Shown: positions 1 through 64,000 of the stretch, piece after piece | How the letters are laid out: each line of letters begins with the position of its first letter | How positions within the stretch are numbered: position 1 is the stretch's first letter | NCBI GenBank assembly: GCA_965178125.1 | Contig: OZ237741.1 | Coordinates: 806,001 to 870,000 of the forward strand | Source: Bilabrum cf. latius | Taxonomy: Eukaryota | Direction: 5' to 3' | Length of the DNA stretch: 64,000 bases | Position numbers and translations under genes: made by a program | Notes under the pieces: generated by a model | Told to the model about the DNA's origin: nothing | Database searches by the model: none | The model's input: only the letters and a program-made list of their open reading frames with translations

Positions 1-399
1 CTTCGGGATCTAGATCATCGCGTATGCCAAAAGAGACAAGCGCTGTCTCCCCGCTCTGCAGGCTTTACTGCTCGGGATTCAGGGGTCGCATATGCAGTGA
101 GGCTTGCGCACGCAGTACTTGCACAACGGCGAGCACTGCGTCATTCGGATCAAGCACGATCACGCCTCTCACGCGGTGCTAGACTCTCCTGTGGTAGTGC
201 CCCTGTTAGGTCTAGATTGGATGCTTGATGAACAGTACACAATAAAGGATGCTTGCGCGTTAGAATGGCTTTAGTAATATCCATTTTGTACTGGTGCATC
301 CAACATGGAGCACCGGCCCCTCAAATTCTGCTGACCACCACAGCCCGCACACATGCCTCTGTGGGGTGCCGTTCGGAGCCCAGCCGGCATTTAACGACC

Positions 400-1425
400 T
401 CACTGCCTGCCATGTAATGCTGCATTAATTACATCGTCGATCTGGCGCTGCGCCGCATCGAGCTCTGTGACCTGCTGCGCCCCGCTATCGGCCAACCCGA
501 TGCTGCTAGATTCCTGCGCCGCTCGCTAAGTCAGGGCACGGCGGTACTGGTTGGAGAGTTCGATGGCTTGTTCTTCCTCTAGAACGTCGTATATGTCGAT
601 ACACTTGTGTAAGGGGTGCCTCCCACGGGAGAAGCCGGGGCTAGTGGCGTTCCATGGCCACTCCTAGTCCCGTGCTGTTGCCAGGCGCAAGCACACTGCA
701 GCGGAAACGGCGGGATGCAGCAGCTTCGACTCGCTGTGCATCTCTTGGAACATCCTAGCGGTGCCTTTGTCCTGCCTGGGATCTTCTCGCACGGCGCGCT
801 GCATGTCAGTGTCAAGCGGCCCCGGGGAAAACGAGAGAAACCTCGTCGAGTGACCGGGGCGCTCCGACCAGACCGCTGCCTCAGCGGCTGCACAATCCAA
901 AGCAGCAACCCTAGCAGCTTTTCCTGCTGAGTAAATGCTCCATGATGGAAATAGTGCTGGTTGCTCTGCAGCAAGGGAGCTCACATTCACCACTGTAGTT
1001 CGCACAGACTAGCTTTGCCTACTTGCAAGCTTTTGAGAGGTAGACACAACCCCACCGACCAATTGAATAAAACTCCCTACATTAACTCCGAACTACTCGT
1101 CGATATCGCGCCTTGCCAACTCAGTGATCTTACCAATTGGCTAGATGGAGCCATGGTTGAGGATTGCAAGTAAGTCAAGGACATCTGCTGGATTCGAGCT
1201 CATCACTCTTGCTTGAAAACTATCAAGCACTTCCTTGACATGTGCGTCACTACTTAAATCCCCAACCAAAGTGATAGCGTTGTGAAAATCACAAACTGTG
1301 CCTGATGTACGACCAAGGTGCGCCATCGCACATGCTGAGTTCAACAGGTGCTAGAATTGCACCAAAATTTCCTTTCCATACCCTCTCCCGCAACCAGTCA
1401 GTAGACCAAATATATTTTTATTCAT
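400..1425 (-). CDS. SPR: Sepiapterin reductase-like short-chain dehydrogenase/reductase (~341 aa; 6 in-frame TAG)
   Basis: One frame runs from ATG 1425 to TGA 400-402. Motifs: LLTGCGRGYG (TGxxxGxG), LNHGSI*PIG, VNVSSLAA, YSAGK (YxxxK), SPGPLDTDMQ and C-terminal CIDIYD (SPR-like). TAG at 1351, 1141, 1093, 1009, 664, 526. Exact orthology (SPR vs benzil reductase-type) is uncertain. Confidence 0.8.
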
Positions 1426-1576
1426 TCCATTGCAGACTTTTCTAGTATTGCTCACAATGTACGAGTAATGTTCCCTGCAAAATGCAGTCGTCACATAGCC
1501 ACCACGAGTTTCAGTGACGTTTCCATCACTATAAGAACAAGCGGAGCAGTGCAGTTACTTCTGTGTAGAAAGTACC
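1426..1576. promoter_or_regulatory. Probable bidirectional promoter between the SPR-like gene and TTC36
   Basis: Only 151 nt separate the divergent start codons. Confidence 0.5.
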
Positions 1577-2266
1577 ATGGATAAGGGTCTGGGAAGCGCA
1601 GATGCTGTGTTGGATTTCATCTTCAACCCGGCTGGCATGCCATCATCGGTTCCGAAAGGCCCCCTCCCTGATATGCCTGCTATCACGGCCGATAAAGCCA
1701 AAATTGACCGCGATGGTGACTTTCCTATCAATGAAGAGGGTAGGAGGCTCTAGGTGGAGGGTGTAAAGGCAGCTCAACAAGGAGATATTCCAGCCGCTAT
1801 CAAACACTTTTCAGCGGCTCTTACCGCTAATCCTGAGAATCCGTTACTGTTAAACGACAGAGCTCAGGCCTTAAGGGATAATGAAAATTACGATGATTCC
1901 TAGAAAGACATTGACGCTGCTGTTGCGCTAATGGAAAGTAAGTACGATGGCAAAAGACCAGTAGACTGGCCGCTACAGTCGAGAGTAGTGCGGTCCCAGC
2001 TAATGATGCAACAAGCCAGTCTATATAAACGGCGTGACGCGAACGAAACAAAAGCTCGAGAGCAGATGGAGCGCGCTGCCGCTCTCGGGAATCCGCTGGC
2101 ACAGGGGTTATTGGAAGAAACGAATCCGTATGCAGCCCTGTGTGGAGCTGCAGTGACGAAAATGATGGCTGAACAGATCGCGGGAGCTGATGCGAGCCCA
2201 GCTGCATCCGATCTCAGTGCAGCTGCTAGCGGTGGTGCTGCTGAGCCCAACGATGGGTGCAAGTGA
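1577..2266 (+). CDS. TTC36: Tetratricopeptide repeat protein 36-like (229 aa; 2 in-frame TAG)
   Basis: ATG 1577 to TGA 2264-2266. Contains AVLDFIFNP, L*VEGVKAAQQGD, LNDRAQA and ERAAALGNPLA...NPYAALC, matching the TTC36 family. TAG at 1751 and 1901. Confidence 0.88.
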
Positions 2267-2334
2267 CGTCGGCTCCGCTGGAAAAATAGAGATCATATTG
2301 GATATATTTTTTTAACGAATTGCTCGCCAATGCC

Positions 2335-4477
2335 TCAGAGTGAAAGTGGAACAATTTCCAAGTGACTTTCGTCGGATGCTACCTACTCAGGCTCGTAGTA
2401 CTGCACCTGCTGCACGCCGTCGCAAACAGCCTGTGCGTCCCGCGTCACGCCATCGATACCCTCTGCATCATCGTGCGAGTACTTGCTTGCAACAGATGGG
2501 GCCGCTGCACCTGCTTCGCCATCATGCAGGTATTCGCCTCCATCGCCAAGAGGGAATACTTTTGATATGTCCCTCGTAGATCGCGAGCGTACGTCTTTGC
2601 TCTCCTGCTCGCCCAGCTCAGGCACTTGCTCCGCGCTCCCCTCCGGCTGCTTCGCACCATCGCCAGGGGCGACGCTCCCAGGCTCATCGCTCTCATCCTT
2701 GAAGCCTCGCGTGCTCTTGCTGGCTGCCAGTGTCAGGTACTTCGTGTCGTCTCGGTACGACATGCAGCACATAAGGCCACGCATGAAACCAGCCAGCCAC
2801 GCAGGCGGCTCGGCCGCGAAACCCTTGCTCCACACCATGACCATCACGGCAACCACAAGCCACACCCCAGACACGATCCACTGGGCCAGCAGCAGATCCG
2901 GATGAATGGGAGCCAGGAACAGCCACCCTGTGGCCAGCACGAACGGAGAGATCAGCACCAGCGACCGCGGGATGGCAGCAAAGAACGTAGAGTCCACGCC
3001 CGTGTACTCCTTGCGGAACAAGTAGTTCCGCAGGGAGCGGCTGCCTGACGACAGCACGGTGATCAGCACGCCGCCGAAGAGAATGAACGGGTTGATCGTG
3101 CCAGCAGACAGCTGGAAGGCAAGTCCCAGCAGCAGCAAGCTCCACTGCTCCCTCGACCCGTAGATGTCGCTGGGCCGCGGCAGGAGCTTTCGCACAGCAT
3201 CGGGCAGCAGCACCTGAGCTACGTCGGAGCCCCACCGCACGCCTTGCGCACCCAGGAAGGATAGCCACAAAAAGCCGAACAGCTCAGCCGCGGCCCGATC
3301 GGCAGTGCCCATGGCCTCATTGACGGCCAGAGGGTGCTCCTGCACAGTGGAGCCGAGAGCCTTGACCTGCTTGGCTGTGTTGTACAGCAGCGCCAGGAGA
3401 GAGTTCACGATCGTCATGAATACCTGCAGCGTCACGATGTCCGAATCGCGGTCGGCCCGAGCATGTGGCACGCTGAGAAACAGATTCCCGAACTTCTTGG
3501 TCGCAAACAGCGTGATCGCATTGGACGCGTACACGATCACGCAGAATGCAATCCTGTCGTTCTGGAAGAACTCGATGCCGTTGATGATGATTTGCATGAC
3601 GGCCATGACGCTTAGTACCACCAGCACAAGGACCGCCAGAAGGCTCCGGCGCATGATCACCTCGCGCCACTGCTCCTTGGACAGCTCGATGCGGAGCGTC
3701 TTGCTGGGCGGCTTGGCACCCCAGAATGCGACTGCCAGCACGATGGGAAGGAGCACATTGAATGTGGCCGAGAGCACAGAGGGGAACCTCAGGCCGACCG
3801 AGCCCCCGCTGAGATCGTACCACTCTGGGAATGCTTCTGCTTCGCTGGATGGCTCGCCTTCTGATTCCTCCTCCTCTTCTTGCTCTTGCTCTTGCTCTTG
3901 CTCTTGCTCTTGCTCTTGCTCTTGCTCTTGCTCTTGCTCTTGCTCTTGCTCTTGCTCCTGCTGCTGCTCGCCCGCTGGCTCTTCACCTTCGGGCTCTTCA
4001 CCTTCGGGCTCTTCACCTTCGGGCTCTTCTCCTTCGGGCTCCTCTCCTTCGGGCTCTTCACCTTCGGGCTCTGACAGCAGCCTTAGAGTCGGCTCCTCAC
4101 CTTCGGGCTCCTCTCCCTCGGGTTCAGACGGTACGTATGGGATGAGACTGTCGATCTGATCTTCACGAACCTGCGCACTACAATTGTTTTAGTGCTCGGG
4201 AGCTTGATGCTTCGTGCACTCGCAGGTGATGAAGGAACAATATGCCGGCCAGCGTCCTGGACTGTCTCACCGTCTTCGCAAGCGCCGAACCACCCCCCAA
4301 CATATTAACCACAGATACAAATCCTGTCGCATTAACCTCTGCGCCGTTGCTCAAGTACAAACTTGTCCCGACAACAGAAATAGTACAGTCAGCCCGTGCG
4401 AGCGTGAGTGCGGCGCATATTGCAGCAGTGGCTGTAACTATTGCGGTCTTAGCCTCAAAGAAACGAAATAATGTCAT
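2335..4477 (-). CDS. Multi-pass membrane protein with signal-peptide-like N-terminus and acidic (EPEGE)n/(QE)n stalk, tandem copy 1 (~680 aa, 2 exons)
   Basis: Exon 1 is 4477-4271 (69 codons), intron 4270-4171, exon 2 is 4170-2335 ending in TGA. One TAG at 2383. About 10 hydrophobic segments; no family recognised. Confidence 0.8.
3879..4125. repeat. Coding tandem repeats: (TGCTCT)n hexamer encoding (QE)n, and 15-nt units encoding EPEGE
   Basis: Visible directly: TGCTCT run at ~3879-3957 and TCGGGCTCTTCACCT-like units at ~3975-4125. Confidence 0.9.
4171..4270 (-). other. Spliceosomal intron (100 nt, phase 0)
   Basis: GTGAGA...GCGCAG. Removal joins ALAKT to VREDQIDS in frame, at the same position as the intron in the paralog. 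Confidence 0.8.
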
Positions 4478-4881
4478 GGTATTCTATCCAGAGACGACGT
4501 CCACCTTCTTGTTCCACGTATCACCTCGCTTCTATTCACGAGTGCTGGCTCGAGTGCCCGTGGTGGTGTGCTCGGACAACTGCAGCATCCGATGCTGCCA
4601 ACACTTACAAGCCGCAGGATGCCTAGAATTGTGCGGGAGTGGTGGATGAGTGTAAAAACTGTCTTCAACCAGAGTAGCAGTCAACTCTGACTTGGTATAA
4701 ATGTGGAATTGTGCTGCCGGTGCAGGGCGAGGTCGCGAGTCGCGACACGCCAGAGGTTTGCGGCCACTGGCAGGTCCGAGATCGCACGGCTCAGAGCCTT
4801 TATCAGCCAGTGTAATTCCATAAAAAAACATGTACGCTCATTATTAAGTGGTTTCAATACTCTCCTCTCGGGACCTGAAAC

Positions 4882-6928
4882 TTACACAGCATGCGCGACC
4901 CCTGCAAGCTGAACACCACCCCCTCGACTAGATGTGGGTGCACCTGCACCTGCTCCAGCATCAGGTAGAACCTTGTTGGTATCTCCAGCAGGCAGGAGAG
5001 TGGATGTATCTTCCTAGTGCTCTGTGGGTGCTTCCTTGCTCTCCTGCTCGCCCAGCTCAGGCACTTGCTCCGCGCTCCCCTCCGGCTGCTTCGCACCATC
5101 GCCAGGGGCGACGCTCCCACGCTCATCGCTCTCATCCTTGAAGCCTCGCGTGCTCTTGCTGGCTGCCAGTGTCAGGTACTTCGTGTCGTCTCGGTACGAC
5201 ATGCAGCACATAAGGCCATGCATGAAACCAGCCAGCCACGCAGGCGGCTCGGCCGCGAAACCCTTGCTCCACACCATGACCATCACGGCAACCACAAGCC
5301 ACACCCCAGACACGATCCACTGGGCCAGCAGCAGATCCGGATGAATGGGAGCCAGGAACAGCCACCCTGTGGCCAGCACGAACGGAGAGATCAGCACCAG
5401 CGACCGCGGGATGGCAGCAAAGAACGTAGAGTCCACGCCCGTGTACTCCTTGCGGAACAAGTAGTTCCGCAGGGAGCGGCTGCCTGACGACAGCACGGTG
5501 ATCAGCACGCCGCCGAAGAGAATGAACGGGTTGATCGTGCCAGCAGACAGCTGGAAGGCAAGTCCCAGCAGCAGCAAGCTCCACTGCTCCCTCGACCCGT
5601 AGATGTCGCTGGGCCGCGGCAGGAGCTTTCGCACAGCATCGGGCAGCAGCACCTGAGCTACGTCGGAGCCCCACCGCACGCCTTGCGCACCCAGGAAGGA
5701 TAGCCACAAAAAGCCGAACAGCTCAGCCGCGGCCCGATCGGCAGTGCCCATGGCCTCATTGACGGCCAGAGGGTGCTCCTGCACAGTGGAGCCGAGAGCC
5801 TTGACCTGCTTGGCTGTGTTGTACAGCAGCGCCAGGAGAGAGTTCACGATCGTCATGAATACCTGCAGCGTCACGATGTCCGAATCGCGGTCGGCCCGAG
5901 CATGTGGCACGCTGAGAAACAGATTCCCGAACTTCTTGGTCGCAAACAGCGTGATCGCATTGGACGCGTACACGATCACGCAGAATGCAATCCTGTCGTT
6001 CTGGAAGAACTCGATGCCGTTGATGATGATTTGCATGACGGCCATGACGCTTAGTACCACCAGCACAAGGACCGCCAGAAGGCTCCGGCGCATGATCACC
6101 TCGCGCCACTGCTCCTTGGACAGCTCGATGCGGAGCGTCTTGCTGGGCGGCTTGGCACCCCAGAATGCGACTGCCAGCACGATGGGAAGGAGCACATTGA
6201 ATGTGGCCGAGAGCACAGAGGGGAACCTCAGGCCGACCGAGCCCCCGCTGAGATCGTACCACTCTGGGAATGCTTCTGCTTCGCTGGATGGCTCGCCTTC
6301 TGATTCCTCCTCCTCTTCTTGCTCTTGCTCTTGCTCTTGCTCTTGCTCTTGCTCTTGCTGCTGCTCGCCCTCGGGCTCTTCACCTTCGGGCTCCTCACCC
6401 TCGGGTTCCTCTCCTTCGGGCTCTGACAGCAGCCTAAGGGTCGGCTCCTCGCCCTCGGGCTCTTCACCTCCGGGCTCCTCTCCTTCGGGTTCCTCTCCTT
6501 CGGGCTCCTCTCCCTCTGGCTCTTCACCTTCGGGTTCCTCTCCCTCGGGCTCCTGTCCTTCGGGCTCCTCTCCCTCGGGTTCAGACGGTACGTATGGGAT
6601 GAGACTGTCGATCTGATCTTCACGAACCTGCAGTGTTATTTGCAAGAGAGCAATGTTGTTTCAATTGGTCATCAATGGTAACGCCCAGACGGTTCGTCGT
6701 GTTGACAGTTGTTGGCCTCACATCATTTGCAAGAGCAGAACCACCGCCCAGCATGTTCACAACCGATACGAACCTTGTCGCATTAACCTCTGCGCCGTTG
6801 CTCAAGTAGAGGCTAGTGCCTACTGTAGAGACGTGGGTTCCACCGCGTGCAAAAAGCAGCGCCGCACCAATGGCTGCAACAGCCGTCAAAAAAGCAGTTT
6901 TAACCTCCAAAAAGGCATACAGAGTCAT
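4882..6928 (-). CDS. Multi-pass membrane protein, tandem copy 2 (~650 aa, 2 exons)
   Basis: Exon 1 is 6928-6722 (69 codons), intron 6721-6628, exon 2 is 6627-4882 ending in TAA. TAG at 5014, and similarity to copy 1 continues beyond it. Confidence 0.8.
6318..6585. repeat. Coding tandem repeats (QE)n and (EPEGE)n in copy 2
   Basis: Shorter TGCTCT run and more 15-nt units than in copy 1. Confidence 0.88.
6628..6721 (-). other. Spliceosomal intron (94 nt, phase 0)
   Basis: GTGAGG...CTGCAG. Joins ALAND to VREDQIDS in frame. Confidence 0.8.
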
Positions 6929-7328
6929 TGTATTCGCTCCTGATATTCGCTGCATTTTCTTTTTCAGGGGGGCCCCATCGGGAACCGGTCGTGCGTTGGT
7001 TTCGCTAGTCATTCTCAACGACTACAACCGAACACCGAGGAGTTCGTTGAGCGAGCCAGAACGACTTTCCTGTCTAGGTGTCCTTAAATCAAGTTGGACT
7101 CAATGCCTGGATGAATCTGGCAACAAAATGAAATGATATCCAGGTGACTATTTGGATGGAGAGTCGAGCACGTGCCAGTCGCCGCCGCGCCGCGACGGTT
7201 CCGCAAAACGCCACCAGCTTGTGACTTGGGCCGCTGTCCAGACCTGCCGCTGACAGTTTGCGCAGGAATGCAGCTAGTTTGATAGCTCAATGCTCTTTCC
7301 ATAATATGGATATGTTTGTGCCACAATT

Positions 7329-8483
7329 TCATGAAGAGCTCCCTTTGTGGCCGGCAATGGTCTCAATTGCAGGGGCTCGGTGAGCACACTCGGCGATCAG
7401 CCTCATCACCGCCACCTCCCCGGTCGCAACCTCCTCTGCCTCCCGCAACGACCCCATCACCATCCCTCCTCGGCTCACTTCAGCGCTGCTCAGAGTGGGA
7501 AACTCGATCCCTTCTTCTCCCAACCTGCTCTGCGCCCACTGCAGCATCCGAAGCATCAGGGGCAGTCGCGTGGAGGCCAGCCGTCCCTGCCTGGCCAAGA
7601 TCGCCTGGTTCACCTCATCGGCTACATGGCCCCGGTATGTTATGGATAGGACCTGCCTTACCTGCCTGGGCAAGGTGGTAGATGCTTGCGAATGTCCCAG
7701 CTCTGCGGCGGCACTCAAACTCGGCCCAGCTGAGGCCTTCGCCAGCCCTGTGGTCGATGGAGAGGATGCGCTCAATCCTGCAGAAGAATGGTGGGGCTGC
7801 GGTAAAACGGACCCGTTCAACACCCCGCCTTCTGTCTCTGTAGCATCTGCACTCGGGCCGCTTTCATGCGACTCTCCACACTGCGACAAACGTCTCTCAT
7901 CCGGTGCAGAGCCAGTCACATCTGCAAGCATGATTGCCTGCATGATCACCTCTAAATCAGACCGTAATTCACTAGATGCATCCACTATAGGTCGAACGGA
8001 CGTGTAAACTCTCTTGAGAGCTTCACCATGCCGCCCTTTCCTGAGTAGTTCGCAAGCAGCGTGTTTGTGCAGCTCAAAGGCCACCTTTGGAGCTTCATCT
8101 AACAGTCCAGGGAACTATTTAGATATTGTGAGGAGCGATTGATCGGGTTTACCACACAAAATACTCCTCAGTACATGTGAGCGCGCCTCATCTTGCTCGG
8201 AAACACGCTTGGACCCTAATTCGTGGAATCCTGTTTCGGCTTCAAAGGCTTGCGCTGCGGGCAGATACCCTTCAACAGTTAGGAATTCATAAATCAATCC
8301 GTTTAAGAATCTGCAAAAATGAAAGGAAACGAAAATAATGGAGAATCATCTGCAGTTGCAGTTCGTCGTCCAACCAAGAATAGGCCCCGGATTGCTGCCT
8401 TACCCCTTCGAAACGTCTGCCTGGGCGAGAAAATCACTCCAAGTTCGCTTTCGGATTTCTTTTTGCGGAGATGCTGCACTCAT
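7329..8483 (-). CDS. GID8: GID8/TWA1-like LisH-CTLH-CRA protein (CTLH E3 ligase subunit), 2 exons, 1 in-frame TAG
   Basis: WSDFLAQADVSKG|FLNGLIYEFLTVEGYLPAAQAFEAETG (LisH), ILCGKPDQS...*FPGLLD...FELH (CTLH), VADEVNQAIL...RLPLMLRMLQWAQSRL (CRA). Intron 8403-8311, TAG at 8115, TGA at 7329-7331. The start could be further upstream. Confidence 0.8.
8311..8403 (-). other. Spliceosomal intron (93 nt, phase 2)
   Basis: GTAAGG...TTTTTGCAG with a pyrimidine tract. Removal restores the LisH frame. Confidence 0.8.
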
Positions 8484-9398
8484 TAGCGCTCTTTGCTTGC
8501 TCAGCAAGGCAACATCGCTCGACGTGAATTCCGGGTCACTGCGATGATCCGATCCCAGGCACATGCAATCGTGTGTGCAAGCTGCCGGCAGCATCGGTTA
8601 GGATGCAATGGTCGTGGTGTAGGTGGGCTTTTAAGGGGCGGCTCGGTGGTATGCAACCTGTGGGCGGTGAAGTAGATGCTGCGATGCTGCGTGCGGCCCC
8701 GGGGTGCGTGCGGGCACCCCCGCTGTTGCACCTCGCACAACCGTACGGACACTTGAGAGATCAGATCATCCCAAGGTGGTCACATGGTAAGACTCCTTCG
8801 GGCTACAGCGGATTCCATCGGATTCCATCGGGCTCCATCGCATCGCGGTTGTCAGTCCGGGGCTCTGGCACGAACAGGCCGCATTGGTATTGGCACTGGC
8901 ACTGGCATTTGCATTGGCCCGTACTTCAAGTTGAGCCCAAGCGGTGCAGCACAGGCGCATAACGCATCAAACTTCGACGATTGCTAGAAGTGGCTACATG
9001 TAGCCAGGGCATGTGCTTGTCGGAATCTGGCAGGGCACGAGCGCTGAATGGCAGTGGCCGGGTGATGTGGACATTCAGTGGAAATGCCGCCGGCAGACCT
9101 GTACCTCGTAAGGTCTATGCCTGCATTGGGGCATATGTCCTGCTAGTGCGACAGTGAGTGGGACCAGCGGCGCGGCGAGCACGTGGCCTCCCCTCCCCGA
9201 TGAAGGTCTCGGTTGGCGTCGTCACATCTGGAATGCGTTCTTGAGGCACGTTTGAGTCTGAATCACAACCGCGTGCCTTCGTCCTTGGCTTGAAAGTGAA
9301 AGGAGAATAGCCTTAACTTTCTGTAAGTCTGACTTTGAGACAAGTGGTGCAGTCGCATCACTTGAAGGCTTGGTTCTTGCAGATTAGGGATCGCCTGC

Positions 9399-11663
9399 AT
9401 GGCGGCAGCCCCGCATGAGAAGCCCCCAGAGTGGCTTCGCCCGCTGATCAAGACGTCACTACGAGCAATAGTAGATGATGCGTGCAAGTCATCGGAAAGG
9501 CAGCTCCAAGAGTGGCCCACCGTGACTGCGCCGGCGGAGAGTATCTACAAATCTTCGATGGGATACCCCAGCAAGATTCTAGCTGCCATGGCTGGAACCG
9601 CGGCTGAAAGTTTTGTGTACTCTTCCACAGTCCATTTTGACGGTATTGTGCCAGGTAGAACTGCGAAGCGCCGAGTGCACGTTTTGCAGATGAGGTGCGC
9701 TCCGCAGCCACGGCGCACAGGATCTTGCGGTTTTAGGGCGCTAGCAAACGCAAGAACAATGGCACTGCACCTAGAGGAGCTTATGTAGCGACTATCTACT
9801 TCAGGGGAGGGTCGGCCAGCGAAACCTACGGTGCCAGTTGGAGCGGATCTTGCTAGTGCGTCGCAGCCCAGCGCCGGACAAGCAGCTGGCAGCAACGGTG
9901 GAAGTGCTGCAACAGGAGCTGCTTCCACAAGCACCGGAATGTCTACCGATCCAGTTGATGGCGCCGCATTTGTTGGGCCGCTGTCTGAGCAGCTGCGTTC
10001 TCACGGCGAGTACGCCATCGTAGAGTCTGGAACCAAGCGCTCGCTGCAACTAGAGGCGGACCGTCAGCGCTCGGAAGAGGGTGAGGTGAGGATGGCGTTC
10101 GATGACAGAACTTTGAAAGGGTCGGTCATCGAGCGCAGCCACATGGACTTCGTGTTCAGCGACCGAGCAAAAGGTACTCCTTGCGAGCGTCTGTTTGGCT
10201 GGATGCGCGACAAACTTGTCAGAGTGAACGAGTTTGGCATGGATTCAGTGCAGCAGAGCGGGCTTAGTCATTGGACTCCAGCGCTAGATTCAGCCTTGAC
10301 GGCATTCGTGAAGCCCGGCGGCGAGCCAACATATCGGGTTTTCATGCTCGGTTTGGCCGACCACTGGATGGTCGCATCTTGTGCCCGTCTGTCGGATGAT
10401 GAGTGGGTCATCATCCTTGTGGACTCGCTGAGCATGCAATTCCTCGGCAGAACAGAGGAAGAGGTGAGGCAGCAGATCGCTAAAGGTGCTCTGGTGCGAG
10501 AGGAGAAGTACAGGGCCGAAGATCCGGAGGGGTCCTATTTGGACATCCCGCTGTGGATCCGATCAAGATCCCAAGTCGCGACCAGACTAGGCGCTTCGTA
10601 CTTTGTGGGGCTCATGGCGCGCGCGCTCGGAGGCGAGGACCCCCGGAGGCACCTGGCCGAGGTGGGTGTGTACGGCGCGCTGTCAACCTTCCCAGGGGCC
10701 CAAGACTCGATGCCAGGCATGGTCAATCCTGCGAGGAGCTGCAGGCACCTGGTCAGACCGGCCGTGGGAAACCCGCTGGCAGCTCGGAAAGAGGACTACA
10801 TGGCCTGCTTTGGGAGGGATCCAACGGCCGAAGCTGAGTACGCAGCCTACGCCAAGGAGCACGGGGTTGTGCCTGTGGCAGCAGCAGCCGCTGCCGACCC
10901 TCCTCCAGAGGAAGGTGCCGCTGTAGCGGCAGTCGGGGAACAGGACGGCGCCGCGGCGGTAGAGGCAGCAGAAGGGGAAGCAGAGGCTGGGGCAGCTCCA
11001 GAACTAGGCATGGTCGGGGCGATGGGAGAGGCGGGCCCGTCTTCGGGTGCCGGAGCTATCCCGATACGACTGTCGTCTTCCAACCGCACTACCAGCTCCG
11101 GCATGTGGGACGTGCCAGAGGGCGAGGACATTGACCATGACCCTGAGCATACCGGTGCACTGGCGTCGTGGGTCGCAGATCCACCGCATCCGCCCATGGA
11201 GCCGTTTCCGCCTGAGGCCACGGATCCGGCTCTGATCGCTGCAAGCTCAGCAGCTGCTTCGCCCATGGATCCCGCTGCATTTTACCTGCTATTAGTGCGA
11301 CACTACGAGAGGTGCCCTGCCATCATTCTCGCGCGTATCCTCAGTAAGTTTGCCGGAAAAGACCACCTGCTGTTGCTGTCGCCGCTCATGCGCAGCCGCA
11401 TGGCAGTCTTCGCAGATGCTGTGTGCCGCAGCATCGCTGTCAAGTGCGGGCACGCTGGCGCCCTCCCACTGCCGCACATGCTCAACGTGGCCGTACTTGG
11501 GAAACATGCAAGGACGTAGGCGAGAGTATACGAGGCTGCTATGCGCCTCGGCGAAGCTCTTGCCATCGTGGCCGTGGAGAGTCCACTGGAGACAGCCACC
11601 GCTGGGGGTGGGAGCGGGGATGGACCGGCAGCGCCCTCGCAAGAAGGTTGCATTGTGGGCTGA
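9399..11663 (+). CDS. Putative papain-fold (Josephin-like) cysteine peptidase/deubiquitinase with C-terminal CaaX-like CIVG (754 aa; 2 in-frame TAG)
   Basis: ATG 9399 to TGA 11661-11663 in one frame, TAG at 9786 and 11517. Motifs PQPRRTGSCGFRAL, ADHWMV, IILVDSL; ends GCIVG. The function is an inference from motif order. Confidence 0.7.
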
Positions 11664-11749
11664 CGTGCGACTATTAAGAACACGCAGAATTTGCAAATAA
11701 CAGGCGTCTATCTTTTTGTTGCACATGAACGGGTCTCGATTGCCTTATC

Positions 11750-13204
11750 TTACTTCTCCACTTTGTCCTGAGCAGCGGCGATCTCCTCGTCCGTGTTGAG
11801 CTCGGTCGAGGCACCCTCGTCGGCAGGCAGCTTGTAGACAGCCTTGTCCACAGCCGCGGGGAACTTGAAGTAAGCACTCAGATGGGGTATGTGCTCGCAG
11901 AAGAGCAAGGGCAGCCCTAGATTCACCCGGTTGAAGATTGAGAGGTGCTGCGCCAGCTGGCCCATGCATCCCACATGAAACGTCACGTGCTGCGGGGGCT
12001 GTACACCATCCAGTGTCAATCCGCCGTTTGCTGCCGCATCCAACTGCAACTTCTTGCAGAGTATCGCGATCGCGATGCACTCGGAAACGCCTGCCTGCCT
12101 TGTCGGGTCCAGCTGCACCACGTCGAGCGCACCCCGCTGAAGATAGTTCTTGAACACGACCCTGTTGGGGATGGCTTCTCCAGCGGCAACCAGCGTGCCC
12201 GTGCCCTCTAGAGACTTGCGCAGAGTGACATGCGCCTCTACATCGTCGGGATGGCAGGGTTCCTCGATCCAAAAGACGCCCAGCTTAGCCAGCTCTGCCC
12301 CCATCTCGAGAGCGAGCGAGGTGGTCCACTGCTGGTTCACGTCAACCATCAGCCGACCGGACTCGCCGACCTCCTCGCGAACGATCTGAACCCGCCTCAG
12401 GTCCCGTTTCGGGTCAGGAGACCCGACCTTGAGCTTGAGAGCCCCGAATCCAGCAGCCTTCGCGTCGCGAGCTCCTTGCCGGATCTTCTCGTCGGGGAAG
12501 CTGATCCACCCAAAGCTCGTATCGTAGCCCGGAAATCCTCCGAGCGCTTGGAGCTCCTTGAAGCGGTCTGATGAAGAAGTACCCGCCTCGATTAATTTGG
12601 CGCTGGTTCTTTCTCCTGCACCTCCACTAGCCGCCCCGGATCCACTCTTTGCCAGTGGGGAGTACTTGCCGGACAGTAGCGCAGCTGCATCTTCGCCCGT
12701 GAGGACGTCTTCCAAACCGCTCAAGTCCAAAGAGCGGACTATTTCTTCGGGACTTAAAGCACCGAGCGCCTTCCACAGGGGCATGTGGACAGTTTTGCTG
12801 TACAAATCCCACAGGGCATTCACAATTCCAGCTTGCGCAAGGCTCACAACACCCTTGTGAGGGCCTAGCCACCTCCATTGCGGATGGTCGGCGATTTTCT
12901 TTTGCCAATCTCCAAGATTTTCAAAAATAGAGCGTACTGTTTGCCCAATAAGAGGCGAAGCCAGGGTCTTCGCAAGGCTGCCAATTATCTCTTCACCAGC
13001 TCCCAAGGTAAAAGCGATACCGTAGCCCGCTGGACCAACATCGCTGCCGGTACTAGTGCGCAGAATAGTAACAGAGTACCCGTACTTCGAGCTGTCATGC
13101 ACCGCATCAGTGCCCTCCCCCGGAGCTAGCCGAAAGGCAAGATCTCGAGTCTCAACTGCAACTACACGGGGACTCTCCTGCGTTGGCCATTGAATCAGAG
13201 TCAT
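11750..13204 (-). CDS. L-fuconate dehydratase-like enzyme, mandelate racemase subgroup of the enolase superfamily (484 aa)
   Basis: WRWLGPHKGVVSLA, NALWDL, KLKVG, MVDVNQQW, WIEEP..PDDV, AAGE, HVG. Uninterrupted ORF ending in TAA. Confidence 0.9.
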   Translation of the reverse strand: MTLIQWPTQESPRVVAVETRDLAFRLAPGEGTDAVHDSSKYGYSVTILRTSTGSDVGPAGYGIAFTLGAGEEIIGSLAKTLASPLIGQTVRSIFENLGDWQKKIADHPQWRWLGPHKGVVSLAQAGIVNALWDLYSKTVHMPLWKALGALSPEEIVRSLDLSGLEDVLTGEDAAALLSGKYSPLAKSGSGAASGGAGERTSAKLIEAGTSSSDRFKELQALGGFPGYDTSFGWISFPDEKIRQGARDAKAAGFGALKLKVGSPDPKRDLRRVQIVREEVGESGRLMVDVNQQWTTSLALEMGAELAKLGVFWIEEPCHPDDVEAHVTLRKSLEGTGTLVAAGEAIPNRVVFKNYLQRGALDVVQLDPTRQAGVSECIAIAILCKKLQLDAAANGGLTLDGVQPPQHVTFHVGCMGQLAQHLSIFNRVNLGLPLLFCEHIPHLSAYFKFPAAVDKAVYKLPADEGASTELNTDEEIAAAQDKVEK

Positions 13205-13375
13205 TCAGCGAGAGTGCAGCGTATTTTATTCAGAGGATTTATTCGATGCGCTCAGCTTACCATTTGAACCAAGTGTTGTGATCGAGACGCGCGGTACGCT
13301 GTTCTGAAAGTACACTCTACAGCCTGAAGGCAGCGAAAAGCTTGTTCGTGCACAGCATCCTTTCCGTCTGAAATA

Positions 13376-16300
13376 TTAAGACGGAATCGTATCACCAATC
13401 AATGGAATCGAGTCTCCGTATACCCGCTCTTTGGAAGGCACGGGGTCTCGCACTGCCACCGTGCGCGGACCCCGTGCGAGGAGCTAGTCGAACGCAGAGG
13501 CCTGCCCCCCACCTTTACCCACAGCCGGTATGCCCTCCCTTTCCGCCCTTCCCCCACACCCATCGTGTTCACTCGCCATTATCCAATCCGCATGTTCGTC
13601 AGAGTAGTAGTACCAGTTCCCGGCCTCGTCCTGGTACCAGTAAGCGCCGCCCTGCCCCTGCCCCTGCCCCTGCCCCTGCCCCTGCCCCTGCCCCTGCCCC
13701 TGCCCCTGCCCCTGCCCCTGCCCCTGCCCCTGCCCCTGCCCCTCGCCCTTGCCACTCGAGGCCCCACCCTGCACGAGTGCACCCTCAGGCCATTCACTAT
13801 CTTGGTTTCCAGAGGGTCCAGACGAATCAACATCGACTTGGTTTACCGACGTGGCGTGTGTCTACGACCGCCTTACTCTTGTTGGCGCGTCTGCTGCAAC
13901 ACCAGCATGGTACTCAGCAGCCGCACCTACTTCGCCTTGGCCTGACTGGCCAGCGGTACCCTGCAAGTGCTTCTCACGCCCAGCTGCATTCCATGCTTTC
14001 CCTTCCTACGAGTGATCTTCACTCGCAGGTTTGAGTCTCTCGACAGACGCTTGCACTTCGTGCCAGCTTTCCGGCGGGATGTAGTCGGTGTATTCGTTGA
14101 TCGGCCGGTTCGAAGACAGGTGCCTAGGCGAGTGCAACGAACTGCGCTTGCCTGCGGACAGGGGCCTGTTGGACCATGACTCTCTCAGCTATTGCTCATC
14201 TGACGATCTCATGGCAACAGCCTTTCGCCGGAGCTTTGCCACTTCCCTCTTGAGAGCTTCCGTCCGCACCGTGCTGGATTGCTCGTCCTCGACCGCCATC
14301 ATCCTCTGCTCCCTGTGTTCCCTTGCAACCTCGTACCTCTTGGAGATAATCCCTGCCTCCAGCTCACGCTACATTCCCAGCAAAGCATAGATGTCTCGCT
14401 CTTTGGCTGCATCTTGATGGCTTCGACTTGGCTGAGTTGCTTGTGGTGGAGAAGCGCTGGGCTCAGCATCCTCCGCTGACGCAGCAGCAGCATCCTAATC
14501 AAAAGGAGCTTCTGCCTCACGCTCCGGTATTGAAATTCCTCTTGCTGCCAACTCCTGCTTGCGGTACCGTTTCCTCTACTTTGCCTCGAAGGCCATCCGT
14601 TTCTCTCTCGCGGCTTCCAAGACCTGAGCCTCCAGCTCATGCAAGCCCTGTCTTGACGGCAGCTTGCTCACTTTGGGTGCCGGTTGATCAGAGACTGATG
14701 GTGGACCCTACACGCATTCTGCAATACCCTTCTGCATTGCTCGCCTGACTGCATGCCCCATCAGGACAGCCTGTATCAGGCAAGCAGCAATGTCCCGTCC
14801 TATCTCAGCGTCGTCCAGCAAAATCAGTTGGGCAAGTGCTTTTGCCCTGCGCCTCAAGACACGCACTCGTCTAGAATGCACTGGCACGAGCACGTCGTCT
14901 ACCATGAGGTGGCGTTTCCTTGAATAGGATGTCCGCATGTCGCTTGGCTTCTGCACCTTGCTGCTGCTGCTGGTGGGTCCGCTGCTCCCCGAGACCGGCC
15001 GCACCGAAGCCTTGTGCCCGGGCCGGCTTGCTGCTTTCCTGGACGGACTTCTAGTTCCTTTTTTGGTCTATTTTGGAGCTAGTGATCGTTCCATAATATC
15101 TGCCGCAGTATCTTGCAAACCAAGGGCCTCGCCTTCCAGCTGCTGCACCAGGCCGCGACCGCGCACGTAATCGCCAACCATGGTGCCGTCCTGTGAGCGC
15201 TTCGGCGGCGTCTCACCAGTAAACAAGACCCTCCAACTTTGTAGGACGTACAAAACAGGGGGAAAGAGCGTGTGTGAGTATTGCTCATCAGGTGAGCTTT
15301 GTGCTTGTTCCTGGAACGATGCTATGGAGGGAGTGCTGGCAGTGCCATCACCCGCTCGAGCGGGAACCAACCCATTCGTAGCATACTTGGTGCTATGTTT
15401 TGCCAATCGTCTGCGCCTCCGTGTCGCCCGAGCATGCATATTGCTTGCATCTATCGAAGCATCAACACGAGCGGCATCCAGTGCTCGCATCCGTGCCAAG
15501 GAATCCACTTGCACAAGTCGATCTACCGACCCCAGCATGCGTGAGGCAGTTTGCTGGCGGGTCTAGGGCCGCCTTAGAACTCGGAGTGAATCTAGTAGCT
15601 CTCTTCCAGAATTCACGCCAGATCGCCTGGAGATGGTCATCAGAGCCGTCTCTGCGACGTCCAAAGGCACACCCATTGCCGCAGCAGAGGCACGCAGGGG
15701 ATGCGTGCTTGCGTCAAGCCGTGACCGTATGCCTGGCAATCCCAGGAGCTCGGGGGAAGACAACGATAGCTACTTGAAAGCTTTGGGTTCTCGCTTTGCG
15801 CCGTATCTGTTCGACTGCTGAAGCAGCTTTCTCCTGTTTGCTGCCCGTGACTCGCGTAATGCAATGTATGCCAGTGCTATGTGCCCTGCCGCTGCCTGCT
15901 TGTGCAGGCGAGCCTCCTCCGAAATCGTGTCAGCCTTATAGAGGTCCGCTTCTCCACTACCTTTCCCGTGCAGAGCAGTCAACAGCAGCGCTCGATTGGA
16001 CGCAAGTTCTTCGTGCTCATCCCCAAGGACTCTCATCGCAAATTGAGACGCCTGCTGCCGCAGTCTATAGTCCTGTGACAGCTGATTAGAAACTCCGGAG
16101 GACAGCCGAACGGAGGCGCCTATGACCAAAGGCCCATTTCTTCCTGTTGGCACGCTGGATACGGGTCCCTCTGGTTTGCCATCAGTGCCTTCAGCTGTGG
16201 AGCGACGTGTCGGTGCCAGCCCCCCTGCTGCGGGCCCGAGCGCCAGGTCAATGTCGAAACCGTACCGCGTTGTCAGAACCATGCTGTGATTGCGCCCCGC

Positions 16301-18778
16301 AAACGCTGCCACGCCCCGAAGGGTAGATAGCCTGGCGATCTCTTGTGGAATGCACGAGCTCTGCTCCCTTCCGTTCCCAAGCTGTCCAGACACTCCGCAT
16401 CCGTACGAAACAACGGCACCGCTTGATAGAACTGCCAGAACAGTGTTGCCTTTGGACGAGATGGAGATAGCGTGATGCCCAAGCAATGCCAGCGGTCGGT
16501 TTTCAAGAGCCACTAGGCTGTGCTCAATGCAATCCTGGTGTCGAGTGGTTGGCACGAGAAGGCCATGAGCATCTCGCAGAAAGAAAGGTGCGCCCAGCTG
16601 CCCGTGATCGTTCGCTCCAAAAGAGTAGATCCTGCCATCTGTTGACAATGCGACAGTGTGCGCGCTGCCGCATTGCGCCTGCATGAATCGAACCGAATCT
16701 ATAATACCTTTGCTCACGCGGACTGCCACGTTTCGAGCCAACTGATCACCGTGCCCAAGCCTGCCATTTTGTCCCCATCCGCACGTGTAGAGATACCCGT
16801 CGGAAGCAAGCAAGGCTGCATGCTGTGCCCCTGCCGAAACTGAGACCACTATTGGAGGCACTTCAATGCGTGGTGCCTTGGACACCGCGTGCTTTAGCCC
16901 GTCATCTAGCTCTGCAAGTAGCGGTGCATTCTTGCCGAACGCGAGAGGGGCTGAAGTCACCTTTCCTTTGGCGTCGATGGTCACCCCCATCTTCTTTGCG
17001 TAGAGCCGACGAGCGGCAGACTCCCTATACCTGCGAACAACCTCATCGATGTGATGCTTCGGGGTCCCAAACGCTGGTGCAATTGCATCAATTGGTAGGC
17101 CTGGATGCACTCGAATAGGGCCAGCCATTCTCTCTTTGCCGCCGAGCGCGATTCCCGTGTCGCGCCGACTAGGAAAGGGCATGTCGGCAGCACTGCCTTC
17201 GTCTTCTCCGACCTCTATTGTCTCGAGTTCTCCAGGCACGGGTGGCCTAAATCGAATTGAGTCATCTACCGAGCACCGGACTAGACTGAGCCTGCTTGAC
17301 GCTTTCCACGTCCCAACCCCGCATTGCCCGCCTGCGTTGAAGCCGGCCGACCAGGCCCTTCCCTCACTGTCACAGAGCATCGTGAAGCCATCCCCACAAG
17401 CAACCTGACGTACTCGTACAGTTGGCTTTAATCCGAGCTGTACTGTCCATTTGGGCACGTGCAGCGCTTCGAAGTCCACCCGGGTTGGCTGGAGGACAGC
17501 TATTGCTTTGCCGTCCCGCTTGACAGCTCGCTGCGCCGGTGCCAGAGTGATGCCTAGCGAGTCCACAGCTGTTGGGTGCAGCAGCAAGCAGCCAAACACG
17601 TCCTCTCCAAAGGTGTACAGCTCTCCAGAGGAAGTCACAACAGCGCCATGGGATTGGCTGGCATCCACACTCGCGGCACGCGCATCAGATTTTCCGTCAA
17701 ACGGCGCGACGTACTCCGGAACATACACCTATTTGAGCGTTGGATGCCCATGCCAAGGTGCACCAAAGCTAACTAGACCGCCGGAGTTAAGAACGATGAA
17801 TGTAGCTCTCGGGGAGCAGCATCCTCCCACTGGAACTTCCGAACTTCCACCGGGTGTCGTGTTGTTGCCGCCCAGTCCAGTCACGGCACCCAAGGAGCTT
17901 CGAGATTGCTGAACAGCCGACGGAATGCCTCCCAGGGCACCCTTTCCTGCGCGATCACTGGCTGTCCCGGAGATTGATGATCGAATCGCGGCTTCCGTCG
18001 CGATCTCTGCCTGGTTCATGCGCAGCTGGGCAGCCTCGTGCACTGCCCGTCCGCCTCTCTTCGCGACCTCAGCGACGGGTAGCGACCTAAGTCCCCGAGC
18101 GACTGCACCGGTCAACGCGCTAGGATGCAGCTTTGTGGTGCCTTTGCCTCTGCCGACTTGCCCTGCGGAGCCACTACCGAACAGAAAGCACTGAATAGGT
18201 GCTGCACCGGCAGCACCTTCGCCGCCCCCGACCATCGGAGCCCCATCGTCCACGTCGTCAAGCGATGCAATCCAAGCATCCGCTTTGGTATGTGATTTCG
18301 ATACTTTTACTTGACCCTTTGGCTCTGACATGTACTCAGGGCCTCCGGGTCCATTTGATTCTGCGTGTCTTTGTGCTGAGCCGATTGCCCGCAAAGCTGC
18401 GAATCCAAGCTTGCGTGAACCACCGCGAAGAACCGCTGGAAGCAGCAGATTTGCTTTTTGTCGCCGGTACTCTTTGTCTGGATCAGCCTTTCGTCGCGTG
18501 TCTACCGTGCTGCCAACTGCAAAAGAATCCCAAGCGCCAACGTCCCGATAGAACCTCGCCTTCCGCCCCACAAATCCCTCCGGATCAGTTCGCAGGAGCC
18601 TTTTCCTTATTCGGGAGAGCTTTTCTCGGCTCTGCTTTTCTTTAACATCAAATTCTAAGGATTTTAGGTGAGCTCCGTGAGACCGTGAGAAAACAGTGTC
18701 AAGTATGCTAGGAAGCACAGGCTTCCGTTTCGGCTTCCAATCAGTCGGGTCATGGCGCTTCTTTTGAGCTTTTTGCAT
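13376..18778 (-). CDS. RCC1-repeat protein with low-complexity C-terminus, (GQ)n tract and aromatic OCRE-like motif (~1800 aa; ~12 in-frame TAG)
   Basis: Single frame from ATG 18778 to TAA 13376-13378. RCC1 motifs VRQVACGDGFTML, SAGAQHAALL..GYLYTCGWGQNGRLGHGD and QAQCGSAHTVALSTDGRIYSFGANDHGQLG; YWYQDEAGNWYYYSDEHADW near the end. Start is approximate. Confidence 0.8.
13649..13743. repeat. (CCTGCC)n hexamer microsatellite encoding (GQ)n on the minus strand
   Basis: Perfect hexamer run of ~15 units. Confidence 0.95.
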
Positions 18779-19143
18779 ACTGTCTTTTTTGCTGTAGATC
18801 TGATGCCACTTTGCGAAATCTGATATCTGAAATGCGAATCGAGCACGCAAGTACTGCGGAACCACCAAAACGATGGTGGCGCGGCGCCAAGCCAGCAGCA
18901 ATTTGCTACCAAGCGCCACAATTCATGAGTTTTGACCAGCCTACACATACGGTCTGGTAAGTTTACTTACTTAGTACAGCTAGAGGTAGGCGCTTCTACC
19001 GCTGAAGAGCACCACAACACTTTTGCTGTTCCATCATGTCCAATCCATCCGTTGACGGTGAAGCAACTGGCACCGTTTCGGATGCAGGGGGCGAAATTCA
19101 GCTGTCACGAGATGAGTTACAGTAGATATTAAATGCACAATCA

Positions 19144-22100
19144 ATGTCTTCCTCAGCGCTACCAGGAGCAGCGTCACGCGAGCTTCGGCGGGCCCTTGAA
19201 CGGAAGGCCAGTACTGGAGCTTTGGGCAGCTCCATGAAGGGCCGACCAAATGCCGCATCTCGCGAGGAAGTAGCAGCTAGTAATCGAGTCGATAAGTTCT
19301 TGAAACGAGAGCGCTTGCGGCTCGCCCAACTTGAGATGGAGCAGGAGGCTGCTGCCACCCTCCAGCGACTCTGGCGAGGCCACCGTGCCAGGACAAAGGT
19401 TTTGCCGGCTATGAAGCTCCAAATCAAGCTTATGTCGCAGTGGAACCTTCGTAGCATATTTGAGACCTTGATTTAGGTGCAAAATGCGTTCGAACGCTAT
19501 CGGGACGAGCAAGCGAAGAATGCTAGGATGAAGCAGCAACGCAAGACTGGACTTCGCAACCTCCTACGAGGCGCCGCCCACAAAATGGGGGGTGAGAAGT
19601 CAGCTGCAAAGTCCGGCATCGGTGGCCTGGCTTCTCTGCTCAGCTTTTCGATGAAAGCAGAGAAGAGCCGCGATGCAGCCGCCATCGCCTTGGGTTTGCC
19701 TAGCGATTCACATGGGCAAGGCAAAGGCACAAGTGCCTCAGGACACGGCACTGTAAGCAGTAGTGTTGGAAATCGTGATGGATCCGCAAGCCGCAGGTTG
19801 CGTGCGAGCAGGCCCGGGGCCTCCGACAGCGACACCGGCACGACCTCGGATGGTTCTGATTCCGAGTCCGATTCCGACCCAGACGGGTTCATCGGCTCCA
19901 CACTCGACCGACCCACCAGCCGAGGCCGTGGAGACCGCCGCGGCCAGAAATCCCGCGAAGGGAAGAATGGCGGGGGCTCTGCCAGGGGTCGCCGGCGGAG
20001 CGAGGCAGAGCAGGATGAGCTGGCAGGGATCGTGAGGGCCCTCGTGAGCACCGCCAGGACGAGCAGGCAGCTGCAGCAGAAGAAGAGTGGCGTACCCGGG
20101 AATGAAGCCGAGAGATCTAGTCGAATTACCAGAATTAGTCCTGCCCGGAGGGCCCGCGCCAGGTTCATCTCTTCCACGGACTCGCTTCCGCAGCCTCCAC
20201 AGGGCGGTCAGACTCTGGTCAGCAAAGCCACCGATGGTCCTGGCATGTGGAACACCCTCAACAGCAAAAGATCTAGGGGTGGTCAAAGCGGCAACATGGC
20301 CGCGCGGCCTTCGAGCATGTCCATCGACTCGGATCTCGGACTCACTGAAGGTCCATCTGGCCAGCCCATCGAGGACGATGTAAGAACGCTGGCCAGCGAG
20401 GAGTCTGTGCCTATTGAGAAGGACTCGGCTGAGGAAGGTGGTATCCAGGTGACCCCGCCGCAAAACTCCCCTTCAAAACGAAGCCCGGGAAAAAGGTAGC
20501 ACCGCCAGAGCATCCGCACGGCTGGCAGGACGCATGCCCAGAGAGGCGCTGAGCAGGAGTCTGCAGGGCAGGCAGACGAGTCGGAATCACAAATGCTGGA
20601 CGAAGCCATCATGGGCGTGGCTCGACGGCTGCGAGACATCTCCGAGCTGGGCAAGCTTGCAGATCCAGGGGTCAAGGCAGCTGGGCATGCCGCCGCTGCT
20701 GTGGCTAGCCTTGGTGAGGATGACCACCTGGACGGGCTGTAGCGCACGTCAGATGTGGAGCAGCTGGCGTCAATCTTGGTGGAGGACAGGGGGTACTACT
20801 ACGGCTCTTGCCTGAACGAAGGGCACTTTCTGTCGTTCTGTCGCGACTGTCGGCTCATGCGATCGCACAAGGTCGCGCCCACGCTGCTGCGACACCTCTT
20901 TGCAAGACACGCGGTGCTGTGCTCTCGAGAAGCGCAGGTGGTGCACGCGCATCGTCTTTTTGCGCAGCAGTGCAACGCAAGAGGGGCTGTTCCCCGTCCG
21001 CGAGTATGGGAAGTCGTGCGTCGGAGCGGCGTGTTTAGTATCAGCAAGGATGAGGCGGAGGACTGGGCCATGCGCCAGCCAGAGTCAATCAGCTGGGACC
21101 GCTTCAGCAGCTGGTGGGACGACCGAAGGCGGGAAGAATACGCCGAGAGCTGGGCCAGCAGGGATGGGCAGCCTGCCAGAGACGAGTCTTTGCTGCATTT
21201 CGCGGGCTTGGACTTTGCAGGCTTCAAGGCATGCATGGTGGAGCTGGCTTGCATCCTCTACCCGCCCGTGTCTGCTCGAGAGAGGCGGCGCCTGGACGCC
21301 TAGAGGAGGAGGGAAGCGCAGAGAAGGATGCGTCTTGGGGCGCGTGCCGGCTCCTCGCAGGCCACTCAGCCGGCCTCAGAGGTGCAATTTGCAACTCTTG
21401 ATGCTATCGCAGCAGCGCACGTTGGGCACGGGAAACCTTCGCTCTTGCGGCGCGCCCTGCCTGCAATGACTGGAAACAGTGGCATGAACGCATTAGCCAG
21501 CGGCGGAAGCTCCGTCCAGGTCGGTGGTCCTGATGTTGGCATCGCTGCCGCTGGGAAGTCGATCGCAAACATGTATTCCTAGGACTAGAGACAAGCTTCC
21601 ATCAATTTCCTGACTAGCGCACACCTGGTTCCGGCGATGCACGCCGCATCCTGCACTGGAGTCTGGGGATTCGAGTCGCTTGGCGGTCGCATGCTGCTGT
21701 CCAAGGGCGTCCGAGACTGCCTCATTGAGCACGAGAACGCAATCAAGTGGATGTACCAGAAATACTCAACGGATATATTGTCGCAGCCGAAGCAGTCCGC
21801 GCAGGACGTGCAATCTAATGCCATGGACCTTCGTATGGCAGCGGCTCCTGCGGCGGCGTAGGGAGTGGTCGGGAGCAGCGGGGCGGGAACGGAGAGCGGT
21901 GGTGAGTCGCCTTCCAAGCATGGCTCGTCAATGGCTCGCTTCTTTGGCGGGAAAGGGCCCCCGTAGACGCCCGGTGGCCGTCCCTCTCAGCGAGCATTCA
22001 CGCCGTCCATGCGTTCACCTGACAAACCCGACATCCTTGGGCGGGCGGATTACGTCCCTCCAGCTCCCCATGCCGAACCCCGCCTTCTGCAGTATGTCGG

Positions 22101-25100
22101 TGTATTGGAGCTGTGCCAAGACCTTGGTGTGTATCCATACCTGCTTCGAAATTCTCCTGAGGATGGATTTGAGCTGTTTTCGTGCTTTCTGGCGAGCGAG
22201 GGTGGGGACAGGTGCGGCGCGCAGCACAGCCACTGTTTCGTTCCCGTGCCGCAAATTGGTGCTGCAGCTCGGCAGTGCATTGTTTGTGGCAGGCCAGAGC
22301 ACTCAATAAGCAGGCCCAAGCGGCAGGCGATGATGAATTCGTTTGTCGAGTGGGACGTCGTCAGGAGGGGCTGGCTGCTCCCTGCTGACCTGGTGCCTTT
22401 CTTGCGGTCCATTGGCAGGCAGGTGTCAACTGGGAGCGGCGCATATACCCGAATGCTGCGGATTCTAACAGGGCAGGACCTTGCTGGGGTCTCCGTGGGT
22501 CTGCGTGAACACCACGAGAGGGGTCGTTTCAACCACGCCCACGAGGATGGCGGTGGGGACGGCGGCGATGCTGACAACGGCGACGGGGCCGGCAAGGAAG
22601 ATGAGCCTCTGACGATCCAGGCCAGAAATGCCAAGCTGCTAGAGCCGGGTGCCAAGGTTGGCACTGCGCTTGTCGATGCAGCGAGGACCCGCCAGGCGAT
22701 CGAGGCAGAGTCGAAGGGGACCGTTGACCTAAGCCGGCCCATGAGGCACTACCCTGCCCCCGGCGGTGGGGTCAGACTACCTGCTCTTATTGACGCGCTG
22801 CAGGCTGCTGAGGAGATGAGCGAGCACAGTCAGACCGCAAGTCTCTCCGTGTCGGAGTTTGCGGTGTTTCTCAGCGTGGTCGCTCGAGTGTGCCTCGCCA
22901 GCAAGCACCGTATCAAGGCAGCTGAGGCCATCATCTAGGAGAACATGGATGCGAGCGGCATGCAGGCTGGGGGGATCGGCCTGTCCGAGGTGGCCAATGA
23001 CGGTGCCAGGCTGCGCTACCTGCTACTGCACGTGGCTGGGCCCAACTACCAGAAGCTGTTCGGCCACTCTCTGAGAGGGCGCCCCATGCAGCCCATGGTG
23101 CTGCACCATGATCACGAAAAGGACTTAGTCATGGCTCAGCTAAAATCGCAGCTACGGCGCGCCTTCTACGTGTATTCCAGGCTAGACGGGATGGGCCTCG
23201 TAGACTAGATCGGTGCCGCCATGCTGGACGGAAGCAAGAAGCACCGCGGGCCGTCGTATGGGGTGCGATTCCAGGCATTCTTGTTATACACGCGGGACAT
23301 TGGACTGTTTCGCTCTCTCCCAGTTGAAACTATCAAGCACGTCTTTTTGCACTCTAGCTAGACAGCGGTGCGCGAGGCCAAGGGCGAGGCATCATCAGAT
23401 AGCGACAGCAGCGAGTTGGAGCAGGCAGGTGAACCAGGCACTGCAAGGGTGCAAGCAAGCAGCCCAGGATCACCATCCAGGCATGTGGCATCGCCCACCA
23501 AGGGGCTGTACCCTGGGACTGGAGCTTCGGGCGGCTCGTCTGCGGCACGTAACTTGATAGAGAAGCGATGGCAGAACCACAAGCAAGGGTTCAGGCTCAG
23601 CTACCGGGGTGGCCTCTTGCCCACGAACACAGAGGAGCAGGACGTAGAGGACTACTGCCTCTCTGCCGATGAGTTCGTCCAGGGAGTGGAGATGCTCTGC
23701 GAAGAGGCCTACATGCTGGGACAGCGAGGCGTCGGGCAGAGGAACCCGGCCGCATTCACTCTGCCAGTCACGCTTGACAGCGGTATCACGCCGCAGGGTC
23801 TCGCTCGCAGGGCGCTGATCGCCAGAATGAAACTGATTTTCGAGACCTACAGGCCAGTCGGTCGCGTCGGTGCTAGGGGAACAGCCGGCCTGCTTCGTGC
23901 GCGCATGGATGCGGACGGGAGAAAGGTGCACCTGAAGGCAGGCAGGCCGCTGCCCCAGGCCGTGCAGAATCTTATGGCGCGAACTGAGGCCATGCAAGGC
24001 GTCCTGAAGGACATGCACAGGTAGGAGTGGGAGGTTGCTGTTAGGACCAGGGCAAGAGAACGCGGCGAAGGACTGGGCACCCACAGCAAGCCGCCCATCA
24101 CTCCGATGAGAACTGCTGGTGCGGTCGCCGCTCGTAAGGGTGCTCCAAACCAGAATGCATATTCCACGTTCAGGCCATTTGGTGTGGCAGATCGAGGTGG
24201 GGTATAGGACTGGAGCAAGCACCGGGAGAGCCTTGTGAAGGCTGCAGGGCCAGGCGCACCCCGGCCTCCTCCATCGACCCTGTCGAAAGCAGGGCAGGAC
24301 TCGCCCGCACACAGGTACCGCAAACTACGTGGCGGGAGGAGAATGTCGGGGACGATGCTGCGCGGCATGCAGTCTGCATCGATGGAGAAGTCTCACGGAA
24401 TCGAACGGGTGACCCACAACCAGTCCATGCAGGCTGGCAGGCGCGGTTCGCTGATTGGGGCTGGTCAGGGCCTGAGTCGCCTGTTCGAGGCAGTCGCAGA
24501 GGGGGCTTCATCGCCCGATAAGCGATTTGGCAGCGCGGGCCGAGCTTCAGCAGAGCTGAAAGGGAGACACAGGAGGAAATCGTCCGTTGGTATCCGCATG
24601 TACGACGAGGACGATCCGCTTGCCGCCGCTGATCCTGAGAGCATCGCCGCAGCAGTAGTGCAGAACCGACGCAACAGTCAGAGCAAGCAGCGCTCAGCTG
24701 CCGAGAAGGCCGTGGCTCTCATGATGAAGGGCATGCGGTCGGGCGCCAGACGAGGCAGCGATATCGCTTTGGGAGGCGAGGCCGGCGGCATTTTCGGGGG
24801 GGGTGCGGCTAAGCGAGCCCTGAAGCAGGCATCTGCCAGGGCAACAGAGAGAGTGAAGCTGAAGAAAGAAAGGGAACAGCACGAGGCTGAGCGTAGGCGG
24901 GAGGAACAAGCAAGGGAGTCAGCCCGCCGCAGGGCCAGCGCCATTGTCAGAGCGGCGACAGGCCGAGCAGAGAGTCGGCAGGCCATGCGAGAGTGGAAGG
25001 AGCAGGAACAGGACAGTCCTCGGACCCCGCATGCCGGTCGGTCAGCCAGCAGTGCGTCATCCAGTGGTAGCGGCAGCGGTAGCGCCCATGATGTGACGAG

Positions 25101-27051
25101 TGAAGCGCTGGCCAGGTTCGCGTCCAGTGGGCAGAGCCCATCTGGGGGCTCCGGGAACCGCGTGCCTTTCGCTGCTGGCTCGCTTGGATCCAGCAGCGGC
25201 CAGCAATCCAAGGTGACTCTTGCTCTTGAACGCGCCAGAAACAGACAAGCAGCCGAAGAAAATCGCCGTAATGCAGATGCCTTGCTTCGGGGCGCGCAGA
25301 TGGGGGCCGACGTTGATGGTGGTGCTGAGGAGCCCGGCCCACTTAGACAAGACGGCTATGGCGTCGCAGGAATGGGGGCAGATGGGGTGCCCATGGAAGC
25401 TTCGGAAGCGTGGCGTGCCAAAGAGGAGATGGAGAGGCAGAGGGCTTAGTCCAGCGCGCAAGGACCGTGGCTGGGCCGATCTACTCGGGACCCGCCGCCT
25501 CAAGACGACGGCAGCTCTGTTGGTGGTAGCATGCACGCAGCAGTTGGAGTTGGCTTTGCTGGCTTCGAGCCGGCGAGGAGGAGGGTGCCTTCCGTACGGC
25601 AGCAAGGAGCCGATCGACGCCTGGGGTAGCGTTCGCACGAACAGATGCATGTATCTGAGGCACAACCTGAGGATAAGCAAATTGATAGAGGACGTGATGG
25701 TCTTCGCTCTGTCACGCACAGGAGTACCGCCGCTGCGAGTCTGTCCCGCCAGCGCAAGGCAGCGGCCCCATTTTGGAAGTCAGCTGCTCGATTCAAGGAC
25801 GATGTGACCAAAGATGCAACGAGACTCGAGAAAGAGGTTGCCACGGTGGAAGCGCAGCTCTAGCCGAAATCGGCGCTGGAGTAGGCCTTACGTTCGGTGC
25901 CTCCGTCCCTGCGAGGCCAGTGGCTCAAGTCAGGGCATGCCGACCGGTACAAGAAACTGGACGAGCAGCTCGGTTTGTCAGCGGACACATTTGCCACGTC
26001 TCGGTCTGGCGCTGGGAATGCGTAGCATCCAATCGCAACCGCGCGCAGGGCGTCAGCTTCCCGGCCCATCTACGGGTCTGCAGTGGCGGTGGGGGCACGT
26101 CGGGGGTCTGCCACGAGACGAATGAGCGGCGGCATTGCAGGCTCACCGAGACGGGAGTCGTGGGTGCCTACCGCGAGCCTGGATGCGGCCGACGGTTGGC
26201 ATGCGGTGGAAAGGAGAAAGCAAGAAGAGGAAGATGATATGCAGCTGGAGGAGGACGCAGCTGACCTGGCCAGGGTTGCCCCGCTGGCTTCTGTCCTGTC
26301 CCCAACAGGGGGGCTGGGCGGTCGCCGCGGCTCTGCTAGATCCGTGGCAAGTCAGCAGCGGATTGATTTCTTCCGCGTGCAGGATGGTACGGCTCGGGCT
26401 GACAACCTAGCTGGATCGTCCGTCAATGATGTGGCCGGAGCAGGGCCAGGAGGAGCAGGCCAAGGCATGGACGGCCCGGAGAGCAAGGGTCCTGAGGACC
26501 TGCAAGCCACCGCTACTCGAATGCTAGCAATGATGCCAAAGGGGAAGTGGGCCGTCGAGCACTCTACTTTAAATGGGATGATGCGGGAGCAGCTGCTGTC
26601 AGACCTTGGAGGTGTATCGGAGCAGCCGAAGGCCATCTACAAGGTGCTGAAGACCGCTGGCGGGCAGCTGCCTCTGCGGCGGCTCCTGCGGGCACAAGAA
26701 AGAGGAATGGGCGTTTCAGCTTCTGCTGCAAGCCGGCAAAATGCGGTATCACAGTAGTCCAAGCACGCTGGCAGCATTTCGAGGAGAGGTGCGGGTGTAA
26801 CCAAGGGCTCCTCCACCATGTCGACTCCAAGCAGGTCCTCGACAACTGGCAGGCAGCGCGGAGCTGCTAAGATTCGCAGCGCGGGCAGGGACATCATAGC
26901 ATCTCCAGTAGTACGAAAGACAGCGGAAAAGAGGCTGCAGCGAGCGTACGATGCATTGCTTGCAAGCAGCGTCGACGAGAGGACGAAGGCAGTGCGGAAG
27001 AAGCGCAAGAAGATCCAGCGCCAGCGAGAGGCGGTGGATGGTGTTCAGTGA
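19144..27051 (+). CDS. Large hypothetical protein with N-terminal IQ motif and EF-hand/p25-alpha-like segments (~2635 aa; ~18 in-frame TAG)
   Basis: All long plus-strand ORF fragments share one frame and are separated only by TAG; ends at TGA 27049-27051. AAATLQRLWRGHRAR (IQ), FLSFCRDCRL, LDFAGFKACMVELA, FQAFLLYTRDIGL. Confidence 0.78.
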
Positions 27052-27135
27052 AACAAATAGCCATGACTTGATGATTTAATTTATTGCTATGTGCACAGCT
27101 CACTTGGACATTTATGCCACCGCAGATCTAACCAC

Positions 27136-28428
27136 TCAGAAGCCTCCCTCCTGCAGCATGCTCTCAAGCCGCATCGCCGCACTGCCAAGCTTCAGATCCA
27201 GCAGGGCCCTGGCCTTGCTGCGCCTGTCCACTGCTTCGTGATCTGCTGCAGCAGATGAGCTGCTGCTGCTGCTGGAGGCTGCAGCGCCTGCTTCCGCCAG
27301 CTCTGACCTGTACGTCACCTTGGCACCGCTGCTGCCGAAGTGCGCTGACAAGGGAATCTGTCCGGAATTGAGCGTCTTGCAGGCAGTTCTCTGCTGCATT
27401 ACTGCTCTCTTGGATTCTGGGGTCGCCTCAAGCTGGCTTAGGCTGGCATCCGGCTTCTGCACGTCCGATTTGCCGGCGGAACCGTCCGACGCCCGGGAGC
27501 TCGCAGCTGCCTTAGCTGCGTCGGAATCTCCCAGCACGCTCTTGTCTACAGCTTCTTTGAATTCTTCGAGCTCAGCTTGGGTAATTCCAAGAGATGGCGA
27601 TCCGTGAACGCCTCCGACGGTGGAAGGCGAGCACCCGGTGCTCGACGCGTTGATGAAATGCACGTCGTCCTCGTCCACGTCCTCGTCCTCGTCGACGTCG
27701 CTGCTGTAATCCTCCTCAGTGTTATCTTCAATAGGTCCAGGAGGTGGGATGCTGATCCTCAGGCTCGGCACTGGCGCCTAGGAAGGCGATTCGATGAGTC
27801 GAGCAGCTGCTTGGGCTGTGCTGGAATAGTCAGCCGAGGGCTCCACATCTCCTCCTTTTGCCGAAGCAGTTGGCTTCTCATTGTCAATCAACCCTTGAAT
27901 GACTAGAGCAGTTGAACTCTTGCGTCCTTCGATGAAGTCGGCGTCTGCTGCGAGGCTTCCAGCAGGACGCTGCTCGGTCTTGGTGGAACGCTTCTTGCTC
28001 ACTCGCCTGCGCTTCGGGCTTGGCACTGGCGAGGCAAACAGCGGCTTTTCCAGCTTGGCCGTAGAAGCCTTTCTCTTTGAGCCTGGCATTTGAGCTGGAA
28101 GCTGACTTGCTGCTTCGGTTATAAGCTCTTTAGCGCTGACGATGTGCGGCTCGCCACCTGCCTGCTGCTCGGCTGAGCTCATCCCGACACCATCGACGTC
28201 CTCCGCCATGGCCTCACACAACCCTGAATCCAAGAATTCTGCTTGCTCCCTTGCCTTTCGGAGCTGCTCTGACTCCTTCTTGGACAGGATGTTGCCGCGG
28301 CGGCGTACGCGCAGCACCGGCATCGTAGGCTCCTGCGCTGCCGGAGCATTATGCGGGCTTTCTACAGCTCTTGGCCTCCGCGAGCAGCACATACTGAAGG
28401 AACCAAACATGCTTGCAACTGATTGCAT
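27136..28428 (-). CDS. Hypothetical low-complexity protein with basic NLS-like PKRRRVSKKR (430 aa; 1 in-frame TAG)
   Basis: ORFs 27778-28428 and 27136-27771 are in frame across TAG 27778; ends in TGA. Confidence 0.7.
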
Positions 28429-28990
28429 GACTTAGAGGTACTTAAGTTTCTTGTTCTAAGCTGTTTGTGTTGTGTTGAGTAGAGCGAGCACGAGTTTGTC
28501 TTGATCCGAGCATGAGGTCGCAAGGTTCCGCACACTGGAGGCGGGTGGTCGCGCGTCCGCCGCGCGCGGCGGCATCTCAGACTCATCACCCGAATCCGTT
28601 CACTGCTAGCAACGATATCAGGGAGTGCTAGTCTCGTGTCACATTCTTCTAATTATGTCGTAAGTTCTCCACTGACCTGGACACAACTCACTTCTCGTTC
28701 ACAGCGTCGAGCTCAGCTGCGTAAGCGCGTTGTTGTCGCCTCAATCTCCACCTCCCCACCTATGCCTTCCTTGCACTTGAACGCAGAAATGTGCGAGGCA
28801 GGCTAGCTTAGCACACGAATGCTCTAAAGGCTGAGCAGGCTGCATTAAGACAAGCAGTGGGTGAGGCAAGCTGCCCGTTGAGCTAGTGAATGTGCCTACC
28901 CGGATCGTAGACAAAAATCTGAGCGAGCTGCTCTCAGCGATTCGCTGGTCCTCTTTCTTTTATATCAATGTCACGTCATTCGCTTGATTC

Positions 28991-31900
28991 ATGGTGCATG
29001 TTTCCTCTGTCGCAGGGAATGGCAAAGTCGCACGCACTGAAGGTGCTGCAGAGTCAATAGCGCCTCCCCGTCGAGTAGAAGACTACTTGCAGGAAGACGC
29101 ATCAGAGAGATAGGAACGGCTGCAGCAGTTGCAGCGCGAGTCTGAGCTTCGCGAAAGATCGGACGCACCCCACCACCCTGAGATAGACCAGAGGTCGAGG
29201 GCAATTGCAGCTTCCAGCCGAGGGCGTGGCCCAGTCGAGGACCGACTGCTGGCCGCAGGGTAGGCATCATAGGCTAGTCTAGATGCGAAACGGGTGCAGG
29301 CGCAGCTGCAGGGCAGCGATGATCCCGACGCTAGCCAGGGCAGACGAGGCGGGGAATTGGGCGGCAAGCCCGATGGCAGCGACTACATACTGCGGTCTGG
29401 CCACGCCGCCTCAGAGGGCCGAAGCCACGTGGATGAAACGAACCGAAGGGTTGTGTCGCAGCGCAAGCACGAGGAATTCGTGGAGCGGAGCAAGCAGTGG
29501 CAGGAGCGCAGGGAGCAGTCCCTGCGCCGCACGCAGCAGGAAGTCGAGGCGCAGCGCGTTGCGGAACTTCGATCGGCGCCTCGCATCGACCGCACGAGCG
29601 ATGAGATCGCCAGGCGCCAGCAGCAGGCAGCCAGCGCCGCGGGAGGTGCCCCCGTGACGGCCTCTGACAGGCTGTACGCCGAGGCCCAGCTCCGGAAGGA
29701 GGCGAGCGAGCACCGAGCAGACCGGATCCACCGCGAGCAAGTTCCCGGGAACCCCGCCATCACCCGGAAGGCTGCTCAGCTGAGGCGCGAGGGCGACGTG
29801 GGCGACCGCCTGTACAACCAAGCCATGGAGTCCAATCGGCAGCGCAAGCTGGTGCAGGCACACGAGCTCCGCAAGCTGGAGGAGGATGCCATGGGTGGAG
29901 GGCTGGAGCAGTCCATGGCACGGCTAGGCCGGGGAACAGGAGAGGGTGGCAGCGGAGGCGCGGGGGGGGTTGACAGCCTCTCCCGCGGCGGATTCTTGAG
30001 CCCGGCAAGCAGCACTGCGCGGTCGGGCAGGCGCCGGCGGGGCAGCATCGAGGCGGGTAGGGACCTGTACATGAAGGGCTTCGAGTCCCAGAAGCGGATC
30101 GAGCTGCAGAGGCAGATGGAGGAGGAGGAGTACAGGGAGAATGCCCGGCCGAGGCTCAACCGGAAATCGCTGGAGATCGCGGAGTCGTCTGGTGTCGTGC
30201 ATGACCGCCTCCACCGACCCACGGCGTCATACGCTATCAAGCGACATGCGGCGCGAATGTCGGGAACGCCGGTGCGCGGTGGCAAAGGCCACCCAAGGAG
30301 ACTCGTGGGCTTCGGATCGAGCACACCAAGGCAGGTGCAGCTCGCCAGCCCTGGCTCGGCAGCCATGGTGATCGCCCGAGACGAGGTCGGCCGCATGCTG
30401 CCCGCCACTGCAGTTGCGACCAACAGCACGGTGGACGCCTCGCTGAGGGCGCACCTTGCTGACATGACGAAGCGAGGAGAGCTGGACGGGTCGGGCAAGC
30501 AGCCCCCCCTCGCCGACCTAGAGGCCACCGCGCACTCGACCACTCCCGGCGCGAGCGGGGTGGGGGCCGGGAGCGGCAGCGCGGCGCCTGAATCGAAGTC
30601 CCCCGACGGCTCCATGGCAGGGTCTCAGGCTCAGGCTCAGGAGGAGGAGGAGGGAAAGAAGGATGACCCCGCCGCGGCTGCCCCCGCGGGCGACAACGCA
30701 GCCGTGCCCAGCCGGAACCCACCCCACAGCGGCTCCGAGTCCTCCCCCGGCGCAGAGGCCTCCTCCCTCGCTTCCGCCTCTGCCTCTGGGGGCCTGCACC
30801 AGCCAAGTGGCAGGAGCCCAGCGTCTCGTGCCACTGGGGGTATGAGCATTGGTGACCTCGGTCGGAGCGCTCTGAGCGCCGCGGCAATCATCCGCGAGGA
30901 GGAGAAGGAGCTCACGTTCAGGCCAAAGGTGAAGAAGCACTCGAGGGAGATCGCGAAGAAGAGGGCGGTGGCGGGCGTGACTGTGGAGGAAAGGCTCTCT
31001 GAGGCTGCGAGGAGGAGGGCCAGGGACATCGACAGGCTCAAGCAGGAGAGGGAGGAACAGCTGCTGAAGGAGTGCACCTTTCAGCCCAACAAGGGCAGGA
31101 GGAGGCAGAGGAAGGGAAGATCCGCCTCGACCGCGGCGGACGCAGCTCCAGCCCGCAAGCCAGGGGAGGGCGCAGCGGCGTTCCGTGCCGTTCTAGAAGG
31201 CTAGACCGAGGGCGTTGGGGCAGGGGGGTCCTCGATGCGGAGCAGCCTGCTCCGATCCTCCAGGCGACAGGCGGATGCCGAGTCCGCCTCCCGCACGCCC
31301 ACCTCCATGTACGCCAAGGCGGTCGAGTGGAAGCGGGCGAGGGAGCGTAGGCTGCAGATGATGAGGGACGAGAAGCAGGATGTGGACCTCGTGGGATGCA
31401 CCTTCCAGCCCAACAGGGCCAGGGGAGAGGGGGTCCAGCAGGCTGGGAGGGGCGGTAGGGGTGATGGCGGTCCACCCTCCTCCTCCTCCTCAGGCCTTGG
31501 TGCCGGGAGTAAGCCTCGGCGTGGTCGCCGTGCGAGCTTCGCAGGTGGGGAGAGCAGCCGCGGCCGCTTGCCGGGCAGCAGGATGGACGGGAGGGCGAGG
31601 AGGAGGCGGGCGAGCATAGCAGGAACGGGGCACTCTGAGCTGGACCTGGCCGCGGCCGCTGACGGCGAGGGCGTTGACATCCTGACCCTGACCAGACCGG
31701 GAGTGGAGGACTTTTTCAGGAGGAAGGCAAGGGCGCACGCCATCGAGGAGGAGAAGGCGGCCAAGGCGGCGAGGCACGCCACGGGCAGGGGCTGGACAGG
31801 CCGGCCCACGGTGGCGAAGGGCTTCCAGCTCGGCCGCAAGCGGGGGCCCGGTGTGGCTGCCCTGCGTCGACCGGTGGACTACGACCCCATGGCCGCGGGC

Positions 31901-32980
31901 ACCTACGCGCGTGGTGCGATCGCGAAGGAGAGGGCCAGGAGGGAGGCGGCCGTGCGGGGCATGCCGATCTACGAGGCCCCTCAGAGCCCCGTGCGGGGCA
32001 GCTTCGAGGCGGCGAGCGAGCACGACGGCGGGTTCCTGCACCAGGTCAGGACGGACAAAGAGCGGCGCCACGAGGAGAGCCAGAGGGTCCGTAGGCAGGA
32101 AGAAGACAAGAAGTTTCAGCAGACTGTCGAGAGGCTGGCGGAGGAGGCGCTGGCTCGCCACTCGGGCCGCGGAGGGGGCGAGCGCGTGGACGGAGCAAGT
32201 GCTCCAGAGGCGGGGCAACACGCCGGCAGGCTCGACGCAGACGAGCTCGTCAAGCAAGCTCGCAAGATAGAGCAGCAAGACAGAGAAAACCAGCGCTCGC
32301 TGCAAAGCGCAGCAGATTCGAGTGATCTAGGCGACGGGACCGGGTCCGGATACGGCGACCTGACCGAGGAGGACATGAGGGTCAACCTGCAGCTGGAGCG
32401 AGGCGGGGAGCCGCCGGAGAGCAGCGGCCGCAAGGTGAATATTGCGGTCGCAGCTAGAGCAGCGCTTGGCGCGTCCCTCCGGAAGCAGGCGGCCGCGTCC
32501 CGTGGCGCGCAGGCGGCTGATGATGCTGGCGGGAGCCGCCCCGAGCCGCAGCGGGACGAGGAGGTTGTCAGGGTGCTCCGAAGCGCTCGGAATGCCATGC
32601 CGCCCGATGCCAGTGACCTAATGCGTGATGCGGTGGTGGGGAGCTCAGGGGTGAGCCGAGCTTACTCCAATGCTCCAAGCTCGGCCAGCGCACCGGGACG
32701 GGATGACGAAGCGCAGCTGGCGTCCGACCGGCTGCGCGAAGCCGTCGTGCGAGCGTCGCAGCGGAGCGAGCCGCGCGAAAGCAACGGAAATCAGGGCGGC
32801 ATAACTGCAGCACAGATCTTGTCTATGTCCGCGCAAGATCGGCGGCTGCTTGGACCCGAGGGTGGAGCTGGCAGCGACGACGAGCTGCTAGAGCGAATGG
32901 AGCGAGCGGCCCAGGCGTCGCTGGCCGCCACTCAGATGCAGGTCTAGGAGCATCTTAGGCGCATGAAAGCAGAGAAATAA
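28991..32980 (+). CDS. Coiled-coil/charged protein with PxI..S....DRL and (E/G)(C/L)TFxP repeats (~1329 aa; 5 in-frame TAG)
   Basis: Single frame to TAA 32978-32980. Repeated HPEIDQRS..VEDRL, APRIDRTS..SDRLY, NPAITRKA..GDRLY, ELTFRP, ECTFQP, GCTFQP. The 5' end is uncertain because of a possible acceptor at ~29015. Confidence 0.72.
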
Positions 32981-33365
32981 TCTTGATGCTACTAATGGCT
33001 TGCATACAGCTTACTTCTGTCTCGCTGGTGCGACTGCTAACATTTGAATTACAAGTCGTCGTCCCACAACAAGCCAAGAACGGATCGCTTGCAGCGCATA
33101 TTCGACTAGGATTCGACTACAACAGCAGCATTAAGCAATCTCCCGTCTAGAGTGGCAATAGAGCTTGCCAACGATCTTGGGTAGCTTGCCTGAAGCCTGA
33201 TCCCGGTGCTATTTTCGCTGATTGAAGTCTATGCTCGCTTTGCTCGGTGTTCATATTGCGTCAATTGTAGCTGCAAAATTTCCCTTTGAACAGAACTGAT
33301 GGATCATTTAAAGAAATATATGTATACACTTGCATTCAATCGTGACTGTCCTCTCCAGAACTCGC

Positions 33366-33884
33366 TCAGTTCACCTCAACTTCGGGCTTAGCATCTGCTT
33401 CGCCCTCCATCGGAGCCGATCCGTCAGCCTTGGAGATTGCTTCGCCAGCCTCAGCAGCCTTCTGCTTCATCTCTTCAGGTGCAGCATCCGAATCCTTGGA
33501 CTCTTTGCCTTCAATCTTGCTCTGCTTCTTCGGGGGCGTGGCATCGTTGTCGATTGCGGGCGCGCCGTCCACTTCAGAAGCCTTGCGCTTGCTCCCAATC
33601 TCAGGACGGCCCACTTCCGTGGCCGGGGGCTCCTCTGCCTTCGCCTCTCCAGCCCCAGCACCTTCTCCATCTTTAGCTTCTTCCTTTGATTCGCCTTCCT
33701 TTGCTTGTTCTGGCTCTGCAGCCTCCTTGTCGGCCGATGGCTGCTCGCCCGACGCTGCCTCAGGAACTTGCTCGACCGGCTTAGCGGGGGCCTCTTCCAC
33801 CGCTGCAGCCGCTGAGCTGCTGCTTGAAGTGGGCTCCTCCTCAGTGTTTACGATCTGATCCTTCTGCTCGGGAACGGCGGCCAT
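33366..33884 (-). CDS. Small acidic Ala/Glu/Pro-rich disordered protein with bipartite NLS-like KRK...PPKKQSK (172 aa)
   Basis: Uninterrupted ATG-TGA ORF flanked by AT-rich intergenic DNA. Confidence 0.75.
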   Translation of the reverse strand: MAAVPEQKDQIVNTEEEPTSSSSSAAAAVEEAPAKPVEQVPEAASGEQPSADKEAAEPEQAKEGESKEEAKDGEGAGAGEAKAEEPPATEVGRPEIGSKRKASEVDGAPAIDNDATPPKKQSKIEGKESKDSDAAPEEMKQKAAEAGEAISKADGSAPMEGEADAKPEVEVN

Positions 33885-34049
33885 GATTCTTATCTTCGAT
33901 TTCTCGTACTCGGGTTTCTAAATGTGCCTGTTGCACCATGAACCGATCTGGTTTTAATTTGTTGCGAGCTGTTTCAAAAAGCACCTTACCTAAGTATTCT
34001 GAATTTCACTTGCAGTTAGAAACAAACTCGTGCCGTAGCTTAATGAGTC

Positions 34050-37000
34050 ATGCAATCGGTACAGTACTCTGCTGTATTTGGTGATGGTCCTCTCGGTCTA
34101 GTTCTTCGGAAAGTAGAGGGGTATGCAATCGTTCACTGCCTGTTTTCAGAGTCTTCCGGCGAGCAAGGCCAAGCAGCAGACGCAGGGGTCACGGTGGGAA
34201 GTCAGTTGATTTAGGTGGTTGGAGCGCCGCAAGAGCAACAGGAGACGTTTGAGGGCATCACGCAATGCATCCGAACAGCTCGAAGACCGCTTCGGTTGGC
34301 ATTCAACAGACTTGCCGGTGTCTTGCGACCCATTCCGAGCCGTCTGCCTCTGGTCATATGGAGAGGAACGCTGTCTGTTTGGGCTGGAAGCGCTAGCACA
34401 ATACCAATAGCCCCAAAACGCAGCATGGGTCCGAGAAAAGGTCCCAACGGGGTCACAATTGCACAGGGGGAAGCAGAGTTAATCCTTCGCCCCGGCACAA
34501 TGTCCGTAGCAGGATTTGAAGTTTGTCTCAGGTGGGCCAATGACGATTTATCGGCTCTTATTGTTCGCGTCATTGATGTTCTAGCCTCCTCCGAGGTCGA
34601 GCGACTGGCATCAGATGAAACCGAGCAGGACCTGAACCCGGACGCACGCTCGGCCGTCAACCAGCTGCTCGAAGCACACGCGAAGCTGAGCAGAGCAAGC
34701 GCTGTGCGAGTGCACGCTCTCATATCATGCGAGCACACAGGCGATTGGGGCGATTTTGAAAGCCGGGAAGCTGCAGTGGAAGCCGCAGCCAGGGCAGAGC
34801 GAGCGCTCCTTCTGGCGCGGCAGACAGACCCTGCGTCCTCTAGCCCCACCAACTCTGGCGCCTCTGCGACTGCGGCGGGGAGTACGCGCCCCCTTTTACT
34901 CCCTGCAGCGCTACGAGCCCCCTCTACAGCCTCGCTTGGTGACCCGCACTGGTTGACGCTGACGTGTCGCACACGTGGAGCCAGGGACGACCTCCGGAGG
35001 AGCCTTCTCCTCCGTGGTATGGCCTCTGAGCTGGCTCTGCAGGCCGGGGGCACGGGAGTCGCCAGGACCGTGATCCAGTCGAGGGTAATGGTTCTGCAGC
35101 GAGGCATTATGAGCAACAGCTGGGTGCCTGCATGGATGCGCATGCGATCGGATGGCGCGCTGCAGTGGTGGCTGCTCCCTAGCAGTGGGTCTGGGTCGTC
35201 GAGTCGTGGCGATGGTGATGGGGAGCCAGGGGCTGGGGCAGGGGCTGGGGCTGAGGCTGGGGCTGGGGTCAGTGGCGGGCAATGGGAAGGAGGATTGCCT
35301 GCTTCCATCGACCTGCCTGCGCTGCTTGACGGAGGGATACGGGCCGGTGAGGTGCAATCTGCCGGGCTGCTTGGGCTGACTGCCAGTGCACAGGTGCTTG
35401 CCGAAGCTGCCACTTGCATAAGTAGGGTTGATTCGAGCAGCCGGTGGAGGTTTCAGCCAATGCTAGCCAAAGAGTCTGTGGCAGTGTCAAGTGCTCGGGC
35501 TGCTGATGGCGGCTGCTGCTTGCCTCAGAGCGGGGTGCGATTGCTGCACGAGGTGGAAGACCTAGTCGCAGCTGGGTGCCCCGGCAACAGTGTCCGAGGT
35601 GGAGCATCATCTGGCACGATTGAGGGTGGTGCAGGACGGATCATTCAGGTGACGGATTCACCGAAGGATACGTCGGGGCTTGGCACTAGCAGGCTCGTCG
35701 AAGCCGTGCTGGGCGAGGGTGGGCCAGAGAGTCGGCGTTCAGCCCCGTCCGAGGCGGCAACGGCTCCTTTGGGCAGCTCCGTCGTTACGTTCAAGCTCTC
35801 ATCGAGGCTTGAGGCTGCCATGTGGAAGCTAGCGGCCGAGCGTCAGTCCAGGAGTACCCTGAGGAGCGCCGGCGGTTCCTTGGAACAGGAAGTGCACAGC
35901 CATGCATGGAAGCAAGATGCAATGACAAGCACAGAGCTGCTGCGCCGATATGCTCGCTCTTTGCGAAAGAGCAGCGTAGGTGGTATTGCTTCTGAAAACG
36001 AAGAATTATAGAGAGAAATGCGGCAAGACTTCGCGCGACAGCTGGCCTCTGGTCGCTTTGTCGCTGCTGGAGATGTTGTGTGCCTTGCGCTGCAGACTGA
36101 CTCTCGTGCAGATCTAAGTGGAGCCATTCTAGGGCTGTAGGTCGGTTTGGAATCAAGTCGAAAAGCAGGCGCAGGCTCTGGAGTTAGTGCCTAGCTAAGC
36201 GCCATGTCTCGCCTGGCATTTGCACTGCGTGGGATGGTATTGCTCCAGTCTGCAGTGTCAGAGGAGGTCAGATTTGCCGTGGCTGCCATCGGTGAAGCTG
36301 GAGCCGAATAGGAGGAGGTGGGCGCCGGCAGCTCTGGACACCCGTTGCTCAGCACGCGATCTGCACATGGCTCGAGCTTCAGTTTTGCCAATCCAAGGGT
36401 CGGAATGCTCTCTTCCCCGACCAGTGGGGTACCTGGTGCATCGCCAAGAAGCATCCATCTGAACGGCACGGGTGCAGCGGGAAGCGGCGACTGGGGCGGG
36501 GCGGGGTTGGAATCTGACTCAGAGGACTCTGATTGGGAGGAGCCAGTGAGTGCCGGTCTCTCGACGCCAGACGCCTCTACCTCGCGTCGCAAGAGTCGCA
36601 AGAAAAGCAAGCTGGCCGAATCGGCGAGCAGCACCGGGAGTGTATTCAGGCAATCAAGGAGGGGTACGCTGCTATCCCCTAGCATGACGATTGGATCTCG
36701 AGCCAGCGACAGGGCATCTCGCATGACCAGATCCAGGGCCGCCTCGCTGAGCTCACCGCACCCGCTCGGGTCGCCTATTCTTCACAGGCGGTCAGGACTG
36801 AGCTTTGCAGACCATGTGGTCAGGATGGCGGCTGACCGTCTGCAGCCCGGGAACTAGCTGTATGACCCTGCCCTGTTGTCATGCGTCCGATGGAGAGTGC
36901 TCAGGCAGCTCAGGGCGCTGCGAGAGCGACCTTCGAGGCTTTTCTCAGATCCCCTGGTTGCCTTCACCCTGCTGCTCCGGGCCGCAGGCGACTTGGATCA

Positions 37001-40000
37001 GGGCGCGTACGGGCAGGCAATCGGTGCTTCCGCGGAGTCTATCAGCTCAAGCAGGTGCTCCTCTGTCGCTGGTGTGCAACGCATGAATGTGCCCGTGTTC
37101 CTGGGAAGGCCCAAAGGACTCCGGTAGAAGGTTCTCAAGGGGGGCTTGTCGTCCATGGTCCGATCCGTTGAGCAGGGAAGGCCGCGGGACCTTCGCAGGC
37201 TAGTGTACGAAATTGACAAGACTGCCAGTAGCAGCGTGGGCGAGGATGCATCTAGCGGTACCGGGGTTTCAACAGGACTAGCTGCTTCCGCTGAGTTTAT
37301 GGCTCAGTGTGCAGTGCAAGGCTCCGCGTTTGTGGGCAAGCGTATCAAGCGAGCATGCATGTCCTGCCGGAGGACGACTTGGGCGCAGCATGACCAGAGC
37401 ACATGCTGGCGCTGGACGTGGGCTCTCGTCATGTGCTTGGTAATCGCACTGCAAATAGGTTGGGATACCGTTCGAGGTGTTTATTTGGGCACATACTACG
37501 GGTGCAGGAGCCTCTATTTGACGAGGTACGGTGCTACTGCACCAGATGGTACCAAGCACGGCGAGGCAAGCGGTGCAGAACAATCTGAGGTGAAAGGTCG
37601 CAACAGGAGAGCTGCAAGCATCGAAAGCACTCACCAACCGGTCGATTCGGTCGTTTGGCCCGAGAAAGACAGCTTGCGGGTGCATTGGGACGTGCTATCA
37701 GATTCTGACTCTGATGAAGACGATGCTCTCTGCTAGCAGGGCGATCTTCCTCCCGAGCTAGCCACCGAGCGCAGTCGCGTGGCTTCCGAGCAGGTGCTCC
37801 GCAGGCACCACTTCGTCCACCTAGTGCCACGTTTCATGCCTATGCTTGCCGACCACTACTCGGCCGGCAGCATCTATGACGCGCTTGTCGACGGCACAAA
37901 CCCCATCATGATCGGGTCTGTCGTCAGGGCGGTCAGAGGCCCCGCAGACTCGCACCCGCAGCCAATGTTTGGTAGCTCGAATGCAGGTCTCGCCAGGTGG
38001 AGCAGTCTGCCTATGCCGACGCGTCAGACGAAATAGGTGGCTGGAGAGGCGGCTGCCTCTTCTTCTTAGCCTCCTACTACTGACCCAACCATAGCATGTG
38101 GCAGTGCAGCGGACACCGCAGACAGCGACAAAGCCCCGAGGATACGTGTCAGCACTTCGCTTGAGCGCGTGCTCACTTACGATCAGTTTGCTTCATTCGT
38201 GCAGGCGATGCGAGCAGGTGCTGGTGTGAGCCACGGCGACTGGGACGAGCTGCGGGACAGACTGCGACTGGACGCGAGGGAGATGCTGGTGAGGCAAGAG
38301 GACTATGTGCAGCTGGTCCTCACGGCTCGTGCCAGGCCGCCCGTGTATGCGATCGACCCCTCTGGCGGGGGCAGACTCATGGCCAAGAAGGACACAAAGG
38401 AGTGCTTGGGCTGGTACGAAGAGACGGTGAACGCCGAGGAGGACCTGCAGGCAGACGTGCTGGAGGAACGCGACGATGAGGCTGGTGGGAGCCAGGCAAG
38501 CGGCCAAGCACCAGCAGGACAGCCCAAGCGCGGGAGGTTGCATAGGCGAAGATCGTCTGGAGGGTTGCTTCTTGCAGGAGGAGGCTCCGCAACCGACGCG
38601 ATCGCAGCATACTCGTGGCTGCTTCGCGGTGATGAGTCGGTGGTTGCGCGCGCGGCTGGGGTGTCCTCCGATCGGCTCTTACGAGAATTCAGTGCGATTC
38701 AACATCAATCAAAGCAGGGAGATCTGACCATCAGCGACGTGGCCCGAATGCGGAGCTAGCCATCTCAGACCGCTGCTATCCCTCAGAGGGTCATCCTTGC
38801 ATACAGATCGCCGCATGCGTCCCGATGGAGCCTTGTTGCAGAGGTACCAGCTGCTCCTGTGGGTGCATGGAAGCACCCTGAGGTGGAGGCTGTTGTCCGC
38901 ACCGAGCTGCCAGTTGGCAGGAATGGAATCAGCGGCACGCCGAGCGCGACGCAGCCGATCGGGGCTAGCCTGCTCAACCGCAGTATTGCCGAGTGGAGAC
39001 AGCAGCGCAGCTTCCAGAGGGTGCTGCAGCGAAGGTCGATCCGCAGGCGGCAGCAGAAGGCAGAGGGTATGGTGCTTCGTGACCACAACTCCTTCGAGGG
39101 CTTTGGCGTGCTGACTGATTCTGAGGCGAATAGCGAACGTGAGGACAAATTTGAGCAAGTGATGCATTCTGCTGAAACTGAGCTTAGGCAAAGGTGGAGC
39201 TCACAGACTGCCTAGGCTGGGGAAGTGGGCTAGCCGTCCTCTGGAGCTGGAAACGATGAAGAAACTGGACCACGCGTGCGGCGCCGCGCCCGAGCTGGCA
39301 GTGTCGAATCAAAGCCCGGGGTAGTGGTGGGCTCTCATCTGCTAGATCAGCGGAGCATGGCACCTAGAGCTTGGGATCGTTCTGATGAAAAATGCCAACA
39401 CGGTGCTGGCACTGTACCGAATGGTCCAGATTGGGTGCCTCGGCTTCCATTTCTTGAGGAGTAGCAGGACTTTGTCACTGCAGAGCAAGCTGCATCTTCC
39501 GGCTAGTTCGGAGAGCAGCTTCGCACCCGGCAACTAGCTACTATCAAGGTCCGTGGCACGCTATTCGTGTCTGACCGTGCGTCGTATTTGTACACTGGCG
39601 AGGACACGGTGGTGATTCCACACGTCGGCGTGCGCGAGACCCAGTACTGCGCAGTAGAGGTGCCTGGCGTGGCGTATGGCAAGACTGTGCAGGACAATGG
39701 ACTACACCTAGATGTAAACGACGTCCGCCTAGTCTCCAAACAAAAGCCTCCAGAGGATGGCCTCACTAACCTGGAGAAGTTCTTCAAGTCTGTAGCTGCG
39801 GTCACAGCCCCTAGTTAGCCACCACGGCACGTCCTCCTCCCCAGGGAATCTTACAAGACTGTCCGCATGGCAAGACGGATGAAGCGGAGGAAAGCTGCAG
39901 GGCATGTAGATGATAGCGACGATCTAGCGGGGGCGTCGAGATCAATCGCTATGCTGCAGCGCACGAGAAGCGCACACGGCGGGACTGCCTGCGCGACCGT

Positions 40001-42263
40001 GCCACTACGCATGGTGCCGATCCAGGCAGTGGTGCCAGGTACCGTCAGACCACAAGCAACTCTCATATTCTCTCCGCTGAAGGACTTCCTGCTCAGCATC
40101 GGCGAGGAGCGGCTGGGAGGCAGACGGAGGGTGGTTAAAGAGGCCATCGACGAGCTCGTCGCCGCAGAGAAGCTTGCTGCATCGCGGGAAGCAGCGAGGG
40201 CATCGAAGAATTTGGGGGACGATCTGTATGACGTACAGCGAGGCCTGCTTGTGCCACAAGAGATCCACGACCGCGAATCCAGAGATGCTGCCAGCGTCGT
40301 AGGCAAGAGCGGTATCTTGTCTGACCCTGTCCGTCCGCCCATGGGGCAGTGGAAGGTGCGCAGGCTAGGTGACATGCCTGTTCGATCGGCTGATCCAGAC
40401 TCTGAGGCGCTTCGGTGTGCGACTGATGCTCTGCGATACCGAGATCAGACTGCTTTGCGCAGGATCATGAAGAAGCGCAGGTGGGAAGAGGAATCGAGGA
40501 CGAGACGGCTGCAGCGCTTCGCCGCGATATAGCTAATTCGAACACGAGCCCTGCTCAAGGTAACAGGCAGGGTGATATCCTCGCTACTTATGTGCACTAA
40601 TGCGCTCCAATTACGGCGACAAGAGCGACCCGCATTCGATGCTGTGGTCGGCGGGGCCAACCGGCGGGCCATTCTTGTCATGTGGGGCTCCTAGTGCGCG
40701 CTGCCTCAGTCAGTCGCGGCATTGCGCGATTCTATGCCATGGTGGGAGCGGGGTCTAGACTATGCCTAGTCACCGTCCAGCAATGAAGGCGCCATAAATA
40801 CTGCAAAATCGGCAGCATTTCGCGTGTTGCACTCTAAGAAGCAAGAACGTCGGATGGCGGTTTCAACTGCCAAGAGCATGCTTGCCCCAGCCTCCCGTGC
40901 TCTGGGAATCGAAATCCCCTCTGGAAAGGCTGGAAGAGACAGCGATCTTCATATGGTTCCAGCAGCCCTGGATTATTCCGATGCAGGCGGAAGGCCTGTC
41001 AAGATGGCCGCCGATGCTGCTCCCAGTCTTCACTCTTCGGCAGCTAGCGCGCAGCTGTTGGGTGACATCGAGGATCAAGAGAAGGACGGTGCATTGTCTC
41101 CACCAAAGCAGCTGGAGTCGCTGCAGGGGCATGTGAGGCACCAGAGGCGAAGGAGGTCGGACGAGCGGTCGACCAAGACTAGCGACAGGCACATGCACCT
41201 GGCACTCATTGCTTCTCTTTCAACTCCATCGCCCTTTCTAGGGCTGTCCAAGGAACCAAAGCAGATCCTGAAGGGAGCCACCCCACCAGACGCCTCGGGA
41301 AAGTGGACCAGTCGTAGGGAGCAGGCCCTTGATGGCTTCCGCAGGGCGGTTGCCCAGTCGGCGATCGTCTCCTCAGCGATGGTTCGCTGCGAAGAAGGAG
41401 GGTCCAGGACTAGGCTAGCCTCCTTTGCGGTTGAGACCCTCCTCTGTGAGCCAGAACCAACGTGGCTGATCCATGCTGCTGCATTTGCGGCTCGCGAGGA
41501 AGAGGCTTGGAAGCGAAGGCACGAGCGCAAGCACACGTTCGAGATTGACACGTTTCGGCACGAGTGGAATACCATGATCTCGGTGCTATTCAAGCCGTTT
41601 TCTAGAGCTTGGTAGACGTACAAGTACATTCGCGGCTGGGAGAACCCTGCATTGTCGGCTGCATTCCTCTGCATTGGACTGGTGCTGCTTTGGTCTGACC
41701 TGACAGTGTACTGGCCCATCATGATGCTCTCCATCCTCTTCTTGGTGGTGCTATTTAACGGCGCGCTTGGCCGCAACTAGCAGGACCGCCTCTCGGAGGT
41801 GCTCATCGAGCCCAACGTGATGCGAAGGAGAAGCCTCTACGAGAGCTACGTGTCGTTCACGACTTCCATGGGCACCGGCATGTTTAGGATGAGGGCAATG
41901 AACCGTGCTATCACGAAGTTCCACGCACTGCTAACGTGGAGAAGGCCAGAGAGGACGAGAATCTTCCTTGTACTTCTTGGCATGTTCATCGTGTTCCTCT
42001 TGCTTGTTCCAGCCAAAATCTGGATGACTCTGCTTGCGCTCCAGCAGTTCACAGCCAAACTTCGGGACGGCGGCATGGGGGTGCAGATCGTGGCGCTCAG
42101 CCGGTTCGTTGACGGTCTGCCGGCCCCTTCGGCTGCAGAGGCCCTCTACGCAGACGGAAGCCTGGAGTTTCCGTCACACCCTGGCACTGTTGTGAGCTGT
42201 ATCGCGGCTGATCCAAAGGCGGAGAAATAGGTAGGTGATAGCCGCAAGCGACATTCGGATTGA
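34050..42263 (+). CDS. Giant protein: N-terminal PDZ, split PH-like region, GRAM-like segment, C-terminal MCTP/PRT_C-like membrane anchor (~2737 aa; ~22 in-frame TAG)
   Basis: ATG 34050 to TGA 42261-42263 in one frame. PDZ: FGDGPLGLVL...GQAADAGVTVGSQLI*VVG...IRTARRPLRLAF. Also SWVPAWMRMRSDGALQWW, GTLFVSDR, WENPALS+TM and LLTWRRPERT+TM...RFVDGLP. Domains other than PDZ are tentative. Confidence 0.75.
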
Positions 42264-42340
42264 TTCAAATGGATTGTACCGAAACCAATGATAACATTTC
42301 TATGAACGCAGTCATACCCTGCCACCACAACCCAAACAAA

Positions 42341-44626
42341 TCACATCCTCTGAATGGAACTGATCCTGATCTTCTTCGTCCCTTCCTTGCCACGATGCAT
42401 TGCATCTTCGCCAGCCTGACCGGCCGAGCCTCTCATCCCCCGTGGCGCAGACGACGGACCAAACTATGCCTCCGCCTCCGACTCACCTTGCTGAAGCCCA
42501 ACTGCTTGCTCCAGTGGCCGAGGCTTGACCGGGGGTGGGAGCAGGCCCAACTGCAGAGATCTGGTGGCGTCCGCGGGTGACCACAGCACGTTGGACTGCC
42601 GTGCAGCCGCCCCAGGGCTGGCCCCGGCACCAGACTCCGCCGACTTTGCACCTGCTGACGCCACGGCAGTCTCTACTTGAGAGTTTTCGCTGGGACCGGG
42701 CTTTCGTGCCGTGAAGAGAACGCAGTCATAAACCGTTTTCATCATGTTGGCGTGGTCACCCACGTACCCTGTCCGCACCTGCCGCTCGGTAAGGATCTCA
42801 AAGCCCATAGCCAGCATGGCGTGCCGAAGCTCTGCGTAAGTTAGTTCCATCGACTCGATGTATCGAGGGTCCTGTCCAGATGACTATGCAGCCCTGATCA
42901 GCTCGTCGGCAGCAGCGCGGTCCAATTCATCGGACAAGTCGTAACCGTGGCCATAATCCTCATGGGAACGACCCCCTTCCTCCCCTACACCGCCTGCTTT
43001 GCTTGCCCTCTCTTTTCCACTGGCGGTTGTGTCGCTCAAGTCAAAGAGAGACTCTGCAGGTCTGTCCGTCCAGTGGTACAGCAAGGGTCCCAGCGAAACT
43101 AGCAGCCCCCCCGGCTTGAGGCACTTCCAGATTACATCTAGGTACCGCAAGACATTCGGTGCCGTGTCGAGAAAGAAGCAGCAAGCGATCGCATCCCACG
43201 CGCCATTGTTCTGTGGGTGCGAATACACCCGCTCAAACTCGCCGCCAGCCATGCTGAACGGCGTCGCAGCGGAAGGAAGGGGCGGCGCACTGGCCTTGGA
43301 GGGTGTTGGCGATGTCTCGGTCTGTGGCTCCACCGCAAGACCAGAGGCTGCTGCTGCCAACAGCCGGGGGTCCGCGACAGGCCCTTCTTGCCCTAGTTGT
43401 GCGGTACCTGTATCTGGCTTGCCATCAGCGCCCCCAGATGGCGCCGCATCCACCTTGGTAGCCGCCTCCACGGCCGGCTCCTCGGCCGGTTCCATGCCCG
43501 CCTGTCCAGTGCCATGCATCGGGCCCCCTGCTGCTGAGGCCTAACCGTGCGTAGATACTACAGCACCAATAGAGGTGCTTGATTCGGCCTGCACGCCTTC
43601 GCTGGCCTCGGCACTGGCGGCAGCCTCAGCATGCACCATCATCGCGTCCAGCTCTTGGGCGGGGTCCACGTCTGGCACCATCACAGGCCTCGCCTGTAGC
43701 ACCGGATGCAGCTGGTTGGTCGGACGCATGGCCCACGGATGGATTCTAAGCTGCCGAATGCTACGATTGAGTCCTGGCAATCCCCCGGGGAAGGCACCCC
43801 CGGGTCCCACGGCCGGCGGGTTGCTGCTTCCAACGGGAGCGCCAGGCCTGCTGATCGAGGCGGTTGTCGGGGCCGAGATGGCGAGCCCTCGCATGTTGAA
43901 CGGTACAGGATAGGCACAGAGTCTGGCTGCAGGCGAACTACCGGCAAGGACGTTGTGGTCCTCAAATGGCGGCGCTGCAACTCGCGATAGCTGCCCATCT
44001 CCGCTGAACCCATTCATGAAGTACTGGGAGACGAGGAGCATGTGGTGGCTGAACTCGTTGCCTTGGCAGGCATACCCAAGGCGCGCGACCTCAAATGGCA
44101 GTCGGCCAAGACCACATCCGGGGACGAGCACCTTTTGAGTCCATGGCTTGCTGCCGTCCAGCGGCAGGTGTCGGCGCAGCTCTTGCAGGATCGGGTTGAA
44201 CGATAACTGGCGCTATCTCACTCCCTCAGAGGACCACTCTCGAGCCAACTGATGTAAAGTTGATTCAACTTTGCTATGGTCGCGATACAGTGCCTGTGGC
44301 TACCGAAGTGGGGGTATTGCTGGCCACTGTCGCACCCTCTCAAGGTCTGCCTTTGGCATCGCATCCCTACTGGTTGGAAACCCATGCGACCTCAGCATTC
44401 CATCCAGAAACATTTGATTTCTCAATACCGAGGCTTCCATAGCTCTGAACTTTGTCTATGTCAGGGTCTTTGGCAACAACGCAGCATGTCGCGACGGCAA
44501 CAGCGCAACCGCCCTACGTCGCCTTTCGAGCTCAAAAGCAGCCCTAAGGCTATATTCTTGCATCGATTGAACAACAGCTCTAAGGTGATCCATTTCCGCA
44601 TCTTGGTCAAGCGATGTCTTGCGCAT
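42341..44626 (-). CDS. CARNMT1: Carnosine N-methyltransferase (N2227-like) with long low-complexity insertions (~761 aa; 6 in-frame TAG)
   Basis: [85 protein letters not shown] at 44456, ~44300, 44213, 43541, 42884, 42464; TGA at 42341-42343. An alternative in-frame ATG lies at 44704. Confidence 0.88.
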
Positions 44627-44773
44627 ACTTACTCTGCTCCAGTGCGACCATCGCCGTCCAGTCCTGCCGCTTGAAATCGGTTGCAACCTCAGAATATGTC
44701 GCATTATGCTCGCTTCACATGCTCACACCACGTGGACGATTCATTCACATCAAGGACTAAAAGATAGACAACA
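44627..44773. promoter_or_regulatory. Probable bidirectional promoter between CARNMT1 and DMC1
   Basis: At most 147 nt separate the divergent start codons. Confidence 0.45.
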
Positions 44774-45932
44774 ATGGCCGCAGCAGCAGCAACAGCATCA
44801 GTAGTTCGAGCTGGAATGGGGTGAGAGCTTCCATATAGCACCTACAGTTGTACGTAGTGCTGCAACTGTGTCTTGGGACAGCATTCGCACTCCGCACCCT
44901 GTGATTGCTTGCTATACACTCCACTGCAGAGAAGAGGGTATGGTAGATGCAGGTGAAGAAACTTCGTTCATTTCAGTTCAAGAGCTCCAGTCTCAAGGAA
45001 TCCTGGCGTCCGACTTAAAGAAGCTCACCGACGGTGGAATCGCTACTGCGGGCGCAATCCTGTAGACGTCCGTCCGTCGACTGCTTTAGATCAAAGGACT
45101 ATCAGAAGCAAAAGTCGACAAGATTCGAGAGGCAGCCAAGAAGCTGTGTGCTACCAGTGGCCAGTTCAGGTCTGCAGGCGAGGCTCTCGCCAAGCGCTCG
45201 CAGGTGATCAAGATTTCGACGGGAAGCAAAGAGCTCGATTCGCTTCTTGGAGGTGGCGTGGAGACAGGATCTATAACTGAAGTGTTTGGAGAATTTCGAA
45301 CGGGCAAAACGCAGCTCTGCCACACTCTGGCCGTGACCACTCAGCTTCAAAGAGATGCAGGAGGCGGAGAAGGCACCGTGCTCGTCGTCGACACTGAGGG
45401 CTCTTTCCGCGTCGAGAGGTGCGCAGAAATTGCCGAGAAGAGGTTTGATCTCGATGTACACGCAGTCCTGGACAACATTCGGATTGCTCGGGCGTTCACT
45501 GTCGACCAGCAGTTCGACCTGAACTACGCCATCGCCGGCATGATCGCCGAGGACGACGCTCCGTGCCGCCTCATCATCGTAGATTCGGTGATGAACCTCT
45601 TTCGCACCGACTACATTGGGCGTGGAGAGCTTGCAGAGAGGCAGCAGCGGCTGAATCAGTACCTGGCCCAGCTGAAGAACATCGCCGAGGAGTACAACGT
45701 TGCCGTCCTGCTCACCAACCAGGTCACCGCCAATCCAGATTCTTCCATGTTCTCTGGAGACTCCAAGAAGCCCATCGGAGGCCACGTTCTGGCGCATGCA
45801 TCGACAACGAGGCTCTACCTCAGGAAGGGCAAGGCGGAGCAGCGGATCGCGAAGCTCTACGATTCGCCCAGCCTCCCGGAAGCGGAGGCCACCTTTGCCC
45901 TGGCGGAGGGCGGAGTGGTAGAAGCAGACTGA
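44774..45932 (+). CDS. DMC1: Meiotic recombinase DMC1 (2 exons, ~349 aa; 2 in-frame TAG)
   Basis: [12 protein letters not shown], Walker [15 protein letters not shown], and DMC1-type [19 protein letters not shown] and [16 protein letters not shown]. Exon 1 is 44774-44820, intron 44821-44929. TAG at 45063 and 45087; TGA end. Confidence 0.9.
44821..44929 (+). other. Spliceosomal intron (109 nt, phase 2)
   Basis: GTGAGA...CTGCAG. Joins [16 protein letters not shown] to [10 protein letters not shown] in frame. Confidence 0.7.
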
Positions 45933-46037
45933 GCATTGAGCTTTGAGCTGCTACGTGATTGAGGTACCATTACATTGAAATGAAATCGTAGATACTTTAG
46001 CAAACAAACTATATATTGAAACATGCATACATCGCGA

Positions 46038-49000
46038 TCACGAACGCAACCCTGACCGGCGCGAGCTCTTCCACTGCTCCCTCGCTACCTCAAGCTCATC
46101 CTCCTTCTTCTTCTGCCGCAGGAAAGTACTAAGACGACCACCGACTTCATTCGGCGCCTGCGTGAGCTCCCGGCCGCTGAGCCTCCGGACCTTGCCGGAG
46201 CCCAGCCCAGGAGCCCTCATGGATGGCTGCCCCGCGGCCGCGTTCTCGCTCTGCATCTCTGCTGCGAGCTGGGCGACGGCCTGCCGCCGCGATTCCCTGC
46301 TGGCCTACCTGCGGCCTTGCGATCGCGCCCGCGAAATGCTTGCAGCGGAAGAAGGCCTGCTGCCTTCAACGCTCCGCTGACTGCTTCCCGAACCAGGCCT
46401 GGGCATCCCAAGCATCATGGGAGTTGCGCCCACGAGGTCTAGCGCCTCCTCATCGTCCTCGTCATCCTCCTCGCTCTCAGCCCAATCCCCGGCTCGATCC
46501 AACGCCGCTCGTGAGGCGACTCGCAAGACGTCCACGGCCTGTTCTTTGGTTCTTGCGCACGCGATCTGCTAGACCGCAAGCCGGATGGCTCGCTTCCTAC
46601 GAGCTACTATTTCTTTGGCTCTCACAACGTCGGCGGTCTGCACCCCGGTTTGCTCGTCCTCATCGCTGTCAGAATCAAATTTGCCGCGGCCTGATCCGTC
46701 AGATTCTGCGCTACTCCCTGCCCCTGCGTCAAGCCATCGGGGCGAGAGCTTGTGCATGCGTCTCTCCTCCCGGATAGACGCTGGCATGGCAGCACTCCCT
46801 CTTCTAGCGCTATCACGCCTGCTCCTGCCGCTGGCCGCTGACGTCACGGATGCTCGTGATCCAGACCGATCATCGGATGAATCTCTTCTCTTCACTAGAC
46901 CGCCTTTCCCGCCCGTCAGGCTGACTCGTCTCATGCGGCGCTGCGGCGTGTGGCCTCTGCCAGTTGGGGTGCTGAGCCTACTGTGGGCCTACCTTAGCTG
47001 TCTTTCAAGGTGCATGGCCAGCACGCCAGGCCGAAAGAGGGCGCGATCGCTCTCTGCCATGTGCGGCAGCAGCCAGGGTCCACCAAAGGAGGCAGGGGTA
47101 GGAACGACCGGCGACGCCGCAGGATGCGTCTGCACTAGCCACGGGCGGTTCGTCTGCCTTGGCATGACTTTTACTAGGCCCGACATTGATTCCGGTTCTA
47201 GCCCATCGATGGAGAGCGGATCAGTTGGTTCTCTAGGTGGTAGCTGCTTGGCGCCGGCGGCGAACGCCTTCAGCGCATCTGATGCAGCGGCGTGGGCGAG
47301 CTGCATGCCTTGGTCTGCAGCCCCGCCGACGGTGAACTGGCTCCTTCTCCTCAACTTGGCAGCCACGCCAGCCGGATGCACCGGGCCATTCTTTTTCCAC
47401 CACCGCTCAAAGCTACGTACCAGCTTGCTCCGGTCAGTGTCTCCACCAGGAGGGACGGGGACTGCCACCCTCCCAGTGAGCACCAGCCGTCTTGCTGCAC
47501 GAGTCAGATAGGGTTCCCCACCCCACCTATTTAGGTACACGGAAAGGATGCAAGGGCTCAGAAGTGACCACTGTCCCAGGCCACCCGCAGCGGCGGAGGA
47601 GTCTGCTGCTTCTGCAGCGTGCGCTGCGTCATCCTGCGCCTTTGCAGACCTGCCCGCCGCCCGTCCATTGCCCCCGAATTGCGCCGCTCCGCCACCCGCA
47701 GCCGCGTGAGCTAGCGCAGCAGCCTACCTTATGATGCGCAAGCCAACCGGACCGACTCCAAGATCAACGCCACCGCTGCGCAACATTCTGCGCCATCCCA
47801 TCGGTGGTGTTTGGGACCCGTCGCCGTACCTGTAGGGCTCTTCCACAACGCCAAAGTCCGAGGGCTGCGTGCAGGTGCCGGAGGAAACGTGCCTGCGCCA
47901 GTCCCGCCGCAGGCCAAACGACCTATTGCATCCTGCGCATGCAAATGCGGGCTCTGCCTCGATCTCGCAGTCTCTCTCGCATGGATCCACCAAGTCCTTG
48001 AAGGTTGAACTCGCCCCGGCCCCTCCCTCACTATTTCCAACTGCAACCATCTCCAAGCCGCTCTGTAACCTCGACATGGAGCTGTTCGCTCTGCCGTTCT
48101 TTCGTCGCGCTGCCCTGCCAGCTTCACGATCCCAGGCTCTCCACATAGATTGTCGAGCCTGCTGCAGTGCGTCAAGCACAGCAGCTGGCAATGCCGCGGA
48201 CCCGGCCCCGGATTGTGCAGCTAGCGACACCGCCTGCGAAGCCAGCTCACTGTTTGTACCCCGGCCCGCAGCCGCATCCGCGGCCACACCACCACCGAGG
48301 TGGACTGTGACGCGCAGCTGCGGCCCGTGTGACTCGTCATACTTTGGCGACAGGCGCCCAAATGCTGCCCCGAACCTAGCGAGCGGTCCCACGGGTCGCA
48401 ATCCACCCGAAAGCTTGACCTCAGCGCCATCGCCTTCCTCGATGCCGGTGTGCTGCACCGCAGTGCCATCACCAAGACTGAAGGTCGCGTAAGTGAGCGC
48501 GCCGGATTCAATTCCCCGAATACGAAGCTCCCCCCTCGACCTGAAATGTGCCCTGGCGGTAGGAACGACCCGCGCTCTCTCCTAATCCGCAAGGTAGGCC
48601 CGCAAAAGCAGAATCCCGCCTTCGACGGGGCTGGTCATTCCTCGTAGAAATGTAGGCTGCTTTACACGCCGTCTGAACTGACCTAGCGGCCGCGTGCGCC
48701 GCAGATGGAACATGAGGGGCGAAGAGGGCAAGGTTATGCTGGCTGCCAGCACACTCTCTCGGCGTTTCTTGCCCTCCCACTGACTCGCCTTCGAGGTAGC
48801 TCCGACCTGTGGCTTCTTTTTGGTCCCTTTTGCTATCTCTGAAGAGAACCTGGACGACCTAAACTGTCCCACCGGGCCACCTGCCATGAGAGCCACGAGC
48901 ATGGCGGCGAGGCTGACCGCCTTGTTCTCCTCTGCCCACCGCATGGCCACTTCGAGGGAATGCTCCTCGTTCTCTTGTGCCGTAGTGCACGTGGCGCGCA

Positions 49001-52000
49001 GCCCACCCCCGGGAATCTCAGGAAGCACCACCCGACCATACTGGTCTTCGTCGACGAGGCCAGCATCCTCCATCGAGTCGCCTTCTCGAGTCCATCCCGA
49101 GGCCGGTGTATTGCGCCGGACGCTCGAATTAAGCAACGACTCGTGCGCGACCGGGGATGAAAATTGGGTGGATTTTGCTGACATGTTGCTGAGTTTGCGC
49201 GACCTCTGCGACCCCATCGAGCTGCCTCCACTCGGCGCAACAGGGACGCCATGGGTATCCTGGTCCTCAGCTAGCTCGTCGAGAGCATCGGTCAAATTGA
49301 CCAGGAACTCCGTCAGGGCCAAAGTCTGCGCGGGTGTCGCGCACCAATCTAGGGCCGTGATGATTCCAGGCACGGCAAATGGTGAGACGCGGCACTCGGT
49401 CATCGCGAGCCTGCCGTTGGTGCCCTTGGAGCCACCATGCGCGACAGTGGCGCGGGAGTCCTCCCCGTCCTCTGCGCCACGAAGCGTCTTTGATGTGGGT
49501 CCTTTCGCAGGGAGGATTCCAGCAGAGGATGGACCGGTGGCTATGTCCTTGGACGGCAGGGCACACGGGCCTTTGCCGGCATCCCATGCGGCTTCAAAGA
49601 TTGAATAGAGAGCTTCTATCTCGGGCGATATTAGGCACAGCTCGGCACCCCTAGCCCACATGCTCGCAGGTGTGACCTCACCTACAACCCGTGCGCTAGG
49701 TCGCACGAGCACTCGACGGCTTGTCACCCTCCTCTTGCCAGCAGATCTCTGCGACGAGCTGCCTTTGGTGTTCGAATGAGAGCCTGAGGCTGACGCCTGA
49801 CCGGAAGCTGATGGTGACGCTACAGCTGCGCCCTAGAGATCTTCGTCATCATCTCCCCAAACGACACCGACCCCACCGTCTGATGCCTTGGCTACTTCGC
49901 TGTACCCGGTGGACGTGTCTTCTGTGTCAATGCCGCACATCAATAGCACGCTCGCAAGACATCCACACGCAGTAGCTGCACCCTAAGCAGCGTATGCAGC
50001 GATACCTTGCTGGCGCTGCTCTTGCATCTGCCAGACAGGCACGCCGGGCTGCGCCCCAACTTCGCTGAGATCCCGCCTTCCTGTGCTTGAGGCACCTAGA
50101 GCAGGGGCCACTCCAGAGCTGAGCAGCTCAGCGGCTAGCGATGCCCGCATCCATGCCGCAAGCTGTTCTGGCATCATCTCAACCATCGATAGCAAGCGCT
50201 GAGGAGCCGTCAAGCCAGCTGCCCAAGCCTTACTGGCCGCAGATCCGCTAACATCACTTGTTCCCAATGAAGCATATTTGTCTCCTGCCGACGCATGCGG
50301 TGGCTGAGTGGGTGCCGCTGAGGTGCCGTGTGCATCCAATCCAAGCCAAGTGCCGCAACGAGCCACTGCACCCCAAGACGCCTGCTCTAACTCCTTAGAC
50401 ATGCGCTCCTCCGAGGACTGCCCACTGCCTTCGTACACCCTAGCACGAAGCAGAGCCATCAGCTCAGTCTTGGCGAAACCGCCTTGGGGACCCGAGCCCC
50501 AGCCAGCGGGTGGTAGCTACGAGACGAAGAGGTGCGCCCCGGGATCTTCCCTACACCTCTCGTCCAAGGGTGGGGGCGGTCCAGAGCGCTTTGACTCCCC
50601 AGCGCACAGCCCGCAGCAGCTACCACACGTCAACACGTTCGTGATGCCAGCACAGACAGACCCCAGGCAAGAATCTTCCTCCGGCGGGTGAGTTCCTGGC
50701 ACCACTTCCTCGTCGTCGACAACAACCCACGGCTGTGAGAACCCAAGCACGTTAAACCCACAGTGAAGGAGGTCTTTTGCAGGAGACAGCTGCAAGCTCC
50801 ACCTCTCTGCCCTGGCCATCGACATGGCCAGCATGCATGGGCCAGCACAATCCGACCATTGGGGTTGGGCTCTGGCAGACGTGCTACCACCTGCGCCCGC
50901 GTCAGGGCCATTCGCTGCTCGAACAGTGCCGAGCGTTCGGTCCGCCGGATCGAACGCAGGCTGCGCGATCGAGATGCCGAAAGAAGAGCACATCCTTGCG
51001 AAACCATCTACTGTGATGAATCCGGAACCACTTGCACCTATCCCGGTTGCGACAGCTGCTGCCGACTCCAGGGCTTCACTCAAGGATCCGAGCACGCCGA
51101 TCTCGCTTGCTCGCAAGTCCTCCAATTCTCCAAGCGAAATTCTAACATTCCAGCCGCCCGCTGTCTTCGTGTTGCGCAGCTCCTCCGCAAGGCCACCGTA
51201 GGTGATCGCTCGCGGCACCCTGATCGCGTGCTTGTCCCATGCTTTGAACTTCAGCCACGAACGCTGCAGCCTGTCAGCCACTTGCTCCATCTGACGCCAA
51301 GTAAGGCTGTCCTTCTGTTCACGAGAAACGACAGGAGAGCTCCATGGACCAGCCACTACTGCGCTGTAGTCCACCGGCTGACCGACCACGACGTGAGCCC
51401 ACGGGCCTTTACCGGCATTGGGCGCAGCACCCGCTGCACCGGATGCTATCTCCTCTATCGGAGCTAGGCGTTGCCGCCACTGCGGCGTGCGGAGCAGCAG
51501 TGCGGCTGCATTGTTTGCCTCGCTCTCGACGTAGACTTCCTCCTACACCTATCGCAACCGCTCCAGCCACCTACGCGCATCTGGTGGAGATGGCACCATC
51601 GCTCGCAAACCGATAGCGTGCAGCCTGTCGCTAAACCGAAGGGCCCTCGCGGCTACTGACCGGTCAAGCGTGTAGTCTACTATCCCTAGGTCGTCTTGGT
51701 TCGTCTTTGCCTTGTGATCTCGCAGCAATGGCATGTGTCGAAGAAGCGAGGGCGGCTCGATGCTTGCCCTCCCAGCAAAGTGCCCCCGCACTCGAAGGTA
51801 TACCCATCGGCCTGACATCGGATGCCACACTCGCTTTACGGCCGATGGAAGTAAGCAGGCCGCAAACGTTCGCCTGGCAATGTGTCCTCGCCAGAGCTTG
51901 GACAGCTGCACCTGGCCGCGGCGGATCGCTTGAGAAGGCAGCTGCGCGTACAGATCGCCGAACGCGCGAATGTGCATAAGTCTCTTGTAGATCTCTAGAA

Positions 52001-55000
52001 ACGTGGCGGCAAATCCAATTTCGGGGCTATGAAAGCGTTTGTGGTGCCCACAAACCGCGCACAGGTCCTTGGTACTGTCCTGTGGAGCCGGGGATCCGAT
52101 CTCGCGTCGCCTAGCCCGGAATCCTGGACACTCGCACGGATCGGGGACAGAGTCTGCTCCGTCAGACCGTCCGGTGCCGCGCGAGCCGGGGCTACAGCCC
52201 CGCTGTGGTGAGAGCATTCCACTACCGCTGTCAGGCCTGGTCTCTGTTACGTGCCGGTGTGGGGCCTGCGGCCAGCCGCACTTTGGGCGAAGCGTCGCTT
52301 GCGCAAACGCCTGGAGGCGGGCTTCCCCCTCCACCTGTGGCGGCACCTGTCCATTGTCCCACCATTCCCTCCGCTTCCAGATCCGGATCGAGTCGCGAAT
52401 GATGGACCTTACTGCGTCACGAACCGATCTTGCTTGACCTGCTGCCACCCTAATGGGTATGAGCTGCAGCTTCTCGGATGATGCAGCAAGTTTGCCCATC
52501 TGCCGTGGACTTGCATGAACAATATCGAACGGGTCCTTATCGGCCTGCCGAGGGCTCTTGGTGTCGGCAGCAGGACGAGCGCCCTCTGCCAGTGCATCGA
52601 CATCAACGCGGTGCACCTCGCCATCCGATCCAGCCGTGTCGTTTGTATCAGCTGCCACACCTGGCTATTCAGAAATGCCCTGCCGAGCCGCGGATTCAGT
52701 TGCTGGAGACTCTGGCCGAGGGCGCGACCACCCCCGTTCATGGCGTGACACTGCCTCCGGAGAGAATCCCTGCCTCTCCGGTGCATCACTTTTTTGTGGG
52801 GTCGAAAACCCGTGGCTGCCACTCCGCTACGGTAAATACCGCTGTGGAGTCTGCACCTGACCCTCGGTATTGCGAATGTGAGGTGTGCGAGGCGGCTTGC
52901 CTATCGCTCTCGGGCTATCAAGTGAAGACAAGTCGGCGAGCTTGGACGGGTCTAACGACGGGTCAATCCCCTAAGGGCCATCGACCGCGGCTCCGATCTC
53001 ATCAGCCCAATCTGCTTGGTCGCCGGAGCCGTCGGACGAGCTGGCAAGCTCAGAGCCAGCCGAATCATCCGATTCTGATCCACCAGCTGCGATGACCACA
53101 GACAGGCCACCACCGAACTTTGAAGTAGACTTGATGGTTCCGGCCGTAGTTCCCGGTCGAAGCCGACTGCGCATTTTATTCCCAGCTGTCACCGTATCCA
53201 TCAAGCGCCTGGCACCTTCTGCGCTGACGCTGACTCGCCTGCGACCAGGTGCGCTGCTTCCATGTCTCGCGCCGGAGGTCTTGGGGCTGCCAGCATGGGG
53301 CGACGAGACAACCGCATGGTGCTTGCGAAGCCCATCGTTTACTGCAATCGCAACCTGCCCACCTGTACGAGATCCAAAACGACCCTCGGCAGCGTCTGCT
53401 GCTGCTGCAGTAACAGTTGCAACCGCATCTTCAGGGACCGCCACTTCTGATGTGGGCATGCCAGCACCCGCTGATCGTTCCCGGCCCTCTGCATGATAGA
53501 AGGCAGCCTTGGACGCCTGCTCAGCGAGAAGTCCCTCCACCTCAAACTGCAGCATGGCGGTCCCCCTCCTCCTGCTGCTCGACGCAGACACGATAGCAGA
53601 TCGGTCACCTCCCCTTGCGCTCCCTCCTCGCGGCGTTACTCCGTCTCCGCTGGTGCCATCGTCGGCTTCAGAGCCCCCCATCATTAATCTCTTCCTCCAT
53701 CTCACGCTGCCATAGCCCCTACTCGAGGTGGTTCCAGGCCGGATTGAAAATTGCTCCAGGGACTGAGCCAGTCGGGATGCGGCCGTTTCAGGGCGACTCG
53801 ACCCGCCTGCCCGACTGGCGCTCTGCGAAGCTAGCATCGCGCGCAGCCCCATGGTGGATCCTGGTCTTGCTGACATGGACCCAGGAGGCATTCCAACGGT
53901 ACCTGCAGTGCCGGCCCGCACGCTGACCAGGCCATTTTCATCCAAACGAGCCGAGTGAGCCTCGTTCGCTGCGCCTTTCTGGTCCCCATCAGATTCCGCG
54001 CGGAGCATGTCGAACAGTGAAATGCGATTTGACGGACTAGTGGACTTGCGACCACCCGTCATATTCCCAGCCGACGGCGAGCGCAGTAGCGCCATGTCGG
54101 CATGGCCGTGGAGCCTAGTCCTGTCTTTTTTTGTGAGCACTCGAATGTTGGACTCATGCTCTTCGCCTTCGCTGTTCGCATACCCAGGCTATCGCCCATC
54201 AGGGCCTAGCTTCAGCGAGCTGAGAACAGGCAGGCCTCTCTGCATTCGATTGCGCTGCAAGTCTTGGTACGCCATGCCACCTCGGCTCTTGGACTCACTC
54301 GGGTTCTCCAAGAGAGACGACGTACCGTCGCCTGCTTCTGTGGATGCGTCGCCTGACGGGTAGAATCCAGCATCCATCCCAGTCGGCTCATAGCCGGGCG
54401 ACATGATCGTACCGCTCCTAGACGTACCTCTCGACAAGCCTACTTGCCATTCAGCTGATGGGCCACCCTCATAATCACCCTCCTAGTCCTGAAGCACTTG
54501 GGCAAGGGCAGACACGAGAATGTCTTCCTACCTCCAAGACCACCACCGGTCCCACAGCGTGGAATAGGCGTCCAGCAAAGAGTCAGGGTCGTACTTTCGC
54601 TCCTGCTGGTCTATCCCGTCTTCATCGGATGCCCCACGTAGTCGGTCTGCATCAGACTACCCTTTTGCACCGGCAAACTGCCTGGCTCGGCCAGTCATGC
54701 GCGTCCGGGTTGCTGCATCGAGGCCGATGGGATCTGCAGTGCCGCTTCGATCGTCATCGTCATTGAAGTATTTCCGGGCGTTGGAAGCCTTCTCCCTGGC
54801 TCGTTCCAGGATACTGCCTCTCCTGCCACGCCTCGGACGCTTTGACTCTGGACTTGTATAGGCGTGGGATTCCAGGCCATCTGCCATCCCAGGTCTCCCA
54901 CCAGAGGAGACTCCTGCAGTGCCCTGGTCCCGCGCAGATCGTCTGCCAGATCTTGGAACACCGGCCATGGCGGGAATACCAAGCTTCACTTGCACACGAC

Positions 55001-58000
55001 GAATCAATCGGCTCATCTTTTCTGCCCACAATGCGCTTGCTGTGGTTAGGAGGGTGAAGCGCCTGCCGGCCGCTGCATCCGTCACAGGAAGGTGTCGGCC
55101 TCCAGCTACTGGCAGCACCCGCCCTGGGAAGAAACCGAAGGTGTCAAGCTTCGAATTTGTCTCCCAAGGAGCAGGCGGCCTGCCTATGAGATTTCGAGAG
55201 GTCGAAGGAGAGCCAGTGCGACCAACCTTCGGCTGTGGACCGCTGTGCTGTGATGCAAGTGCCTGCGGGCTCGAGTCACTAGGCTTTGGGGCGACCCCTG
55301 CCTGCCCCCACGAGTAACAGCACCCATACGAGGTCCAAGCCACAGTGTGATTGGCACCACATGAAACCGCCATCACATTGCGAGGTAAGCACGGTACCGG
55401 CTGGAACTCTAGACTTCGAGCCACCTCCCGACCGCGACCAAGCTGACCCAGCCCTCCGATGCCGGAGGCCATGCACAGAGAGAGCCCCCACTGCAACCGT
55501 CTCTGCGCTTGTTCGTCGGAGATGGTGTCTTCTTCTAGACGCAGAGGCAATTTCTCGAGGGACGGCCGAAATAAGTCTCCAGGAAATCCTCGAAAAGCTC
55601 GCCTGTGCTGCACCACGATGGCAGAGTGCCACAAGCCGCACGAAACTGAAACCGTTGCCCAGTCCTCCGGCAAATCGACTCGTGCGGGCTACCAACGACC
55701 TCGCTCGTCGCCAAGGCCAAGCCTGCCGCCAGCACCTTCACCCCAAGAAAAGAGGCGGCCATCTGCAGTGCAAGCAAGAGTGTGGGCGGATCCGCACGCA
55801 ACCATCGCAAATTGCAATTTCGGTCGAATATTCCATCCATCCGGGATGAGATCAATGCTTTGATGGTCCCTCAATGACAGCATGGATGCGTGACCGAGCT
55901 CCTGCGAGTCCACTGCAGACGCGTTCATGTCCGCATGTTGCTCGAATCCATGGTTGCTACCCTCTTCAAGGTCATCTTTGGCATGCACCGGAGTAGGTGC
56001 AGGAAACACATCTACACCCTTAGCCTCCGCTTTCGCTCTGGCCTTCCTCTGAGCCATGGATCGGCCCGATGTGCTCAGCTACTCGAAGTCCTGCTCTTCA
56101 AGTTCGTCCTCGGCGTCATAAAGTGCACCCGCCATTGGTGCCACGCCGAGTCGCCCGCCTCCTGCCATTCCCCAAGCCCACAGCCCTCCTTCCTCTCCAA
56201 TGGCTGTGCTATGCACACTCCCAGCTGCAATGCCAGCCACCTTTCTCTTGGTGAGAGTGTATTTGCTAAGCATTGTGTTTGGCTGCATGTCCAGTCGTAC
56301 TGCTTGTGCTTGGTTACCCGATCGGTCGGACGTCCGCCGCGCCGCTCCCGCCGCTCCCGCCGCCGCCAGCCCCGTTTGACCGCTCCCATCCGCACCTCCG
56401 CACAGAAGCAGCCCGGCTTCATCAACGCACAAAACGTGGTCACCCCCAACAGCTGCCTAGACAATGCGACGGAATCGCAACTGTTGATTCCGTGCCAGGC
56501 GTGGTCTAGTCTGCGGAGGAGGCCTCGGGCGAAGGAAATCAGTAGGCGATTTTGATTCGTCTCCGGGCTCGATGGCGACGCCGTCCGCTACCGCGCTACT
56601 CTCTGCAGCTGTCCTGCTGGCAACAATAGCCGGGCCAGGGCCGTATTGGCAGGGGCACATTTCGAGTCCAGTCTCAGGTTCACCAAATAGGGATTCTGGA
56701 CCTGACGCTTGCAATCCTTTCTTGGAGCTCTTGGATGCTGCCGCTGCAGCGGCTGCTGCATCTCCGCCAAAATCCCCGACCAGACTCGCCCGTCTTGCCC
56801 GACCCCCTCCAGCCGCAGTTGTGGCCTTGGCAGCCAGCGTGGAGGCCGTTTGTAGAGCAGCTTGCCCGGGAGCAAAGGCCAGTACCTCGGGTTCTTCCCT
56901 AACCTCCACGTTCTCGAAATCATCGGCATCACCAGAGCTGTCACCCACGCTGTCTTCAGTCGAGTTTCGTCCGAAAGCCATGTCGGTTGACTCCTGAGAT
57001 CTTAGCTTGCCGAGCGCTTCCAAAGCCTACGCAGCGGTTGATCCTCGACGTTGCTGGCGCGATCTCGCCGCAATGTGCTTTCTCGCAGCAAGCGCCGTGG
57101 CGGTTGCAACCGCGGCCCCGCCTTTGCTGAACTGAGCGAGTCTAGCGGCACGGCGAGCTACTTCACGCTAGTAGGCGGCTCTCCGTTGCACCTCAGCGTG
57201 CAGCATGGTCCACAGCAAAAACGCCGCACGCCTAAGCTTCTGCACCTCAAACCCACCCAGTTTACCTCGCATGCTGTACACGACACGACCATCTGGCAAA
57301 TTTGATCGAGCTGGGGCAACCTCATCCAGGGCAATCGACAGGGCCAGAGCGGCTTCAGTGGCATGCATCCACCTTGGCATCAAGCTGCGGATCCTCATTT
57401 GCTCTTCTGCGGCTGCTGTCTCCGCCTACAAGCCGCTAGACAGCGGCTCAAGCAAAGGCTGAAGCCAGCCCTGGGGCGCAGCGACCTTATCCCATGGCTG
57501 TCCTGAAGCCTCCTAGATCCTGCGTTCCAGCCACTGGCTCTCGTGCTGAAGGATTCCTCGTGGACGTCTCGATGTACGGCCAATTGTGGCCGCGCCAGTC
57601 TTCGCAGAATTGTCTCGTGCGTTCTGTCCAGACAGCAGGCCTTTCAACACCTGCCCTTGCGCCCTTCTCCGCTTGGCTTGCCGCTACTTGGCCGTCAGAG
57701 TGCCTTTACTTGTGCCTGTTTCTGATTTTTCCTCCTCGTCACCATGCGCCTGCTGTGCACTGCTGAATGTGTTGCCCATGGCAGTCCGCATCGCGGCGAG
57801 GTCGTCGATCCCTGCCAGCTCATACCTCTTCAAGAAGCGCCTCCGCAACAGCGCGAGACTTATGATAATGCCACGGGCCGCGGCTGCATCAGATAGTGCA
57901 CTTGAAGGCTCTTGCGGTAGCCTTTTTAACGACCATGAGCGCTGCAGCCCCGTGTCAAACTAACCCCACTCTGCAGCCCTGGCTTGCAGCACACCTTGAG

Positions 58001-59348
58001 CCCCCGTGGCGTCGACTGCTTGCCTTTGATCCTGTCTCGAGAACCGCAAAGCGGCTTCTCTCAGCAGCAGCATTGCAGCCGATGCACCCCTTGGTACCTT
58101 CATCGTTGGCTCATCTAGCGCCGCCAGAACGTCATCGCCAGGGGCAGCCACAGCTGCGCCCTCGCCTGACGCCGCTACCACTGCCATGGTCTGCGCGGCA
58201 TAGGCGACGGCGGAGTTTCGTCGTTCTCCCATCCGTCGCTTTGCGCCTTTCCTCTTGTGAACTAGGCCTACTTGTGGCAGCATTTCTCCTACGGGTACCA
58301 GCTGATCGCCTTGTTTGCTCCTGCCACTGCTTGGCGCCGAGGCATGCCCTCCTCCTTCGGTTCGGCCACCGTTCGCCATGAATCTCCTGGCGGCCATTAC
58401 ATCCTTGCTGCTATGCACCGCGTGATCATCACCAACAAGCCAGGACCCAGTGGCCAGTTTCCTGCCAGCAGATGAGTCGTCACTCCCGGCAGAACCGCCC
58501 CCCATGACGTAGGCCCTGCCTGACGCCGTCAGCACGATAGCTCGGCTGCCCGCGCTACCACACGCGTGAACAGATATGGGTCTCCGGCCAAACAGCAGCC
58601 AGACAGGCTGTGGCGCTGTGAATCCGCTGCCAACCTCTGGGCTGCTCGACGCATCTGCGGGGCTGCTGCTGCTGCTGCTGCTGCTGCGATTCGAGGCCTC
58701 TGCAGTGCCCGTGGAGCCCTCGCCAGGGAGTGGTGCCCCGAAGGCACAAACGCCAGAGAAATCGCCCTGCTCGATTTTCCAGTCCTGCTCCGCATCTCGC
58801 ATGGCATGCCCTTCTCTGCCTGCCTGCACGCGCGCCCAGGCCGCGAGCCGCCTCCTGAGGACTGCAACGGACTCGCCGCCGTTCACGCCGGCATCTCCCC
58901 TGGATACCAGAGCCAACAGCAACTGCTCTCTATTGGCCAAGGCAAGCCCACCAGACAGCCAAAATGCAGCATCATCGCCAACGTCATGCTGGTCGACGCT
59001 TTGCTGTCCATCTGGAGTCTCCTCGTCCTGTCCGACTGTATCTGCCGCGAACTTCCTGCCAGCTCGTTCCCATATTTCGGCCTCTACTCGCTCAGAAGCT
59101 CCATATGCTCGATCTTTCTGTTTAATACGACGAAGCCTAGCCTCCTCCTCGCGCTTGCGCCTTTTCAATTTGGAGTACAGGCCAGAGTCGACCAGCTTCT
59201 CGCGAAGCATTCGCTCGCCATCCCTAGGCAAAATACGCATCTCAATACCTGCATTCTCGGCAAGCTGCACTATCCCTGCCCCTATTGCATCTCCAAAGTT
59301 TCCAAGTGCGAGCGCGGCTCGGTGAAGCGTACTTGAGTTATCAGTCAT
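46038..59348 (-). CDS. Giant RCC1-repeat protein with IQ, WW-like, Cys/His and C2H2-like motifs (~4436 aa; ~26 in-frame TAG)
   Basis: All long minus-strand ORF fragments share one frame from ATG 59348 to TGA 46038-46040, broken only by TAG. RCC1: IV*AAVGGDH, IAAGSVHS..GGRLG, VACGSAHTLA..FSWGEGAGGRLGLGD, VSCGANHTVA. IQ-like QLSKLWRGHIARR; FACAGCNRSF..DWRRH. Confidence 0.78.
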
Positions 59349-60788
59349 TTTGCTAGCAGTACTTCAAGCAAACTTGCATGGGACACATCCAGCAACTCTC
59401 GCAATCATTCTAGTGCTACACTTATTAAATGAGGCAAAAAAAATGAATAGAAACGTACTGATATTGTAGACAATTGCTCGTAGTGTGCCTAAAATAGGCT
59501 CATTGTGAATTGGTCCGTTTAATAATCGTCATCACTGATTGCATCACCCGGGGCCCAGGCTGCCTCTGGCATCTCAGTGATTGGTTCTTCTTACTTGTAT
59601 CCAGCCGCACAATTTATCGCATGATGGCACAGCCAGCTACCACAGAATCTGTGAACAGGCGCATTTTTCTTGAGTATGCATGATGATCAGGGGGTCGCAC
59701 GCTGAGGTCGCATTGATGACTCGGAGCATCGGGAGGAGTCCGATTCGGGACCAAACCGCGCACCTGCCGCCCTTCGATGGCAAACAGACGAATGGCAGCG
59801 ATGTCGTAGTCCGGTCCACGAGGGGCGGGTGCGAGATGGTGGACGTGCAGGTGCGCGGTGTCCGACAAAGACCGTTGCTCTACTAGCGGAATGGAGCTCA
59901 AAGGCGGCGCACGAGGGAGCGATGGAAGGTCTGCAGCGGGTGCCAGTACTGATGCTGCCTTCGGCGGCGTGGGACAGCCGGCGAGGAGGGGAGGAAGGGA
60001 GGCGAGGATCTAAGCTGCTCAATCGGGCGACGAACGTAAGCGGCAGGCAGCAGCAAAGAAATATTAGGGTCTAGTTTGGTAGTCAGGTTGAACGAGGGAG
60101 GCCGGTGGACTGTCTCTTGCGCTGCATGATGGAGCTAAAGGGGTGGATGCGGCATGGGTGGTGGTTGTGGCGGTGCGCCCACAGTCTAGCACGGAGGTAC
60201 CGCATTTACGGATTAAAAGCCCCTTATGCGGGCGGAGGGTTCGAGAGGGGCGTGCCAGTGGCGTTGCAGGCTGTGATTCTGCGTCGCAGGGGCCTGCAAA
60301 GGATGGGACTGTCAGTTGAGCTGAGTCAGCTGATCGCTGAACGCTGTGACGAGAAGCACAGCAAAGGCCGGGGGCGGTTGTTCGTGGGGGCCGACGGGCA
60401 TGCAAGGGCTGCTAACCAATCGTTCGCTTGTGCGTTATGCATGCCGAGTGGTCTTGTAGGCGCCAGCGTCGGCATCGCGATTCTCACCAACGAAACCTCA
60501 GCACGACACAACACATGAGCCTTGGATACTATTGCAGCTGCAATCAGGGCCGAGTTTGGCTGTTTTTATTCATTTTCTCATACTGCTGCGAACTATGCAG
60601 GGCTTCGCCAGTTGCTTGCAAGCAGCACTTTTTTTTGTCGGCGCCGGGACCCGGAGCAAAAACTTCAAGTTGAACTCGACTCGGTCAGCTGCAGTTCACG
60701 TGCGGCCTTTGGAAGCCCCTTGCCGCGCGCTACGCCAGTTTTCGGTCCATACTGAATAAAACACGCAATATTTGCATATAAGTGACTA

Positions 60789-63700
60789 ATGTCAGGAACA
60801 ATCGCAGGATCAGGAATGGGCATGGAGAGCGCTTCGTCAGCTGGTCGTCATCAAGCCAGCAGCAGCACAGCAGGCTTCTTTAACTACGCTGGAGCAAACA
60901 CGTGCCTTGATAAAATTGGTTTATAGTTGGTCAGGTCATTGTTCGGGACTCTCGGTCTGCTTACCCGGTCACAAGAGGATCAGCGGCTCATCTACATCAT
61001 GATACAGTTGATTCGCTCGCTTCAAATTTCAAGTTTTATCGTTTCAGTGGACCCAGTTCTACCCTGGAGGGACTCACCTGCTGCGTTAGCGTATGGTCGA
61101 GCGGTATCCTACCTTGCACCAGCTTCGGTTACGAGTTCGAGCGGCGCGAGCGCCTTCCTACCCCTGTTCTCTCTCGCCGCCGCATGGACCTTCGTCGTGT
61201 GCGGAATGGCTGCGTTCATCGCCGTGTCTTTTCTGCTGGACTGGCCCTAGAATGGCCTTCTTCTGCGCACGTTTCGCTGGGCTGGGTCTCTCTCGGCGTC
61301 GATCCTGTTCCTGCCGCTCTCGGGGTTGCTGTTCCGAGGCATTGCGTGCAGCGGGGACGACTGGCTGGAAACTGGGGCGTCCTGCACGTCCCCCGGGCGG
61401 GTAATCACAGCAGTACTTGCAATCATGCTGGTTCTGGTTCTCACCGGTGAGAATACCGATAGCGCCCCGGGCATCCGAACCCCAGCCATCGCGACCCACA
61501 GCAGCTCAACTGCCCAACTTCTCTCTCCCCCGCAGTCCTTGCCATTCTGGTTGCCCTTGTCTTCCATGACAAGGATCCCACATCTGCCTCATGGGCAGCC
61601 AAAGCTACCGGTCGGCTGGACGTGGCCATTCTGCTCATCATGCTGCTGCTCTCCCTGGTGTCCAACCTGCTCTCGGACCAGCTCCAGGGCGGGCTCATCA
61701 TGACACTCGTGCACATAGCCTGTGGCGGGCTGTGGTACTATCTGCAGGCATCCATGCTGGTGCACCCTCTCGCTGAAATGAACGGATTGATGGGGGGTTT
61801 CTCGGCCAGCTACCTGTGGTTTGGGCTATGTCTCGCGATCGCGCAGGCTTCACCCGCCGGGCAGGACCACTCGGCACTGCTGCTGCTTGGAGGCATCACG
61901 GCCGGCACTGCGGGAGGCCTCTTCGTCTATGTGCGTCAGTTGCAGGTGGTGTCGGTCAGACTTGAGGATTTCAGCGCCGGGAGCTCGTCTGTTTATGATT
62001 TGAACGCATGGATCAGGCACCGGCTGCGCAAGATGGCCAAGCTCGAGTCGCTCGCTGACGCAACCACCGCACAGGCATACGCCGCGGCAGCGGCGCAGGA
62101 GCAAGAGGACAACGACAGTAGGGTCAGACAGTCTAGCTCGGCAGCCGCAGCGACTGCTGCTACGTATAGTGACATGGGTGGCACGACAATGCAGGGCTCC
62201 TCGTCGGCGACGAGAAACGCGCAATCGGGCCACTAGGGTCACATCGGGGACGGCGGTGTGTCGGCTGCTGTCGATCGGGCCTCTCGTGCTCGCATGGCGG
62301 AGCAACGTCGGCTGCTTCGAGAGGCCTTCCGTGGCATGCACTTCCTCCTCACCCAGTTCCCGCAGTCGGAGATGGCCTGCATGCTGGCGTCCATCGGGTT
62401 CAGGGACCACAGCCCCTGGCTCTTCCACGAGGCTGTGGCCCTTGCCCGCGCCAGGGGGCTGTCCCCCTCCCTAGACGTGCTATTCCACATCTACTAGCGC
62501 GCGACCCAGCTCCGCGAGACGGGGTCTGAAGGAGCGTCCCCCATTGACCGCGTCCTATTCGACTAGATGTTCTCGCAGGCGCAGGAGGCTCGCACCAAGT
62601 GCTTCCAGCTGCTTACCAGGCTGTGGGCTACCATGGCGCACACGGCACCTGACCTTGACGAGCTCTGGTCCGTTGGGCTGCAGCTCCAGCGCACACTGCG
62701 CAAGGCAGACTCTCTGCACAGGGCCATGCTGGAACTCAATGGGGACAGCGCTAGTGCGCTGAGGGCATACGCTAAGCACTTGCTGGATCTGGGGCAGGAC
62801 CCAGACAGGGCACAGGAGCTGCTCAACAAGGCAGATAGGTTGGAGGAGGTGCACAAGAGCGACAAGAGGAAGGTCATTAAAACAGTTACCATGTTGACGC
62901 CATTTTCGTCCTCCAGCTCGGCATCCTCGGGCTTCGACAGCGTGGATGCGGGCGGCGGGGCTGGCATGGCCTCTGCAAGTGCAGCGGCGGCCAAGCGGAA
63001 GGAACTGGCAGCCCGTGGGATGCTCGGCGTGTCTGCTGTGGAGATGCTGGATGTCAAGGCGGCCCGCCTGTCCATCATGGATGAGAGCAGTGCAGTGATT
63101 GCCATTTCCGGGCAGGGGTCCTCCACCGGCGAGATCGTGGCTGCGTCACCAGCGGCGTGCAGGATGCTGGGATACACGCAATCAGCGCTGTTGGGCCACA
63201 ACATCAATAGCGTGCTACCGGAGCCCATCCGCTCCGCCCACGACTCATTTCTTAACCGGTTTGCTGCGGCCCCAAGGCAGCGCACTAGGGTGCTCAACCG
63301 GGACCGAGCGGTGTTCTACTAGCGCTAGGACGGCTCCCTCGTTCCGGCATGGAATACAATCATCGAGACACCCCCCGACGAGCAAACCTTTGAGCCCAGG
63401 TTTACTGCTGTGATGCGACCCATCGTAAGCGAGGATGACTACATCACCTTTGCGCCCGCCGACGGAGGATTCCGGATGTACGCGGCTACGCAGAGGTCAG
63501 TCGATCTGCTAGGACTGACGCATGAGCAGTTGGGAGATGGCAGGGCAAGTATGCTAACCTATTTTCCCACGGCAGCTAGCTCCTTTACGTCTGCAACCGT
63601 GGAACTCGACCGGGAGCAAGTGCGACAGCTGCGGTTGCAGTCGGCGGCCCAGGACATCAACCGCCAGTTCGGGTTGCGAAAATTGAATCGGAGGACGCGG

Positions 63701-64000
63701 CGAGCCTCGATGCTTCTCAGCAAGGGCAAGCCGTCCGAGCGGGATGGCAGCGTTGCATCAGGCCCGCAGACTGGCGAATCAGGAGCAGCTGCTGCACTAG
63801 ATGGAGATGACTTGATGGATATGCTGAGCCAGCTGGAGGGTTCTGTCGGCGGCACCGGTACAAGCCGCAGCCACAGCAAGGCGACTTTGTTCGTCAATGA
63901 CAAAGGCGTCGTCAACCGATCTGGGAGTGGAAGGGTCCTGCAGGAGGACAGCGATGACGGCACCGAGGGCCCTGGGCTGGGCAAACGCGGCATCCAAATG
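60789..64000 (+). CDS. TmcB/TmcC-like (tiny macrocysts) multi-pass membrane PAS-domain protein, 3'-truncated by the window (7 in-frame TAG, 1 intron)
   Basis: N-terminal multi-TM region, helical TPR-like region (LRAYAKHLLDL..D...AQELLNKAD..EE) and PAS domain (IVAASPAACRMLGY....LLGHNINSVLPEPIRSAHDSFL). Intron 61447-61535; open to the window end. Confidence 0.78.
61447..61535 (+). other. Spliceosomal intron (89 nt, phase 1)
   Basis: GTGAGA...CTCTCTCCCCCGCAG. Explains the frame change and restores a continuous TM helix (LVLVLT-VLAILVALVF). Confidence 0.8.

What the first reader, a model, noticed from the sequence alone, without database searches (positions are those of the whole stretch)
400..64000. 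Non-standard nuclear genetic code: TAG is a sense codon throughout the window
Seen in sequence: standard-code ORF fragments line up in a single frame per gene, and every internal break checked is TAG (about 110 by hand count over about 19,000 codons, in 15 of 17 genes). No internal TAA/TGA or unexplained frameshift was found. TAGs lie inside otherwise intact conserved folds: DMC1 N-domain (45063, 45087), CARNMT1 (44213), TTC36 (1751, 1901), SDR (1141, 1093), CTLH (8115), PDZ (34212), RCC1 (56457), PAS (63320, 63326). Spliceosomal introns and DMC1 show that the DNA is nuclear. Established: nuclear stop reassignment is mostly known from AT-rich ciliates and a few other protists. A GC-rich genome with UAG-only reassignment is rare. 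Whether this organism's code has already been described cannot be determined here.
Basis: partly seen in the sequence, partly recalled or inferred. Interest (0 to 1): 0.95.

Follow-up and report, generated by a model that had tools for sequence, protein, structure and literature searches.

The report
TAG read as glutamine, nuclear genome
This GC-rich stretch of a eukaryote's nuclear DNA uses TAG, normally a stop signal, as an ordinary codon that most likely means glutamine, while TAA and TGA still end genes, a rare kind of genetic-code change.

Summary
I read sixteen frames delimited only by TAA or TGA, 18,984 codons in all. They contain 114 in-frame TAG, 0 TAA and 0 internal TGA. Pfam domains span TAGs.

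Transcript-like contigs from two studies carry 13 of the 27 TAGs in window 1-20000 unchanged. They also splice out two GT..AG introns. The DNA is therefore nuclear, and the TAGs are neither edited nor spliced out.

The residue is most likely glutamine.
- ORF fragments of a 91-97% identical relative read Q at 4 of 4 of our TAGs that they span. They stop exactly at four other TAGs of ours.
- A metagenome contig from a roughly 53% identical relative is a single open frame with 24 TAG and no TAA or TGA.
- At reciprocal TAG sites, Q is opposite in 11 of 35 overall and in 9 of 15 in well-aligned context. Q is the best residue by at least 14 lnL.

TAA (4) and TGA (11) end the genes.

No tRNA or eRF1 could be examined, and the taxon is unresolved. 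I judge this a known kind of code (UAG=Gln, UAA and UGA stop) in a possibly undescribed lineage.

The parts
400..1554 (-). Sepiapterin-reductase-like SDR gene. Six in-frame TAG (1351, 1141, 1093, 1009, 664, 526). The terminator is TGA at 400-402.
   Evidence: Pfam adh_short 9e-14. 47 homologues were found. The conserved C-terminal motif lies downstream of the TAG at 664. Transcript-like contig X8 covers 274-1450 with 0 differences.
1535..2266 (+). TPR (TTC36-like) gene with TAG at 1751 and 1901. The terminator is TGA.
   Evidence: Pfam TPR families. X8 contig covers 1554-2322 with 0 differences. Coordinates.
2338..4188 (-). Membrane-protein paralogue A with an acidic EPEGEE repeat. TAG at 2383.
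   Evidence: 94.6% aa identity to paralogue B over 446 aa. No Pfam match.
4885..6660 (-). Membrane-protein paralogue B, main exon. TAG at 5014. The terminator is TAA.
   Evidence: X5 contig covers 4821-6302.
6628..6721 (-). Spliceosomal intron of 94 nt, GTGAGG..GCAG, in paralogue B.
   Evidence: Joint 6625>6720 (cut +2) in an X5 contig. Ends read.
7329..8345 (-). LisH/CTLH gene, main exon frame, with TAG at 8115. The terminator is TGA. Positions 8311-8345 of this frame belong to the intron.
   Evidence: Pfam CTLH 3e-09 and LisH 8e-05. Contigs from X5 and X8 cover it.
8311..8403 (-). Spliceosomal intron of 93 nt, GTAAGG..TGCAG, in the LisH/CTLH gene.
   Evidence: Joint 8310>8404 in contigs of X5 and X8, which come from two studies. 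The X1 DNA contig runs through unspliced. The spliced frame stays open across the joint.
9366..11660 (+). Gene of unknown family with TAG at 9786 and 11517. The terminator is TGA.
   Evidence: No Pfam match. X5 contig covers 9277-11684 with 0 differences.
11753..13204 (-). Enolase-superfamily (MR_MLE) gene. It has no TAG. The terminator is TAA.
   Evidence: Pfam MR_MLE_C 6e-46..
13379..18922 (-). RCC1-repeat protein of 1848 codons with 12 TAG. The terminator is TAA.
   Evidence: Pfam RCC1 3e-34..
19006..27048 (+). Frame of 2681 codons with a weak IQ motif and 20 TAG. The terminator is TGA.
27139..28431 (-). Frame of 431 codons with 1 TAG (27778). The terminator is TGA.
   Evidence: No Pfam match.
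28988..32977 (+). Frame of 1330 codons with 5 TAG. The terminator is TAA.
   Evidence: No Pfam match.
34047..42260 (+). Frame of 2738 codons with a DUF639-like C-terminus and 22 TAG. This is the gene used for the comparisons with relatives.
   Evidence: Pfam DUF639 4e-09. Relatives' fragments P0201-P0205. Metagenome contig L001.
42344..44722 (-). Carnosine N-methyltransferase-like gene with 6 TAG (44456, 44300, 44213, 43541, 42884, 42464). The terminator is TGA.
   Evidence: Pfam CARME 5e-67. PDB 5yf0 1e-50. 150 homologues aligned.
44940..45929 (+). DMC1 (meiotic recombinase) gene as a single exon, with TAG at 45063 and 45087. The terminator is TGA.
   Evidence: Pfam Rad51 3e-107. Human DMC1 4e-103, aligned to residue 341 of the 343-residue 1v5w_A chain.
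46041..59363 (-). Giant RCC1-repeat protein of 4441 codons with 26 TAG. The terminator is TGA.
   Evidence: Pfam RCC1 7e-18.
61451..64000 (+). TmcB-TPR/PAS gene, cut off by the window end, with 6 TAG including 63320 and 63326 in the PAS fold.
   Evidence: Pfam TPR_TmcB 1e-19 and PAS 1e-05..

Best explanation
The window is nuclear DNA of a GC-rich (about 59%), intron-poor eukaryote. Its cytoplasmic translation reads UAG as a sense codon, most likely glutamine. UAA and UGA remain the only terminators, which is the pattern of NCBI table 15.

Shown here:
- TAG sits in frame inside real, expressed, conserved genes.
- TAG is kept in the transcripts.
- TAG exchanges with CAG (Gln) in relatives.
- TAA and TGA never occur in frame and end every gene.

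Inferred from established knowledge of other stop-codon reassignments, and not tested here: a tRNA-Gln with anticodon CUA supplies the decoding, and eRF1 has lost recognition of UAG while keeping UAA and UGA. TAG is a minor Gln codon, about 12% of Gln codons in this window.
For: 1. Frame statistics. There are 114 TAG, 0 TAA and 0 internal TGA in 18,984 in-frame codons. Off-frames are full of all three. Frames reach 4441 codons.
2. Conserved folds span TAGs. These include Rad51/DMC1 at 3e-107 and CARME at 5e-67 and RCC1. The conserved sepiapterin-reductase C-terminal motif lies downstream of the TAG at 664.
3. Transcripts. X5 and X8 contigs are gene-sized, break in intergenic DNA and remove two GT..AG introns. 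They carry 13 of the 27 TAGs in 1-20000 with 0 other letters. The X1 DNA contig is unspliced.
4. Residue, from a 91-97% identical relative. Its ORF fragments read Q opposite 4 of the 4 TAGs they span (X1027, X1230, X2523, X2728 of the 34047 gene). They end exactly before four of our TAGs (X613, X753, X1330, X2578) and before our Q158 and Q2064.
5. Residue, from contig L001. It is 5217 nt and about 53% aa identical over 1641 aligned positions. It is one open frame with 24 TAG and 0 TAA/TGA. At reciprocal TAG sites Q is opposite in 11 of 35, and in 9 of 15 where local identity is at least 0.5, against a Q background of 3%. With a substitution table taken from the same alignment, Q beats the next residue by 14-20 lnL. 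All 11 of those Q are CAG.
6. Tails. The 241 codons between the last TAG and the TAA/TGA in eight genes score as coding, with LLR 0.119. The interior range is 0.057-0.218 and the non-coding range is -0.19 to -0.02. DNA just after the terminators scores -0.15.
7. Context. The base following TAG is distributed like the base following CAG.
Against: Columns of distant homologues do not point to Gln.
- CARNMT1 X170 aligns with E in 141 of 150 homologues (Q in 2).
- SDR X138 aligns with G in 44 of 47.
- DMC1 X159 and X167 align with M and N of human DMC1.
- In relatives, some TAGs face E (X141; X1230 in L001), K (X394; X1820), A, R, H or others.

CAG is one transition from TAG, so mutational proximity inflates Q matches in close relatives.

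No tRNA gene is in the window, no whole genome is held and no eRF1 was seen, so the mechanism is untested.

The RNA nature of X5 and X8 is my inference from joints and contig shape. The tool labels them only as guesses, and X5 as 'probably DNA'. Contigs drop rare variants, so partial editing cannot be excluded.

Eight of 15 genes have a TAG within 49 codons of the terminator, against about 3.8 expected (binomial P 0.019; by count 8 against 4.5, P 0.08). This leaves a little room for TAG also acting as a stop.
Confidence: 0.85

Rival explanations
1. TAG is a sense codon but encodes another residue. Glutamate is the most plausible alternative, followed by lysine. Both are single first-position neighbours of TAG and both are known outcomes in other lineages.
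For: CARNMT1 X170 sits in a column that is E in 141 of 150 homologues. E lies opposite X141 in a 67% relative and opposite X1230 in L001. K lies opposite X394 and X1820.
Against: Q is opposite 4 of 4 TAGs in the 91-97% relative, in fully conserved context. If TAG meant E, GAG would be the synonymous and therefore favoured replacement, and it is seen 0 of 4 times. In L001, Q is opposite in 9 of 15 well-aligned sites against E in 1. Q beats E by about 30 lnL and K by about 26.
Confidence: 0.06
2. UAG has a dual, position-dependent meaning, as in ambiguous codes. It is sense inside genes but also the true terminator of some genes. The TAA/TGA-delimited frames would then overrun into 3' UTR by chance.
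For: Eight of 15 genes have a TAG within 49 codons of the TAA/TGA, against about 3.8 expected (P 0.019). For several genes, such as 9366-11660 and the two membrane paralogues, the last TAG coincides with the end of the standard-code ORF.
Against: The pooled 241 tail codons score like coding sequence and unlike the DNA after TAA/TGA. The relative has CAG at the last TAG of the 34047 gene (X2728), so translation must continue there in that organism. The count-based enrichment is weak (8 against 4.5, P 0.08).
Confidence: 0.08
3. The TAGs are not translated at all. They would be assembly errors, pseudogene decay, sites removed by splicing or RNA editing, or low-level stop-codon readthrough.
For: None found. 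Only contigs, not raw reads, could be laid, so rare edited forms would be missed.
Against: Contigs from four runs of four studies agree with the window at the sites they cover. One T>C at 5219 is the only difference, and it is not at a TAG. Transcript-like contigs keep 13 of 13 covered TAGs contiguous with flanking exon. Decay would also create TAA and TGA, yet 0 are in frame. Two relatives keep the frames open with TAG only. Readthrough at 114 sites, up to 26 per gene, would give no product.
Confidence: 0.01

Closest known systems
Iotanema spirale (fornicate) nuclear code: UAG=Gln, UAA and UGA stop (Panek et al. 2017, PMC5304391; PMC9161772, passages read)
   Same: It has the same code table, with UAG alone reassigned to Gln and UAA kept as a terminator. 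It is a non-ciliate eukaryote.
   Different: Iotanema's closest sampled relatives (Euthynema, PCS-ghost) keep the standard code (PMC9161772 passage). Here two relatives, at about 91-97% and about 53% protein identity, share the trait. Iotanema's eRF1 GTS-to-GGS change could not be checked here. Nothing here places this organism among fornicates.
UAG-only Gln codes in ciliates: Protocruzia tuzeti and two phyllopharyngean lineages (PMC11687900, passages read). NCBI table 15, the 'Blepharisma' code, is recalled and not from any call.
   Same: UAG=Gln with UAA retained as stop.
   Different: The window shows long multi-gene chromosomal DNA at 59% GC with 93-94 nt GT..AG introns. No ciliate affinity appeared among the named homologues. 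Ciliate membership was not otherwise tested.
Amoeboaphelidium protococcarum (aphelid): TAG and TAA reported as Gln (Karpov et al. 2013, as cited in PMC5304391, PMC6299283 and PMC11687900; the original paper was not seen)
   Same: A non-ciliate nuclear stop-to-Gln reassignment. Some best named SDR hits here are chytrid fungi, a neighbouring group.
   Different: TAA is never in frame here and ends 4 of 15 genes. Amoeboaphelidium genomes are 40.5% and 39.9% GC (PMC10608142, Table 1), against about 59% here.
Rhizarian exLh (UAG=Leu) and Scotinosphaera (UAG=Ser) (PMC5304391; PMC11687900 passage)
   Same: UAG is reassigned independently of UAA in a non-ciliate nucleus.
   Different: The residue differs. 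Among 35 reciprocal sites, L is opposite once and S twice, against Q 11 times.

Membership tests
UAG=Gln, UAA/UGA=stop nuclear code (table-15 type) | UAG occurs in frame inside conserved, expressed protein-coding genes | tested here: met
   114 TAG in 18,984 in-frame codons. Domains span TAGs. 13 of 27 TAGs in 1-20000 are present in transcript-like contigs.
UAG=Gln, UAA/UGA=stop nuclear code (table-15 type) | UAG positions correspond to glutamine in homologues | tested here: met
   Q at 4 of 4 sites in the 91-97% relative. Q at 11 of 35 sites against L001, and 9 of 15 in well-aligned context. Q is best by at least 14 lnL. Distant-homologue columns are not Q-rich.
UAG=Gln, UAA/UGA=stop nuclear code (table-15 type) | UAA and UGA are not used as sense codons and do terminate genes | tested here: met
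   0 TAA and 0 internal TGA in frame. Terminators are TGA in 11 genes and TAA in 4. DNA after the terminators scores as non-coding.
UAG=Gln, UAA/UGA=stop nuclear code (table-15 type) | A cognate tRNA-Gln with anticodon CUA | not testable with these tools
   No tRNA gene in the window and no genome held.
UAG=Gln, UAA/UGA=stop nuclear code (table-15 type) | eRF1 altered so that UAG is not recognised | not testable with these tools
UAR=Gln code (table-6 type: many ciliates, hexamitids, some ulvophytes, Amoeboaphelidium as reported) | UAA as well as UAG is used as a sense codon | tested here: not met
   0 in-frame TAA against 114 TAG. If TAA tracked CAA as TAG tracks CAG (590:246), about 47 would be expected. 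TAA ends 4 genes.
Ambiguous stop/sense codes (Condylostoma or karyorelict type) | The reassigned codon also terminates translation near transcript ends | tested here: inconclusive
   Tails after the last TAG look coding. There is a weak excess of TAG near gene ends. No ribosome or peptide data are available.
Nuclear (spliceosomal) eukaryotic gene context | GT..AG introns are removed from transcripts, and eukaryote-specific genes are present | tested here: met
   Joints 8310>8404 (in two studies) and 6625>6720. Intron ends read. DMC1 at 4e-103 to human DMC1.

The most novel reading that the evidence does not exclude
This organism, its 91-97% relative and the roughly 53% identical environmental relative form a previously unrecognised, GC-rich eukaryotic clade. 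That clade independently reassigned UAG alone to glutamine while keeping UAA as stop. It would be one of very few non-ciliate cases. Unlike Iotanema, the trait would be shared across a clade deep enough to study how UAG and UAA became uncoupled. The weak excess of TAG close to gene ends would then be the footprint of former TAG terminators that were read through into extensions.
Probability: 0.4. Interest if true: 0.8.

Novelty: new member of a known kind. Interest (0 to 1): 0.72.

Why it matters
Nuclear codes in which UAG and UAA have different meanings are rare. The passages I read name one rhizarian, Iotanema, Scotinosphaera and a few ciliates (PMC5304391, PMC11687900).

A further lineage would help in several ways. 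This one is GC-rich, appears to be in culture (several runs hold it), and has relatives at two depths that share the trait. That would give a tractable system for asking how eRF1 tells UAG from UAA. It would also allow a test of whether low UAG usage in a GC-rich genome eased the change, and of what happens to genes that once ended in UAG.

There is also a practical consequence. Gene callers using the standard code shatter these genes. The relatives appear in protein databases only as fragments that end at TAG. Any annotation of this genome must use a UAG=Gln table.

Tried and rejected
- No whole genome is held for the window, so no assembly-wide codon inference, tRNA scan or eRF1 search was possible.
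- ARAGORN found 0 tRNA genes. Rfam found 0 families.
- The look-up of sequencing runs: no RNA holder listed. The RNA nature of X5 and X8 is my inference.
- Distant-homologue columns (47 SDR, 150 CARNMT1, PDB DMC1) gave no consistent residue: G, E, A/Y, M, N. I rejected them as a basis for the assignment.
- The two 'shorter' searches for relatives' fragments returned only 3 and 2 hits, because only 8000 candidates were scored.
- Taxon. The named best hits are scattered: Nannochloropsis and Lichtheimia for CARNMT1 at about 40-42% identity, and chytrids, animals and Heterococcus for SDR at 27-37%. This is inconclusive.
The atlas search with the unaltered MR_MLE protein gave only bacterial look-alike clusters, which is uninformative.
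- Amoeboaphelidium was considered and rejected on GC content and TAA usage (for PMC10608142).
- Seven literature searches found no paper describing a GC-rich non-ciliate with UAG-only Gln other than Iotanema. Subscription papers and supplements were not visible.

Full report
**Observation**

The window is 55-65% GC throughout. Under the standard code, stop-to-stop frames reach only 652 aa. When TAG is read as sense, frames of 4441, 2738, 2681, 1848 and 1330 codons open.

I took 16 frames bounded only by TAA or TGA, 18,984 codons in all. In them I counted 114 in-frame TAG, 0 TAA and 0 internal TGA. The two other frames of the same DNA contain 79 and 57 TAA, 290 and 452 TGA, and 182 and 160 TAG. 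Fifteen of the 16 frames carry TAG; the enolase-superfamily gene at 11753-13204 has none.

A few counted TAGs probably lie upstream of true starts, for example 44802 before the DMC1 methionine. A stricter set gives 107 TAG in 18,015 codons.

**The frames are real genes**

Pfam finds the following:
- Rad51/DMC1 at 3e-107, carnosine N-methyltransferase at 5e-67, short-chain dehydrogenase, TPR, LisH/CTLH, and TmcB-TPR plus PAS.
- RCC1 repeats and MR_MLE.
- RCC1 and DUF639.

Four frames have no Pfam match. DMC1 aligns with human DMC1 at 4e-103, reaching residue 341 of the 343-residue 1v5w_A chain, with two TAGs inside the N-terminal domain. CARNMT1 aligns with the human and yeast enzymes across a TAG. 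In the sepiapterin-reductase-like gene, the conserved C-terminal motif shared by the homologues lies downstream of the TAG at 664, in the same frame.

**Nuclear origin and transcripts**

Public runs from several studies hold the stretch. I laid four runs on window 1-20000.

X1 has flat depth of about 44-48 and contigs that run through intergenic DNA and introns, so it behaves as DNA. X5 and X8 give gene-sized contigs that break in intergenic DNA and vary in depth from gene to gene. They also skip 8311-8403 (both runs, two studies) and 94 nt at 6625>6720 (X5). On the minus strand these skipped pieces read GTAAGG..TGCAG and GTGAGG..GCAG, and the spliced frames stay open.

The tool labels the RNA nature of X5 and X8 only as a guess. 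I infer it from the joints and the shape of the contigs. The listed X5 and X8 pieces cover 13 of the 27 TAGs in 1-20000 with no differing letter. So the TAGs are not assembly errors, are not spliced out, and are not fully edited. Contigs cannot exclude partial editing.

**Which residue**

Distant homologues give no consistent answer:
- In 47 sepiapterin-reductase homologues, the four alignable TAG columns are mainly A, G (44 of 47), A/Y and P/S/N.
- In 150 CARNMT1 homologues, X170 sits in a column that is E in 141, with Q in 2.
- The DMC1 TAGs face M and N of human DMC1.

Close relatives are far more informative. The representative library and the word search returned short ORF fragments of a relative that is 80-97% identical to this window's proteins. 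Standard-code gene calling has evidently cut these at stops.

Four fragments end exactly one residue before a TAG of ours: CARNMT1 X613 and X753, and X1330 and X2578 of the 34047 gene. Two end before a Q of ours (Q158 and Q2064). Where fragments span a TAG of ours in 91-97% identical context, they read Q at 4 of 4 sites (X1027, X1230, X2523, X2728). In less similar fragments the residues opposite are K (X394, in the 80% identical fragment), and Q (X89) and E (X141), both in the 67% identical fragment.

A scan of metagenome contigs with a TAG-free part of the 34047 gene found one contig, L001 (5217 nt, 56% GC). It is a single open frame of 1738 codons with 24 TAG and no TAA or TGA. It aligns with our protein at 53% identity over 1641 positions.

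At the 35 sites where one sequence has TAG and the other has a residue, that residue is Q 11 times, followed by A 5, G 4 and R 4. Where local identity is at least 0.5, it is Q 9 of 15 times, against a Q background of about 3%. Using substitution frequencies taken from the same alignment, Q is the maximum-likelihood meaning by 14-20 lnL over the next residue. All 11 Q are CAG.

CAG is one transition from TAG, so mutational proximity helps Q. But if TAG meant E or K, the synonymous neighbours GAG or AAG should dominate in conserved context, and they do not.

**TAA and TGA**

TGA ends 11 genes and TAA ends 4. DNA just after these terminators scores as non-coding, with codon LLR -0.15. The pooled 241 codons between the last TAG and the terminator in eight genes score 0.119. 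That falls inside the interior coding range (0.057-0.218) and outside the non-coding range (-0.19 to -0.02). This argues that translation continues through the last TAG.

Eight of 15 genes have a TAG within 49 codons of the end, against about 3.8 expected (P 0.019). By count it is 8 against 4.5 (P 0.08). The excess is weak and I leave it as an open observation. The base after TAG is distributed like the base after CAG, so no special context is visible.

**Mechanism**

What is shown is the sense reading of TAG, its retention in transcripts, its correspondence to Gln, and the stop role of TAA and TGA. By analogy with described cases, I infer a tRNA-Gln(CUA) and an eRF1 that no longer recognises UAG. 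In Iotanema a change in the eRF1 GTS motif is linked to the same code (PMC9161772, passage read).

Neither component could be examined. The window has no tRNA gene and no Rfam match.

**Comparison with known cases**

From passages read in PMC5304391, PMC11687900, PMC9161772 and PMC6299283:
- UAG-only reassignment is reported for a rhizarian (Leu), Iotanema (Gln), Scotinosphaera (Ser), Protocruzia and two phyllopharyngean ciliate lineages (Gln), further phyllopharyngeans (Leu), and one ciliate with UAG=Glu and UAA=Lys.
- Amoeboaphelidium is reported with TAG and TAA as Gln. It does not fit here, because TAA is a stop in this window and its genomes are about 40% GC (PMC10608142, Table 1).

The code itself is therefore a known kind. 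The lineage may be new.

I could not name the taxon. The best named homologues are scattered and at most about 42% identical, and the atlas search was uninformative. Seven full-text searches found no matching description.

**Verdict**

The most likely reading is UAG=Gln with UAA and UGA as stops, in a nuclear genome. The trait is shared with at least two relatives.

Noticed in passing
window 2338-4188 and 4885-6660 (minus strand): These are tandem paralogues of a multi-pass membrane protein with long acidic EPEGEE and EQ repeats. They are 94.6% identical over 446 aa and their C-termini diverge. The public assemblies break or lack cover here: 2669-4002 is nearly uncovered, and reads are cut at 3864-3973 and 6303-6373.
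   Followed up: partly
last 50 codons of 15 genes across the window: There is a weak excess of TAG close to the TAA/TGA terminators. Eight of 15 genes have a TAG within 49 codons, against about 3.8 expected (P 0.019). By count it is 8 against 4.5 (P 0.08). This could be a trace of former TAG terminators, Q-rich tails or chance. The tails score as coding.
   Followed up: partly
L001 1-5217: The environmental relative uses TAG more heavily than this window. It has 24 TAG against 33 CAG and 24 CAA, so TAG is about 30% of putative Gln codons, compared with about 12% here. No TAG position is shared between the two sequences in the alignment.
   Followed up: partly
window 44589-44940: CARNMT1 (minus strand) and DMC1 (plus strand) are arranged head to head. 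Their TAA/TGA-delimited frames overlap at 44589-44722, so the shared upstream region is very short.
   Followed up: no
window 13379-18922 (minus strand), near its 3' end: A run of about 19 GQ dipeptides, a coding microsatellite, lies in the RCC1 protein. The assembly of run X1 is cut at 13643-13757.
   Followed up: no
window 60786-61703 (plus strand): This frame has two TAGs and encodes hydrophobic, membrane-like segments just upstream of the TmcB-TPR/PAS frame. It is possibly an upstream exon of that gene (read in the error output). It was not tested.
   Followed up: no
window 11753-13204 (minus strand): This is the only gene without TAG. Its nearest atlas clusters are bacterial MR_MLE families. 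No inference about its origin was attempted.
   Followed up: no
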